From Paraspadella gotoi (taxonomy: Eukaryota > Animalia > Chaetognatha), in the NCBI GenBank assembly GCA_051294375.1, contig CM119265.1, positions 14,066,124 to 14,130,123 of the forward strand: a stretch of DNA of 64,000 nucleotides. Direction: 5' to 3'. Positions within the stretch are counted from its first letter, which is position 1. Each line of letters starts with the position of its first letter. This document shows positions 1 to 64,000 of the stretch, piece after piece. The position numbers were made by a program, and so were the translations under genes. A model generated the notes under the pieces. That model saw only the letters and a program-made list of their open reading frames with translations, searched no databases and had not been told where the DNA came from.

Positions 1-669
1 AAGTATCAACGACCAGCTTCTTCATAGTTCCGGCACATCTGGAAGCGGTAATGAAGCTAGAAAACCAAGCTCCGAATAACGAAGACGAAAAACAAAATTA
101 ATTTCCTCACCTGGCGAATTCCGTTGGCAGTGAACGCACGTGAGAGTTTTTCGTCAGGTCAACCGCTTCCAGCAAAGTTAATTCGCAAAGAATCATGGGG
201 AATTCTAAATGAAAAATAGAAACGGCGCAATGCGGTTTTTTGAGGTTATAATTTAGTAAAGCGGGTCAAAGTACTACCTCTGAGTTTATTGTGTCTGAGA
301 TTAATCTGTTGCAGTTTAGTCAAGTTCCTGATGGACGCCGGAAGTTTCCTGACTTTGTTGTTGCGTAAATTGAGAGCGCGGAGATTCGGCAATAATCCAA
401 CTTCATCGGGAACAAATGTGAACCAATTCTCGCTCAGGTCAAGTACCTTGAATAATATTTAAAAATCGTTAAAATCAAACAACCAATCAATTAATCAATA
501 AACAATTTAATCAACGAATATATGAAATCATTTTTATCAATCAATCAATCCGTCAATTAATAAATCAATCGATCAATCAATCAATATTATCAACCTGGAT
601 AAGAAAAAGATCCGCAATTTTTCCTCCCCCACGAATGGAAGTCAAATAATTGTTACGAAGAATCAGAGT
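1..669 (-). CDS. Leucine-rich-repeat protein (partial; exons 669-595, 446-278, 204-111, 56-<1; 5' exon(s) unresolved, probably around 780-915)
   Basis: Phase-compatible GT-AG exons translate to TLILRNNYLTSI...VLDLSENWFTFVPDEVGLLPNLRALNLRNNKVRKLPASIRNLTKLQQINLRHNKLREFPMILCELTLLEAVDLTKN, i.e. repeated LxxLxLxxNxL motifs. Not in the ORF track because the exons are short. Confidence 0.85.
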
Positions 670-1035
670 CTGTAAAAAAACAAAAACGTTGGCTTATTTT
701 ATTTTCTATTTTTTCTATCAACGCCATAGCATTTATTTAACTACATTGTATAAAAAAAACCAACCAACCGACTAAATACCACCTTGCTCTTCTGTTTTTC
801 GCGATTTCCCACGTTTATTCTAGCAGCTCCTCTGCTTTATAGTCAGATTCCTAAGACAAGCCGCACCGCCAAACATTGGCAGTCATAGAAGAAATTTGAT
901 TGGACGATGCCATGGCGAGCTTCGGCTTTCTATTGGTTCGTTCACTGACTGAAAGCGTTTTGTCTCGCAGAAAACTCTCCTCTCTATTCTTCCCCGACGC
1001 CCCCCTCAAAATCATTGTCGTCCAGTTATGGATTC

Positions 1036-3282
1036 ATGTCTTCGTAAAGAGAAAACGAACGTTCAGTCAAAAAATCCATCTCTCGTCTTTCCCTGTGCCT
1101 TTCTCCAAATTCGTCGTCCTCGACTTTAAAAAACCGCATCGCAAACTATTTTTCCTCGGCTCTCCGCACAAGTCAGCCATTTTGGAGTCACATGATAGTG
1201 ACGCAAGGCACGTGACCAGAGTTGTTTTGTTCCCGTGATTTTCGCGTCCAGTTACGCGCCCCTACCTAGCTCTACGACGCCGCAGACGGGCGCCGCGATG
1301 AGTTCGCTTCCGGCGACGATGAGGGCCGGAGTTCGGCATTCCAATTCCGGCGCCGATGGAATCGAAGACTTCCGGAGAGGTTGGATGGATTCCTTTTTAT
1401 CATCTTTATGATTCCAATGAAAAACGAATAAGTCTTAACCATTTTCCACTTCCGTCTCCACAGACCGACACGGCCTTCCGATAAACGCCGTTCCCGTGAC
1501 TCAGACGGCGCATCTCTCGCCTGCCAACGCCGCAGCACTGCAATACCAGGTCCGCGCCGGGGACGCCGCCACGCCTCTCCTTTACCACAGCGCCCTCCAA
1601 GGTTTTCCCGGATCTCAGGTGGGTTGTCATTCTTCGTTTTTGAGTGGAGTCGGTTATTTTTTTTAATGAATTAACCTTAGACAATAAAAGATTAAAAAAT
1701 TATTCAATTAGCTTATCGGACAAGCCACCGCATCAACCTCTAACTCTAGTCCAAACCAAGAAGCCATTGAACGGTTCCCGTTTCAGTATTCGACGGGCTC
1801 TGTGTCAACGGACTCCAACGGTAAAAATATTTTATCACTTTTAGCTGGAATCAACAAAGAATTAGTTTAGTTTAGTCTTTGCTTAATTCTGCCAATCAGA
1901 TGACCAATCACATTTTAACTTTTAAAAACAATTCGCTGTCATTTTTCGCACTCTTATCAACCAACTCTGAACTGCATCTGTTTTTAGGCTTAAATTCCAT
2001 CAGACGTAGCTTGACCCCTTTTTTCCTTCCTTCAAATTTTTCTGTCACAATCGAAATTTTCGAAACCGCGTTCGTTTGGCCACAAAGATTCGACGCCCGC
2101 GAGCCAATCGGGCGTCAAATCGACGACGACAACTACGACGACACCGATCATAGAGTCGGATGTTATCATGTCCGTCCCAGTCTCCGCCACCGCCGGGCAG
2201 TTCTACGTCATGATGTCACCGCAAGAAGTCCTTCAAGGTTACGGCCCATGAAAGCAAGCATGCGAGGCATCATCAGTTATCATCACCCCGAGTTATTCTC
2301 AATGTTTATGATTCGTTTTAATTATTCGAGAGCACCGCCTTCATCGTCAGCGTCGAATTAACACTAAACGGGAGGGATGATCATTATTTAGCGCACGCTT
2401 TTGCCGCATGATTATTAATCATTGATTAATTAAACATTGTTTAATTCCGCACGTAAGCATGGCTAAGCGATTTATACGACGATGACCATATGTTGTGAAC
2501 ACACGTCAAACTAAACTAGAATTGTTTAATGTTTATAATATTTATTTTGCTCTTCTACTTTTAACCTACCTCTCCCTCCATCGATTCCCCTTCATTCCAG
2601 GACAACGAACCCTCGCTCAATTCCAAGTAGCAAAAGCAGAACCTCTGGGTCGATCGTCTCGCGACGAACGTCGGCGCGCCACCCACAACGAAGTGGAACG
2701 ACGTCGACGCGACAAAATCAACAACTGGATAGTAACTCTCTCAAAATTAGTTCCGGACTGTATCGTCGACGCTCAGAACTCCAAATCGGGCGTCGGACAA
2801 TCGCTCTCGGTTAGTCGGCAACGAAAGCAGTTTATTCATCTCATGTAATTATTTGTAAAGATGGACGGACGCTATCGGCGCCCATTGTCCAGTGCCCATT
2901 TTCCCAACGTCTAGTCTGATATTTCTTTGTAATTTATTGCCCAGTATAGGTTGAATATCTTCTTGTAGTCGGACCAAATTTTAATAACAACAATCATTTA
3001 ACTTTCAGACCCAATCGAAAGGCGGTATTTTGGCCAAGACGGTCGAACACATCACGGAACTGAAAATGACCAACGCGCGTTTGGCGGAGCAGGTCAAAGA
3101 GAATCCCAACGTCTCGCTTGACGTGGAGATGCTGAGACAGCAGGTGAGGTCTCACTCACTCTCTCTCTCTCTCACATTTATCACGCTCTCGTCCTTTGTC
3201 TCAGCTCGACGAGTTAAAGGCGGAAAACGCGATGCTACGGAACACTTTAGCCCAACACGGGATAAGCATGGATCCGTCTTAG
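1036..3282 (+). CDS. USF: Upstream stimulatory factor (bHLH-leucine zipper); exons approx. 1036-1043, 1270-1379, 1464-1618, 1787-1820, 2088-2237, 2601-2809, 3009-3143, 3205-3282
   Basis: USF-specific region GQFYVMMSPQEVLQ, basic region RDERRRATHNEVERRRRDKINNWIVTLSKLVPDC, helix 2 SKGGILAK, zipper LRQQLDELKAENAMLR; splice phases are consistent. The start exon is inferred from phase only. Confidence 0.93.
1187..1216. promoter_or_regulatory. Paired USF-type E-boxes (GTCACATG 1187-1194; CACGTGAC 1209-1216) in the predicted first intron of USF, inside the LRR-USF divergent region
   Basis: Direct matches to GTCAC(G/A)TG, the extended E-box preferred by USF/MiT factors. Confidence 0.5.
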
Positions 3283-4340
3283 CCCGTCGCCGAGGATGCC
3301 GCCGTTGCCACTACAGCTGTTAATGTTGCGTCTCATGTGTTTTTATTATTGTTCCAGATTTCCCCCTTCTTGTCTTTGTTTGTCCGTAATGCGTTACATT
3401 CCCCCCTCCTTTAGAAGTTTCAAGTGTTGTATTCTGTTGTCATTTTCTAAAAGGTAACTTTAGATAGTTAGGTACATCTCATTGAAAAGAGCTCAGTGGC
3501 AGTGCATCAGGTTTAAAAAAAACTATTCCATCTTTCCTTAGTTGCGATTTAGATTGTAATGAAATCATGACTTACCAGTTAACGTCCTATTTCGACTCCA
3601 AATTAAAGTGACGGCCTTTTTGCGTAAATCCTTCTATTTGTTATTTATGGCTATTTAAAGGTGATGTTAGATCGCGATTATTCCGTTATACACAGTTTTC
3701 TACCATCCAGATCGACACGGATTGAAAGAAAAGGAATGTCACTTTTTTTAGCAGCTCTCACCACTAATTGTTACATTTTATATAAAATTCGACTAAGGTA
3801 GTTAATATACTTATAATCAACTACGTCGATTTTAAAATTGACTTTCCTTGTCTTTGAATCTTTTCGAATCTAAATATTTTGATTGATACTCTCGGCCGAA
3901 GCTACGTGTTGAGTTCGCCATTATTTTCGTGCGATCCGATTTCTATTTATAATAATTGTGGTATGATCGTTTGTTGAGCATCCAATCGCCCTTATTATCA
4001 TTTTTTAACATTCCCTCTATCGTTTGTTTTTACAAATCCCCCAACATATCTTGCTGTTTCGGCCTACAACCGTTGTCGACCTACTCGTGGTTCTGTTACT
4101 GTTAACATTTTAAAAAAATAGATCGCAATGATGAACTCACCTCCTTTCGTAAAACTTTGCACAGTGGAAATACTCCGCTTGGAACCTAGCGAGGAAGAAA
4201 AAAAATTTGGAGCTATTATTTAAAGTAAACAAAGAAATGTCAATATTATACTGTCTTCAAAATTAAAGAAAAAAATCATTTTAGTATCATTTCTCCCCAA
4301 TGAAAACCTCTGTTATCTCATACTATTTTAGTATCTTTTA

Positions 4341-5088
4341 CACGGATTTCAAATGGGAGTGAAATGAAATTATCAAATACTGTGGCCAAATTATTTGTCA
4401 TACCAACTTCAGATTTTATATTCTGGTAAAAAAATAGTTGATATTTTTTATTTTTTAATTTCATTGCTCATCAATGGCATAGTTTATTTTCAAAAAAGGA
4501 TTTTTTTTTGCATTTGAATATGACCTTCTAGACCTATAAAATATATTTTTATAAAAAAAGATATAATGATAAAAAATTTTAATTTTTTTATAGATATAGA
4601 CATTGGAGTATACGCCTCAGCAATCAGAATGTCAAAAACTTTTTTATAGCCATAATGACAGTCCTTTTTATTTTATAGTTTTTTTAGTTAAAACTTATAT
4701 AAAATAAAAATTTTAGCTTTAAAAAATAATTGGAAAAGAATAATGATCTGGCAAGAGCCTGTTGCCTAACTAAACCTTGAAATATATTAATAAAAATTTT
4801 TTTGTATGCTCCCAAAACATTATATTAATTAATAAATATAAAAAAATTAAAATATTTGGCTTAATTTTTTTCATAATGAGTTTAAAATTGTCAAAAAAAA
4901 GGGGAGAAATGTTGCAAAAAAGCTGCTGAAAGGCAAGTGCTCCAGTTGTTATTATGTAAAGTATTATCAATTTGTTTTATAAAAACATAAACGTCAAAGA
5001 ATTTTTTAATTAATGAGATAATCAAATAACATTCATATTGAGTCAGTAATAACAAATATTTTCATTTCACTTCCATTTGAAACCCGTG
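4341..5088. mobile_element. Non-autonomous Tc1/mariner-IS630-type DNA transposon (MITE-like), 748 bp
   Basis: TIR CACGG(A/G)TTTCAAATGG(G/A)AGTGAAATGAAA (~29 bp, 2 mismatches) at both ends, TA dinucleotides at 4339-4340 and 5089-5090, very AT-rich interior. Confidence 0.8.
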
Positions 5089-6719
5089 TAAGCAATCATC
5101 TTTTCTAATTTACCCTAATCTTTGCCTTATTTTCATAAATACTTATTTCCTTTTCCCCTTTTTATCAATTAAACTCATATATATAATTATATACTCTTTC
5201 CTCTTTTTTTAATTTATATTGCTCCCCACATTGATAAAAAAATTTTTTTTTATCCAATAATTGAGTGAACGTTGACTCGATGATTTTAAGATTTTTTTTT
5301 CAATCAACTCGACTTTTCTCTCTTCCATCATATCGTCCCTTCTCTCCCCGCGACCTTCAATTCACACCGACGCTCCTCGTGCCTCCAACGACCGCGCCCA
5401 CCCACCTTTTCATCTACCCATCCCCCCCCCAACGCGCGCGTCCATTTTTCATTTGGCTCAAATGCCAGGCGGCGCTTCCGTCTGCATCGACGATGAGGAC
5501 GAGGTCCTTCTATATTTTGTTATGATCGCCCTTCGTTTCTCGCTCATGGTCTGGTGGAGAGGTCGGGGGAGAGGTGTTGGAGGCAAAACGAGGCTCGGAT
5601 TCCCCAACTCCCATCCCCCTCCTCTCTCCACACCCCCCCCTCGAAAGCCATTTTTCCCCCAATTCGATGATGCGGACGTGATGTTGACGATGATGTTGAC
5701 GATTTCGAGCGGCGGAGAAGAACCGCCAGCTCGGTCGTTTCACTAATGGTTTTTCCCCCCCTCTTCCTTTACTGTTTTTTTTTTTTTACATCGTAATGGG
5801 CATATGAATAATTTAAACATATTATAAATATACGTTATTTGTTAGAATATATACAGTTCCGTTATATATCTCATCCGCCCGATCCTGACATCAATTAACC
5901 CCGTCGTCCATAGATTTGAACCCGCCGACTTTTTCTTCAGGCTTCGATTTCGCGCACCCCCCCCCTTTCCCCCACACTCCTCCCACTCCCACTGATATTT
6001 TTTTTGGCTTTCCTATTTTCTTGCAGATTACTTCTTCCGTTCGAGTTGGTTACTTCAAATGTCTTAATTTTTTCGTTTATAAAATCCTCATTTTCGATAT
6101 ACGAAAGTCACTTATAACTCTCTCCCTTCCCTCCCTCCAACTCCCTGCCTCCCTCGCTTATCAATTACCTCTGACAGTTCGCATTCGCTGAGGTCGAAGA
6201 CTGGTTCGGGGTCTTCTTTCGCCTGAAAAAGAAAAAGAAGAGAATCCGCCTTTGAGTTGAGATCATCATCTCATCGTCGCCTCAATTCTTTCCATAGTCG
6301 TCGTCGTCGTCAAATATCATCGGGATTTTCAAGTTAATAACTTAATCATAATATAAACCAGCGAACAGCTACATAAACCACAGACATCATGCGTCCATAA
6401 CGGTCTAACCAAAACTTTCCTTTTCCCACTTCGATATTTGTTTCCGCCCTTCATTGGAATGTGTTTCGTGCCCCCCCCCCCCCCCCAGAAGACGCCAGAT
6501 TCCATCGTTGGTCTCCGGAGAAAAGAGATTTTCGAGGAAAATTAATTCGTTCGCTGGGCCATTGGAACACCCAGTCGAGAAGCCGGGAACGGGAGGACCA
6601 GAGACGCTGCCGAAAGATTTTTTTTTCTCGTTGGGTTCGTTCCTTTGAATTCCTTTTCTTGACTCCTACCAACTATGCGTTTCATGTTTCAAAATGATAG
6701 GATAGTTTACCTATTACCT

Positions 6720-6769
6720 AATAAAACTCAGTAAAAAAACGTACGTACGTTTTTTTACTGAGTTTTATT
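6720..6769. repeat. Perfect 50-bp palindrome without spacer
   Basis: AATAAAACTCAGTAAAAAAACGTAC|GTACGTTTTTTTACTGAGTTTTATT. Confidence 0.9.
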
Positions 6770-7557
6770 GACATTTTCATTGACATTTTCATTACAATCG
6801 CAACCCATAGAGAAAGGAATGTAGCATGAGGTAAAAAGTTTCATTGCGGCATTAAATTTATGGATCTAAATCGAAATGGCGATTCTCAGCTCTAAATCTC
6901 CAATCTGTGTTTGAATTACGGCAATTCAATTTCATTTCTACTTCATTGAAATCTCACCTCTAACCATGAAGCCTCATCAACTTATATCAGAAAACTGAGA
7001 AGTTAATTGGTTTAATGTCCTCTTCGAATCCTGTCGAGGAAAGGAAAGAGATTTTCCTCCTCGCGCCCTCTCTGATTTTTTCTCGTACGTGCACCGAACT
7101 TCGTTTCTAATTTATTTCATTAAAAAACTTCTAATAGCTTTATAAAATTATAATCAACTTTTACTTGGAAGCACCATTATCACTATTATCGTGTTTTCAA
7201 TTAATTATCAATAATTTTCTCTACAAAAAAAACTGTTGATTTTTGCAATTCAATAACAAAAAATACAGCTTCGATCGACACTGTTGAATAATTTTATTCC
7301 GAATTGACCTAATTTTAAAAAAATGCAGGCATATAAAGGAATATATACGAGAGATTTATTTGTATCATATTCGTTAAGTCAACAAGCATATGATAAATAA
7401 TCTTATCGCCTGTCCAGTGTCCACCCTCTGAATGTCAATCCTGTCATTTCTCATTCGTCCTTCTCTTCGTGGATGGATTTGAGCTCCACGCCGCGTTTCA
7501 AAGAATCCTCGGAGTCTTCCGATCCGATCGACATCCGATTTTCTTGGATGTTGTCGT

Positions 7558-8547
<990 letters not shown>

Positions 8548-8964
8548 GAGGAAAATAAGAGAGAGAAAAAAGAAAATTCTAAAGAGAAGACGGTTCGGCG
8601 GTTTTTTACCTAGAATTCGTAACTCCGTGTCGCACGAGTTATTGGAGAAAGTATTTCGCAATGACGAAATAAATGAAAGACCACACGGAAAGTAAAAGTC
8701 GATTTAAAAAAAAAAAGACTGTTTTAAACATTTTCCTCGCGTCGAAAATTTTGTTTTTGGAATCCATCGATTCATCCAGCCATGAACCAACGTTACCACT
8801 GCGCCCCCTTCCTCCTCAGCCCTCATCTCTTTGGCCCAAAATCCCACGACTCTGGTCGTCGCTTGACCCAAAATTCATTTTCCCTTCGACGATAAGGAAT
8901 GAACACCTTTTTCTTTTTCTTCCACTGGATTCGAGATATTGAGATAAGAGATAAATAGGCGTGT

Positions 8965-9209
8965 GGCGGTATATTCACACCGCCTCACGTCCACCATCGT
9001 TCAGCCAAATCCATTGGCTCAGAGGGGGAACACACCATCCCAGGCGTTGTGTTTCATCCATAGTCCTAACGACTTCCATCTGCGTTGGCAAAGCGAGACA
9101 GTGCCAGTAACTGCATGCGTCACTGAGGGTCAGAAGCCCCCAAATCCAACAGTGAGATGCCCCATCCCAATGGGCATCACAGGCAACCCGGCTGTTGCCA
9201 TAAAAGTCC
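8965..9209 (-). repeat. Dispersed structured element, copy 1 (homologous to 32195-32459)
   Basis: Reverse complement aligns colinearly with 32195-32459; shared blocks include GCCCATTGGGATGGGGCAT, TCTCGCTTTGCCAACGCAGA, GGAAGTCGTTAGGACT, CCCCCTCTGAGCCAATGGAT and GGCGGTGTGAATAT. Confidence 0.85.
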
Positions 9210-9861
9210 ATCTTTTCTCATCCCAGTCTGGGCGTCAAAGTAAAGAAAACTTTTTTTATTACCATTGCAATGACGATTAGTTTTCTAATCGATTCAAATG
9301 AAAAACTCTGCTTCAATTTTAATCTGTTGAATACAAAGGATGTTCTCCCTCGCGTTGAGGCATTTTCAACCGTTTCAGGTTTTTTTACGTCGCACAGCTT
9401 CCGCTCTCCAGAATTACTCTTTTCAAGTAATCATTATCCCATTTGTCCACAAACGATCCCATCTTCTTTTTTTCCCTCTTCTCTTTATTAATCGTTATCG
9501 TCTCTCCCGACCCGTCACGTACCCTTTCCACTCCTTTTTTTTTCCCCCTTTATTTTCTTCCACCAAAAAAACTTCTCTTCATTTCATCTCTTTTCCTCTC
9601 ATCATTCTCCGGCTTCCACCATCTTGGATGGAAAAAAATAACTCGTTCTCATTGGCTTTCTTCAATTACTCATCTTCCGTTTCTGCTCAACCCTTCCTTT
9701 CTTCGGCTTAAACCTCAACCCAGTGATAAATGATTCGAAAGCGTGACGGAACGGGAGAGCGGGAAAAATTGTTTCAATTCCATCTCTTTACCACTTTTCC
9801 TAATGATTGACGTTATATCTGAGCGAAACGAAGGGCGAGAAGAGAGAGGAGAAGAGAGAGA

Positions 9862-9910
<49 letters not shown>

Positions 9911-10962
9911 AGCAGAGATTCGTTCTCTGTAACACGATGATAGACAAATAGCCATTCCTCAAAAGGCATCAATCATTTGGCGCGGGGTTCGGCCCAAAGA
10001 GCCGATCGTTAAGCGTCGAGATATGAATTCCATTTTTTTTTCTCTCCGTCCATTGGGCCGTTTCGTTCCGTTCTTTCCGTTGAGAGGATGTCTTACGTAT
10101 GTCCCGGTGAAAAAGGAAAAACAGTTATTTTTATATTTGCGAGTAAAACTTTTTTTTGGAAAAAGTAACTTTCGCTCACTGTCGCCAAGGGCAAAGGGAT
10201 GAAGAGATTATTCAATTCCCATAACGATTCTTTATACAATCATCGTCTTTATTTTATAATATTATAATACTACAATATTACTAGACGAATAACCCATAGA
10301 ATTAAGTCGCAATTTTATTTTGACGCGCTGGTTTTCCGGAACGAGTGTCCTTCGAGAAAAGAGAGAAGAAGGATAAGAGGAGGATTTCCTGTTTCGGTCT
10401 GTGCGAGATAAAAGGAGATGGGAGGACCGAGGAAGAAGAACCGTAAAAGTTAAAACAAGGGCCCTGGGCTTCCCTCTTGCGGTGGGGCGAACAATTTATC
10501 GGAATTTTGGGTCTGAGAATTTGAAATCCAGATCCGTTTCCAAATTATGCGGAAAAATTCGAAGCTAAAGTTTTCTGGAGCGAGAGGCCAGTTAAGGGGG
10601 GAGTGGGAAAATAATCGAAATTGAACCATGAACTATGAACTGTTAATCTTAATTAAACTTAAACTAAATTGAACCATGAACTATGAACTGTTAAACTTAA
10701 TCATAAGTGTAAGGCAAGAGATAATAAGATAAAGATTCACATTCCTAATGCGACGAACATAATTATTGAAGAAAAGGTAACGGACTATCATAATGTACAT
10801 ACTTGTAATTTATTGCATTTGAAAAAAATGAGAAGTCGCTTTAAGAAAAAAAAAGAGAAGTAAAAATCCTGAAGAAGCGAAGAAAAGAAGAGAAGAGAGA
10901 AGATGAGAAAAGAAAAGAAGAGAAGAGAAAACAGAAGATTGGGGTAAAGGGAACAGGATGTA

Positions 10963-11029
<67 letters not shown>

Positions 11030-11049
11030 AGAGGGAGAGAAAGAGAGAG

Positions 11050-11587
11050 AGACACAGCAGCTGGGTGACCATAGAACTGTGATGGACACAAGAGAGACCA
11101 GGAGGAGATTAGGCGAGGCATCTAAGGCGTGTGGGAACCTATTGACAGAGCGGGATCTTAAGGAGCAGAGGAGATAAAACGTGTCTCGTTGGAAAATCGC
11201 ACGTAGGCGAGAAATCGCGTCTCGGATACTTTTTTTTTGTATCCTTTTTTTTCTCTTTTCTCATTTTTTCTCACTTTTTATTTTATCTCCCTTTCTTAGT
11301 CTTCCCCTTTTTTTGTCCATTGAGGGAAGTTTAGAGGCATATTTGTAAAATATTGCTTGATAAAAATTTTAGAAAATAATATATTGTGGACGAACCTTAA
11401 GTTACCTCTGTGTCTGTGCTAACTACTATTCTAGGAAAAGTCAGCTATCAGAAAAATAGATTCCAAAGACTATCCAATACTTAGAAGTTATACACAGTAA
11501 TCAAAGGACTATCCACAAGTCTGATTCGGAACCAGCACATAGACACTCGAGACGATCCATCCNNNNNNNNNNNNNNNNNNNNNNNNN

Positions 11588-11624
<37 letters not shown>

Positions 11625-12112
11625 AGCAGCGGGGACATAGACGATGGACACAAAGAGGACAGGAGAGATTAGGGCGAGGCATCAAGGCGGGAACCATGAC
11701 AGAGCGGATCTTAAGGAGCAGAGGAGATAAAACGTGTCTCGTTGGAAAGTCGCACGTAGGCGAGAAATCGCGTCTCGGATACTTTTTTTTTGTATCCTTT
11801 TTTTTCTCTTTTCTCATTTTTTCTCACTTTTATTTTATCTCCCTTTCTTAGTCTTCCCCCTTTTTTTGTCCATTGAGGGAAGTTTAGACGGCCTATTTGT
11901 AAAATATTGCTTGATAAAAATTTTTAGAAAATAATATATTGTGGACGAACCTTAAGTTACCTCTGTGTCTGTGCTAACTACTATTCTAGGAAAATCAGCT
12001 ATCAGAAAAATAGATTCCAAAGACTATCCAATACTTAGAAGTTATTACACAGTAATCAAAGACTATCCACAAGTCTGATTCGGAACCAGCACATAAGACA
12101 CTCGAGACGATC
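11050..12112. repeat. ~500-bp direct duplication either side of a 25-N gap (probable assembly overlap); same pattern at ~12265-12420 vs ~12820-12975
   Basis: 11050-11562 repeats at 11620-12112; the copies differ mainly by 1-nt indels and flank a run of exactly 25 N. Confidence 0.8.
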
Positions 12113-14009
12113 CACTCCTGTCTGATTAGGAAACAGGACATACTAAGACCACAAAGACAAGCCACTACTGTACGATAGGAATTAGGACATGAGACACCAA
12201 AGACTTGAGTTAATCTTATTTCTTCGCGAAATCCACTAGGATTTTCTATGTCGTAATCTCCAATTGTGTTGGTCCTGGCCGTCAGCCTGACTTTATTTTC
12301 AGCGAGTATTTCCTTTTTTGCTTGGTGTGTCATTTATGACATTGCACTGTATCAATAATTCCGAACTTTTACTCCTTATAAGTTTCAGTGAATTCCTGAA
12401 GGCGGCGCTAGCAGGTCCTTGATTTGAGGTTTTTTTTCTGTCTTAACATATACACAACCAACTAAAGATAAATTTTTTAATATAAGTGGGACATGACCGA
12501 CGGACTGGACTGACGCGACTGGATCCACGACCGTGACCGAAAAGTGACGTTATACGAGTACTCGGCCGGCGCAACTAAACACGGACATAAGNNNNNNNNN
12601 NNNNNNNNNNNNNNNNAAGCAATTGTGGGAAATAGCGAGATAAGAAAGAAAAGACTATGCATTATAGTAAAAAAGTGAGGAAAAAAGAAAGAGTGCTCAA
12701 AACCAAATAAGACAATAAGGAATAATTTGCCGATGGAATTTGTTTAGATTCTACTTTTAAATTTCAAGCAAAACAAGATTTGAAAAAATAGAACAAAACT
12801 CAATAACAAGAACGGTAATTCCAATGTGTTGTCCGGCCGCATGTGACTTTTTTTCACGAGTATTTCCCTTTTTTGCTTGGTTGTCATTATGACATGCACT
12901 GTTATCAATGAATGTCCTGTGACTTTTACTCCTTATAAGTTTCAGGTAATTCCTGAAGGCGGCGCTTAGCAGTCCAGTCTCTCTTTCAACTTACTGTAGT
13001 CATGTATTTATGTCATGTCTGACGTTATCGGGAACCGGGAATAATAATATAGATTATAGAAGCTTTGGACCTATACCTTTATTATGGCATACATAGTTTT
13101 CACACTTAAAAATGCCTCTAATTTTGTATAAAGTCGCTCCTTTGAAACTAATCAATTTTGAAAAAAAGTAATGTAACAAGAAACAGGTCGTTTGCTTCTG
13201 CAGCAATTTGCGATTTTGTTAGGTTTAGACGAAATGTCAGTCTATCCAACAAGGAAGACTACGACGACGACAACGACGAGGAAGACGACAACGACATCGA
13301 TGAAACGCTGATCATCGGCGCTCTGGGACCAGAAATTCACGGAGGGACGGTTTCTCGTGGAGGAGAGAAGAAAAGTAAAATGAAAAGAAAACCGAGGGGA
13401 AAAAAAAGGATGAGGAAAACAAGGACGAGAAGAAAAAAAGGGAGACAACACAAAAAACGACGACGACGACGACCACAACGACGACGTCGATGGCCGCTGA
13501 TTATGACAACAGAGTGAAATGAACCACAAAAACAAAGACAAAGAGAGCAGACGTACGAAAACCCAAAAAAAAGTCAGAAAAAAAAAAATTTCTGACAAAG
13601 ATCGATCGCTCTAAATGGCGAACCTTCGGAACGTTTAGGAGAAACTAAAATTAGCAGGTATACCATACAATGTATATTGTATAGTCCATACATGGAGACT
13701 GCAGTTTATTCTTCAATTTAGCCTCGATAAGAAAAAGAGTTACTTTTCGAAGTTAATATCGAAAACTTGCAAATACTGTAATGTATTTGGATCATTTTGT
13801 GTTTACCTTCTCATCCAACAGGGAGACGTCGGCCAAAGAAAAAAAAATGGAGCCAAGGAAAAAATGGCTGAGAGAAAAATGGCCGCTCGGACCTCGGCGC
13901 GAAAAAAAGTCAACAAACAAAACTCTCGATCCTTTTCTTTTTTCTTCTTGGTTAGCTTCAGTCAATAAAAGGGTTAAAAGCAAGAAAGGAGCTCAGACAT
14001 ATATTTTTA

Positions 14010-14076
<67 letters not shown>

Positions 14077-15334
14077 AGAGAGAGGAAGACCCCAGTGCCC
14101 TGTTAGTAACTAGACTACACACGCAAGTAATTTTTTTTGTAAAGTGTAATTGAACATCCTGGTATAACTTTAAACAGGCATGACATAAAAAAAAAAAATA
14201 TAAGGATAAGACAAATCACTTGAGAAACAAAAACAAAGGAACTCGATGATCTCCGATGAAAGACGCGGTGGACGATTAAGAGAAAAACAAGAGGAGGTGA
14301 CGCTGACCTCCATCGACCAGACCAGGGGTCTAAATCTGTGATCGGAAATGTTTGGTCCCGAAAACCCGAATGTTTGTCGCTGATTTTCGACGAGAAGGAA
14401 AAAAACAACTCTTGTTTTGATTAGAAAGTTACTCCTGATGGTCAAAAGAGAAGGCGAAGGAAGTAGACTTTCGAAAATATCAACCCCTTTAGGCTTTACC
14501 GAAGAATCATTAATAGGGGGAGTGAGCCAAGAATATGACCGTTTCCGGAAGTCGTAAGCTTACGACCTCGTTGCCACGCCCACATCTTTGTGCGCGGCCC
14601 GGGCTACTTGGCAAATCGCCCATTCCACCCCTCCACCAAAAAAAGGGAGATAGATAAGTATATCGGGCGATTTTTAGTACGTCCTGACTCCTACAGATTG
14701 AAAAATACCATTGGCTATGCCAATAAATGGCAGGGAGCCATAGCCAAGCGGAAAATATTGACCAAAAAAAAAACGAAGAAAATCGACAAAACCGCCTGGT
14801 GATCATTGAAGAATCCTATCATTTTCTCGGACAATAAAATACGCAACTCGAAAATTCAAAAGAAGACTTTGCCAGATCCATAACTCAGACACCAGAGTCT
14901 GAGTCCGGCGCATTAGCATTAAGAGTCCGGAAAACTTAAGTCCTCGATTGACCGCGAAAGAGTGAAGTCCAGAGTCTCCAACGAGGTCCCGCCCTTCCGC
15001 CGCTAAAATCCTCGTTAACTTCTTTATGACGACTTTTACTGATTTTGGCGGACATAAAAACAGTTGGGGGCCTTTTCCGCCTTTGCTCTGTTTTTTTTTT
15101 TTACATTGATCGATTGTTTTGTATTTTTGTGTTTTGTTTTTTTCATTTATTTAACATTGTAAGAGGATATATAGAAATACATTTATTTTATTATCGATTA
15201 TGAAGGCCCGTAGCTTTAAATTTATTTTTTTTTGTTCGTTTAAACATATATAAGTGCGACTTGCTATTATTTTTTGGAGACCGAATTCCACTAGATATTT
15301 CTTATTCTCTCCCTTTTTTTGAGTGGTAAAAATA

Positions 15335-15490
15335 GTGCGCATGGGGTCGATATGACGTGTCTCTGCGTTGACCCCGGACCAAACTTTCGGGCTTCCGGCA
15401 CACCGGCAGCACCCGGCGGGTCAACAAAGAAATTCGGACCGCTAATACCGTCTCTGATGAAACCCGGAAAGGACCCTGCAATGCTAGGAA
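15335..15490. other. GC-rich self-complementary island, possibly related to 30493-30678
   Basis: Stems GGGGTCGA/TTGACCCC and GTTGACCC/GGGTCAAC; GGCACACCGGC...CCCGGYGG is shared with the minus strand of 30495-30520. Confidence 0.4.
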
Positions 15491-16266
15491 AAAATATAAA
15501 TTATAATTGTTAACTTAGTTTATACATCACGTATTAAAGTTAAACTACACGACCGAAACAAGATTTTTTTCCCGCGGAATGGACGGCACGAACTAAAAAG
15601 GATTTGGGAACCAAGAGGCGAAGGCGGGGAAGGGGGGGGGGCGAATTCGTTGAGCGAAAAATCCGACCAGAGGAGAAATCTTCGCTGGTGGGAAAATCAC
15701 TGTTCCCTTACCGACCTCTGTAAAACTTACAAGGGATTATCGTCGTTCTTCTTCGATCGTAATTGGTCCTCTTAAACTCCAAATATAAAAATAAATAATA
15801 ATGAAATTTTTTACATTTATTTTTCTGCTGGTAAGTTAAGACCTACAAAAACAAACTATCTTTATTATCTAATCCTCCTCCACTCTCAACGTTCACCCCA
15901 CGACCAAACTCGGCGATTCACCTTCGTGCATCGATGCTTGTTGTTTTTGTTTTCTGCCGACATTTTGCCGGGTTTTGCTTGGTCGAATTCAGTCACCAAA
16001 AAAAAAAAAGTATTGGAAAAAGATTCTCGAAACGGAATGTTCTGATCTGTGAACTGTAATAATTTTATACTTATACTTTAAAAAATTGCTCATTAAGATA
16101 ATATGATTCCTTAACTAGTCCGTACATTCAACTTTCGTCGCGTTAACTTTAAAACAAAATTTTTCACATCTTCTCAATTATTAAAAGTTTAGGAATATAC
16201 GATGCTATAAAACAATAAATGGTAAATCATAGAGAGGAGAGAGAGAGAGAGAGGAGAGAGAGAGAA

Positions 16267-16297
<31 letters not shown>

Positions 16298-18089
16298 GAG
16301 GAGATGAGGAGAGAGATTAAAAACGTTTTGATAATAGAAAAGTAAACTATAAAAGAAGGGAAACAAAAAAAAATATAATCTGGTTTTCGAGAAAAGTAGA
16401 AGCGGTAGAGAGAGATGAGCACTTTGTGAAGGTGAGGTTTTGAAACTGTAGACGAGCAAAAGGGCTAAGGGGTAAACACAGGTCAGAGAAAAACGATTTC
16501 CAACGTGGACCTGTGGACCTTTAAAAGCGACGGGGTTCCTAAGGGGACATCGAAAACGTCTGAATCAAAACAAACGAAGGAAGGAGAAAGAAAAATGCGA
16601 ATTCGGAAAGAATACGTAGATAAGGAAGAAAATGTTTGTTTTTAAGCCACTGATATCGAATAGATAAATACTATTTCTATAATTCGTCGTGTTAGGTCAG
16701 AATATAAAACTACCATATTCGAAATGCTTGAGCAGATATTTCTCCTACTACTTCTTTTTAAAAAGAGAATCACAAATCATCGCAAACTGCTCCTTTTCTT
16801 TCATTGAAAACCTTACCCTTTCTTTGCATCCCTAAAGCCACAAGCTGTTCAATGACCAATAAATGTTTAATCCCACGCTCTCTTCAAACACTACCCCAGA
16901 CCCTCTGCCGATCAAAAACCCTAAACTAAAACCGATCCCATAAACTTATAATTCGACTTCGCCCCCCCCCCTCTCAAAACCTTCGAATCCATCCGCCCGA
17001 ATCTCAAAAGATCTCCATGTCGCCCCTCCCCCCTCTCTCCATAAATCCCATTGAAACCTCGAGGCACAAATCATCTTTATCCCCTTCGAAAGGCGCTAAA
17101 TCCTTCGCCAAGAACTTTCGCCATTTTCAAGCTTAATTTCCCCCACTCGTCAAATCGCGAGGAGGAAACGGGGGGGGGGATAATAGGGGGGAACGCAGAA
17201 AGAATGGGTGAAGCGATACCCATCGAGGAAATGAGACGTAATCGAAAACCTTACCCCCAAGAAAAATCCTCTTGGGGCGGAAACTTGTTTAAATTCAGAA
17301 ATAGGGGACGATATAATAATGACAAAATTATTGTATGGATTTAAGATGCTAGTCGAAAGACTAAATAAAGAGTGTTATACTTAATGCTAAAAAGGGGGAC
17401 GCTGTCAGAGTACTTTTCTTCAGGAATGTTAAAATAGCGAAAGAAGATTGAGAGTAAGAGGAAGAAAAAAAGAGAACAGAAAAAAAAAGAGATAAATAGT
17501 TAAATACGTACATAAATAATGACTGGATTCGGAAAGAATCCGTTTTGATGGTATATTCAAGTCGTGGGTCACAATCAATGTGTCATAATTTTGCGAGGAA
17601 AGAGGGGGAAGAGAGAGAGAGAGAGAGAGAGGCAAACAGACAGACAGGAAAGACGGAGGGAATCTGGATCGGCCTTTTCAGCTTCTCTCTCGCTCAACGG
17701 AGTGGAAATGTAAATGTAGTGTTTAAATCGAAAAGGCTCGTCTCTTCCCGCAAAGCCACGACGGTGTTTGGGCTGCACTTACCTCGACCATCTCGCCCAT
17801 TTTCATTTTTTTCACCTTACCCTTATCTCCTTACTTTCAGCCAACCAATCGCTATTTGTCCGGTCACATCCTTTCTTTTCCGCCGCGTATTGTGAAAAAC
17901 GCACTTTAATATTTCCGAAGCTATTTCCGGTTTCTCCCGTCCGCCTCATGAAAATGAGCCGGAAGCCGAGCGGGTCCGACGGACCGAACACAACGTACCT
18001 CGCCACAATTATCAAATAATAGCGTCAAAGGCTCCAATCTGTCACTGGACACTGGACACAGTGGAGAGTGGACAGTCTTTGTTCATACT

Positions 18090-18288
18090 ATGGCGTCTCC
18101 CGACGGCTGGCGCTCAGGGATTTTGACCTGTTGTGACCATGTCATGTCAGTCATGTCAGCCCATGTCACTGGCGTGTTTATGCCGACACCATCACACTTT
18201 AACAAGCGTGACCATGAGGGGATTGAACCCGGAACTCACGGTTGGTGAGCTGGGACGAGCTGAGTTTCACCAAGCTATACGGGTGGCG
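18090..18288 (-). mobile_element. tRNA-derived SINE-like element
   Basis: Minus strand reads GCCACCCGTATAGCTTGGTG (A-box-like)...CCGGGTTCAATCCC (B box, 18232-18219), then a GC-rich body; no intact cloverleaf. Confidence 0.6.
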
Positions 18289-18808
18289 AATTTAGGATTC
18301 GCCACAATGAGATCATTAAGAATGAAAAAAAAGAAAAAAAAAAAGAGTCATTTCAGTTGAAAACAATGGAGGTCTAAAGATTCCTTTTACTACGGTCGAA
18401 TGAGTCACCTTCAAGATTTATGGAAACAAAAAAAAGCTTATGGAATCGTCAAAAACCAATGCCACATGATGAAAGAAATATACGCCTAAATAACCTGACT
18501 ATTTGGTATAAATACTTTGAAAACAAAGAGCAACGTAATCCTGATATCCCTCAACTAAATCTCTTTTTGGTCAAATTATGCAAAAATGATTAGTAAAGCT
18601 CATAAATCGATGAGATCGTGACAGATGGATTCGTGATAAGCAAAGGATCAATGACAATCGACTTCGTGACGAATGAATGACTGAGGGGGAAAAACATAGG
18701 AATCCGGAACCTGGATTGAAATGGATTAAAACTCAGCGGGATGAAGGCGCTGATGGACACTTGCCAACTGGAAAAAAACGAATCGAATAATGGTGAAGAG
18801 TGAGTGAA

Positions 18809-18894
<86 letters not shown>

Positions 18895-21100
18895 ATAAAA
18901 AAGAAAGGGAGGGAAAGAGTGCGTTTTCTGTCTTCACTTCTCTGAAATTCAGAAGAGCAAGGGTGGCCTCAAATCTCTGAGAAGCCGTTCATCACAATTA
19001 CGCCAGAAAAAAAAACAGCTTGAAGACGCAATAAAAATTTTTAAGCAGATGGCCGAAGAGAATGCCACTCTTTGATTTTATAAAATATACAAACCTTTGA
19101 AAAAAACTTGAATTGCTGTCGCTATTGCCGTTTCAGGAGCCGGACAATGGTAAAAGAGACCAATGTCGATGCATGAGAAATAGAAAGAAACCGAGTTCGA
19201 TATAAATGAAAGGAAAAAAAAAGGAAACAAAAGAAACTCGAGAGTTTCTTCTCGAAAACGGGGAGAACTCATCAATAGTCTGAATCGTTGAGAAAAAACA
19301 TAAGCGCGGGCCGCCGGGCCGGGGACAAAGACAAGACGGAATAAAACATTTTACGAGGGGAAAAGAAAGAATCTGGGGAAAGATTAAATCAAAGACGAGT
19401 CAGAATTAAACATTATACGGACCGAGGGGATGTAACTCAAAAGGATGGAGAGAAGAATCAATTTTTTTTTTAACACTCGAGACGATAACGACGCCTTTCG
19501 GTGCATTTTGTATGAAAAGCTTAATCTATTTACGTTGGTGAAAGTAAAAATCGTCAATTTATTAACAAAATCAAAATCTGGTTATCCGAAATTTATTTCA
19601 GAGACGGAAAAAATTATAAAAGCCACCAACTCTTTGCAAGACATCAGCAGCGAAGACATAAAGATGAAACGCTCGTCACATAAAAATGACGACTTTCTTA
19701 CGGAATACATGTGAATTAAAATGCAAATTCTTGTCTTAAATCCCGAGGCGAAGGAGGTGCGGAATTCTTTAAAAGCCTTTCGAGAAAGCGGCGAAAAAAA
19801 TAACCCAACAGAAACAAAATGGCAAATAATCAAGCAAACACAAACAATAAGATTTAAAAAAAAACATTTTTGCACTTAGTTTTTTACCCTTCCTTTCAAA
19901 TTACTTGTTTACACTTTTACGCTTGTTTCTAAACATTCCTCGTTACGAAAACTAGGATTTATTTTAAATTTTTGAATTCTCGTTGGGATTTTATTCTTCT
20001 CTTTATGTTTTCTCTCTCAGAACGTCGACCCCCTGACGACGCGACGGCTTCGTTTATGGGCGAAATAGAAAAAAAAAAACACAAAAAATAAATAAACAAA
20101 GAAAAAAAAGTGAAGATGGGACATAAAAGGAGAGACGAACGTGATGCGTCAGCGTTAGCGCGATGGTGAGACCCGCGAGACGAGGGTGGGAAAAGATGTG
20201 ACGTTGGTGGAATGGGGCTGATAGGACTGGGGAAAATATTAAGTAAGGAAGCAGAATTCTCGCTGTAAAACTCGAGGAATAAGATAAGAAGGGAAGATAG
20301 AAAGAAGGAAGTGAAAAAAATGAAAGAGACGCGAAAAAATTGTTAAAAAATGAATTTTTTTCTCAGATCAAAAACGCGGGAAAAAAAAATCAATTTTCAG
20401 ATCCCCTAAAAAAAGATGATTGACAACATACGTTATTAGGCCGATCTTACAATTATTTTTCGATGTTAGTTTGTTTTTTCTTTATATTTTAATGGATGTT
20501 AGGATTAAATTTTTTTTTATTCATACACTGGATATTCTAATATACAAAGATATATAATATATTTCTTTATGTACATCAGTTTCCTCTCTCTTTCTCTCAC
20601 AATTATTCCCACCTTTTTACTCTTTTTTTTAAAACCCTTTTCTCCGTTCCCCGAAATTAAAATTAATTCATCAATCGCAGATTTTATTTACCAACTCTAA
20701 TCGATTTTAAAATTTTAAAATTACAATCCAGCCTGTCATTCTGATACTTCAGATCGATTGCGTAGTTGAATTGATTTTTTTACAAACTAGTTTTTTCAAA
20801 GTCAAACCTACTTGTCAAGACCTACTTCTTTTCCTTCCCTGCTTCATGATCAGTTCTACAATTAATGACAGCCTTTTAATTTTTAGTTCTCCCTCGTATC
20901 CGTCTCATGATCGCCACTTCATCGAGAGTCCTAAGCAACAATTCGACTTTCGTGTTGACGAAAATCAAAACTTAAAAATCGAAGATCGACAATTACTATA
21001 ATCGCCGTATAGCTTGGATATAAAAAACAAAAGCAAAGTACCGAGCGCGAAAGATAATTTTGTGCGTTAAACTTTGTTTAAAAAATAATAACGATTGAAA

Positions 21101-24100
21101 ATGATGACATCGACGAAGTTTTCCAACGAGGAAACCGACGACGAAGAAATCGAGGAAGAATTAGAACATTTAAAATTTGACGACGACAACGACGACGACG
21201 ACGACGACGATGGTCGGACGTCGGTAAAAACTCCTGTCGTTGGAAAAACTTTCACGAAAGCGGAGGAGCGTTCGGTGAAGCGAACGTCCGAAAAAGGAAA
21301 GACAGTCACCGCCGAGTCAGTTATTTTAGACCGGTCCGTTGCAGTAGAAACGTCACGCGGAAAATCACAGGGTATAAATGAAAATGAGGAACCGTTGACG
21401 ACGGTAACACCGACAACAAAAACCCAAACTTCACGTGATTGCCGTGAGAAAACGTCTCACGGTCGGCGCCGACATCGCCCTCGAAAAAAATGCGCAGCTA
21501 ACAAGGAGACAAACCTCGGGTGCGACACTATGATTTTGAAAGCTTCAACGTCTGACATCGCAGCGTCTTCAGCAGCGGGAACTTCACCGACGAGGGCATC
21601 AAATGAAAAACTCACTTCCTTTAAAAAATCCCCATTAACCACTGTCGGACCAGACGGTGATTTCGCTTCAGACTCAACTCCTTTAACCGACGACGTGGCA
21701 ACGACTCACCATCCAGACATGTTGGAAAATGGTGAAGCCTTTCTAGATGAAGAGGCAGCTTCGACGTCTGGTATTCAAACGAGCCGTTCGCTCTCGATAG
21801 AAACAGAAGCCTCTTTTTCGTCTACCAGTGGGACGACTTCCGCCAATACCGCTGCTGAAACAGCCACCTCCAACAACGCCGTCAATCTTTCCAGGGCTGC
21901 TGCGAATCCTTCTCCGCCGACAACGGGAAATTCTGCGACGTTAGTGAGTCGCTACAAAAACATCCGTGCCGCCTTCAACCAAGACGGCGTCGTCGCTTAC
22001 AATCGCCTCAGCCATCTGCTGCGTCGAGTCTTTGACGGCGGAGGCAACGGTGGCGCCTCGGGCGGCGTTTCGCTGGAGGAAGAAGCGGCGTCTTTAATCA
22101 ACGCCGCCGGACGAGGTGACATCGACGGATGCCGCAAAATTCTGTCGTCCCGAGAGTCGGCCAACCTTCTCGCCAACGCCAAGATCGAGGGTCATACGGC
22201 TTTGCACGTGGCGGCCCGTCACGGCCACGCCAAGGCCGCGTTGACGCTGCTACGTCATGGCGGCGACCCTCAGGCGGTTGACGCTGACGGAAACAACGCT
22301 CTCCATCATGCCGCCATCGGGAACGAACCTCACGTCATCGTCGCTCTCGTGGAAGGGCGACGAGGGACGGAGGGATCGGCGGGCGCGGGCGCCGCCGATT
22401 TACGATTATCGACGAATCGAAGAATCTTAAAGAACGAAGTGACTTCGCGATCGAAAGTCGTCGGCGTCAACTCTTTGGTCGAATTTTCTCCCCCTTGCGA
22501 CCTCAACGCCAGAAACGGCGACAAGAAGACGGCGCTTCATTTGGCCATCGCCCGGGGTTTCCCCGAAGTGGTTCGTCAACTGCTCGTTCTCGGCGCCCAT
22601 CCCAATCTGCAGGACGACCTCGGTTCGACTCCGCTTCACGAGTCAGTCAGACACCCGGGAAACGAGGATGTCACGGCGTTGCTGTTGCGTCACAAGGCCG
22701 ACATCACCATGACTGACAACAATGGATGCAATCCGATTCACTTGGCCGCCATATTGGTGTGTTTTACTTAATTACTATCTATACTGCTTTACATGTACAA
22801 AAGACTAAATATTTTTGATTTGTTATTCTAATTATAGTATGCAGTATTGTATATGTATGTATATGTATATATGTATGTATGTATATTTTTGGGACGATTT
22901 TATAGGGAAAACTTTTAAAGACAAACCACTACGTACAAAATCAAAAAAGCAATCTTTTAATCACAGGGTAACCTCGGCAGCATGCACTTGCTGATGCTAC
23001 GCGTCCAACCCCACTTTTCATGGTTGGCAACGGCGCAGCGCGAGGAGGACGGATTCACGGCTCTGCACATGGCGGCATTGCGGGGCCACGCGAAGATAGT
23101 CGAATGCCTTTTGACCCGTGGGAAATGCGACCCGAACATTCGCGCGACAAAGACTTTGCAAACGGCACTGCATCTCGCCGTCGATCGGCGACGCTTCGAG
23201 GTTGTTCGCATCCTCATCCTCATAGGAAAATGTAACGTCAATGCGACAGACAAGGACGGTGACACCCCGCTGCACGAAGCGTTACGTCATCACACTTTGC
23301 TACAACTCAAGCAGCTCGAAGAAGTTTGTTGCAAGAGCACTGAGGTAAATTGGAAAAATAATTGCCGCGGTAGGGCGTATATAAATGGTCTTACATCATG
23401 ATTATTTCAGAGTATCGCCGATTCGGCATTGAGTTCTTCGTGTTCTTCACTCACAACGCCACTCGTTTCCGAAGCGGCTCCTCCGCAGACGTCAAGTAAA
23501 GAGCATCCAACTTCCGATTCTTCACTCAAACGGCCAATCCCTCAGTCCGCCAACTCGTCTGAGCTCAAGCCCCTCGTCGATTGCAACCTCGATCTGCAGC
23601 AAAACCAAAAGTCATTCGGAGCGATTTCCATTTTTCTGGTGGAAAACGGCGCCGACATACATCAGAAAAACGTCAAGGAGCAATCGCCCGTGGATTTGTG
23701 TCCGGATCCGCACCTGCACAGAGTTCTGGTCAAGTCCTACGAGGACGTGTTGCGGGGGAAGAAGACAGCGAAGGAGCAGATCCGTCGTGTCGACGTCTAC
23801 GAGCCGCCGCATCACAGATTCAGAGATTTCGCCTTGGCCAACATCAACGGAAATACTCAGGTTGACTTCAATTATAGAGAAAAAAAAACACTTTGTTATA
23901 ACTTATTTATTATCACAACTTCGCCATCAAGGATCGAAAACTGCGATCAAAATCGGCGAAACGCCTGGACGGACGCGACATCGTCGCTCAAAAATACGCG
24001 GGAGAGGCCGTCCACGCGGCGACCAACCCCAGCGACTCTAACGCGGCCAAGAAAAACTCGTCGGACGCGTTCGACGCGCTGGTCGCTCAAAAAGTCTCCG

Positions 24101-24318
24101 ACGCAGAGAAGAGAGAAGCTGAATCCACAGAAATCGCCAAACTGCAGCAGCAACTGTTCGACCTTCGCCGTCGCATCACTTGTCCCGTTTGTCTCGACAG
24201 GCTCAAGGTCATGGTCTTTCTCTGCGGACACGGAACTTGCCAACTTTGTGGTGATGAACTCAACTCCTGCCCCATTTGCCGCAAGATCGTCCAGAAGAAG
24301 ATCCTGTTGTACAACTGA
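21101..24318 (+). CDS. mib: Mind bomb-like ankyrin-repeat/RING E3 ubiquitin ligase; exons 21101-22756, 22967-23344, 23411-23860, 23932-24318
   Basis: [10 protein letters not shown]...LINAAGRGD entry to the ankyrin block, ankyrin repeats ([48 protein letters not shown]), post-ankyrin DLCPDP, coiled coil KLQQQL, terminal [48 protein letters not shown] as in MIB1. Confidence 0.9.
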
Positions 24319-24815
24319 GGATTACATCACTCATTTTTAGACTAAATACAGAACTAGACAATTCTTGACCCGCTATTGCCTTGTTCCACCTTTGTGAAGC
24401 TTTTATTTAAATCTACTTTCTTTCGCTTTCCCCAGACACATACGATGAGACATTTCGTTTGTTACATCGCATAATTTTTCTCTCTGTTTACTTTGGGTTT
24501 AATTTTTGAACTTTTCTTTTTCTTTTTATGTTTTGTGTTTACGTCTTCTCGGTTATTTGTCATTTTCGTTATATAATATTCGCAGAAATCGACGGCGATG
24601 TCTATCTATATGATTTAAGATCGTCAAAAAAATATTTGAGAAAATCTTTCGCTGGGGTAAGTAAGACCATGTAATCCGCTTAATGAATCCTCTTCCTCAT
24701 TTCCAACCTCTACCCGTAAAGCTAACCACAAAATCGATCAGTTACCTTACTGACTCTAAGTTACCGTCTTTCTTTGTCTTTAACAGTCGCACAGATTTGA
24801 GACAAATATCACGCG

Positions 24816-27027
24816 ATGACCGCGAGTGCTCAGCCGCCGCAAAACAATGACACTTACACGTTCACTAGTCAACCCAAAAACCTCAATCAGAGAAAGTACA
24901 AAACCCAGCAGGTACAAATCCATTTTTAAACTCATATTTTTATGCGTTATTAAGAATGAACGATTGATTTTGATTGTGAATTATCAAGCCCGTCCCTGAG
25001 GAGGGGGACCTCGTCGTCAATCACTATGGCAACCTCATGTGGGATCGGCGAGTCGTGCGGGGCAACACATATGCTCAGCATATTTTGCCAGGTACTTTTT
25101 AAGAAACTGATTCTATACGTATGTATGTTTCATTAACGAACGTAATAATTAAATTACTCGCAGCCACGCAGCAGCCGGATCCTCTTGAGATTCAGCGGCA
25201 GCAGGAGGCGCGGAGACGAGCGCTGGCCAGACGCCGCGCTAAGGAGCAGCTGCGTCCTCGCTCGCCCGACCCCATCGATGGGCGGAGACACCAGGTTTGG
25301 GATTAGTCTAAGAAAAAAGGGGATGGATGACTGACTTCAATGACTTAGAAAAAGGTTTCACTGACCTTCTTGAAATTCCGACGAAGATATGGGCCTTAAA
25401 ACTTCCAATGCCGTCTACAGGACGTCCAGACTGACCTGTACCTGGAGGAATTGTCGGATAGGGTGGAGGAGGCCGACGTGGCTTGTCAGACCGATCTGTT
25501 CCTCGATCGACCGCCCTCTCCTCTCTTCATTCCCGCCAAAACCGGATGCGACGTCGCCACTCAGATTTGGGAAGGTAAGACTGAGATATTTGATTTTTAA
25601 TTTGATCGGGTTTCAAATGTTTTTTTTTTCTTTTGCTGTTGTTGTTGTTTTGGTACCAGAAGTTTTTCTTTTTTTTTTCTTTCTTAAATATTTCGATCTT
25701 TCGATTATCTTTACTTTTGTTTTAACATTGATTGATTTTTTTTTTATTGATCGGTTGATTCATTAATTTAATTCATTAATGCAATTTATTCCTTCTTTCT
25801 ATCTTTTCATCGCTTCCTAACTCTGTCCTACAGGCGACCTCTTCGACTACGACATCGAAGTGAAGCCAATCCTGGAGGTGCTCGTCGGCAAGAACATGGA
25901 ACAGTCGCTCCTCGAGGTGCTGGAAGAAGAAGAGCTCGCGCACCTCCGCGCCCAGCAACGCGCCTTCGAGGAGCTGAGGAACGCCGAGCTAGTGGAAGAG
26001 CAGAGGCTGGAGGAGCAGGTGAGCTCGGGGTATTGCGGCGGCGGCTGCGGCGGCGGCGCCGGTTGAGGTTGAGGATTAAGTGAAAAAATCCCCGGACAAT
26101 GGGCGGAACGTTACGAGTGCGGGCGTCGGACAATAGGAATCAAGGAGAGGGGGAAGAGAAGGAGGAGGAGGAGGAGGAGGATTTTTTTAAATGGAAATCG
26201 ATTGAATCGAATGTTGGATTCGTCGATGGGGAGGATGAGAGAGAGACAGATGGAGACAGAGACGGTATTGGGTAAAGGGTGAGTGAGAGAGAGACGGTAT
26301 TCACCGTATTGAGGAAAGGATGAGAGTGAGGGGAAACGGGACCGGACTGGTATCGGACGGGACCATTGTCTCTCGCCGAAGATGACATCTCGGGCGATCT
26401 GATAATCCCGTCGCCTTTCCCGATCATTGTTCGCGACGAAGATCGAAAATCTATTTATAGTTTTAAAGTAAAAATTATGTCGAAGAACTTGTCATTTGTA
26501 AGTCAAATTGGCGAAATGAATTTTTAATTCGATTCATTTTTACATTTAGTATAAATGATCAATTCGTTAACGGTGTATGTTTCAATGAGGGATGACAACT
26601 TGAATGCTTTGTTTGACAAAAACGAAGAAACAAAAGCCATTACGGTTGCTTTAGTAGTTCTTAACGACGCCGACGACACCTACCGACAACGACGGCCCGA
26701 TCACTGGCCTCAGAACTGCATCAGGTGCCACCGAATTTAGATCCTAAACTGCGATTTAGCCGTCGGTGGCGATGAAAAATAAACCAGGCACTGAGGAGAC
26801 CGAACACTCAGTATGGGGGCTGGATGCCGAGGTTCTTCGGAGTTATAAGCAACGACTTTGTGAACGAACAGTTCCGGGACAGAGTATTGGTGCCTGGTGA
26901 TTAAGAGAACCAGGATTGGGGAAGTAAGGGCGCGGGCTACGGGATTAGCGGGAGGCATCGGCCGATAAAGATCCAGGGTGCTGGACTGAAAAGAATGACG
27001 TCATTTTTAACGAGCCTGCCACTCTCT

Positions 27028-27096
<69 letters not shown>

Positions 27097-27175
27097 TCCA
27101 ATTCCAATATGGCTCCGAACCCGCGCAGGTTTTTTTTTAATCTTATTTTACAAAGTGGCGGACTCTCGCAGAGAT

Positions 27176-27251
<76 letters not shown>

Positions 27252-27342
27252 GCGGTGGAAAATAAAGGAGGATAAAATAAAATAATGGTGGGAAAAATTA
27301 ATAGGGGAAAGAATAAAATTAGAGAGATGAATGGGCAGACGG

Positions 27343-27435
<93 letters not shown>

Positions 27436-27659
27436 AAGTGCGCGAGTGGTAAACGCTTGTGGCGACTAGAATGCGGAGATATCTAATTAATCTATATTCT
27501 ATAATTGTAATAAAATCTATCTAAAAAAAATGGACGTTTTTGTCTCGTTTCAGGAACGACGCCATCGCGAGGAGAAGGAAAGAAGAAAGAAGCAACAGAG
27601 GGAGATTTTGAGAAAGGAAAGAGAAACGGCGGAGAAGATAGCCGCAGGGCTTTTGCCAG

Positions 27660-27729
<70 letters not shown>

Positions 27730-28246
27730 TAACTATATATATATAAAGTTCAGTACCCACTCACCTTCTCTACCCTCACCTCCCCCTCAGCACTATCTCT
27801 CCGATCTCGTGCCATCCGTGTTCGGGACTTTGAGCGAGAGCGGATATTTCTACGACCCCGTGGAGAGAGACATCGAATTGGGCTTCATTCCTTGGGCCAT
27901 GGATCTCGCTTGCATCAAGCTCAAGACGGGTCCGTTTATCGTTACTTTTTATTCAATTATAAACTTATGCTAAATTAAATATGTCGTAAGGCAAATCTTT
28001 TATTGGGACTAATCATCAATTTTAATACCTCGCGTTAATAAAAAATGACGGAAATGGGCTTTCCCCCCCCCCGATGCCCTTTTGTTTCGTTCAGCCCTCG
28101 TGTCCCGCACCGTTTTGGATCTGATCATTCGCGAAGTGACCATCGACAGGAAGGAGCATATCATCCCCGTCGAGATGACGGAAGGGGAAGAAGGGGAGGA
28201 AGGGGAGGGGGAAGGGGGAGTGGGAGAGGACGGAGAAGAAGAATGA
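24816..28246 (+). CDS. RSPH3: Radial spoke head protein 3; exons approx. 24816-24911, 24989-25091, 25164-25294, 25421-25574, 25834-26018, 27554-27659, 27791-27929, 28095-28246
   Basis: TYTFTSQP, YGNLMWDRRVVRGNTYA, DVQTDLYLEEL, FLDRPPSPLFIPAKTG, GDLFDYDIEVKPILEVLVGK, YLSDLVPSVFGTL...GYFYDPVE are RSP3 hallmarks. Apparent 1-nt deletions near 27645-27660 (expected KIAARAFAQ) lie next to a GA tract. Confidence 0.93.
26693..26990 (+). other. GC-rich multi-stem island in an RSPH3 intron
   Basis: GCCACCGA/TCGGTGGC, ACCAGGCAC/GTGCCTGGT and CTGGAT/ATCCAG pairings; C(TTCG)G tetraloop near 26835. Confidence 0.45.
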
Positions 28247-28499
28247 GAGGAGAGAGGGAGAGAGAGAGAGAGGAGGAACCCGATCGGAGTTTTAGGAGAA
28301 GATAAGAAGAGGAAGTAGTGGATAGAGAGGGAGAGAGCGACGAAAGAGGGAAATGGGACAGAGCGCGTTGATTTTTTTTTTTTAAATGATATTGTAAAAA
28401 AAATGATTACCTTAAATATTTTTTTTTTAATTAATAAAAACAAATTTTTGTATCTGAGCTGTCGACATTCGCTAATGATAGTAAGCTTTTTTTTTTTCG

Positions 28500-29205
28500 C
28501 GAAATTAGCTCCCGACAACGGATAAGGCAATTATGACGAGCAGTCTTATCGCTTAACAGCGCTCAAGGACGCTGAAAATGATATCTGCTTTCATATGCGA
28601 GAATTGAAGGACGAGCACTCGATGCGGTATTGTAAAAAAAAAAGCGGCAAAAAAGTATGTCTTATCTTCACGTAGTTAAGAATATAGTATATTGTTGTTA
28701 TATTACTTATATTTTTGTTAACGTGTAATTTCCCTGTCGCTCTCGAAATTCACTTTTTATTTTTTTTTAATTTTCTCCTCTCACGATTTTTTTTTCACAA
28801 AAAAAAAAAAACGTTTGAAAAGGAAATCCATTCGTCTTCCGTCGACGTGACGTGACAGCGCGCAAGTGTTGCGCACTGAGGGAAAAAAAAGGTTGCGCAC
28901 ACGGGGAAACGTCGCCCGAGACAAGAAAAATACGCGGGGGTAAGGAAAAAGGGTAAGTGAGGCTTCAAAATGGAATTTACGCGAATCGTAAAAGCCGCAG
29001 CCGCAATATGTTAATTGGATTTGGAGACATTTTATGACGCCTCTCTCTCTTCTCTCTCTCTCTCTCTCTCCTCTTCTCTCTCCTCTCTCCTCCCGCCGCT
29101 TTCTGATCACTGGGGCGATATGTGTCCACTGACAGTCTTCTATTTGTCTGCTGCATGCTCTACCGTTGGCAACTTGGACGAGACTAATACGCCATAATAT
29201 TTAAA
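28500..29205. repeat. Segment repeated at 43878-44472 (direct) and 44903-45005 (inverted part)
   Basis: Near-identical text with scattered indels, e.g. GAAATTAGCTCC...GACGAGCAGTCTTATCGC and GGATTTGGAGACATTTTATGACGC. Confidence 0.75.
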
Positions 29206-30492
29206 AAAGAAGAAAGAGAGGAACGAGAAAGAAGAGAAGAAGAAGAGAGAAGAAAGAGAGAGAGAGAGAGACGACGCTGAAGAGATTGACCTCTATTAGT
29301 CATGACGGAAACGTCGCCGTTTGATCTTGACGCGTTCTGTTTTTCTTAGGACAGGCTGCCATCGTAGTCCCAGTTCTGCTTAGACACTGCTTTCCTCACT
29401 TGGTCAACCCCATCCTGTGTTCCGAACCTGCGAATATCCACAGTTTCACGCACTGGTCTTTTCCGTTGGAAATGAGGTAAGCGTCCCGTCGCCCTGCGCC
29501 CGAAAAACAAAAGAGACGATGAGAATAAGTCCATGTATAATTAACCCTCAAACAAAAATTGAACCAGAGGTCCTAAAACCCAACACCACTCTTCTTAACC
29601 TTTGGAGTCGACGAACGTCACGCCATCGTATGTTCCAGTTCAAGACGCCGACTGGTTTGGCCCGTTCGTCATCGAGCATGCGTCGTCCCACACATTTACG
29701 AGCCCATCGTCTTCCCGCCGCTAAAAGTATCTGCGAGGTGGGCAGTCAGCGAAGGAGACAGGTTGACGTCGTCCTCGTGAGCCTTCGAGAGCGGAATCCA
29801 AGGTTTCAAGATTTTCGGGAAGGGGTGGAACATATGTGACAACATAATAGATTTAAACAGGCAGAATCCCAAACGTCACCACAACTCACGTTGATGGCAG
29901 AGCGTCCGCATTGAGGCTTCCCGGTTCATAAATATAAAATGGCGCCCGTCGTTAGCGCCGGCATAATTTCTCGGTTGTCCATAGAAAATCGAATGGAGAA
30001 ACAGGCAAAAGCGATGCTCTCCCGGCGCATGTCGAGCGCGATCTGAGTGGACTGCGCGTAGATGTGCAAAAATTATGGACAGAGGGCACCAGGAGGAGTA
30101 TATAAAATAACAGGCCTGACCGGATTAAGAAGTGTAAGATCAATTAAATCTTAGGATTAATTTACATTGACTACCGGGATTTTTCGGTTGTATGTGTTCG
30201 ATTCTTAAGAGCTACCGGAAAAAAAAAAAAAAGACATTGCCATTGTAAGGGTAGAAAAACTAATTACAAATTTATTTTGAAACCCCCTAATCATATTATC
30301 CCTAACCACCACTAATCCCCAAACTACCCCTAATCCTTTAACCACCCTTAACCTAAATGTTAACCGTTTAAAAAATGTAACATAAAATATTTTCTTTCAT
30401 TTCGTTGCTTAATTTGTTTGAGTTGGAAAATGAATTGTTTGTTTACGTGAACAACGTACAACGTAACAACTTTAATAGTTTTTATAAAAATC

Positions 30493-30678
30493 TCACCACC
30501 GGGAGAGAAGCCGGTGTGCCAGCACGGACCATCCCAGACATCACCGGCCTGAATCTTTTTGAACCCTTTGAAAAATGGTCCGTTGCAGACAATCGTAGCG
30601 CGCGGAATATAATTGTCCTGACAAGCGCCTCAGGAAAGTGCAACCGTCAGTCGAGTAACTTCCGCAAAATGCTTTCCT
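30493..30678. other. GC-rich island with pseudoknot-type pairings
   Basis: GCCGGTG (30510)/CACCGGC (30542) interleaved with ACGGACCAT (30524)/ATGGTCCGT (30575); also GACAAT/ATTGTC, CCTGA/TCAGG, GCGGAA/TTCCGC and AGGAAAG/CTTTCCT. Confidence 0.5.
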
Positions 30679-31189
30679 AAAAGTTAAACAAATTTGAAAG
30701 CAAATACGTATTGTAATAAAATCTTTAGAGACAAACGAAAAATTCGGTTGGAATTAGCAATTATTTTTAATATTGTACATTGTTTCGTCTCTTAGGTTGG
30801 TACGAGTCTTCATCAGGCAAGTGCTATTCCACATTTTTTCGTTTCATCCCTTCTAAACTATTTAATTAGCCAAAAAGAAAGTCAAAATACAAACGTATAA
30901 ATATCAAACTTACCCCCAAACTCGGGCAACCCTCGAAGGTTTGTTGGGCTATAAAACATGGAGGAGATGGCACCGCCAATCGCCCAGCATACAAATTGCC
31001 GCGCGACGTCTTGCATCGAGCCCACGGAGACCAAGCTCGCGATCCCGCAACACAACAGGGAATGGCCGATTCCGAAAGCCCACGTGGCTGAGTTTTGAAA
31101 AGAAATGCAATAAACATGTTTTGAGAAAACTCCCTTCGCCAAACCGAGCCTGAGACGTGATCACACCTTCCCTTGCAGGCTTGTCTTTT

Positions 31190-33790
31190 CAAGGGCTATT
31201 CTCTCTTTTCGATCTTTTCCGCTTCTTCTCTTCCCGCTTTGGCGGCCCTTGCGCTCGCTTTCGGAAAGCGTGCCGAAGCCACGTGACGCACCCGACGGCC
31301 GGGTGCCGGGAAGGCATCACCCTCGGCGGCTCCGCTCGATCGAAGGCAAATCGGTCGAAGAAAGACACGGGGAATGTCTGGGCCGAATTGGCCCCGAACA
31401 TGGTTGCGCTTGGAAACGAGTAGCTGCCGGCGGAACAGCGGAGGCTCCGGCTGTGCACGGGATGCAGCAAGTGGAGATGTTGTGAGAGGGGACCTCGGCC
31501 AGAATTTTGAAGATTTCTTAGGAATGGGAAACAATTGAATTAATTGGTAGGATTGAAAAGTTCAGGGAGAGAATCCAAGGCGAAAACCTGCATGAGATCC
31601 GAGGATTGTAAACGTGCAGATCCGGGGCGGGGGTCAGGCTCAGGCTGATGAACGACGGCGATTGTCGTCCGAAGTTCGGAATCATTTTGGCGTCGTCGGA
31701 CCGCGACGTAATCAGAATCGTCATCATTGTCGCCGTATCCGATGCCCTCTTCGTACATTCATGTCTGCCCAATCAATAAGTTTCAAAAAAGTTTTTCAGA
31801 TTGATAAGGTCTCCGTGACTAACTGATTCGCATCAATTTAAGGGGCATTGAAAAATAATTCAGTAATCTATTCGACCGCCATTTTTCTGTAAAATAAATC
31901 GAATTCATCGAAAGCTACTTTTTCTTCCCTGGACAAAACAAGATATTGACTTACACCTCATCGTCTCTCTGCTAGTGATCTTTTGGAATTTCTGCGCATG
32001 AAAGGAGCCGTTCGGCAAAAATTTTACTTTCGCGACCGTGGTTTTTGGCGTACTTTAAAAAACTATTTAAAAATATTTAATTAAAAAATAAATATTACCT
32101 AATTATCCTAACCCCTCTTAACCCTAAACTATCCCTAAACCACCATAACCCTTCAACCACACTAACCGGTCGGCGAAAGTAAAATTACATTAAGGGACTT
32201 CAATCGGTTACCTATGGCAACCGGGTTGCCTTGTTGAGCCCATTGGGATGGGGCATTTTTTTTCTCAACTGGTTGGCTTCCGACCCTCAGTGAGCCTTCT
32301 GTAACTGGCGCGGTTACCTAGGACGGTTCTCGCTTTGCCAACGCAGAGGGAAGTCGTTAGGACTGTGATGGATTCGCAAAGCCTGGGATGGTGCGTTTCC
32401 CCCTCTGAGCCAATGGATTGGTTAAACTTATGGTGATGTGAGGGCGGTGTGAATATCCGTATGCATGTATCACAAAAAGAATAATCAAAAAATATTTATA
32501 AAACACTTAATAATACTAATAAATTCATTAAATTGTTCCTTTAAAATCTATTAAAATAAAATTTTCATTAAACTAAAAAAATGTTATAAAAATAGTTATA
32601 CCTGTGAAAGAATTAACGAGTTTAATCAATTTCTTTTTTAACGCTCCAGATTTGATAGTCCCTGTACTTTAACTATATCATAAGACCAGAGGACAATCAA
32701 GGTGAAGTTTGTGGAGGTTACTGGTATTAATAGGGTCTTTACAAGTGACACACGACACCCGCCGCTAGAAAAAATATCATTTCAAACTTGTGAAAATTTT
32801 TTGATAACTGTATTTAACTAAAAGTGGTTAACTTATTTCATTACAATATTTCTTTAAAATGTAATTTTCTTCAAATTTCCAAGAGCCTTAAAAAAAGTTT
32901 TTAAGAAAATGTTCAGGAAAAATTAAATAAAAAAAATTGAAAAAAAATTAAAAATAAAAAAACAAATTTTTAAATCAAAGACGACTTAAAAGCAATTTTC
33001 CCGCTCATTGCTAAAGTCAAATCATAACCACTCAATATGAAATTTTAATATATAAAAGATTTTTTGGTTTTTTACTAAAGAAAAATATTTCAGATTAATA
33101 AAAAATTTAACAGCTGCAAATGACGTTTTTTCCTGGGCGGGTTTTCGTGTGTCACCTTGTACAATATTAGTATATTAATAAAGAAGAAAAGTACTCACTA
33201 ACTCTGCTGGTGCCATCGATCCAAGGTTTGACCGGCCATGAAATCTAGACTTGACCGGGTGCGAAGGAGGAAGCGGAGGATTTCTGGCGAGGTCGACCTG
33301 GACTCGAGTCAGAGTCGATTCTCGACGCTGCTCGTTTTCTGAGCTCCGGCTGCGGAGTCGCTTCCCGCTTACGGCCCGCGTCAGCCTATATCGTCGTCGA
33401 AGGCGTCTTCCCTCGTCTCCAGCGGGTTGGCCCGTCGGGGCCGCCCGGACTCGTTCGTCGACTCCCTCGACCGGGGAGTCGTTTCGCGATCGAGCGGACA
33501 AACGAGGCGGCGACCTGTTGGACTTATCGCCAAAAAATCTGTCGACAGAGGTCGTAGAATGAAGGCGCGGCTGGAAGCAGCCGTTGTCGTTGACGTACGG
33601 GTGAATCAACGTCCGGGCGAAACATCGCGAGAGTCGGTCGCGGTCGCCTGGTCCCTGAGAACAAAAGGCGGCACCAGCGTGAGCCGGAGAAAGTTCTATG
33701 AAGGTGACCTCGTCGAAAAGAGGGAACGAAGGAATGAAGATTTCCCGTAGATCGAGGCTTTCAGAGTGAATCTGGCCCCCATAGGCTGAG
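31190..33790 (-). CDS. Putative exons of an unidentified gene (~33786-33255, ~31765-31589, ~31517-31190)
   Basis: Open GC-rich blocks after pyrimidine-rich AG acceptors (AYGGQIHSESLDLREIFIPSFPLFDEVTFIEL...; HECTKRASDT...DLHVYNPRISC); no family recognised, frames not fully resolved. Confidence 0.3.
32001..32192 (-). mobile_element. Helentron-associated (HINE/DINE-1-like) non-autonomous element
   Basis: Subterminal inverted repeats AATTTTACTTTCGC(C)GACCG at ~32020-32038 and ~32167-32186, short hairpin GCCG-TT-CGGC outside one repeat, internal degenerate CCTAAC tract, T-rich flanks on the minus strand. A similar CCTAAC tract lies at ~30280-30365. Confidence 0.55.
32195..32459 (+). repeat. Dispersed structured element, copy 2 (homologous to 8965-9209)
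   Basis: Colinear with the reverse complement of 8965-9209; differences concentrate in loops or keep stems paired. Confidence 0.85.
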
Positions 33791-34647
33791 AGACCTTGAG
33801 AGTCACATCTTTGTCGCTAAAAAACGAAGAGCAATACTTTAAGAAATATTTCATAGGATTAAGGTGAAAGATTATCCAGTATCGAAACCTATAAAAGTGA
33901 AACTCCATTGAATGTTTGACCAAAAACTAGCGCATAACCGAAACAGTAGACATTTTCTTTGCAAATATGCAAAATTGTGCAATTTCTTAGCCAATGTGGA
34001 CGAGTTACGAGGACAAAAATAAAAATATTAAGGTCATTTACTTAATATACAATTGATTGCAGCATTTATCCTTCTTTTAAGACCCAATAAAGAATTTATT
34101 AAATAAACACAAATAACATAAAAAAATCATTCACGACGAAATTTAACAAACAGCAAGGCTTTAGCACAAAACTTAAGCGCCATCTTGCTTTCGACAACGA
34201 GGCTGCATAAATTAACGTGGAGAAAAAGAAAAAGAGATCTGCAGCGGCGCGGGAGAGGAAGCGATCCGCAGGTGCTGCGAGGGGGGTAGCTGCTGGGGTG
34301 CAGCTTTGGCGCGGCCGGAGAGATGGACTTGGACCAATCGTCATCCTCCACAGTCACAGCCTGTTTGCACGTTCTCTCCATTTTACGCGCTCCGCGTCGC
34401 CGGCTTTCCCTACGAATCCCACGTTCGTATTTCCGTTTCGCGTTGCCAAAGACACGTCGACTAAACTCAATACCATTTTCTTTCGAGGATTTAACCGGAT
34501 AGTATTTCGGGAAGATACAATTATTTTTTCTTTTATTCTGAGTTCCCGATTTAAAAAACACGTGATACTTTTTTAGAATCGGTTGACGCTTATGATATTA
34601 AGATCTCGAATCGTCCTCTCGTCCTACATTGTGAACTATAACCAAAA

Positions 34648-34895
34648 ATGCGGGGGCTGTTGGTTCAGCCGGCGACAGGTATCACTCTTGCTGTGTAACT
34701 GGGCACGGTAGTGTCGCCCTTGGCCGTTATGTCGGATAGACTTGGGAAGCGAGTCCTCAAAACGCCATCGTCAAGCCGGGCGTTTCCCATGGAAATCGCG
34801 CTCAACAAAGGAGGGCCGACGTTAAAAACTGCCAACATCGTGGTCAAAGAATGGGAGCGATCCTTCGGGACGCCGCGCTTTGGCGGGTTGAGCTC
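34648..34895 (+). other. GC-rich multi-hairpin island
   Basis: GGCGACA/TGTCGCC, GACTTG/CGAGTC, AAACGCC/GGCGTTT, GCTCAAC/GTTGAGC, and TCC(TTCG)GGA tetraloop at ~34861-34870. Confidence 0.45.
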
Positions 34896-36424
34896 AGAGA
34901 AAACCAAACTGTTGCACGAAATTATTCAATAATCACAAAATTCCTATTCTTTTCTATTCTTAGCTCGATGAAAAAGACCGCCGACTGGACGTTTCGGTTC
35001 TCAACGAATCCTGGCCAAGACGTGGACCATTCCCCTCGTTAGACAATTACCGTAGGACCTATCCTCACATCGCCCCTTTGGCGAGAAGAAAAGGGCGAGG
35101 CATGTACTTTTTAAAGACAAGGTTCAAAAATTCATATAATCGATAAATAACTTAGCTATCTTTATAAAATCTACTACCTAATTTTGACCAATGATTGTAT
35201 GAGGAAGAGATAAACCTCAAGAAGCGTATTAGGACTATTTAGCTTAATGACTAATTATTTCAAAGAATTTTGCTTTAGCACATTCGCTTTCTGATTACTC
35301 AGTTTTTGAAAAAGCAAAAAAAAAGAAGAAAAGAGAGAAGAGAAGAAAACTGTAGTGAAAATCACAATTACACTTAAGAAAAATCAATCGTAAGAAGAAA
35401 ATAAAAATAGGAAATAAGGAGAAGTGACAAAATGTTACTCCATATTCTTTATCTGATATATCGGGTAATATGTTAAAAAATAGTAAAAACTGGAGTGCGG
35501 AAAAAAACACGTTAATCATTTATTGAAAAAGATAAAGGTTTTTTTTTTAAACCTTAGGCCATTTGTTATTTAGAAAGAGAGAGGAGAGAGAGAAAAAAGA
35601 AGAAAAAAAGAACTGATTCGGTAAATCGACTTCATTGATTAGGATTTAACGAAGACAAATATATATATAATGCGACTTTGCATAATTTTGGTCAACTTGA
35701 TTAATTTGATTAATAAACTAGAATTTAAGAATTTCAAGTTAGACACATATGCTTTAATTAAAATAGAAAAAACTGTTAAAACTGAAGAAGTTCAAAGTGA
35801 ACACTTACAAGATGTTCCTCAGAATTTTATGTGACGAAAAAAGTGAGGGGAAACAGAAACAACTGACCTCCACTAATTTAAATAAAATTAAAATTTTGGC
35901 GATCCTTTTTTTCTTGTGGAAAGCTCCATCGAATAGTTTCAAAACGAAGTTGAAAATCCAACTAAATTTTTATTGAAAAGATTAAGGGTTTTTTTTTTTA
36001 AAAAAACTTAAGCTTTTTGTAGTCACAAATATCCTATTAAATCAATAGCAATGAACGGGACCCTCATAAATAAATACGTAAAATAATTACAATAATGGCA
36101 TCGTTAAAAAAGACTGTATCCCAAATTCGCGCAAGAGAAATGTAATTTTACTATAACTTAAAAAGTTTTTCAAATAAGTAATAAAAGAAAAAATCGAAAA
36201 TAATGCGGTTTTACATTTTTTTGAACACTTCCACATTTACCGGAACCTCACCTTCGCCCCCAGTCTCCAAACCCACCTCTTAATGATACCAACTCCCCCT
36301 TCTCTCCACACCGTCACTTGATATGCTGAATGAATACCGTCTTTCGTTAACCCTCGCTATTTCACACTCTCCACATTTCTCCCGCTTCCCCGTACATCGA
36401 AACAAGATTCAGTGTACTATCGTA

Positions 36425-36815
36425 TTTTTCGTCTTCGGTACTCTCCTCTTCTCACACTCTCTCACCCCCTCACCCTCCTTCGTCGTCGCAGGCACAATTT
36501 CTGATTTTTCGTCTTTCAGTTGAACCTCCTCTCAACCTCCACCCTCCTCGTCCTCAAGATGCGAATTCACCCGACAAAAAACTCTGATTTTTCATCTTTC
36601 CGTTAACCACCTCTCTCACACACTCTCACCCCCCTCACCCTCCTCGTCGTCACAAGGCATTTCTGATTTTGCCATCTTCGGTGCAACCTCCTCTCACCCT
36701 TCCACCCTCCTCGTCCCTCACAGGTGGATTCGACGACCGCAACTTCTAATTATTCATCTTCCATTAAGAACCACCTCTCTCATACACTCTCACCTCCCAC
36801 CCTCCTCATCGTCAC
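36425..36815. repeat. Degenerate minisatellite of alternating subunits (higher-order period roughly 160-170 bp)
   Basis: CACCCTCCTCGTC recurs about five times and TCTGATTTT...TCTT four times in alternating contexts. Confidence 0.7.
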
Positions 36816-39800
36816 GTATCCCTGCACGGTGTCGAAAACGAACACGACCCAAAAACTATCGATATAGACTCAAATAATAATACGAATCTTACTCGCCTCT
36901 ATCGTCGGAAATGGACGAAATGTTCGCTTCTTCGCTAGCGGCCGAATCGTCATTCTCTTTCGTATTGACAATCATCTTAACATTTCTTTTCAAAGAAATC
37001 TCTTTTTCGCGACTTACGTACGCTTTATTAATTAATAACTGAACATTCATCTTTATTTTTATTTAGCTTGTACTATAATAAATTTTATATAATAAAATTA
37101 ACTTTTTTTTAGATTCGAAGAAAAGATTATGCTGTGGAAGGAAATCGGCGTTTTTATAACGCCATCAGAAAACGTCAGGTGGAAGCATGCGAAATTGCTC
37201 CATTTTACTTTGGAGAAACCTTTGTTACTTTGCCTTCTCCGGATCCATATTCATAACGATGACCTCATTTTTCCTTCACGCTACCCAAGGTTACTCTTTT
37301 AATTAAACTTCCTCTCTCTCTCTCTCTCTCTCTTTCATCATTTTATTGATACTACTACTAACTATAACGATATTTCCATCAATACCCTAACACTCCGGAA
37401 TCCGACAAACAACGTCAATACTCCTGGCACACTCCAGCCATCGGATAACGTTCAGGAGAATGATTACAGGAGATTGGACAGTGGAATGGGGATGTTTGGC
37501 AAGAAACCAATGAGGTAAAACAAATAGAATTAATAATATAAAAAAAATTGCCTACTTAACATTTGATTATTCACCAGTGCTTTTCTACTATGATTGTCGC
37601 CGAATGACCGCATCAGCAACGGAAGCGACCATAGAGCTTAAGAAGATGAGGCATCACATTTTCATCAGGAAGACTATCTTGAACCCCGTCAGGTAAATAA
37701 AAATATGGTTTATCTTATTAACAATACAATTTAATTCTCATTTTTAACTAAAAACATTCCTTTCTGGTTGATATTTACTAGTTGTGATTTACAACGCCCC
37801 AAGGAGTAGATTCAATCACATTACCGGTGTTACCTCCAAAGAGAGAACTAAAAAAACATTTTCTATCACTTCCAGAAGGACACTTAAACTGAAGATAAAG
37901 ACATTTCTTCACGCTCCAAAAATCGAAAATGTTTTCGTTTAATATCACCATTCGAAGCTTTTAAAAGAAATTCAGAAATGTTTCTTCTTGTCATAAAAAT
38001 TTACAACAACAATATATTCTTTTGTTTGCCTTCGTCTCGAATTTCGGTGAGTTCGAATCCTTCATTAGCTGTCCTTCTGTCCCTTCATTCGTTAAAAAGA
38101 GAAGGGTGTTTTAAAATGAAAAGGAATTGAGAAAGAAAACAGGGATCATCTCTCTCTCTCTCTCGCATCGCAAAATAGAATACAACGACATAAGCACTAT
38201 CCAAGTCAGGGCAAGAATGGTTTCATTTATTTAATAATGGATAATTTTTATTGTACCCAATCTTCTTATAAAACCCGCAGTCTCCTATCTATCTCTCTCT
38301 CCCTACTCTCTCTCTTTCTCTCTCTCTCTGCATCACGGGAGAAAGCAAAGCAACAAGAAAAAAAAAATCAATCCAATTCATTTTTGCATCGCATGCTTTC
38401 TTATACGATCTTCTTTACCGAATCTTTAATTTACCGATCAATACGGAGTAGGCGAAAATTGAAATTAGAGAATTAGTTTCCGAGTTCAGTTGGACTTAAA
38501 GAACAATTTAATTTCAGAAGTATTACGCTCAGCCTCGAAGCAAACCTAATCTTGTTAAAACTTCGAAGGACTTAATTTATCACTCGATCGCTCTTAAAAA
38601 AATTTTTTCTTAAAAAATCGAGTTGTCTGTTTGGCACTTTTCCCCTTACTACTCGAGAGCAGAGAAAGTTTTCGCGCGCCAACGATACGCAAATATTAGG
38701 ATCACTCTTTGTTTTATATCGGCGTGAATCTCTCCGGATCCAGCGTCAAGTTGATTTATTTTTATACACGTAACCGTTATCCCTGTTGCAATTTCAACAA
38801 ACGCGTTATTAGGTCATGGTTCCCCTCGACATTGTTTACTCGTTGGCCCCGAACGCCACCGAGGAATCCAGAGTCAGTAAAGTTATTCTTCACATTTTCT
38901 CAAAAAAATCCACGAAAATCTCAGACTGTAAATTTGGGATTTTGTATTGAGGAAAGAAGCGCGGGAATAAATGGCGATAATAACAGTTTTGTAGAATGGA
39001 AAGAAATCATCAGAGAATTTTTTCAAAAGATACGGTGGTAAAACAAAGTGAATAATTTTTTGTATTGTAAAAAAAAAAAAAAGAGACGAGGGAGAGGAGA
39101 GAGAGACGGAGAGGAGACGGAGGAGAGAGAGAGAGAGAGCCTGAACTCGTTTTTTTTTAAACGATTCAGAAAGGCCGCGCTGATCAAATATATATGTTTT
39201 TTTAGAAAGAAAAAAAATAATCAGAGTTTTTCAAAAAAACGAACGATCACGCAAGAGATCGCACACAAAGAGAGACAGANNNNNNNNNNNNNNNNNNNNN
39301 NNNNGAGACAGAGAGAGAAATGATCGACTTCCCGTCGGTCAAGGTGATGGATTTTCATTGGACGGAGGATTCAACTCCGGACAGCGGGGATGAAGCGAGG
39401 CGAGGAGCAGAAAATAGGAGCAACGGGGAAAGAGGGTAGCGAAGCGAAAGAAGAGGCGTGGAGCTTAGTCGGGGAAAGGTTCGCCAATTACGACGGAAAA
39501 GCAAAGTTTGAGTCGTTCTGACTGCGTGTACGTCTGCAATGACTTTTGACTCTCGTCATCGTCGTTATTTTCTCGGCTTGAGTTTCCCTCTGGTCGTTAA
39601 GGCAACGAGCTCGCTGCGATTTACTTTTTTTTTTTAACGTAAATCTCTCTCTTTTTTAAAAATCACCTACTTCTAAAAAGTCACCGCAGCCGACAGCGGC
39701 CGATCTTTCTTCCCTCTTATCGTATCTTTCTCGATTTTTGCTTTTAAATAAATTTTTTAATTCATTCTCTTCCCTTATCAAATATCGGTATTCGTTGTTG

Positions 39801-40993
39801 GACGTCCACCCCTTTGTTATTCCGAGGACCTAACTTTTTTTTAGAAATGTTTACCCTGCCTACTTTTTTCCCGCGCATCTTCGCAATCCATCGTCTTTAC
39901 AAATTTCTATTCTATTCTGAAATTCCTCTCTACCTTTCATTTTCTGCGTCCCTTCCTCCCATCGCCACGCCTCCCACCCATAAAAAAAAAACCCATTGTG
40001 AAACTCTGAGGGAGAAAAAAAAACCCCGGAAACGGAAACGCGCTCATGACGCACGTGAGGAGCGCGCGATGGACGAGAGGGAACGTGAGACGCGGGCGCG
40101 GCGACGCGTTACGCCCGCGAAAATTATGAACCCAAATGTGCGCACGTAGAGAGGAAATGTTGGGGGGGGGAAGGTTTAAAAACGGAGCCGATAGAGAATC
40201 GGTGGTCGGCGGTAAGCGGGGTGAGAAAAAGATAAGTTGGGTGATGGAGTCGAAGGGGTAAGTTCTACTTTTCAATTTCGGATTATCCGATTAGCCGAGA
40301 ATTCGCAGAGCCCAGGAATCCTGCGTCATTTCCGCCGCTCGCCGACAGGGACATTTTTCGTAACGCGGTGCGGATTACATCGGAAGTTACTCGGCTTTTG
40401 AATTGGCGACTGGGAAATGTGAACCCATCACTCTTCTCTCTATGACTAGGAGAGCGAGGAAGCGACGGGAGATAAAAAGAGGAAGAGAAACACCGACGGC
40501 ATCGACATTACGATCCGGCGAAATTCGATGGAACTAGATTATCGGTTATAACGAAAATGGAAGTCGTTAATCACGCTTTTTTACGTTTCTTGATTTTTGA
40601 GTTTTGGGTGAAAGTTGAGCTAATTTTTTTCTTGGTTTAAAAGGAAATTTTTAAGTCGTTCACAAATCGCGCCCCTCCTCTCTGGCTCTCTCTCTCTCTC
40701 TCTCTCTCTNNNNNNNNNNNNNNNNNNNNNNNNNNNNNNNNNNNNNNNNNNNNNNNNNNNNNNNNNNNNNNNNNNNNNNNNNNNNNNNNNNNNNNNNNNN
40801 NNNNNNNNNNNNNNNNNNNNNNNNNNNNNNNNNNNNNNNNNNNNNNNNNNNNNNNNNNNNNNNNNNNNNNNNNNNNNNNNNNNNNNNNNGATTTTGCGCC
40901 GCTGAGGAGCTTAAAAAAACCAAAGAAACAGATATTGCCAATTTGTTTTAAGCCTCCCAGTGTGAGAGGAGGGGAAAGCGAGAGAGGAGAGAG

Positions 40994-41045
<52 letters not shown>

Positions 41046-41174
41046 AAAGAAATGTTCCACTCGTTGTCATGGAAATACGAACGCCTCGGAAATTGTGCTG
41101 AGGCAGATTGCGTTGGAGATGCGCGCCGATTTGTGATTCTTATCGAAAGAAGAAAATTTTGCAGGTAACAGAGG

Positions 41175-41218
<44 letters not shown>

Positions 41219-41244
41219 AGACGAGAGAGAGAGAGAGAGATAGA

Positions 41245-42515
41245 GAGAGAGAAAGAAAGAGAAGATAGCAATTCACCGGGGAAAGGTTTCACGTCTGACG
41301 AAGAATCGACCTCTCGCTTATCGTTTCTCACAAATCGGCTCAACATTCGACTCACGCCTTGCAAAACTTTGCACGCAATCACAAAAAATATAACGACGAA
41401 AGATTTTTTATCATTATTATGATTACGATAGTCTAGTCACGCGATTGAAAACGTCTTTTTTTTTACAAAGTGCTCGTGATTAAAACTTAAATAATCTAGA
41501 AAAAGTCCCTCGTTTTCAAGGACCCAAGATTCCCATCCCGAGAGTGGGTTTAATCGCGTTCTTTATCCCGGCTTCCTGAACCGGCGAAGCGGAGAGGGAG
41601 AATCTTTGTCCTCGGCTTCCTACTTTGTCTTTGCCAATATATAATGTTTTGATTCAAGGTTAATCGAGGTTCGTCGCGTAGCATTTCTCCGCTCCGTGTT
41701 GGCACGGGCTGCTCTTCTTTAAAAATTTTTAAATAAAATTTCAACCTAAAATTTTTTATATCAGAACGACTTTTATAGAAGAGCAAATTAAAAAAAATTA
41801 AATTCAGGGATATCCTGTATCTTTTTTTCTACAAATTTAGTTGCCTTTTATTGTCGTTCATTTCCTGGACCCATGATACGAGACCAATATTCAGAGAGTT
41901 CCAACTCTGAATTTCACGTTGGGACCTTTTCTGTTAATGAGGAGTTGGCAGGAAAAAAAGGGAAAAAGTTGCAAAAAAGAAAACGAGGAAATAAATGGTG
42001 TGAGACAAAGGATGGTTGAGGGGTAACACGGAAGAATAGGACGATGCCCTCTACTGCAGGTTGGAAGATAGGTTTAATGAAGAAATAAAGTGTACCATAA
42101 TGTCGTTTAATCAATAAGATAGTTTCAAAATACTCCTTGACCGTAATAATGCGAGGTTATTTTGTAAAAAAAAAGTTTTAAACAAAGTTCTATCCAATTC
42201 GAAATTTGAAATCTATAGACTTAAAAACATACAAAAAATAGATTAGCTAAGATTGAAGAGTGAAGAACCGAAAAAGGGTGACGAAAACTTTCCCGGGGGG
42301 GGGTGAAGGGAGAGGCGTGGCGGGTATCGCGTTCGACGTTCACGCCTCACGTGAGCCAACGACTCTCGCTTATTTCCAGTCAAACAAATGCACAGGCCTT
42401 TAATGGGAAAAGCGCCAACGAGAAGGCAGGCGTTCTTCTGTATTTCCGATTCGTTGAATTTATACGCCTTTCTATTTTTTATCCCCTTATCTATCTTCAT
42501 ATCCTCCCATCCTCT

Positions 42516-42593
<78 letters not shown>

Positions 42594-43820
42594 CGTCCTT
42601 ACTTTGCGTTTTCATGGATTTTTCCTCTCCGCCTGCCTTCTCGTTGGCGCTTTTCCCATTAAAGGCTGTGCATTGTTTTGACTGGAAATAAGCGAGAGTC
42701 GTTGGCTCACGTGAGGCGTGAACGTCGAACGCGATAACCGCACGCCCTCTCCCTTCACTCCCCTCCCGGGAAAGTTTTCGTCACCCTTTTTCGTTCTTCA
42801 CTCTTCAATCTTAGCTAATCTATTTTTTGTATGTTTTTTAAGTCTATAGATTTCAAATTCGAATTGGATAGAAGTTTGTTTAAAACTTTTTTTTTACAAA
42901 ATAACCTCGCATTATTACGGTCAAGGAGTATTTTGAAACTATCTTATTGATTAAACGACATTATGGTACACTTTATTCTTCATTAAACCTATCTTCCAAC
43001 CTGCAGTAGAGGGCATCGTCCTATTCTTCCGTGTTTACCCCTCAACCATCCTTTGTCTCACACCATTTATTTCCCTCGTTTTCTTTTTTTTGCAACTTTT
43101 TCCCTTTTTTCCTGCCAACTCCTCATTAACAGAAAAGGTCCAACGTGAAATTCAGAGTTGGAACTCTCTGAATATTGGCCTCGTATCATGGGTCGCAGGA
43201 AATGAACGACAATAAAAGGCAACTAAATTTGTAGAAAAAAAGATACAGGATATCCCTGAATTAAATTTTTTTAATTTGCTCTTCTATAAAAGTCTTCTGA
43301 TATAAAAAATTTTAGGTTGAAATTTATTTAAAAATTTTTAAAGAAGAGCAGCCCGTGCCAACACGGAGCGGAGAAATGCTACGCGACGAACATCGATTAA
43401 CCTTGAATCAAACATTATATATTGGCAAAGACAAAGTAGGAAGGCCGAGGACAAAGATTCTCCCTCTCCGCTTCGCCGGTTCAGGAAGCCGGGATAAAGA
43501 ACGCGATTAAACCCACTCTCGGGATGGGAATCTTGGGTCCTTGAAAACGAGGGACTTTTCTAGATTAATTTTAAGTTTTAATCACGAGCACTTTGTAAAA
43601 AAAAGACGTTTTCAATCGCGTGACTAGACTATCGTAATCATATATAATGATAAAAAAATCTTTCGTCGTTATTTTTTTGTGATTGCGTGCAAAGTTTTTG
43701 CAAGGCGTGAGTCGAATGTTGAGCCGATTTTGGTGAGAAACGATAAGCGAGAGGTCGATTCTTCGTCAGACTGTGAAACCTTTCCCCGGTGAATTGCTAT
43801 CTTCTCTTTCTTTCTCTCTT
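41245..43820. repeat. Inverted duplication 1: ~1.19-kb arms (41245-42432 / 42630-43820) with a 197-bp spacer
   Basis: Arms are reverse complements up to the spacer junction (…GAAGGCAGGCG | CGCCTGCCTTC…), differing mostly by homopolymer indels. Confidence 0.92.
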
Positions 43821-44514
43821 CTATTTCTTCCTCTCTTCTCTTCTCNNNNNNNNNNNNNNNNNNNNNNNNNTGAGAGATGAAATTAGCTCCGACAACGGAT
43901 AGGCAATTAGACGAGCAGTCTTATCGCCTTAACAGCCTCAAGGACGCTGAAAATGAATTCTGCTTTCATGCGGAGAAATTGAAGGACGAGGCACTCGAAT
44001 GCGGTATCTGCAAAAAAAATAAAAAAAGCGGCAAAAAATATGTCTTTCTATCAACGTAGTAAAAGAAATATAGATATTAATGAATAGTATAATATAAAAA
44101 TATTATATATATTTAAAGATACGATGATAATTATCCCATTCAAGCAATACATCGATATCAATATATTATTATATTAATTTAATATAAATTCTCCAATCTC
44201 AACGAATATTTATATATCAACAAAGATATTGAGGACATCAAATATAACAGAGAATACTTACCCAAAGTCGGACGTGACGTTGACAGCGCGGCAAGTGTTG
44301 GCGCACTTGAGGGGAAAAAAAGGTTGCGCACACGGGGACACGTCGCCCGGAGACAAGAAAAAATACGCCGGGGGTAAGGAAAAAGGGTAAGTGAGGCTTC
44401 AAATGGAATTTACGCGAATCGAAAAGCCGCAGCCGCAATATGTTTAATTGGATTTGGAGACATTTTATGACGCTCGGGACGCGCTCCCTTTCGCAAGGAC
44501 CAAATCTTCGCTCG

Positions 44515-44574
<60 letters not shown>

Positions 44575-44808
44575 TCTCTCTCTTCCATTCCGCTAATTTT
44601 GATTGACCCGAAAACAAACTGGGCAGTAATACGATCTCGCGACCTTTCACCCCCCCCGCCATTCGAACGCCCTTGAGAGTTTTAAACGTGGCCCCGGGGA
44701 TCCGAGGATCGGCTCCGCGAACGATCGCGTTCCTCAATACTCTCTCCCCCTCTTTTCTAACGTCAGCTGATACCTTCTTTCTCCGATCTCTTCTATCTCT
44801 CTCTCTCT

Positions 44809-44863
<55 letters not shown>

Positions 44864-45058
44864 TTCTTTCTTTCTTTCTCGTTCCTCTCTTTCTTTCTTG
44901 ATTTAAAATATTATGGCGTTATTAGTCTCGTCCAAAGTTGCCAACGTAGAGCATGCCAGCAAAAAATAGAGACTGTCAGTTGGAAACAATATCGCCCCAG
45001 TATCAGAAACAGAACGGGCAGAGAGAGGAGAGAGAGAGAGAGATGAGGGAGACGAAAG

Positions 45059-45102
<44 letters not shown>

Positions 45103-45105
45103 GAA

Positions 45106-48100
45106 ATGATCGAACTTCCCGTCGGGTCAGGTGATGGACATCGGACGGAGGTTCAACTCCGGACAGCGGGATGAAAGCGAGGCGAGGGAGCAGAAAATAG
45201 GAGCAACGGGGAGAAGAGGGTAAGCGAACGAAAGGAAGAGGCGTGGAGCTTAGTCGGGAATGGTTCGCCAATTACGACCGGAAAAAGGCAAAGTTTGAGT
45301 CGGGTTTGACTGCGTGTACGTCTGCAAATGACTTTTGACTCTCGTCTCGTCGTATTTTTCTCCGCTATCCTCTGCGTTAGCAACGAGCTCGCTGCGATTA
45401 CTTTAACGTAAATCCTTCTCCCTTAAATCACCTACTCTTAAAAAGTCACGCAGCCGAACCCGCGGCCGATCCTCTCTCCTCATTATCGTATCTTTCTGAT
45501 TTTTGCTTTTAAATAAATTTTTTAATTCATTCTCTTCCTTATCAGAATATCGGTATTCGTTGTTGGACGTCCACCCCTTTTTATTCCGAGGGACCTAGAC
45601 TTTTTTATATTGTAGCCATACTGTTCTTCTGGCGCCTACATTTTATACTATAAAAAAAGTCCGCGTGATGCTTTCGCAAGAACCAGATGCCATACGTCTT
45701 CAACAAAGTGTTTTTGATTTGCTCCTATCATCTGATTAAACTTATTCTTTTTGTCCTACGTCTAACCTTTCATTGCTTCTTCGTCCCATTCTACTGCCAA
45801 CTAATGCGCCACTGGCACAACGTTATGAAACACTCACTGCACACTTACAGCACCTTATCATAGTGCAAGGAGGCACCGAAGAGATTGGACTCCACACATC
45901 TCGGAACTAGAAGCTTGGGAAGCGATGGGCAACTGAGTGACGTGTACTAAACTAGGTGAAGGACAGCAGCAAAAATAGCACCAGTGGGGAAACGGAAGTA
46001 ACGTCGTGCAGCTTCAGTCGACGCTGCGCAGCGAGAAGCGGTGTCACTGATTAGAGAGTTGATTGTTTAATGGGAATTCGCATTATTGATCTCTCTCAAG
46101 TTTGTTCTCTGTATGGACCGATTGAGATGGTAAATATATCTGTATAGATGCGCGGGACTGCGGCGACCAGTCGGTTGACGTAACACACGCGATATAAATA
46201 ATTATGTAATTCTCCGAATAATATGATTGCGGCACTTGAAGAAGCAGAGGCATGAATGTGATAGTGGGGGTAGGGTAGGTTTGATTAAAACAAACGGGAT
46301 GCCGATATAGATAGAGAGATACTCGGTGCAGTCGGCAGTCGTAGAAAGGGGTGAGTAATGAGAATCAAAGAATGGTGTATAGGATCGCACTAGAGAAGGT
46401 CGAGAAGTGCTGTGCTCTAGGTTCTAGCTTTTTCAATTTAACGGTATTATCCGTTTAGCACGAGTCAACTTCGTCTTTTCGAGTAACCAAGAGAATCCAG
46501 CGGTTATCTTTCCTCTGGCCGTAGGATACGACTCGACAAGTGGCGTACTATGGTGTCTGTTGAAAATACCAGCTGGTCTTGCGGTAAAGCTAGTATATCT
46601 GATGGCTCAAGTTACTCTCGGCGCTTTGTAGATTCTCTCTGGAGTGTTCCCAGGACTCGGAGAGATATGTCTCGAAGCCAGTGCCTCTGCTCCGAACTAT
46701 GTATCTACGTGGAAGATGGAGTTTAGCAGCTTCATGAAGGAAATGGATTCCACTCGGAGAGCGCAGTGACGCGGGGACGCATTCAACACTGTTAGAGAGG
46801 AAGAGAAACTACCAGACTAGCATTCGGCATTACGGTGAATTCCGGTCAGAAACGAAATTACGATGGATATAAACTTAGATTTAGTCGTGCTGTCATCTTA
46901 TAGCAGAGTAATGGAAATTAGTCGTCTAAATTTCACGCTTTAACGGTTTCTTTTGATTATCTGGTATGTTGAAAGCTTGAGCTAATTTTTTATCTTTTGC
47001 GTTTTAAAAGGACAATTTTTAAGTCGCTTCACAAATCGCGCCCCTTCCTCTCTTGGTCATCTCATCTTCTCTCTCATCTCTCTCTCTCTCTCCTCTTCTC
47101 AATCTTACTCTTCTACTATCCCTCCATGCAAATCAGTCTCATGCTTTCGTTCTCTCTCTTCTCAACTTTCGTTAATACCACTCATCCATCTCACTTACTG
47201 CGCAGTAGAAAAGTGACCTCTCTCGAAACTTGAAACGGATGAACGTGAGTTTATTATTAGAAGCAAATAACACAGAAAAACTAGTCCGAAAAATCTAAAA
47301 TTTTAGAGTGTAGAAAATCAAAACAAGATAGAGAGAAACAGGAACGTTATATCGGTGACTACTACCATAAAAACAGCGCTAACCGACGTTCCTAGGAGTG
47401 CGTTGGTTATTGTATTTATGTTTGGTCGACTTGCGTGTACGTCAGTTATTGCTCCTTTAGTACGGATAGAGATATGTCGGGATTGGCTCGCGTATAATAG
47501 TTGTTATGTATGTTGATTGATTTTGTCGGGAACGCGTCAGAGGTTTATTATCTGGTGTGGATAGATGGTATTTACGCGTTTTTCGCCTGGACTTTGCAAT
47601 TCATTTTTGCGTGCGCCGGATTGTTAGTTGGATGATAGGATCTCCTCTTGTCCCTTGTAGATGAAAGTCGCTTGGCGTGGACGCCGGGGACGTAGAGTCA
47701 GTCACGCGGGTCCAGAGAAGAGGCGGTTTGACAGCGAGAAGGAGGGAGTCAGTTGAGAGACGCGCGCAGAATGGGGGAGGGGTACGGGGGAGGAAAGGTT
47801 GGGTTGTTGGAGGAGCGGGGAGATGAGAGAGTGGATGCGACGCTGCGGTCGCACTGTTAAGGATAGGAGCAATAAGGAGGGGTAGGAGGAGGAGAGAGTG
47901 AAGGAGAGAAGAAAGGGTACTACGGCACGCAGAAGAAGGTGATTCTTGGGGTGGAAAGAGCCGAAGAAAAAAACGAGACGGAAGGAGAAAGAGAGAGGCG
48001 ACGCGCGGCGGACGGAGTTAATCTTGTTGTTGGCGCACGGCTGACCTCGTTGCTGGGGCCGGTCGGCGGGCCTGGTGTCGCTCTGGGGGTGGGGTATCCG

Positions 48101-51100
48101 GGTCGGACGTCCAGTTCCTCGTCGCTTAAGCCACGGCTGGCGACATCGTTGCGAAATAGTATAACGGGTAGTCTCGCGGTACCCTAGCATTGGAGATGCA
48201 TCGTCAAATCGATGCATGTTGAGCGGACCGTTCGATTAATGACGCGGATAAGACCCCTTGTTAGGGTGTGACTAGGGATGGCGAGCGGACGGCTCGGTGT
48301 CGTACGAAAACGAAATGGGCTGACTCCAGGTTTGCCGGAAGGTGTATGACGGTTGCTGATGAGCTGAGGTTGGAGTAGGCTGTACTCGAGAGCAACTTCC
48401 GTGGCAGAAGTTTTGGGAACAATTGATTCCTCACGATTTCGGTTTGAGAGTGGGCGTTGTTATTGATTGAGGCGTACGGGACAAAGCATACTGCCGGGTA
48501 GTAGACTCAAGCCTTCGACGCAAAACGAACACCACGCAGTACGGCTGCAGAGAGCGCCGACATCCTCCTTAACCGTCGTTCTCAGAATTGCGAGAGCAAT
48601 GTTAGGGGCCAAGTTTCCAAAACCATTGATTCGGAAACGCTACCTATGCGTTTTACCTCAGTCACTCCATTGTTAGTGAGGTTCTTTGCAAGGGTCTATC
48701 GGTGAAATTCTTTCAACACAACATCCCCGTTGGAAGCCTCGGGCGACTGTTTTTATGCGAGTCAGCTGGTTTTGCATGTTTGATGCCCATTGTCTCATGC
48801 AAATTTGGCTCCACAGAGTTGACGTAAACATGGCTTACTCGATCTGTCGCTATTGTAGCAGACTGGGATTTGGTTCCGCGAAAATGGGCTGTATCCGAGA
48901 GTATTAAGCGCTGGCGGGCGGGGTCGAGCGCGAATTGTGTATGTTGGCGTGAGCTTAGATATTCGCGTATCTCGGAATTGCGTCGACCAACGTCGGAGAA
49001 ATCGTTGTCGTATCGCATTGTTAAGGAAGGTGGGAAAGATCCGTTGGATTTCGGCATCTTGGGTCTAACGGTCGAAGGTTAGTAAATGTTGAAATCGCCG
49101 AGGGATGGAATTAGATAAATTCTCCGATCGGTCGAGGTATTGAACAGTAGTCTCGTGATCTGATGCTGCGTATGGCCAATCGCGAAGATGCGACAATGGC
49201 CCTCGCGCCACTTTGAGAGGCAGTATCTTGTAGCCGCATACCGTAGGGTTTAGCAAGAGCGAAAGATTTGCGCAGCCGCCATGCCTTCCGAGCTGGCATC
49301 GACGCCGAGGAGGGATGAACCCCGAGTCGACGTGGAATCACTTCGCGCTCGAGAAGATCTTCCGGCGCCTGATGCCGGGCACGATAAGGTCGAGCTGGGA
49401 CCATTTGAGATGTCCACGAGTAAAGTCCCTGCGTCGCCCACCTTGATTTTCCTGGAGGTTATCCTGATCTGGCATCTTCGCGATCCTTTTGAAAATTCAG
49501 GAGGGAGTCGAGGGGGTGATTTGTTCCCTATGGAACCAAAGATGCTAGACTCGAAGGATTCGAATCTCGGACAACTTAGTTATTAATCGAGAATGACGGG
49601 GCGTGGGCAAGATCTTGTGAGTTCCGGGTTGAGAAGGTTTGATACTTGTCTCTCCACTCTCATCGACTCGCTGATCCTTCTTTCTGCGGGACTGTCGTCG
49701 TCGATGCGTCGTGCGTCGACGTCATTTGCTGCATCGCGCAGTCGCGCTGTTTGTCAGAGCATTTGGCTGCTGGACGGCTTCGAAGTGCTTTTTAGACCGA
49801 AGTTCGATCGCGCCTTCCGTATTCGTGGCGGCATTCTCATGCAGGATGGCGTTCGCTCACAGAGGCATCAGATTGTGCTGGCGTCTCTCAAGGCCGTACG
49901 AATTTCTGAGGACTGCGCGATCGGCACCTATTCAGGTCAGCCTTGCCCTTCAGAAGTAGCGCGACTATTGCATCGCCAGTCGACGTGAATCGGAACAAAA
50001 ATCACCGAATAAGTCTTAGAGACTGACAGAACAAGAGATATGTTTCGATATCATGTCTTTCATTTAGGTTTCACTGGACTTTTCATTTTCGATAGTTTTT
50101 TATGGCCGTTCACCAGAGGCTGGCTGTTTCGGTCGGCGGATGTACAGCGTAGAACGAGTCTCTCCTCCATACCCATAGCGAAACAAGTGGCAGGCATGCC
50201 GCTCTTGATATAAAAAACAGTAAATTAATACTAGAAAAAACCCCTCGCCGTTCAAGCAGATACCCAAACATTTCCCCATTGGTCCAAACGCCGGTGGCAA
50301 CATAACTTGGTTGATTGTTTTGCGAAGTTCCTCCGTCCGCGAAAACAAGTCAGTCAGTGCTCCCATCCCTTTGGGCCCTCCTTAAATGCTCCACCCAGTG
50401 ACCGTCGAGCGTGCTTTGAGTCGGAAGCGGCGAGTCTGGATGTGGTGATGACCATAGTCCCGTGCTCCCCGGTCCCGTCGCGTGGTGGGAGCCGCTATAC
50501 CGCGCTGCGGCTGTGTATCATGACCTCGCCTCTAATATATGAATGCTTTCAAATGCCGCTGAGCAGATCTAAGTCCGTCGCAAATTGAGGTATCTTCTGT
50601 GGCCTTGTCCACTAAGGCCGCTTTCGGCTCATAATATAGCTGTCGCATCTGTCTGACGGGGCCTACTCCTGGCGTATTGAACGGACTAGGTAGGTACAAT
50701 TTATCATACCCAGAGCGGTTGTACGCTCTTCCTTTGACTTTGCGTGTGTGGCTCCGTTGTTTATCGCAGAGATCCATAGACGACGTTCTAGGGATTGTGG
50801 TCGCCGTCCATTTTCTTTGTCGACTAAAAAAACCAAGTGTAAATATACAAAGGGATTCCTGTTTGTCCTCAACCCTAAAATTATTGCAACTACTTCACTT
50901 GTGATGTGCACGGACAGATCCATTGGCGTCGAAGAGCTCTGAACTTACTCTTTTTTTCGATAGTATCTGGAATGAGTGTTACCTCCTGGAAGTTATGTTG
51001 ACGCAACGAAGAGATGTCACTCAAAGAGAATATACGAATGTAAGGTGGTATATGTCCACAGAGAATTCGCAATTTAACCGCTAGGGATTAGATCTGTACC

Positions 51101-54100
51101 CGCAGTTTTTATATGCCCAAAAGGGCAGCGGGGAGACGATATAGTCCGAAGGAGTGTATCGACAAGCAGTTTTCTTAACGTCCTCGGTGCCTACTGGATC
51201 TCCTTGGGGTATTCTTGTAATATATCTTATCCCACATTTAGAAGGTCGATTTTTGTAAAATATTATGTTTGTTTCCTTTCGTAACTTGTGAGTTAAAGTG
51301 TTTCTGTAGGTGTTCTGTTCATTTCCTGGAGGCCAGTGAGGTTACGGAGACCCAATATTCAGAGAGTTCCAACTCTTGTGGAATCTACGGACCTTCGTAA
51401 TGATGTTGGGAGTAGGGGAGTAAAAAAGGGGAAAAAGTTTTTGCAAAAAAAGATAACGAGGGAAAAGTAAATGGGTGAGACAAAGGATGGGTTTGAGGTG
51501 AGAGGTTAGAGCTTCACCAGGGATATTTATCATCTATTGGTCTGGCGCGTCAAACGCCTGTAAGGTCGCTCACAAAGCACCTTCCTTCCTCCGTCAGGTG
51601 TTTAGAGAATAACGGAGGACGATTGCTACCGATAGCGTTAGAGGTGAGTTGAGGAAAAGATCACGATGGTCCGATGGTTTCCACGCTTGTTGCGATGAGT
51701 GACACTAGATCATTAGAGACCCAAGTTCTTCGAGTTACACGTTGCACCAACTGCCAAATCTCTGACATCTGAGACGTCTTAGCCCTTCGGTATTTTAGGA
51801 CAGGTCTGCCCCTATCATGTTGGGATGAGGATGTGTTGTGACTACCGTGTACTCGGAGATCCACTCTCTCCAACGTCAAAGGTTGGAGCTAGATAGCTGA
51901 GGGTAAAGATCAGCTAGTTATCCCTGTAGTACTCCACTGCCGTTCTAACGAAGAATTATGGCGTTTAGAAGATAATTCTGGAATAGTGCTGTTAAGCAAA
52001 ATGTTGTACTATCCGCAATCCGAAATTAGAACCTCGTAGTTGAAGGCACCTGTTAAAACCAATTGCTAGACTTGGAGCACGTAACAAAATTGCTGGAATA
52101 TAATCAGCGATGACAAGTTCAAAGTTCAGCAGTATATTAGCTATAGCACCATACTCCGATGAATGTGGATGTCGTTTGAATGCTATTCAACGGAGTTGAG
52201 CATATAAAGATTGACAATCGGTACATAGCACACAGAGAAAGTCTCGCTCCCCAAAAATATGTTGGTGTCTGCTTAAGCGATACTGCATTGTAAGGTGCAC
52301 CACTACTATCCATACATTCGTCCATCCACGTGATCCAAATCTATTATGCACCGCGGGAGTGGTTCGCGCCATCAGAGCCGTGGGGTAACGCAGCTCCGTC
52401 TCAATCTCCTGCTACGGATCTGGGTCTCGCGTATGGCATTCGCTTATTGGGATGGATCCGTCTCGGCCAAGCTTCCGTACCTTAGCTCTGTGACCTCGTT
52501 TCGCGGTCTGCCGAGGGCGCCGCCTTTTTCCCGATACGCGTCTGGATCCGTCGATGGCCTATAGTGCTGATCGTAGGATTATAGTCCGATCGAGAACAGC
52601 GAAGGCGCCGCGGGCGTCTGACCACGCCCTAAGCCATTTCGGGTCTTTATCTTCTAGCATCACGGATGTAGAGGACAGGTCGGAGGCGACGAGTTGCCAT
52701 CCTTGGTTGCACGTCTTTGTGGGAGACGGCGCCTTCACCAGAGCGTCGCCCGCCCTTTCCTCCAGTTTCCCTCATGCTTCTTCTTACCAAATGTAACAGC
52801 TCTTAAGGGAAAAGCGCAACGTTGCTAGGCTGGATTGGAAAATTCCATTAAAACGCCAATTAGTATATCGACTGATGAAGAGGAGAGAGAAGAGAGAATG
52901 TGAGAAGGAGTTAGAGAGAGAGGAGAGAGGAGATGAGGAGATAGATGAGATGAAGAGAGGTAGAGAGAGAGGGATGGTCGTCAGAGTAACATGAATAGGA
53001 AAGTGCATGCTCATCATAGGCTCGGTAACAGGACCAGGCCTCTTCGCCAAACTACAACGATGGTTATTTGACAAGAGGGGTTGCGAGCAGATTTTTGGTT
53101 TCGCTTAGTGCGTGTATAACACTTTTTCGGAGAACCGCAATTTGCGGAAATCATCTGCTATCCATGGTAAGTTAGACTAGTAGAAGGGTTATCACAATAC
53201 ACTGAATTCGCTGCTGATTATGCTGGTGTGGATCAGCGGCCGCAGTAAGAAATCGTTACCTCCACGAATTGGCATTCCAAGAAGGTAAATCGCAAGTCGA
53301 ACTCTCAGGCGGCGCTCCGGCGGTCTAGCTCTTAGTCCAATATTCTATCACTCTCAGTGGAAGTTTATGAATTTTGATTCGGACCGGACATATTTGAGGT
53401 CTTGGTCGCAGCCTGTCCGCTCTGAAAGAGAGATAGATCGAGTGAGTGGACAGAAGTCTGGCGAAGACTCGCAGAGATATGACTTAGCGGAGAGGGTCTC
53501 GATCGCAGTCGAGCTGTATCCTGCCGTATAGATCGAGAGCTGTCATATTGCCGGTGAGCGGGGCTGGCAAGCTGGCGCCATCAACAATCTCGTTCGTTTT
53601 GCGCGACAATCTGACAATATTCGAGTCTCCAGATAAGAAGAAAGATATTCGTTCTCGTTTTTCCTCCAAAGGTGAGCAAGTGTTAAAAGTTATCCTGATG
53701 GGTTTTTCATTCCATTCTGTGGTCGAGGTGTCGTGCGCAAGAGGTTGGACTTTGTTTGCTGACGCCGAGTCAATTCCATAGTTCCTTCCTATAAAACTTT
53801 CTATGATATACGCTTCCTGTCGCATATGACAAAGCCCTGTACCGTCACGCTTCGCACATATAGAAAAATTGGTAATTGTGATTTTGGAGAGTCAAACGTT
53901 AAACACCTTTTGACTCGCATATCTGCTATATTGTTTTTATTTGATGATCAGAGGTGTGATCACATACTTCGTTTTGGGTGCGTCTGTTTGTCCATCTTGC
54001 AAAACAAAAAAACAAACAAAAGACACAAAAACGGCGCGACTTCAGAAAAAACTCTCCAGGGAGGTTCAATGTAACTGCCGTCAAACATGTCCTCCAACAT

Positions 54101-55550
54101 TCTCAGAAAAATTGCAAAACTTCTGTCTCGACCAGAATCGAACAAAATACCCCTATCGTATGAAATTGCGACTCTTCAAGGTCTGCGGAAAAGACCAATT
54201 CGCAGGGCACGAAAATCCCAGCGGATCGGAAAGTGAACATGAGGAAAAAACGGACGTCCCACGTCTGCGAGGGGTCAAACCATCTGGGCCGGGATGTGGA
54301 TTGGTATGGGCCTCCATCAGGCACTGGATGTTGGGAACGCCCAAAATCCTTCGTTTAGACTGATGAAGCAAAGCGCACCTTACTTCCGATCAAACTGCGG
54401 TGCAGACCCACATTCGCCGCCGGCTGCGGCTATAGCTCGGGATGCATTGTTGCGTCAGCGATTTAAGGATCGCCGCGTGCGCCGGGCGCCAGCCTCTGGT
54501 AGCCGATGGCGTCACAAGGCAGTTCCTGCGGGAAGTTCGCCGCTGAGTTACTCCTGAATTTAGGACAGTATAGACGCGGCGTCTCCAGACTCCATGAGGC
54601 GTGGTATATTGAGGCCGAACAACTCGCGCGGTGGATAAGAGGCATCATTTGCAAGAGCGGTGGAGACCTTTGGTGATAGGCGCTCGTCCCGACATACACT
54701 CCAAGGCACTTGGAGGTTGTCGTCGCACAGGTGTCGCGTTGACGGCGGAGACTGTTAGAGTTCATTGAAGGAAACTGAACTCGCTAGAAGGACTCTTGGA
54801 TGGGCGTTGACACTACATGGTGATGCGCGTCGGGAGCCCTCAGAGGCCATGCATGGCATTCGACGTGTGAATTGGCCAGAGGTCTTAAGGTCTTATGGAG
54901 GGACCGTCGTTTACTCAGTGGAGCTCGAATCCTTTGTTGGAGCGGTCGCGGGTCGTTGAGCTTCTGTTCCTGGGAGATCGGGTTCCAGGTTATAGGTCTA
55001 TACAGAGAAGACGACTTAGAAGGGCGCTCGGATGCTTAAAATGAATCATATTGACGTCGGCTTGTAGATGGTCTTGTTGGCCTAAAGTGATACCCTCGAA
55101 TATTCATAACTTTTGGGCACGGAAAATGGCAGCCCCTTCCTCCGAAGGTCTGAATACCCATTCATTTCCCTCTTCATTTTGCAGAGAGAGGAGAAAAATC
55201 GCGTTATTCTTCGCACTCGGCGGACTTCTAATCTCGAATCTCGCAAACGTGCGTAATCAACTCATCTGTTTCGTAGCTCACGGCATACTGCACTTGAACC
55301 GAACGCATCCGATAACTGCGCTTTAGAGACATGAGAGTGCTCGTACAAGAATGCTCAAACATGAAAAATCCACACATGTGCTACTAAGGAACCTTTTGTA
55401 ACCAAACAAGAGAAATGTAGACCGAGGTGAACGTGGCAATCTGAGTGAATCGTGGTACTAAGACCTAGGACGGGCATGATCATCATGAAAGTACGTATGT
55501 AATGGGTGACTCGACGTGCAGGTGAAGTGTTCGCGGGACCACTACCTTTT
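45106..55550. other. Probable uncorrected long-read sequence: a copy of 39318-39840 that decays into noisy copies of 40195-40680 and 41870-42025
   Basis: 45106-45600 matches 39318-39840; 46310-47050 and 51330-51500 are insertion-riddled versions of upstream sequence; local A/T-run and splice-site texture is lost. Confidence 0.75.
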
Positions 55551-56128
55551 ATGGATTCTAGAATGATTATATCTCTATAAGTTTAATACGATAATTCAGG
55601 TTATGTCATGCATATTCAAATGAAAATTAATTTATTATCTCATATTCTTTTATATTTTGGTTTATGGATTAATCTGTGTAATGTATATTTTACATTTACA
55701 AATAATTACAAGATTAACAAGAACAACTTAAAATAAAAAACTATAAATTTGAATATCGTGAAAAAATTATTTAAATATCTCTCATAATTAGAGCCATGGA
55801 TAACAACTAACCAGACTCGAAGATAATAACTCCTGCTCAGTCTCACCACAATTTTTACTGACGAACAACCACATCACTTATGGAACACATAAATGGTAAT
55901 TTTAAACCAAAGAGACATCTCTGAGAATAATGTTTCCCTCTTTGTAAACAAAAGGTTTCTTATGTAGAAATAGTTTTGTTGAGATTTGAAATCCATTCTC
56001 TAAAGCAGTTTGGATGGCCTCAGTGCTTGGGAATCCCGATTGTTCCAGTTTCCGATTCCCGGGTTCGAAATCCCGTGGAAGATGGATTTCCTTCATGAAG
56101 GAACATGGTTCCACTCGAGGAGGCCGCA

Positions 56129-57227
56129 TTTCTGGCCAAGTCATTAACCTGCAGCATAAGCCGAGTTATGAACATTTTAAACGTAAGTGGGATAGACCAA
56201 CTGACCGACCAAACAAACGCCCGACCAAAAGGTGACTTATACAGATGCACATAGAAACACTAAAGACTTGCCAATTCACACGTCGAATCCCATGCCATTG
56301 CCTCTTGATCCGCGGATGTGGGCTCCAAGTTCAGGGAGTTATTTTCTTATCAATCTACGAATTTGGCCTCCAAGTCCCTGATGCCATTGCCTCTTGATCC
56401 GCGGATTTTGGCCTCCAAGTTCATGGAGTTATTTCTTTCAATCTACGAATTTTGGCCTCCAAGTCCCTGATGCCATTGCCTCTCAATCCGCGGATGTGGG
56501 CCTCCAAGTTCATGGAGTTATTTCTTATCAATCTACGAATTTTGGCCTCCAAGTCCCTGATGGCCCATAGCCTCTCAATCCGCGGGATGTTGGCCTCGAA
56601 GTCCCGGACGTCGTTTTCTCATTTCCTTTCGATCCGCGGATTTCGGCCTCGAGGTTTTTCAGACCTTGAGAGTTTCATGGTTTCGTGTCGAACGATAATT
56701 TTGCATTTTTGAATTAATTTTACGGATTTGAAACTCTGGAGAGTTTTTAAGTGCGCCGTTTGTTTTTGTTTTTTTTTTTGTTTTGCAGTGAAAAAAGATG
56801 ATAGTTTTCTCGAACAAAAAATACCGTCAATGTTTACTTTCACTTTTGTGATCGTGTCTTATCGAAAAAGTTGCTAAAGCAAAAAATAAGTTTAACGAAA
56901 GTTTCTTTGACAATATTTATCCGTTTGCCGGCCCCTCCCCCAAATGAGTCTTCTTCTTCCTCTCATCTATACCCCTCTTCTTCTCTCTCCTCTCTCTCCC
57001 CCTCCTCTCTTCTCCTCTCTTTCAACGACACTCCGACCTAATATGTCCGTCCGATCAAATTCATAAATTCCAAATCGTGATATGAATATGGATAATTTGC
57101 CGCCTCGTTCTCGTTCTGCTTGCATCGGTGTTCTGCGTCACCATAATTTTTTTTTTCTTCTGTATTTCCGATTCGTTGAATTATACGCCTTCTATTTTTA
57201 CCCCTTATCTATCTTCATATCCTCCCA

Positions 57228-57300
<73 letters not shown>

Positions 57301-58390
57301 TCTCTCTCTCTCTCTCTCTCTCTCAGTCGTCCTTACTTTGCGTTTTCATGGATTTTTCCTCTTCAAAAAAAATTATGGTGACGCAGAACACCGATGCAAG
57401 AGCAGAACGAGAACGAGGCGGCAAATTATCCATATTCATATCACGATTTGGAATTTATGAATTTGATCGGACGGACATATTAGGTCGGAGTGTCGTTGAA
57501 AGAGAGGAAGAGAGGAGGGGGAGAGAGAGAGAGAGAGAGAGGGGTATAGAATGAGAGGGAAGAAGAAGCTCATTTGGGGGAGGGGGCCGGCAAACGGATA
57601 AATATTGTCAAAGAAACTTTCGTTAAACTTATTTTTTGCTTTAGCAACTTTTTCGATAAGACACGATCACAAAAATGAAAGTAAACATTGACGGTATTTT
57701 TTGTTCGAGAGAAACTATCATCTTTTTTTCACTGCAAAACAAAAAAAAAACAAAAACAAAAAACGGCGCACTTAAAAACTCTCCAGAGTTTCAAATCCGT
57801 AAAATTAATTCAAAAATGCAAAATTATCGTTCGACACGAAACCATGAAACTCTCAAGGTCTGAAAAACCTCGAGGCCGAAATCCGCGGATCGAAAGGAAA
57901 TGAGAAAACGACGTCCGGGACTTCGAGGCCAACATCCGCGGATTGAGAGGCTATGGGCCATCAGGGACTTGGAGGCCAAAATTCGTAGATTGATAAGAAA
58001 TAACTCCATGAACTTGGAGGCCCACATCCGCGGATTGAGAGGCAATGGCATCAGGGACTTGGAGGCCAAAATTCGTAGATTGAAAAGAAATAACTCCATG
58101 AACTTGGAGGCCAAAATCCGCGGATCAAGAGGCAATGGCATCAGGGACTTGGAGGCCAAATTCGTAGATTGATAAGAAATAACTCCCTGAACTTGGAGGC
58201 CCACATCCGCGGATCAAGAGGCAATGGCATGGATTCGACGTGTGAATTGGCAAGTCTTTAGTGTTTCTATGTGCATCTGTATAAGTCACCTTTTGGTCGG
58301 GCGTTTGTTTGGTCGGTCAGTTGGTCTATCCCACTTACGTTTAAAATGTTCATAACTCGGCTTATGCTGCAGGTTAATACTTGGCAGAAA
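56129..58390. repeat. Inverted duplication 2: ~1.03-kb arms (56129-57154 / 57365-58390) with a 210-bp spacer nearly identical to that of duplication 1
   Basis: Arms are reverse complements (…CACCATAATTTTTTTT | AAAAAAAATTATGGTG…); the spacer TTCTTCTGTATTTCCGATTCG…(CT)n…CATGGATTTTTCCTC matches 42433-42629. Confidence 0.92.
56290..56610. repeat. 90-bp tandem repeat (two ~45-bp subunits, ~3.5 copies); mirrored at ~57910-58230
   Basis: ATGCCATTGCCTCT…GGCCTCCAAGTTCATGGAGTTATTTCTT…GGCCTCCAAGTCCCTG recurs every 90 nt. Confidence 0.88.
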
Positions 58391-59175
58391 GGTGCTTAAT
58401 GTGCATATGTTTCATACTTGTGCAGTCACATTGTCGTATGAAAAAGCATCTACAAAAGAAAGTTAATGAGGCACAACACGTTGAACTCCTCGGTTCTTCT
58501 CCTTTTTTTTGTTTTGCGCCAGAGGAGGCTACAAAAGTAAGCAGAGGACGCCCCATTCCGACGCGCACAACGTTCGCGTTGGGGGGGACGGCGGGGACGC
58601 CAACGCACTCCAGCGATCGATAGACCTTGCCTCTGACGCTATGACTTGCTGGTGCAACCGCCGCAGTCCGCAAGATTTCTACCTCACTGGTCGATATCCA
58701 AGACTAACGCTTGTCACCGTCAGTAACTTTTCGTTTCTTAACCTCTTTCAACTTACCTTTCTTCTTCCTCACCTCTTCACCTTCTCTCCTTTTACACTCC
58801 AGTCGGCTCAAAACCTCACCTCCGCTCCACCTCGCTTGCGCTCCACCTTAACTCCACTCAGGACGAAGCGACGACGACAAAATAGAATTTCATCGCTTTT
58901 CCCTCGCTGACGTCGAGAAAAATTATTTATTAATAACTCTCTGTCGAAGCCACATCTGAAAATTAGTAAGCGGGGATTAAAAAAAAAAAAAGCGCACTAA
59001 TTCTAAATTACATATAACGCTTTAATGAAATTGTTGTAATCCGAAAATCTTCAGAATAGGATTAATACCTAATTCAGTAATGAACTAAAGTCATTTATTT
59101 TTTTAATTTATCTAAAGTCTTGTAGTCGGGCATTGCCTAGGTTCACCCCGCCTATAAGCATGACCTTCAGTCCTG

Positions 59176-59236
59176 ACCTGGTGGCTCATTGAGTAAAGCC
59201 ATCAGCTCATGACCACTAGGTACCGGGTTCAATCCC
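59176..59236 (+). promoter_or_regulatory. tRNA-like internal Pol III promoter (A-box-like TGGCTCATTGAG 59182-59193; B box GGTTCAATCC 59226-59235), repeated at ~59588-59641
   Basis: Box sequences and spacing resemble tRNA D and T arms; no T4 terminator within the unit. Confidence 0.7.
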
Positions 59237-59252
59237 AACCTGTACCTACCCT

Positions 59253-59334
59253 GCGGGAAGCGTCAGAGGACGGCCGTAAGCCGCCTTGGGGGCGTGGCCA
59301 ACCCCTCAAGCCTGGTTCCAAGCCCAGGACCCGT
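59253..59334 (+). ncRNA. Twister-like self-cleaving ribozyme, P5-permuted, copy 1 (predicted cut T59277/A59278)
   Basis: P5 GCGGG/CCCGT; GAGGA; TAA; GCC; P3 TTGGGGG/CCCCTCAA; G-CCTGG-T-TCC-AA-GC-CCAGG-A. T1 (TCC with GGA) and T2 (GC with GC) can form. P2 is imperfect and P4 has 5 bp rather than the usual 4. Confidence 0.65.
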
Positions 59335-59659
59335 TCCATGGCACTAAAGGGGGTTATAGAAGTTACGGATAGTCATCTTCAGCCCACTTAGCGCCTTATC
59401 CACACTGGTGAGCCCATCCTGTCGAGCGTATTCCAACCTTCTGATTCCAGGCCCATGGACGTGCTGAAAATTGCTCCCCTCCCTCACTGCGAAGCAGGCA
59501 GGGTGGGTTACAATCTGGGGGGCATGTAGTCGGGCATTGCCTAGGTTCACCCCGCCTATAAGCATGACACCTTCAGTCCTGACCCGGTGGCTCATTGAGT
59601 AAAGCCATCAGCTCATGACCACTAGGTACCGGGTTCAATCCCAACCTGGTACCTACCCT

Positions 59660-59739
59660 GCGGGAAGCGTGAGGAAGGCCGTAAGCCGGCCTTGGGGGCG
59701 TGGCAACCCCTCAAGCCTGGTTCCAAGCCCAGGACCCGT
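59660..59739 (+). ncRNA. Twister-like ribozyme, copy 2 (predicted cut T59682/A59683)
   Basis: Same elements as copy 1: GCGGG-AA-GCGT-GAGGA-aggccg-TAA-GCCG-GCC-P3-GCCTGGTTCCAAGCCCAGGA-CCCGT. Confidence 0.65.
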
Positions 59740-59956
59740 TCCATGGCTACTAAAAGGGGGTTATAAAGTCACGCGATAGTCATCTTCAGCCCACTTAGCG
59801 CCTTATCCACAGTCTAATCAACGTTTTGAACAAATCTAAACTTTATCTTTTACTCAGAAGGCAGTATAATCGTATAAGAATCATTCACCGGAAAAAAAAA
59901 GAAAGAAAGATAGATTTTAAGAAAGAAAGAGAGAGAGAGAGAAGAGAGAAGAGAGA

Positions 59957-59990
<34 letters not shown>

Positions 59991-60562
59991 CTGAAAAACA
60001 ATAAAAAGGTTATGCTAATTATTTTTGTGTGTGTGAGAAGAGAGAGGAAGTTAAGGCGGTGAAGATGGAATTTGAATAAGATTGGGATGAATGAAGAATT
60101 CTCTGAAAACAGAAGGGGAGAAAGATAAGTAGAACGAGGAGGAAAAAAGATGAGTAGAGCGAAATGGGGAACAACAAATACAAGAAAAGGAAGAAGATAA
60201 AAGGAAAATGGCCCTCGCTTTAAGAGAAAAATATTAATCGGGAAAAGAAAATGGAAGACGAAGTTGGATAAAAAAAATAATAAAAAGTTTAATAGCTAAG
60301 TTAAAGTCTTTACCTGTAATAAAAAGATCATTGCGTCCCACATAATTAAAAAAGTTTTACTTTAAGCAGAACTTGGCACTGTTTAAATTGTACTACATAT
60401 TTTAGTGAGAGAAGGAAAAGAGCATAAGGCATTATAAGGTAATGGGTTATGAAGAATAAAGGTTAAATTATGAGTTTATCTCACCCAGGCTCTGCGCCTG
60501 AGTTAATAAAGAGCGAGCAGGAATTTTAATCAACCCGCTTCTGCCGCCCCTACGAGTCTTTC

Positions 60563-60623
<61 letters not shown>

Positions 60624-61728
60624 GCGTTTTCCTAAACTGGGGCAAAGGTACGAGTCAAGGAATTTGCATCGAGACGAAAAATTTGGCGAGAAAATTGAGA
60701 AGCAAAAAGGAGAAAAGGAGAATTTAAAAGAGGAAATGGAGAAGAGAGATAATCGTCAAGAAGAAAAAAAAAAGAGGAAGGAGATTTGTGAAAAGTGAAT
60801 TGAAGCGACTTGAGGTGAAATGAAATGGATGTCACCGACTCGATTTTGTCGGCGGAAGAGACTAAGTTTTCATCTTTGAACCCAATCGAACTCAATGGTC
60901 CCCAGCGGAGGTCGAGGACGGCACGGGCTGATACGAGGTTCTATGGTGCAAGGTTGACTGTGAATTGAAAATCGGAAGGTTCTTTGGTGCACCATGCCGG
61001 ATCACTCTCGGAACTTGTGCGAAATCAGAAATTAAAAGGATAAAAAAAATGTACAAGAAAACGGATTAAAATACGGAATGATTATTTGATTATCTATGGG
61101 GAAAAGAAAAGAAGTTAAAGAAAAAGAAAAGAGAGAAGGAATTAACATTCTAAAAATAAAAATAAAAAGAAAAAAAAAGGGAAGAGGGAAGAAAATATAA
61201 GTTGGAGATTAAATGTAAAAAGTCTTCGGTGATGGAATTTCATCGCCCTAGGGTAAACAAGAAAAGGAGGGAGCGATGATATAAGGCGGAAAATAAGAAG
61301 GAAAGAAAAGAAAAGGAAAAAAAAGGTAAAGAAAATCAGCAGAAAACGGAAAAAAAAACGAGAGAAAATAAAAAGAGAAAGAATGAAAGAAAAAGATTAA
61401 TGAGGAAAAAGCGAGAAAAATAAGAAAAAAATATTGCGAAGTGGAATGAAGATGAGAGTAATTATATACATAGATTATAGCTTATTTAGTAAATGTATGC
61501 TTTTAAAGAAATCTGTTCCACTAGCGAAATTCAGAAACCTAAAAACAGATTGAAATGTTTGAGAACAGGTGCGGGCAGATGTCGCGTCGACAAAAAAAAA
61601 AAAAGGGCGGGAAGCGAGGACAACAGTCTGGCTGACGGCGCCATCAACGACAGTCGACGTCCGCCATGAGATACACCTGCTTCACGCACGGGAACTCAAA
61701 ATATCCTTTGTTTGACGACAGAATTTTT

Positions 61729-61784
<56 letters not shown>

Positions 61785-64000
61785 CATAGAGTTAGTTTTT
61801 CCTAATATTTACCGAGCGAATGTTTAGTTTTTGACAATGAATGAGAGAAAGAGGGAGAGAGAGATAGAGAGGGATAGAGGGCATCGAATTATAAGGGCAT
61901 CGAATTTAAAGGGCTTCGTTCGTCGATGCCAGAAATGAGCAAAAGGAGAATCTGTCTCGGTTCCGCGCGAGAGGCCAACCTTGAAATCGCAATCTGCTTT
62001 ATACGAGGGAAAATCTTGACGCTGCCACTACGGTATTTAGTAACATCCGGATGTCTCAATGATTTTAAGTTACATCCTCAGCTAATACTGGAACGGAAAC
62101 AGGTAATAAAACACAAACCGTTCTTTATCACGAACTTCATTTTTTTTCCTGATTTTTTATCAATATAATTATGGTACCATTTTATTTCTTTGTTTGTTAA
62201 GTTATTTTTCTGTACGTGCGAATGGCGGCTGTTGGAACGCAGCACGCAGATCGGAATGCGGAACTAATGACGTTCGTGGGGGAAAAAAATGAAATGAATA
62301 TTTCCTCTCGCCGACTCCGTCGTCCGCCAAGTTAAATCGTCGTCATCGTCGTCATAATCGTTGTCGTCATGATCGTGGTCGTTATCGAGTACAGAGTAAT
62401 CATGATCATTCGTCGGAGGTTTTTTTTTTGTCGTCTACGCGGTGGATATCGCAATGTATCTTTAGACTGCGTTAAAATCGGTTAAGATCGGTCGGATCAA
62501 CGCGATAGTTGATGTCGTCTTCATTGATTCAGTTGTTGTTTTTGTTGAGTATGTTGCTGTTGTTGTTGTTGTTTAAGTCATCGTCGTCATCGTCGTCATC
62601 ATCGTATTCGTCGTCGTCAGCGTCGTAATGTGTGAAAGAACAGGTGCAGTGCCATTACTTTCACCCAGAACTGCTGAGAAAGAAAAAAAAGAATAAAGAA
62701 TAAAAAAAAGGAGACGAAAGAAAAGCTAGCAAGCAACCAGCTGGTAAGCAAGCAAGCAAACAAGCTAGCGTATAAGAAAGAATCTAAAAAAAGGGGGAAA
62801 AAAGAAATAAAGAAATATGAAAGCTAAGCGAAAATTTGATTTTCTTTTTCCGGTCCAGGAACCGCGGAAGAAAAAACGAGAGAGCGGCGATGACGACGAC
62901 GACGTCATTTGTAGAGATGGCGCTCGAGGCACCGCCTCTTTTTTTTCTTCTTCTTCTCCTTTTCTCCTCGACGACGATAACGATAATGATGATGCTGATG
63001 ACTCTGATTCACCAAAGAGTCTGACCACAAAAAGTTCAAGCAGAGTTCAGGAAGAATAAAAAACGACGAACACGACGAACAATGACGACGACGACGACGA
63101 CGACGAAAAATTTGGCTTTTTCGAAAACGAGGATAAATATAAAAAAAAGAGGAAAGTGACGACAGAGATGACGACGACGACGACGACGACGACTTGGACT
63201 TTGACGACGTAGATAATGACGTCCCTCGTTGGAAAGTCTTGACTAGAGGGTCGCGGTCACGCGGGTCGTCGACGACGTGGAAAAAGGCGTCGCCTCAAAC
63301 GAGGAGAATTCCCCTCGCGGACAAGATGTGAACAACTACTTATTTTTTTCATGGCAGCGATGAAGCTTCTTCTTTTTTTTTGGTCGGCGCCATTTTGAAT
63401 TTGACGCAGACGGAAAGATTTCGATTGAGGTTTGGAGGGAAAGACTTGGAGGAGAAAAGCGATAACAGTAACCGTAACAAAAATATGGTGGAGAGATGTA
63501 CTCTATTCATTTTATGGAAACTGAACCAAAAAAAACCTTACTTAAGTACAAATGTTTTTTTTTAATGTTTAAAAAGGTTTTGTGAAATTTGTAATATTCA
63601 ATAGTTACACGAGCATACGTTTGGCCAAATTTTAAACCAGAATACGTAGGACGAAAAAAAAAAGTTAACTCAATTTCACCGCAAACGACGTCTGAATTAA
63701 ATTTCGCACCCAAATTGATGGAGAGTTTTTTTTTTTCAAACAAATTTAATGGATCCCCACAATTAGAGAAGAGTCGCGAAAAAGGAATCGATGGGGTGAA
63801 ATGATGAGAAGAAGGGGATTGGGAAAAAATGGGGACAAGAGATGATGATGATGGTAATGATGATACGATGATGGGAAGAGATACGATGGGGAAGATGGGG
63901 AAAAAAGTGGATTAAAGTGATGGGGACAAATAATAGTCACCAGAAAAAAAGATGAGGACCCAGGCCCTGGTGTTGTAAATTAATGCAATTTACACAAAGA

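Follow-up and report, generated by a model that had tools for sequence, protein, structure and literature searches.

A dispersed 250-nt element of Paraspadella gotoi with a predicted type-P5 twister ribozyme at its centre

The window, i.e. the whole stretch of 64,000 nucleotides analysed, contains two decayed copies of a highly repeated, dispersed element with two fixed ends and TA-rich flanks, the central part of which carries the pattern of a type-P5 twister ribozyme. A preliminary description had proposed a mobile, multi-copy RNA, possibly a retrozyme-like monomer with an unrecognised ribozyme. High copy number, dispersal and two fixed ends supported the mobile element; judging from its sequence pattern, the ribozyme belongs to a known class, the type-P5 twister, and had been read on the wrong strand. 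The preferred reading is a retrozyme-like element with a predicted self-cutting RNA, which probably spreads with the enzymes of a Penelope-type helper.

Copies, ends and dispersal of the element

The similarity between two diverged copies reported previously was reproduced, as positions 9202-8971 (-) and 32213-32456 (+) aligned with 76% identity over 250 columns (E ~1e-41) and a local score of 266, against a mean of 31.5 and a maximum of 62 for 194 random window segments. The copies lie in opposite orientations, 23 kb apart, and the similarity search returned no third copy within the 64,000 nt. Depth, loose contig ends and variants were evaluated in related DNA sequencing runs, all belonging to one study. 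The ends originally assigned to copy 1, 8965 and 9209, were corrected to 8962 and 9202/9203 because in each run the loose ends of 195 contigs piled up at 8961/8962 and those of 198-209 contigs at 9202/9203, with single-copy depth outside. The GGACTT shared by both copies belongs to the flank, since depth is single-copy from 9212 on and the loose ends pile up at 9202/9203. The end of copy 2 at 32466 is approximate because its 5' terminal hairpin has decayed, and its own letters at 32268-32273 showed low depth in the runs. The element starts with TG, ends with TA and, where terminal inverted repeats had been reported missing, bears an imperfect one of 6 nt (TGTGGC / GCCATA). The features are as follows.

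8962..9202, plus strand (ribozyme sense): copy 1, with both ends preserved; length 241 nt, GC content 55%
8965..8984, plus strand: 5' terminal hairpin of 6 bp, separated by 3 nt from the TGT end (sequence, predicted pairs)
9003..9082, plus strand: 5' domain, a 6-bp hairpin and then a predicted three-way junction (predicted pairs)
9084..9150, plus strand: damaged type-P5 twister of copy 1 (partial Rfam match and loose ends)
9152..9199, plus strand: 3' domain, a bulged hairpin and the 3' terminal hairpin of 6 bp, separated by 3 nt from the ATA end (predicted pairs)
32213..32466, minus strand: copy 2 of the element, a rarer variant of ~254 nt
32272..32342, minus strand: type-P5 twister core of copy 2 (descriptor match)
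32315..32316, minus strand: predicted self-cleavage site, U then A (homology to twister features published in PMC5408937 and PMC8501958)

Throughout the family both ends were sharp and equally frequent, and the flanks were unique. The flank consensus showed alternating A/T on both sides, T predominating ahead of the element and A behind it, with an agreement of just 0.41-0.44, the flanks of the copies being otherwise unrelated. No head-to-tail or inverted joint occurred among the 15 of 53 joints listed and no common tail of 30-40 nt among the 12 of 466 loose-end rows listed, and the same joint and loose-end rows contained no 5' truncations, partial tandems or inverted copies. The copies seen are fixed-ended monomers and not tandem or permuted units, although rare tandem masters may exist. 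Neither a ragged-ended LINE UTR fragment nor a housekeeping RNA accounts for the element. No Pfam match was obtained in frames overlapping either copy, and the element has no ORF.

The predicted twister and its strand

The preliminary description favoured the 32195 (+) orientation and stated that no twister core was present. Both statements had to be revised, since the type-P5 pattern occurs on the plus strand of copy 1 and the minus strand of copy 2, which points to the opposite strand as the functional sense. A search pattern assembled from the twister features given in the literature (PMC5408937, PMC8501958) returned copy 2 as its sole match in the window, and no match in 300 window shuffles or in 20,000 copy shuffles. 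On the minus strand of copy 2 the conserved letters of L1 (UAA, GA), L2 (GC) and L4 (GU..AAGCC) follow each other in P5 order, and these letters recur in loose ends of other copies. The strands run from P5 (32342-32337) through P2' (32333-32330), GA (32329-32328), one extra A that is absent in 64-72% of the depth, and T1' (32326-32324) to a short P1 hairpin, UAA (32316-32314), P2, GC, P3, the P4 strand and L4 (32284-32275), the P4 3' strand and the linker being deleted. Two pseudoknots can be drawn, T1 between CCG and CGG (three Watson-Crick pairs) and T2 between GC and GC. The predicted cut falls in the middle of the element, 151 nt from its 5' end and 103 nt from its 3' end.

Copy 1 retains P5, the P2 3' strand, GA, the L2 GC, P3, P4 and L4; about 17 nt comprising the T1 partner, P1, the cut site and the P2 5' strand are replaced by 3 nt at 9100-9102. 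Loose ends at 9099/9103 indicated that the letters missing here are present in other copies, and the A at 9132 is a G in 97-99% of the depth. The element agrees with the type-P5 twister (Rfam RF02684; features described in PMC5408937) in strand order, U/AA, GA, the GC of L2, the GU...AAGCC of L4, three Watson-Crick pairs in T1, the presence of T2, an optional P3 and its termination in P5. It differs from that type in P2, where three of four pairs are formed and C opposes A at the base, in P4, where copy 1 forms three of four pairs with A-C at the base, and in a P1 hairpin of just 2-3 bp. Owing to these three weaknesses the activity of the ribozyme may be low; P1 is described as dispensable for cleavage (PMC5408937).

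The Rfam check of the window and of each copy gave nothing significant. The best match was to twister-P1 in copy 1 (9105-9144) with 13.1 bits, E values of 6.9 and 1.8 and a gathering threshold of 67.2, and no twister match was returned for copy 2. Both scanned copies are damaged, and Rfam probably missed them because copy 1 has lost the cut site and copy 2 part of P4; the window copies are broken representatives, far below gathering, of a predicted ribozyme.

Folding of the two strands returned z-scores of -1.8 and -2.1 for the ribozyme strand versus -1.3 and -0.6 for the opposite one. The four stems listed in the preliminary description are present in the sequence, whereas the compensatory changes claimed for them were sustained in part, by one true double substitution (A-U to G-C) and matched indels in two stems, a thin support overall. 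Paired and unpaired positions were conserved alike between the copies (106/124 vs 99/117, Fisher p 0.86), and RNAalifold on the two copies in the sense first proposed was uninformative. The long-range pairing of GGCTTCY with GGAAGTC proved superfluous, as the GGCTTCY segment is the reverse complement of loop L4. Within 9003..9082 the predicted three-way junction consists of a 7-bp closing helix, a bulged hairpin and a 4-bp hairpin; the majority letters at 9054 and 9078 give back Watson-Crick pairs, and the minor variants 9009/9010 fall in a loop. Circular folding of the copies brought no gain over linear folding.

The variants of the family were consistent with this model. At seven near-fixed positions copy 1 departs from the family majority; the majority letter re-establishes a Watson-Crick pair in a stem at four of these and the middle pair of pseudoknot T1 at one, so that the majority letters in the related DNA runs repair both the stems and T1. 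Polymorphic sites were unpaired in seven cases out of eight (P 0.024 at 53% paired, ribozyme sense); one of the eight breaks a pair in the ribozyme sense and none in the sense first proposed. These counts leave out 4 of 19 rows (9100-9105, the deletion of copy 1, low depth), and the variant test is partly circular because the structure model was drawn after the variant data had been seen. The twister pattern, the variants and the folding hence support the earlier idea of a retrozyme-like element with a ribozyme under single-strand structural selection, with the amendments that the class is known and lies on the other strand and that the two copies seen, both decayed, are not themselves under selection.

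Several other resemblances were discarded. On the strand first proposed, inspection gave no fit to an HDV-like fold, RNase P/MRP P4, H/ACA or telomerase RNA, nor to vault, SRP, a TAR-like loop or a CRESS origin. Sequence-pattern scans returned no match in viral contigs or prokaryote genomes, and metagenome scans returned none and then eight loci without extension beyond the seed. A search of sequencing runs listed no RNA run containing the element, a result that has no bearing on its expression. USF matched many animals at 60-85% identity, none of them a close relative, which places the DNA in an animal and no more precisely.

Origin of the fixed-ended monomers

We consider it an even chance that the element is a twister-type, retrozyme-like parasite of Naiad/Penelope elements. 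A more specific scheme is put forward tentatively, in which the self-cleaving 250-nt RNA circularises and a Naiad reverse transcriptase writes it back as exact unit-length monomers opened at a single linker that separates two hairpins, the twister replacing the hammerhead that Naiads have been said to lack. In the broader reading as a parasite of Naiad/Penelope elements, a master locus carrying two ribozymes, in tandem or partial tandem, would be transcribed. Cleavage by the twister at U/A would release unit-length RNA, whose ends a host ligase would join or a template jump would bridge. The helper endonuclease would nick TA-rich DNA, and the helper reverse transcriptase would start internally, ~105 nt 3' of the cut, within the 6-nt linker that separates the two terminal hairpins. 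A single round of copying would yield monomers in which the central ribozyme is intact and both ends lie at the 6-nt linker, and single copies, unable to regenerate the unit, would decay as both window copies have.

Animal retrozymes have been proposed to depend on Penelope-like elements (PMC7229834; bioRxiv 2026.07.22.740005). Naiads are reported to favour (TA)n targets (PMC8557442), and a Penelope-type reverse transcriptase to start internally 85-92 nt 3' of the ribozyme cut, its endonuclease cutting ATT (PMC11167929); the end of the element lies 103 nt 3' of the predicted cut, compared with those 85-92 nt. With the Naiads described in PMC8557442 the element shares a high copy number, and it may share (TA)n-like targets without a clear duplication. 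A search of 54 consensi with 18 of the 64 loop words yielded the type-P5 twister pattern, in sense orientation, within the 3' UTR and close to the 3' end of two of them, Naiad_Mley and Naiad-1_Movir, as parsed by eye. The other seven of nine loop-motif matches in the supplement of PMC8557442 (three in Naiad ORFs, four in Chlamys) were not twisters by eye. The element differs from Naiads in having no ORF, and the ragged 5' ends, tails and inverted copies described for them were not among the rows listed.

Some observations count against dependence on Naiad/Penelope elements. Penelope-type insertions are usually ragged at the 5' end (PMC8557442), and the hammerhead is reported as dispensable for insertion in vitro (PMC11167929). 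A tandem master is needed, yet the joint and loose-end rows listed (15 of 53 joints, 12 of 466 loose ends) held no tandem. No reverse transcriptase or endonuclease domain was detected in 231 further ORFs of the window, which holds no helper combining a reverse transcriptase with GIY-YIG, and by eye we noticed no similarity between the two Naiad 3' UTRs and the element outside the ribozyme core; in those UTRs, moreover, the twister cut is 226-236 nt away from the 3' end.

Like animal non-LTR retrozymes, the element is non-coding, falls within their monomer range of 150-400 nt, carries a self-cleaving motif inside, here a predicted one (PMC7229834, PMC7761336), and has very many copies and a likely Penelope-type helper (bioRxiv 10.64898/2026.07.22.740005). 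Those retrozymes are described as tandem arrays with type I hammerheads (PMC7229834, PMC7761336), whereas the element occurs as dispersed, two-ended monomers with a twister, and the type I hammerhead motif CTGANGA was absent from all strands of both copies. Its GC content of 52-55% and branched fold are likewise unlike theirs (PMC7229834, PMC7761336), and the folded copies had 53-57% of their bases paired against the >70% reported for animal retrozymes (PMC4918200).

The chief alternative, though an unlikely one, takes the element for a solo LTR belonging to an LTR retrozyme that depends on Gypsy, plant-like but in an animal and with a twister for the hammerhead, the integrase setting the ends. 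The central position of the ribozyme within a 250-nt unit would fit, and so would the two fixed ends and the short terminal inverted repeat; most plant retrozymes are reported to be isolated ribozymes within solo LTRs of 300-400 bp that have 4-bp duplications (PMC4918200). A palindromic duplication of 4 or 6 bp would likewise agree with the flank consensus, and an internal region present in one or few contigs would escape the loose-end consensus. However, copy 1 has intact ends and no target-site duplication, nor was one of 4 bp found at copy 2, one end of which is decayed; a primer-binding site is missing downstream of both copies, the element ends in TA and not CA, and the two window copies do not form LTRs on either side of a spacer that bears a primer-binding site and a polypurine tract. 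Compared with plant LTR retrozymes (PMC4918200), moreover, the element is shorter, and animal retrozymes are described without LTR, primer-binding site or polypurine tract (PMC7761336, PMC7229834).

It is rather improbable that the element represents a 3' stub (pseudo-LTR), derived from a longer element of the Naiad type by truncation at a hot spot, the 5' terminal hairpin. P5 twister patterns do occur in Naiad 3' UTRs, and Naiads typically leave short 3' ends in abundance (PMC8557442), but the 5' breaks are as frequent and precise as the 3' ones (195 vs 198-209 contigs) and the unit is GC-rich against the AT-rich UTRs of the two Naiads compared.

A non-autonomous DNA transposon of the IS3EU/GingerRoot kind, carrying the ribozyme as cargo, e.g. 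for destroying read-through transcripts, appears very improbable. One end, TATGG, corresponds to the IS3EU signature TAYGG (PMC12730594) and the flanks are symmetric; against this, the other end is TG, the inverted repeat measures 6 nt and not >30 as in IS3EU or 100-150 bp as in GingerRoot, copy 1 lacks the 6-bp duplication, and structure kept over the whole unit indicates an RNA stage. In Cryptons TATGG is described as a direct repeat at both ends (PMC3212892, PMC13565253), which the element does not have.

Least likely is a SINE transcribed by Pol III, or an element that depends on RTE/LINE enzymes and has its twister at the 5' end, as in Schistosoma Perere-3. The twister variants of Perere-3/RTE resemble the element in being twisters of an animal retroelement that tolerate a weak P1 (PMC8501958). 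Although twisters are known at RTE 5' ends (PMC8501958, PMC7761336) and the ribozyme strand has two A-box-like words, these words (+54 and +125) are hairpin arms, neither copy has a B box within one mismatch on that strand or a tail, and the cut is internal, whereas in Perere-3 it defines the 5' end of the insertion beside a target duplication and precedes the ORF. No tRNA was found in the window search, and a tRNA-derived SINE was rejected as A and B boxes near the 5' end with a 3' tail were not found.

Implications for retrozymes and Naiads

Hammerheads are the ribozymes described for retrozymes, and in animals twisters have been described at the 5' ends of LINEs of the RTE type (PMC7229834, PMC8501958, PMC7761336). 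If the reading as a parasite of Naiad/Penelope elements is true, a short and very abundant element that has two fixed ends and a P5 twister at its centre would imply that the ribozyme class is exchangeable in such parasites, and would offer a natural way of testing why a ribozyme is retained by elements of the Penelope type (PMC11167929). The P5 twister patterns in two Naiad consensi published in PMC8557442 qualify the statement that Naiads are ribozyme-free. Finally, thousands of natural variants of one predicted twister would constitute a ready data set for covariation and activity.

The repeat family, its two copies and their surroundings

The element occurs twice in the window, in opposite ribozyme senses:
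8962-9202, plus strand: copy 1
32213-32466, minus strand: copy 2, a rarer variant, with the 32466 end approximate

Pairwise alignment showed 76% agreement over 250 columns (E about 1e-41) with a local score of 266, where 194 random window segments averaged 31.5 and reached at most 62, confirming the aligned pair of the preliminary description. No third copy was found within the 64-kb window; the terminal 9-mer at 7698 and 25025 showed no wider similarity and was judged a chance occurrence.

Family data came from four DNA runs, all of one study, containing the region. Run contigs differed from the unique flanks of the window by 25 letters over about 1,170 nt, and by 0 over 142 nt in a second comparison, and therefore derive from the same or a close species. 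Copy 1 matched about 6,300-6,400 contigs per run, and its summed depth was 0.1-2.6 million inside the element versus 252 and 26 in the flank, in agreement with the multi-copy nature proposed earlier and pointing to a family of thousands of copies, summed depth being no copy number. Contig loose ends accumulated at two places, 8961/8962 (195 contigs per run) and 9202/9203 (209 and 198 contigs), while the sequences beyond both ends were mutually unrelated (agreement 0.41-0.44), thus defining two fixed ends, equally often used. On either side of the element, A and T alternate in the consensus of the flanks. As for tandem copies, no joint going back or switching strand was seen among the 15 of 53 joints listed.

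The coding pieces in the window indicate an animal source, and other features were observed around the copies:
2486-3323: USF-like bHLH gene
21092-24318: Mind-bomb-like ankyrin/RING gene, with unusually long exons
25400-27970: radial spoke protein 3 gene
32018-32186 and 32740-33161: small repeated elements with terminal inverted repeats flanking copy 2, the former with a degenerate CCCTAA tract also present at 30280-30370
32204-32213: 10 nt just beyond the copy 2 3' end, identical to the cut-site region 32312-32321, possibly the trace of a template jump during insertion
32207-32221: palindrome resembling an RFX X-box, formed by this flank
41218-43845 and 56129-58390: a pair of large inverted repeats whose arms measure about 1.2 and 1.0 kb and match at 96-97%; the latter encloses a tandem array of about 90 nt

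The predicted twister ribozyme

The preliminary description suspected an unrecognised ribozyme and saw no canonical twister core; a type-P5 twister pattern was instead recognised on the opposite strand when the twister features in PMC5408937 were applied to the element. The Rfam scan of the window returned 14 matches with E of 1 or less, none over copy 1 or copy 2. In a local Rfam scan, part of the copy 1 plus strand matched twister-P1 weakly (13.1 bits, E 6.9), again opposite to the sense assigned before. Both twisters are damaged, which likely explains the Rfam miss: copy 1 is missing the cut site together with P1 and two of the pairing strands, and copy 2 lacks the P4 3' strand and carries one extra A.

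A descriptor composed after the parse was known, tolerating one extra base and three of four pairs in P2, matched the window once, at 32333-32275 on the copy 2 minus strand, with 0 matches in 300 window shuffles and 0 in 20,000 copy 2 shuffles. This match keeps the conserved L1, L2 and L4 loop letters and both pseudoknots. By homology, the predicted cut falls between 32316 and 32315, 151 nt from the element 5' end and 103 nt from its 3' end. The family majority, i.e., the commonest letters among related contigs, has weak points in a C-A at the P2 base, an A-C at the P4 base and a P1 of 2-3 pairs. The element very probably carries a P5 twister fold, for which self-cleavage is predicted.

Possible selection on structure

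In the 15 of 19 variant rows used, the family majority differs from copy 1 by near-fixed letters at seven positions; Watson-Crick stem pairs are re-formed at four of these and the middle pair of pseudoknot T1 at one, while two positions are unpaired. Of the eight polymorphic sites, seven are unpaired and the remaining one disrupts a weak pair (P 0.024 for one or fewer paired sites). This pattern favours structural selection, as support rather than proof, the structure model having been drawn with the same data in view. The compensatory changes formerly claimed between the copies amount to only one true double substitution and matched indels, and stems were not more conserved than loops (106/124 versus 99/117 positions, p 0.86). 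The variant stems of copy 2 are rare in the runs. In our reading, both window copies have decayed and selection operates on master copies.

A CCATCC-like word, a possible protein-binding motif, occurs four times on the ribozyme strand of 8962-9202, in loops and linkers; two of these words become complete with the letters that the family majority has at 8999 and 9054.

Possible mobility and relation to Naiads

A mid-unit cut would be useful only if the RNA derives from two ribozymes in a row. Plant LTR retrozymes and animal tandem retrozymes are the two known designs providing this arrangement. The former are described in PMC4918200 mostly as solo LTRs, 300-400 bp long and accompanied by 4-bp duplications; a target duplication is absent at copy 1, where both ends are intact, and none was found at copy 2, where one end has decayed. 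A solo LTR of an LTR retrozyme is an unlikely origin. Animal retrozymes consist of hammerhead repeats in tandem and are proposed to depend on Penelope-like enzymes (PMC7229834, PMC7761336 and bioRxiv 10.64898/2026.07.22.740005).

Consensi of the Penelope-like Naiads (PMC8557442 supplement) were scanned for 18 out of the 64 loop words that are possible, and parsed by eye. At least two of 54, Naiad_Mley and Naiad-1_Movir, showed a full sense P5 twister pattern in the 3' UTR, with GAA in place of UAA in the latter, lying 236 and 226 nt from the 3' end, respectively. These complete patterns (File S5) occur in consensi described as lacking a canonical ribozyme; that paper reports no canonical hammerhead, (TA)n targets, an often indiscernible duplication and tens of thousands of copies. 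That the unit is a Naiad 3' stub is a still less likely reading. The element termini, a 6-nt imperfect inverted repeat with 3 nt and then a 6-bp hairpin at each end, were compared with those in PMC10045372, PMC12730594 and PMC6839031, and an IS3EU-type MITE appears improbable. Twisters are known at RTE/Perere-3 5' ends (PMC8501958), and a SINE/RTE element is the least credible candidate.

The TA-rich targets, the lack of a duplication at copy 1, the P5 twister and the position of the end, about 105 nt beyond the cut, fit a Naiad-type helper. A purified Penelope-type protein is reported to nick ATT and to begin reverse transcription at an internal position, 85-92 nt on the 3' side of the site cut by the ribozyme (PMC11167929). 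Against such a helper, tandem joint, tail and ragged 5' end were absent among the 15 of 53 joints and 12 of 466 loose-end rows listed, no helper ORF was found in the window (231 ORFs and 12 frames examined), folding the copies as circles brought no improvement and pairing involves only 53-57% of the bases.

Both the twister class and the retrozyme mode of life have been described before; no short dispersed twister element, no twister retrozyme and no union of this class with this mode of life in a fixed-ended animal monomer was found in the literature searched, which covered few subscription papers. The element would work like the retrozymes, yet departs from the criteria of both described kinds, plant LTR and animal tandem, and we give an even chance that it represents a retrozyme-like twister unit moved by a Naiad-type helper.

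Follow-up and report, generated by a model that had tools for sequence, protein, structure and literature searches.

Helenus elements (TRIMp3) are TRIMs that carry a tRNA-like sequence in the LTR, a primer-binding site (PBS), a polypurine tract (PPT) and, in animals, a 4-bp target-site duplication (TSD), and they are described as probably moved by Gypsy elements (Kojima, 2024; PMC10886601). LTR retrozymes, in the account given in a 2026 preprint, are elements with type III hammerheads that occur mainly in plants. Each of the components treated below, namely Helenus, LTR retrozymes and the twisters of animal retroelements, is already known; in the literature searched, neither a twister-bearing LTR element nor a ribozyme-bearing Pol III TRIM was found (subscription journals, Repbase and Dfam lay outside the scope of that search). 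Likewise, the available text of the Helenus survey makes no link to ribozymes beyond the title of one reference (PMC10886601).

One element in the window (the whole stretch of DNA analysed, 64 kb) is compared here with these systems. It is read as a gene-less Helenus-type TRIM whose twister-type LTR folds likely cut a predicted Pol III transcript, giving a 405-nt RNA circle that would be copied by a Gypsy helper, i.e., as an animal LTR retrozyme, and we judge the chances of this reading to be about even. The host is an animal: two products are encoded in the window, an ankyrin plus RING protein (gene at 21092-24318) and a bHLH fragment (exon at 2486-2848), which we presume to be mind bomb-like and USF-like, respectively. 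A search for homologues of an ankyrin fragment from the window gave no placement at the level of the phylum.

Architecture and family of the element

The element (59121-59811) spans 691 bp, made up of a 284-bp LTR, a 120-bp body and a 287-bp LTR, and its parts are as follows:

59117..59120, no strand: 5' target-site duplication GTCT (given the flank composition, a 4-bp match has a probability of about 0.009)
59121..59404, + strand: 5' LTR, 284 bp, TGT..ACA (from the repeat alignment and contig loose ends at 59404)
59405..59524, + strand: non-coding internal region, 120 bp (contigs listed for runs X1, X2 and X5 run across it from the LTR)
59406..59415, + strand: putative primer-binding-site motif starting TGG, one base past the LTR
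59517..59522, + strand: polypurine-tract-like G6, two bases ahead of the 3' LTR
59525..59811, + strand: 3' LTR, 287 bp, TGT..ACA (from the repeat alignment and contig loose ends before 59525)
59812..59815, no strand: 3' target-site duplication GTCT (same 4 bp on both flanks of the copy)

The LTRs align with 277 matches, 3 substitutions and 11 gap columns (284/287-bp repeat alignment), and no third repeat copy occurs anywhere in the 64-kb window. The initial annotation had described 1.7 head-to-tail copies of a unit, left as a 1.7-mer with offset ends by reverse transcription around a circle. Two copies 404-407 bp apart are indeed present, but they form an LTR-body-LTR element with ends fixed across the family and not a partial tandem, and the supposedly offset ends proved to be LTR termini accompanied by a PBS-like motif, a G-tract and a 4-bp TSD. 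The (A)GTCT duplication annotated with them is a target duplication, reduced in extent to the 4-bp GTCT outside the TGT..ACA ends. The body begins with C-TGG and finishes with G6-CA. The primer-site-like motif shares 9 of its 10 bases with the tRNA-Trp class of Fig. S2 of Kojima (2024) and matches no class there exactly; self-priming was ruled out, the best self-complement to the motif reaching 9/14. The single ORF of at least 75 aa that overlaps the element has no Pfam match, and no helper retrotransposon domain was found among the 60 window ORFs scanned (mostly from 44-64 kb).

Contigs of public sequencing runs were placed on the element region using 5 of 14 runs, the main four of which (X2, X1, X5 and X9) come from three studies, one of them possibly the source of the assembly. 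These four contributed 7944, 7585, 3064 and 622 contigs, respectively, X10 contributed 3, and biofilm runs made up small shares. The strongest of the loose ends listed fall at 59404 in 91, 98, 60 and 23 contigs (X2, X1, X5 and X9) and before 59525 in 84, 85 and 39 contigs (X2, X1 and X5), and the sequence past both fixed ends consists of dissimilar AT-rich flanks (agreement 0.38-0.45); contigs of X9, guessed to be an RNA run, have genomic-type flanks. The loose ends are the mark of many insertions with fixed LTR termini. Additionally, the family is abundant in the genome: summed depth in X2 is 145 on the flank and reaches 62,000 to 1.7 million in bins within the element, depths being distinct from copy numbers. 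Further subfamilies split off at 59545 and 59748, near both LTR ends, with the core unchanged. The body-to-3'-LTR join and the left flank join are not spanned by 31 bases in any of the contigs listed, and the 15 contig joints listed out of 222 include no empty insertion site.

Collectively, the element shares with Helenus, as described by Kojima (2024; PMC10886601), a non-coding TRIM of less than 1 kb, TG..CA LTRs with tRNA-like A/B boxes, a putative TGG primer site, a purine tract in PPT position, a 4-bp TSD and a high copy number, and its assignment as a Helenus TRIM is highly probable. The fixed LTR termini, the primer-site-like motif, the G-tract and the 4-bp TSD point to insertion by an LTR-retrotransposon integrase. 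Of the initial classification, a non-autonomous element with a predicted product of about 405 nt survives in outline, and the class itself, a non-LTR retrozyme of the Sm-alpha or newt type, does not. A related possibility is a SINE-like, non-LTR tandem retrozyme, whose 1.7-mer with offset ends would stem from target-primed reverse transcription. A tRNA head followed by a ribozyme resembles what is described for schistosome Sm-alpha (PMC6765202), and the unit of about 400 nt would suit such an element. However, the TG..CA ends are fixed in dozens of contigs per run, the TGG motif and the G-tract sit at the LTR borders beside a 4-bp TSD, and metazoan non-LTR retrozymes are described as having longer TSDs and neither LTR, PBS nor PPT (PMC7229834); we regard this origin as extremely improbable.

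Elsewhere in the window, two long inverted duplications (41218-43845 and 56129-58390) have arms of 1.0-1.2 kb that are 96-97% alike and enclose GA/CT microsatellites; the arms differ by 37 and 24 gap columns versus 9 and 1 substitutions, and both structures could be fold-back elements or amplification/assembly chimeras. Tandem arrays of 45/90 bp at 56292-56605 and 57920-58230 are mirror arms of the second inverted duplication, and a direct duplication of about 540 bp (93% alike) occupies 11018-12114. Since these inverted duplications differ mostly by indels, as the two LTRs do, some copy-specific indels of the LTRs may be assembly errors. The same resemblance to large, near-identical and indel-rich duplications would fit a reading in which the two copies of the element are themselves a product of assembly or amplification, or in which the twister-like motif treated below arose by chance. 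Both are very improbable in view of the TSD and the PBS-like and PPT-like motifs at the borders, the recurrence of the family ends in independent runs and the failure of any of 30,000 shuffles to match the motif descriptor.

The tRNA-type promoter motifs occupy equivalent positions in the two LTRs:

59153..59158, + strand: TATA-like TATAAG, copy 1, 22 bp ahead of the predicted tRNA-like start (putative function)
59557-59562, + strand: TATA-like hexamer, copy 2, same position in the 3' LTR
59175..59237, + strand: tRNA-like head, copy 1, A box from 59182 and B box from 59226
59581..59643, + strand: tRNA-like head, copy 2, A box from 59588 and B box from 59632

The A and B boxes had been annotated from the start, and they hold up: their spacing of 45 is of the tRNA type, and a box pair (TRGCY, GGTTC) at tRNA spacing arose in 43 of 30,000 shuffles. 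The A box lacks the YGG typical of most Helenus, and the head is distinct from a tRNA gene, none being called on it by ARAGORN or by the Rfam tRNA model. One subfamily carries GATCGATCC at the B box, with two bases changed (contig loose-end table), letters that presumably still fit tRNA-type positions. The B box lies within the loop region of a long hairpin (59622-59655; copy 1: 59217-59249), and the majority letter at 59647 makes this hairpin more perfect. No T-run follows the head in the LTR, unlike in most published animal Helenus (by eye). The annotated lack of a T4 terminator is confirmed and extends to TTT, which is missing from the + strand of the whole element; the absence of T4 is nevertheless at chance level (5453 of 10,000 unit shuffles also lack it), and that of TTT is mildly unusual (119 of 10,000).

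The twister-type fold of the LTRs

Each LTR contains a fold with the permuted strand order of a type-P5 twister:

59253..59334, + strand: P5-permuted twister fold, copy 1, predicted cut U59277/A59278
59660..59739, + strand: P5-permuted twister fold, copy 2, predicted cut U59682/A59683 (Rfam Twister-P5, 15.5 bits)

After the head, the strands run in the order P5, GAGGA, a 6-nt P1 slot, UAA, P2, GC, P3, P4 around UUCCAAGC, A and P5, and in both copies P3 has 8 pairs, P4 has 5 and P5 has 5. T1 is formed by UCC/GGA, the complementarity of T1 and T2 and all core residues are intact in both copies, and the predicted U-A cut sites lie 405 nt apart. The initial annotation is upheld here in its permuted order of twister hallmarks, its pairing of the loop TCC with GAGGA and its cut-site spacing; the same GAGGA/UCC combination is seen in prokaryotes as well, at 16 natural-looking P5 twister loci (among L001-L069).

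P2 had rightly been called imperfect in both copies. In copy 1, two extra bases before GAGGA, missing from 69-98% of depth in the four main runs, spoil the helix and leave its first position unpaired, and in copy 2 and the family majority P2 has two pairs only, where 3-4 are expected of a twister. The majority form pairs U-R and G-C and then meets a C-C mismatch, with three bases (R-C-C) between UAA and GC. Most contigs show these three bases, as copy 1 does, which contradicts the consensus TAA-GCGC-GCC once proposed as restoring P2. A 3-nt P2 strand is known from natural P5 twisters (L064 and L068), each with three good pairs; a scan of prokaryotic genomes for the 3-nt form matched at least 120 loci, and of the 120 listed, 2 had P4 and neither of those 2 had T1. 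P1, for its part, amounts to one pair unless dimerised, short of a stem.

The Rfam twister models, suggested initially as a check, gave matches below threshold: Twister-P5 (RF02684) scored 15.4-16.8 bits versus a threshold of 37.6 (best E 0.11), and the match is confined to the P4-L4 part of the model, the consensus of which includes a long P1 hairpin but lacks P3. No Rfam hammerhead match was obtained at E up to 10. A pattern descriptor comprised the core letters, P4, T1 and spacing, with a two-pair P2 as an option. Without P2, it matched only the two LTRs in the 64 kb and none of 30,000 LTR shuffles, and it gave 0.03 matches per shuffled window. With P2, it matched copy 2 only at the element, 16 of 16 control twister loci, which were chosen by a related pattern and hence provide a weak test of its sensitivity, and 2 of 173 other loci. 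Judging from these sequence features, the fold in the LTRs is very probably twister-derived, beyond reasonable chance.

No relatives of the element were found in viral (4 loci) or metagenome (65 loci) contigs, which yielded prokaryotic twisters (best blastn E 0.08). Among these loci, L001 (1001-1075) and L018, whose contigs are equal in length, hold a P1-type twister-like motif with P3 and GAGGA/UCC, in a viral contig and below the Rfam gathering score, and L002, L057 and L068 (prokaryotic or phage) each hold two P5 twisters within about 2.4 kb.

Variation within the family was scored over 59640-59760, with shares expressed as depth-weighted contigs, not copies. Across 2330/1053/221/3 contigs, no variant of at least 4% is listed in GAGGA, P4, L4 or P5, the exception near P4 being a G added after it in 3-7% of depth. 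At the first P1 base (59676), C makes up 96% of X2 depth and T accounts for 3-14%, and either pairs with G; the first P2 base (59685) changes from G to A in 13-28% of depth, and either pairs with U. UAA shows T>A at 5.7% of X9 depth, and the P3 loop is variable across family contigs. The upstream, non-ribozyme bases at 59648-59675 are equally without listed variants. The conservation is not specific to the twister core, and copies from a single burst share letters without selection.

With pseudoknots excluded, the nested twister fold loses by 8-11 kcal/mol to a rival hairpin that buries GAGGA and the GC of T2; for three control loci, in contrast, the twister is the predicted fold. The predicted fold of the 405-nt circle (z -0.84, 62% paired) is no more stable than shuffles; retrozyme RNAs are quoted as more than 70% paired (PMC4918200). 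The better hairpin and the unremarkable circle, together with the weak P2, the one-pair P1 and the sub-threshold Rfam score, favor an ordinary Helenus TRIM that captured a twister, now inactive, and that moves by the usual linear RNA with an R repeat; the fold would then be a relic or act as a structural hairpin. In line with this, a twister seems dispensable for Helenus, since no twister loop in stem context was found in Data S1 of the published set, either by string search, which may miss matches split across lines, or on visual inspection of the animal entries (PMC10886601). Nevertheless, no core residue is lost and both pseudoknots are preserved, the most frequent change in P2 (G>A, 13-28% of depth) makes that helix stronger and the rival hairpin weaker, the core stays constant while subfamilies diverge at 59545 and 59748, and the LTR is without the post-head T-run seen by eye in most published animal Helenus. 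Loss of activity is, on balance, an explanation to be kept in mind but unlikely. T1 and T2 were shown to be critical for twister function, and P1, P2 and P4 tolerate single mutations (Kobori, 2016; PMC5113685); T1 and T2 are intact here, and self-cleavage in some family members is modestly probable.

The P1 slot is a palindrome, CGGCCG (copy 1: 59271-59276), in which one pair closes a palindromic tetraloop. Its duplex is computed at -10.7 kcal/mol (-9.7 between the two copies of the locus), and pairing of this kind would open up the rival hairpin as well. Once the first pair is set, chance alone gives a full palindrome about once in 16 cases, and it is for this reason only a lead. Amphibian retrozyme hammerheads of the same form, one base pair capped by a palindromic tetraloop, are reported to work as dimers (PMC7229834); no natural dimeric twister was found in a literature search by title and abstract. 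It can be speculated that the 5' and 3' LTR copies may fold as a double twister, in which case cutting would wait until both have been transcribed.

A predicted route through an RNA circle

If the element is an animal LTR retrozyme, Pol III would start at about 59175 in the 5' LTR and continue across the body, which is free of T-runs. A 405-nt RNA without an R repeat would then be freed by cuts at 59277/78 and 59682/83, and because double cutting removes the repeated R region, a circular template is called for. The RNA would be closed by a host ligase, and a Gypsy enzyme, with a tRNA primer on the TGG motif, would copy its way around the circle and rebuild LTR-body-LTR, with the G-tract as the second priming site, before integrase inserts the product with a 4-bp duplication. 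The same circle model is described for plant retrozymes (PMC4918200).

An active twister could also serve as an end-trimmer only: its cut would form the transcript's 3' end, standing in for a Pol III terminator, or cutting would be slow, and the template would stay linear in either case. The element is free of TTT throughout, as this would lead one to expect, and schistosome twisters are described as trimming linear retrotransposon RNA (PMC8501958). On the other hand, the site is present in both LTRs, which means that a 3' cut implies a 5' cut unless the kinetics differ, and cutting at both takes away the R repeat on which strand transfer depends (PMC4918200). Trimming without a circle is accordingly rated as improbable. 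Should the LTR retrozyme reading be true, it would suggest how the RNA ends of a Pol III TRIM are set.

Comparison with known systems

The element departs from most animal Helenus in that its head comes early in the LTR and is followed by the twister fold, whereas theirs is followed by a T-run (by eye; PMC10886601). The nearest parallels within the published set are Helenus-2_SyJa and Helenus-2_SyUm of Synergus wasps (Data S1 of PMC10886601), in whose LTRs an early tRNA head is followed directly, as read by eye, by a complete type III hammerhead with three stems, CUGAUGA and GAAA cores and about 12 bp of loop-loop complementarity. These elements resemble the present one in their 277-bp LTR and in the succession of early head and ribozyme, and the primer class listed for Helenus-2_SyJa, tRNA-Trp, is the nearest match to the primer motif found here. 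They differ in having a hammerhead instead of a twister and bodies of about 485 bp with T4 runs.

The layout of an LTR retrozyme is present as well, with a putative PBS and a twister-type fold in place of the type III hammerhead. As described by Cervera et al. (2016; PMC4918200), plant LTR retrozymes are likewise non-coding, with a ribozyme in each LTR, a PBS, a PPT, a 4-bp TSD and a predicted circle between the cuts; in contrast, they use a type III hammerhead and a tRNA-Met primer, their circles of 600-1000 nt are shown by experiment, and the available account describes no tRNA-type promoter. The metazoan non-LTR retrozymes and Sm-alpha are also small animal elements, with circles of 170-400 nt predicted or shown and, in amphibians, dimer-dependent ribozymes, but they are tandem arrays of type I hammerheads that have no LTR, PBS or PPT and are linked to Penelope-like elements (PMC7229834; PMC7761336; bioRxiv 10.64898/2026.07.22.740005).

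As for the ribozyme, the element shares with type-P5 twisters (RF02684) the strand order, GAGGA, UAA, GC, the UUCCAAGC loop and T1/T2 complementarity, and adds a P3 arm, a one-pair palindromic P1 and a two-pair P2, at a score below half the threshold; the Rfam P5 model misses this form of twister. The twister T-variants at the 5' end of Perere-3 provide another weak-P1 twister in an animal retrotransposon, although that element is an autonomous non-LTR retrotransposon with P1-type permutation and one ribozyme per element (Liu et al., 2021; PMC8501958).

In its widest form, the comparison suggests an animal LTR retrozyme with its own Pol III promoter and a twister pair domain-swapped between its two LTRs, which would restrict cutting and circularisation to complete transcripts; together with the Synergus hammerhead elements, it would make up a hidden sub-class of Helenus that adopted different ribozymes independently and replicates through RNA circles; this broader proposal is a tentative one, and we consider it doubtful as a whole. 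If true, an abundant animal Helenus with twisters in both LTRs would link Helenus with LTR retrozymes, circle-based LTR retrotransposition would reach beyond plants into animals and would involve a second class of ribozyme, and a partner-dependent twister would be the counterpart of the double hammerhead.
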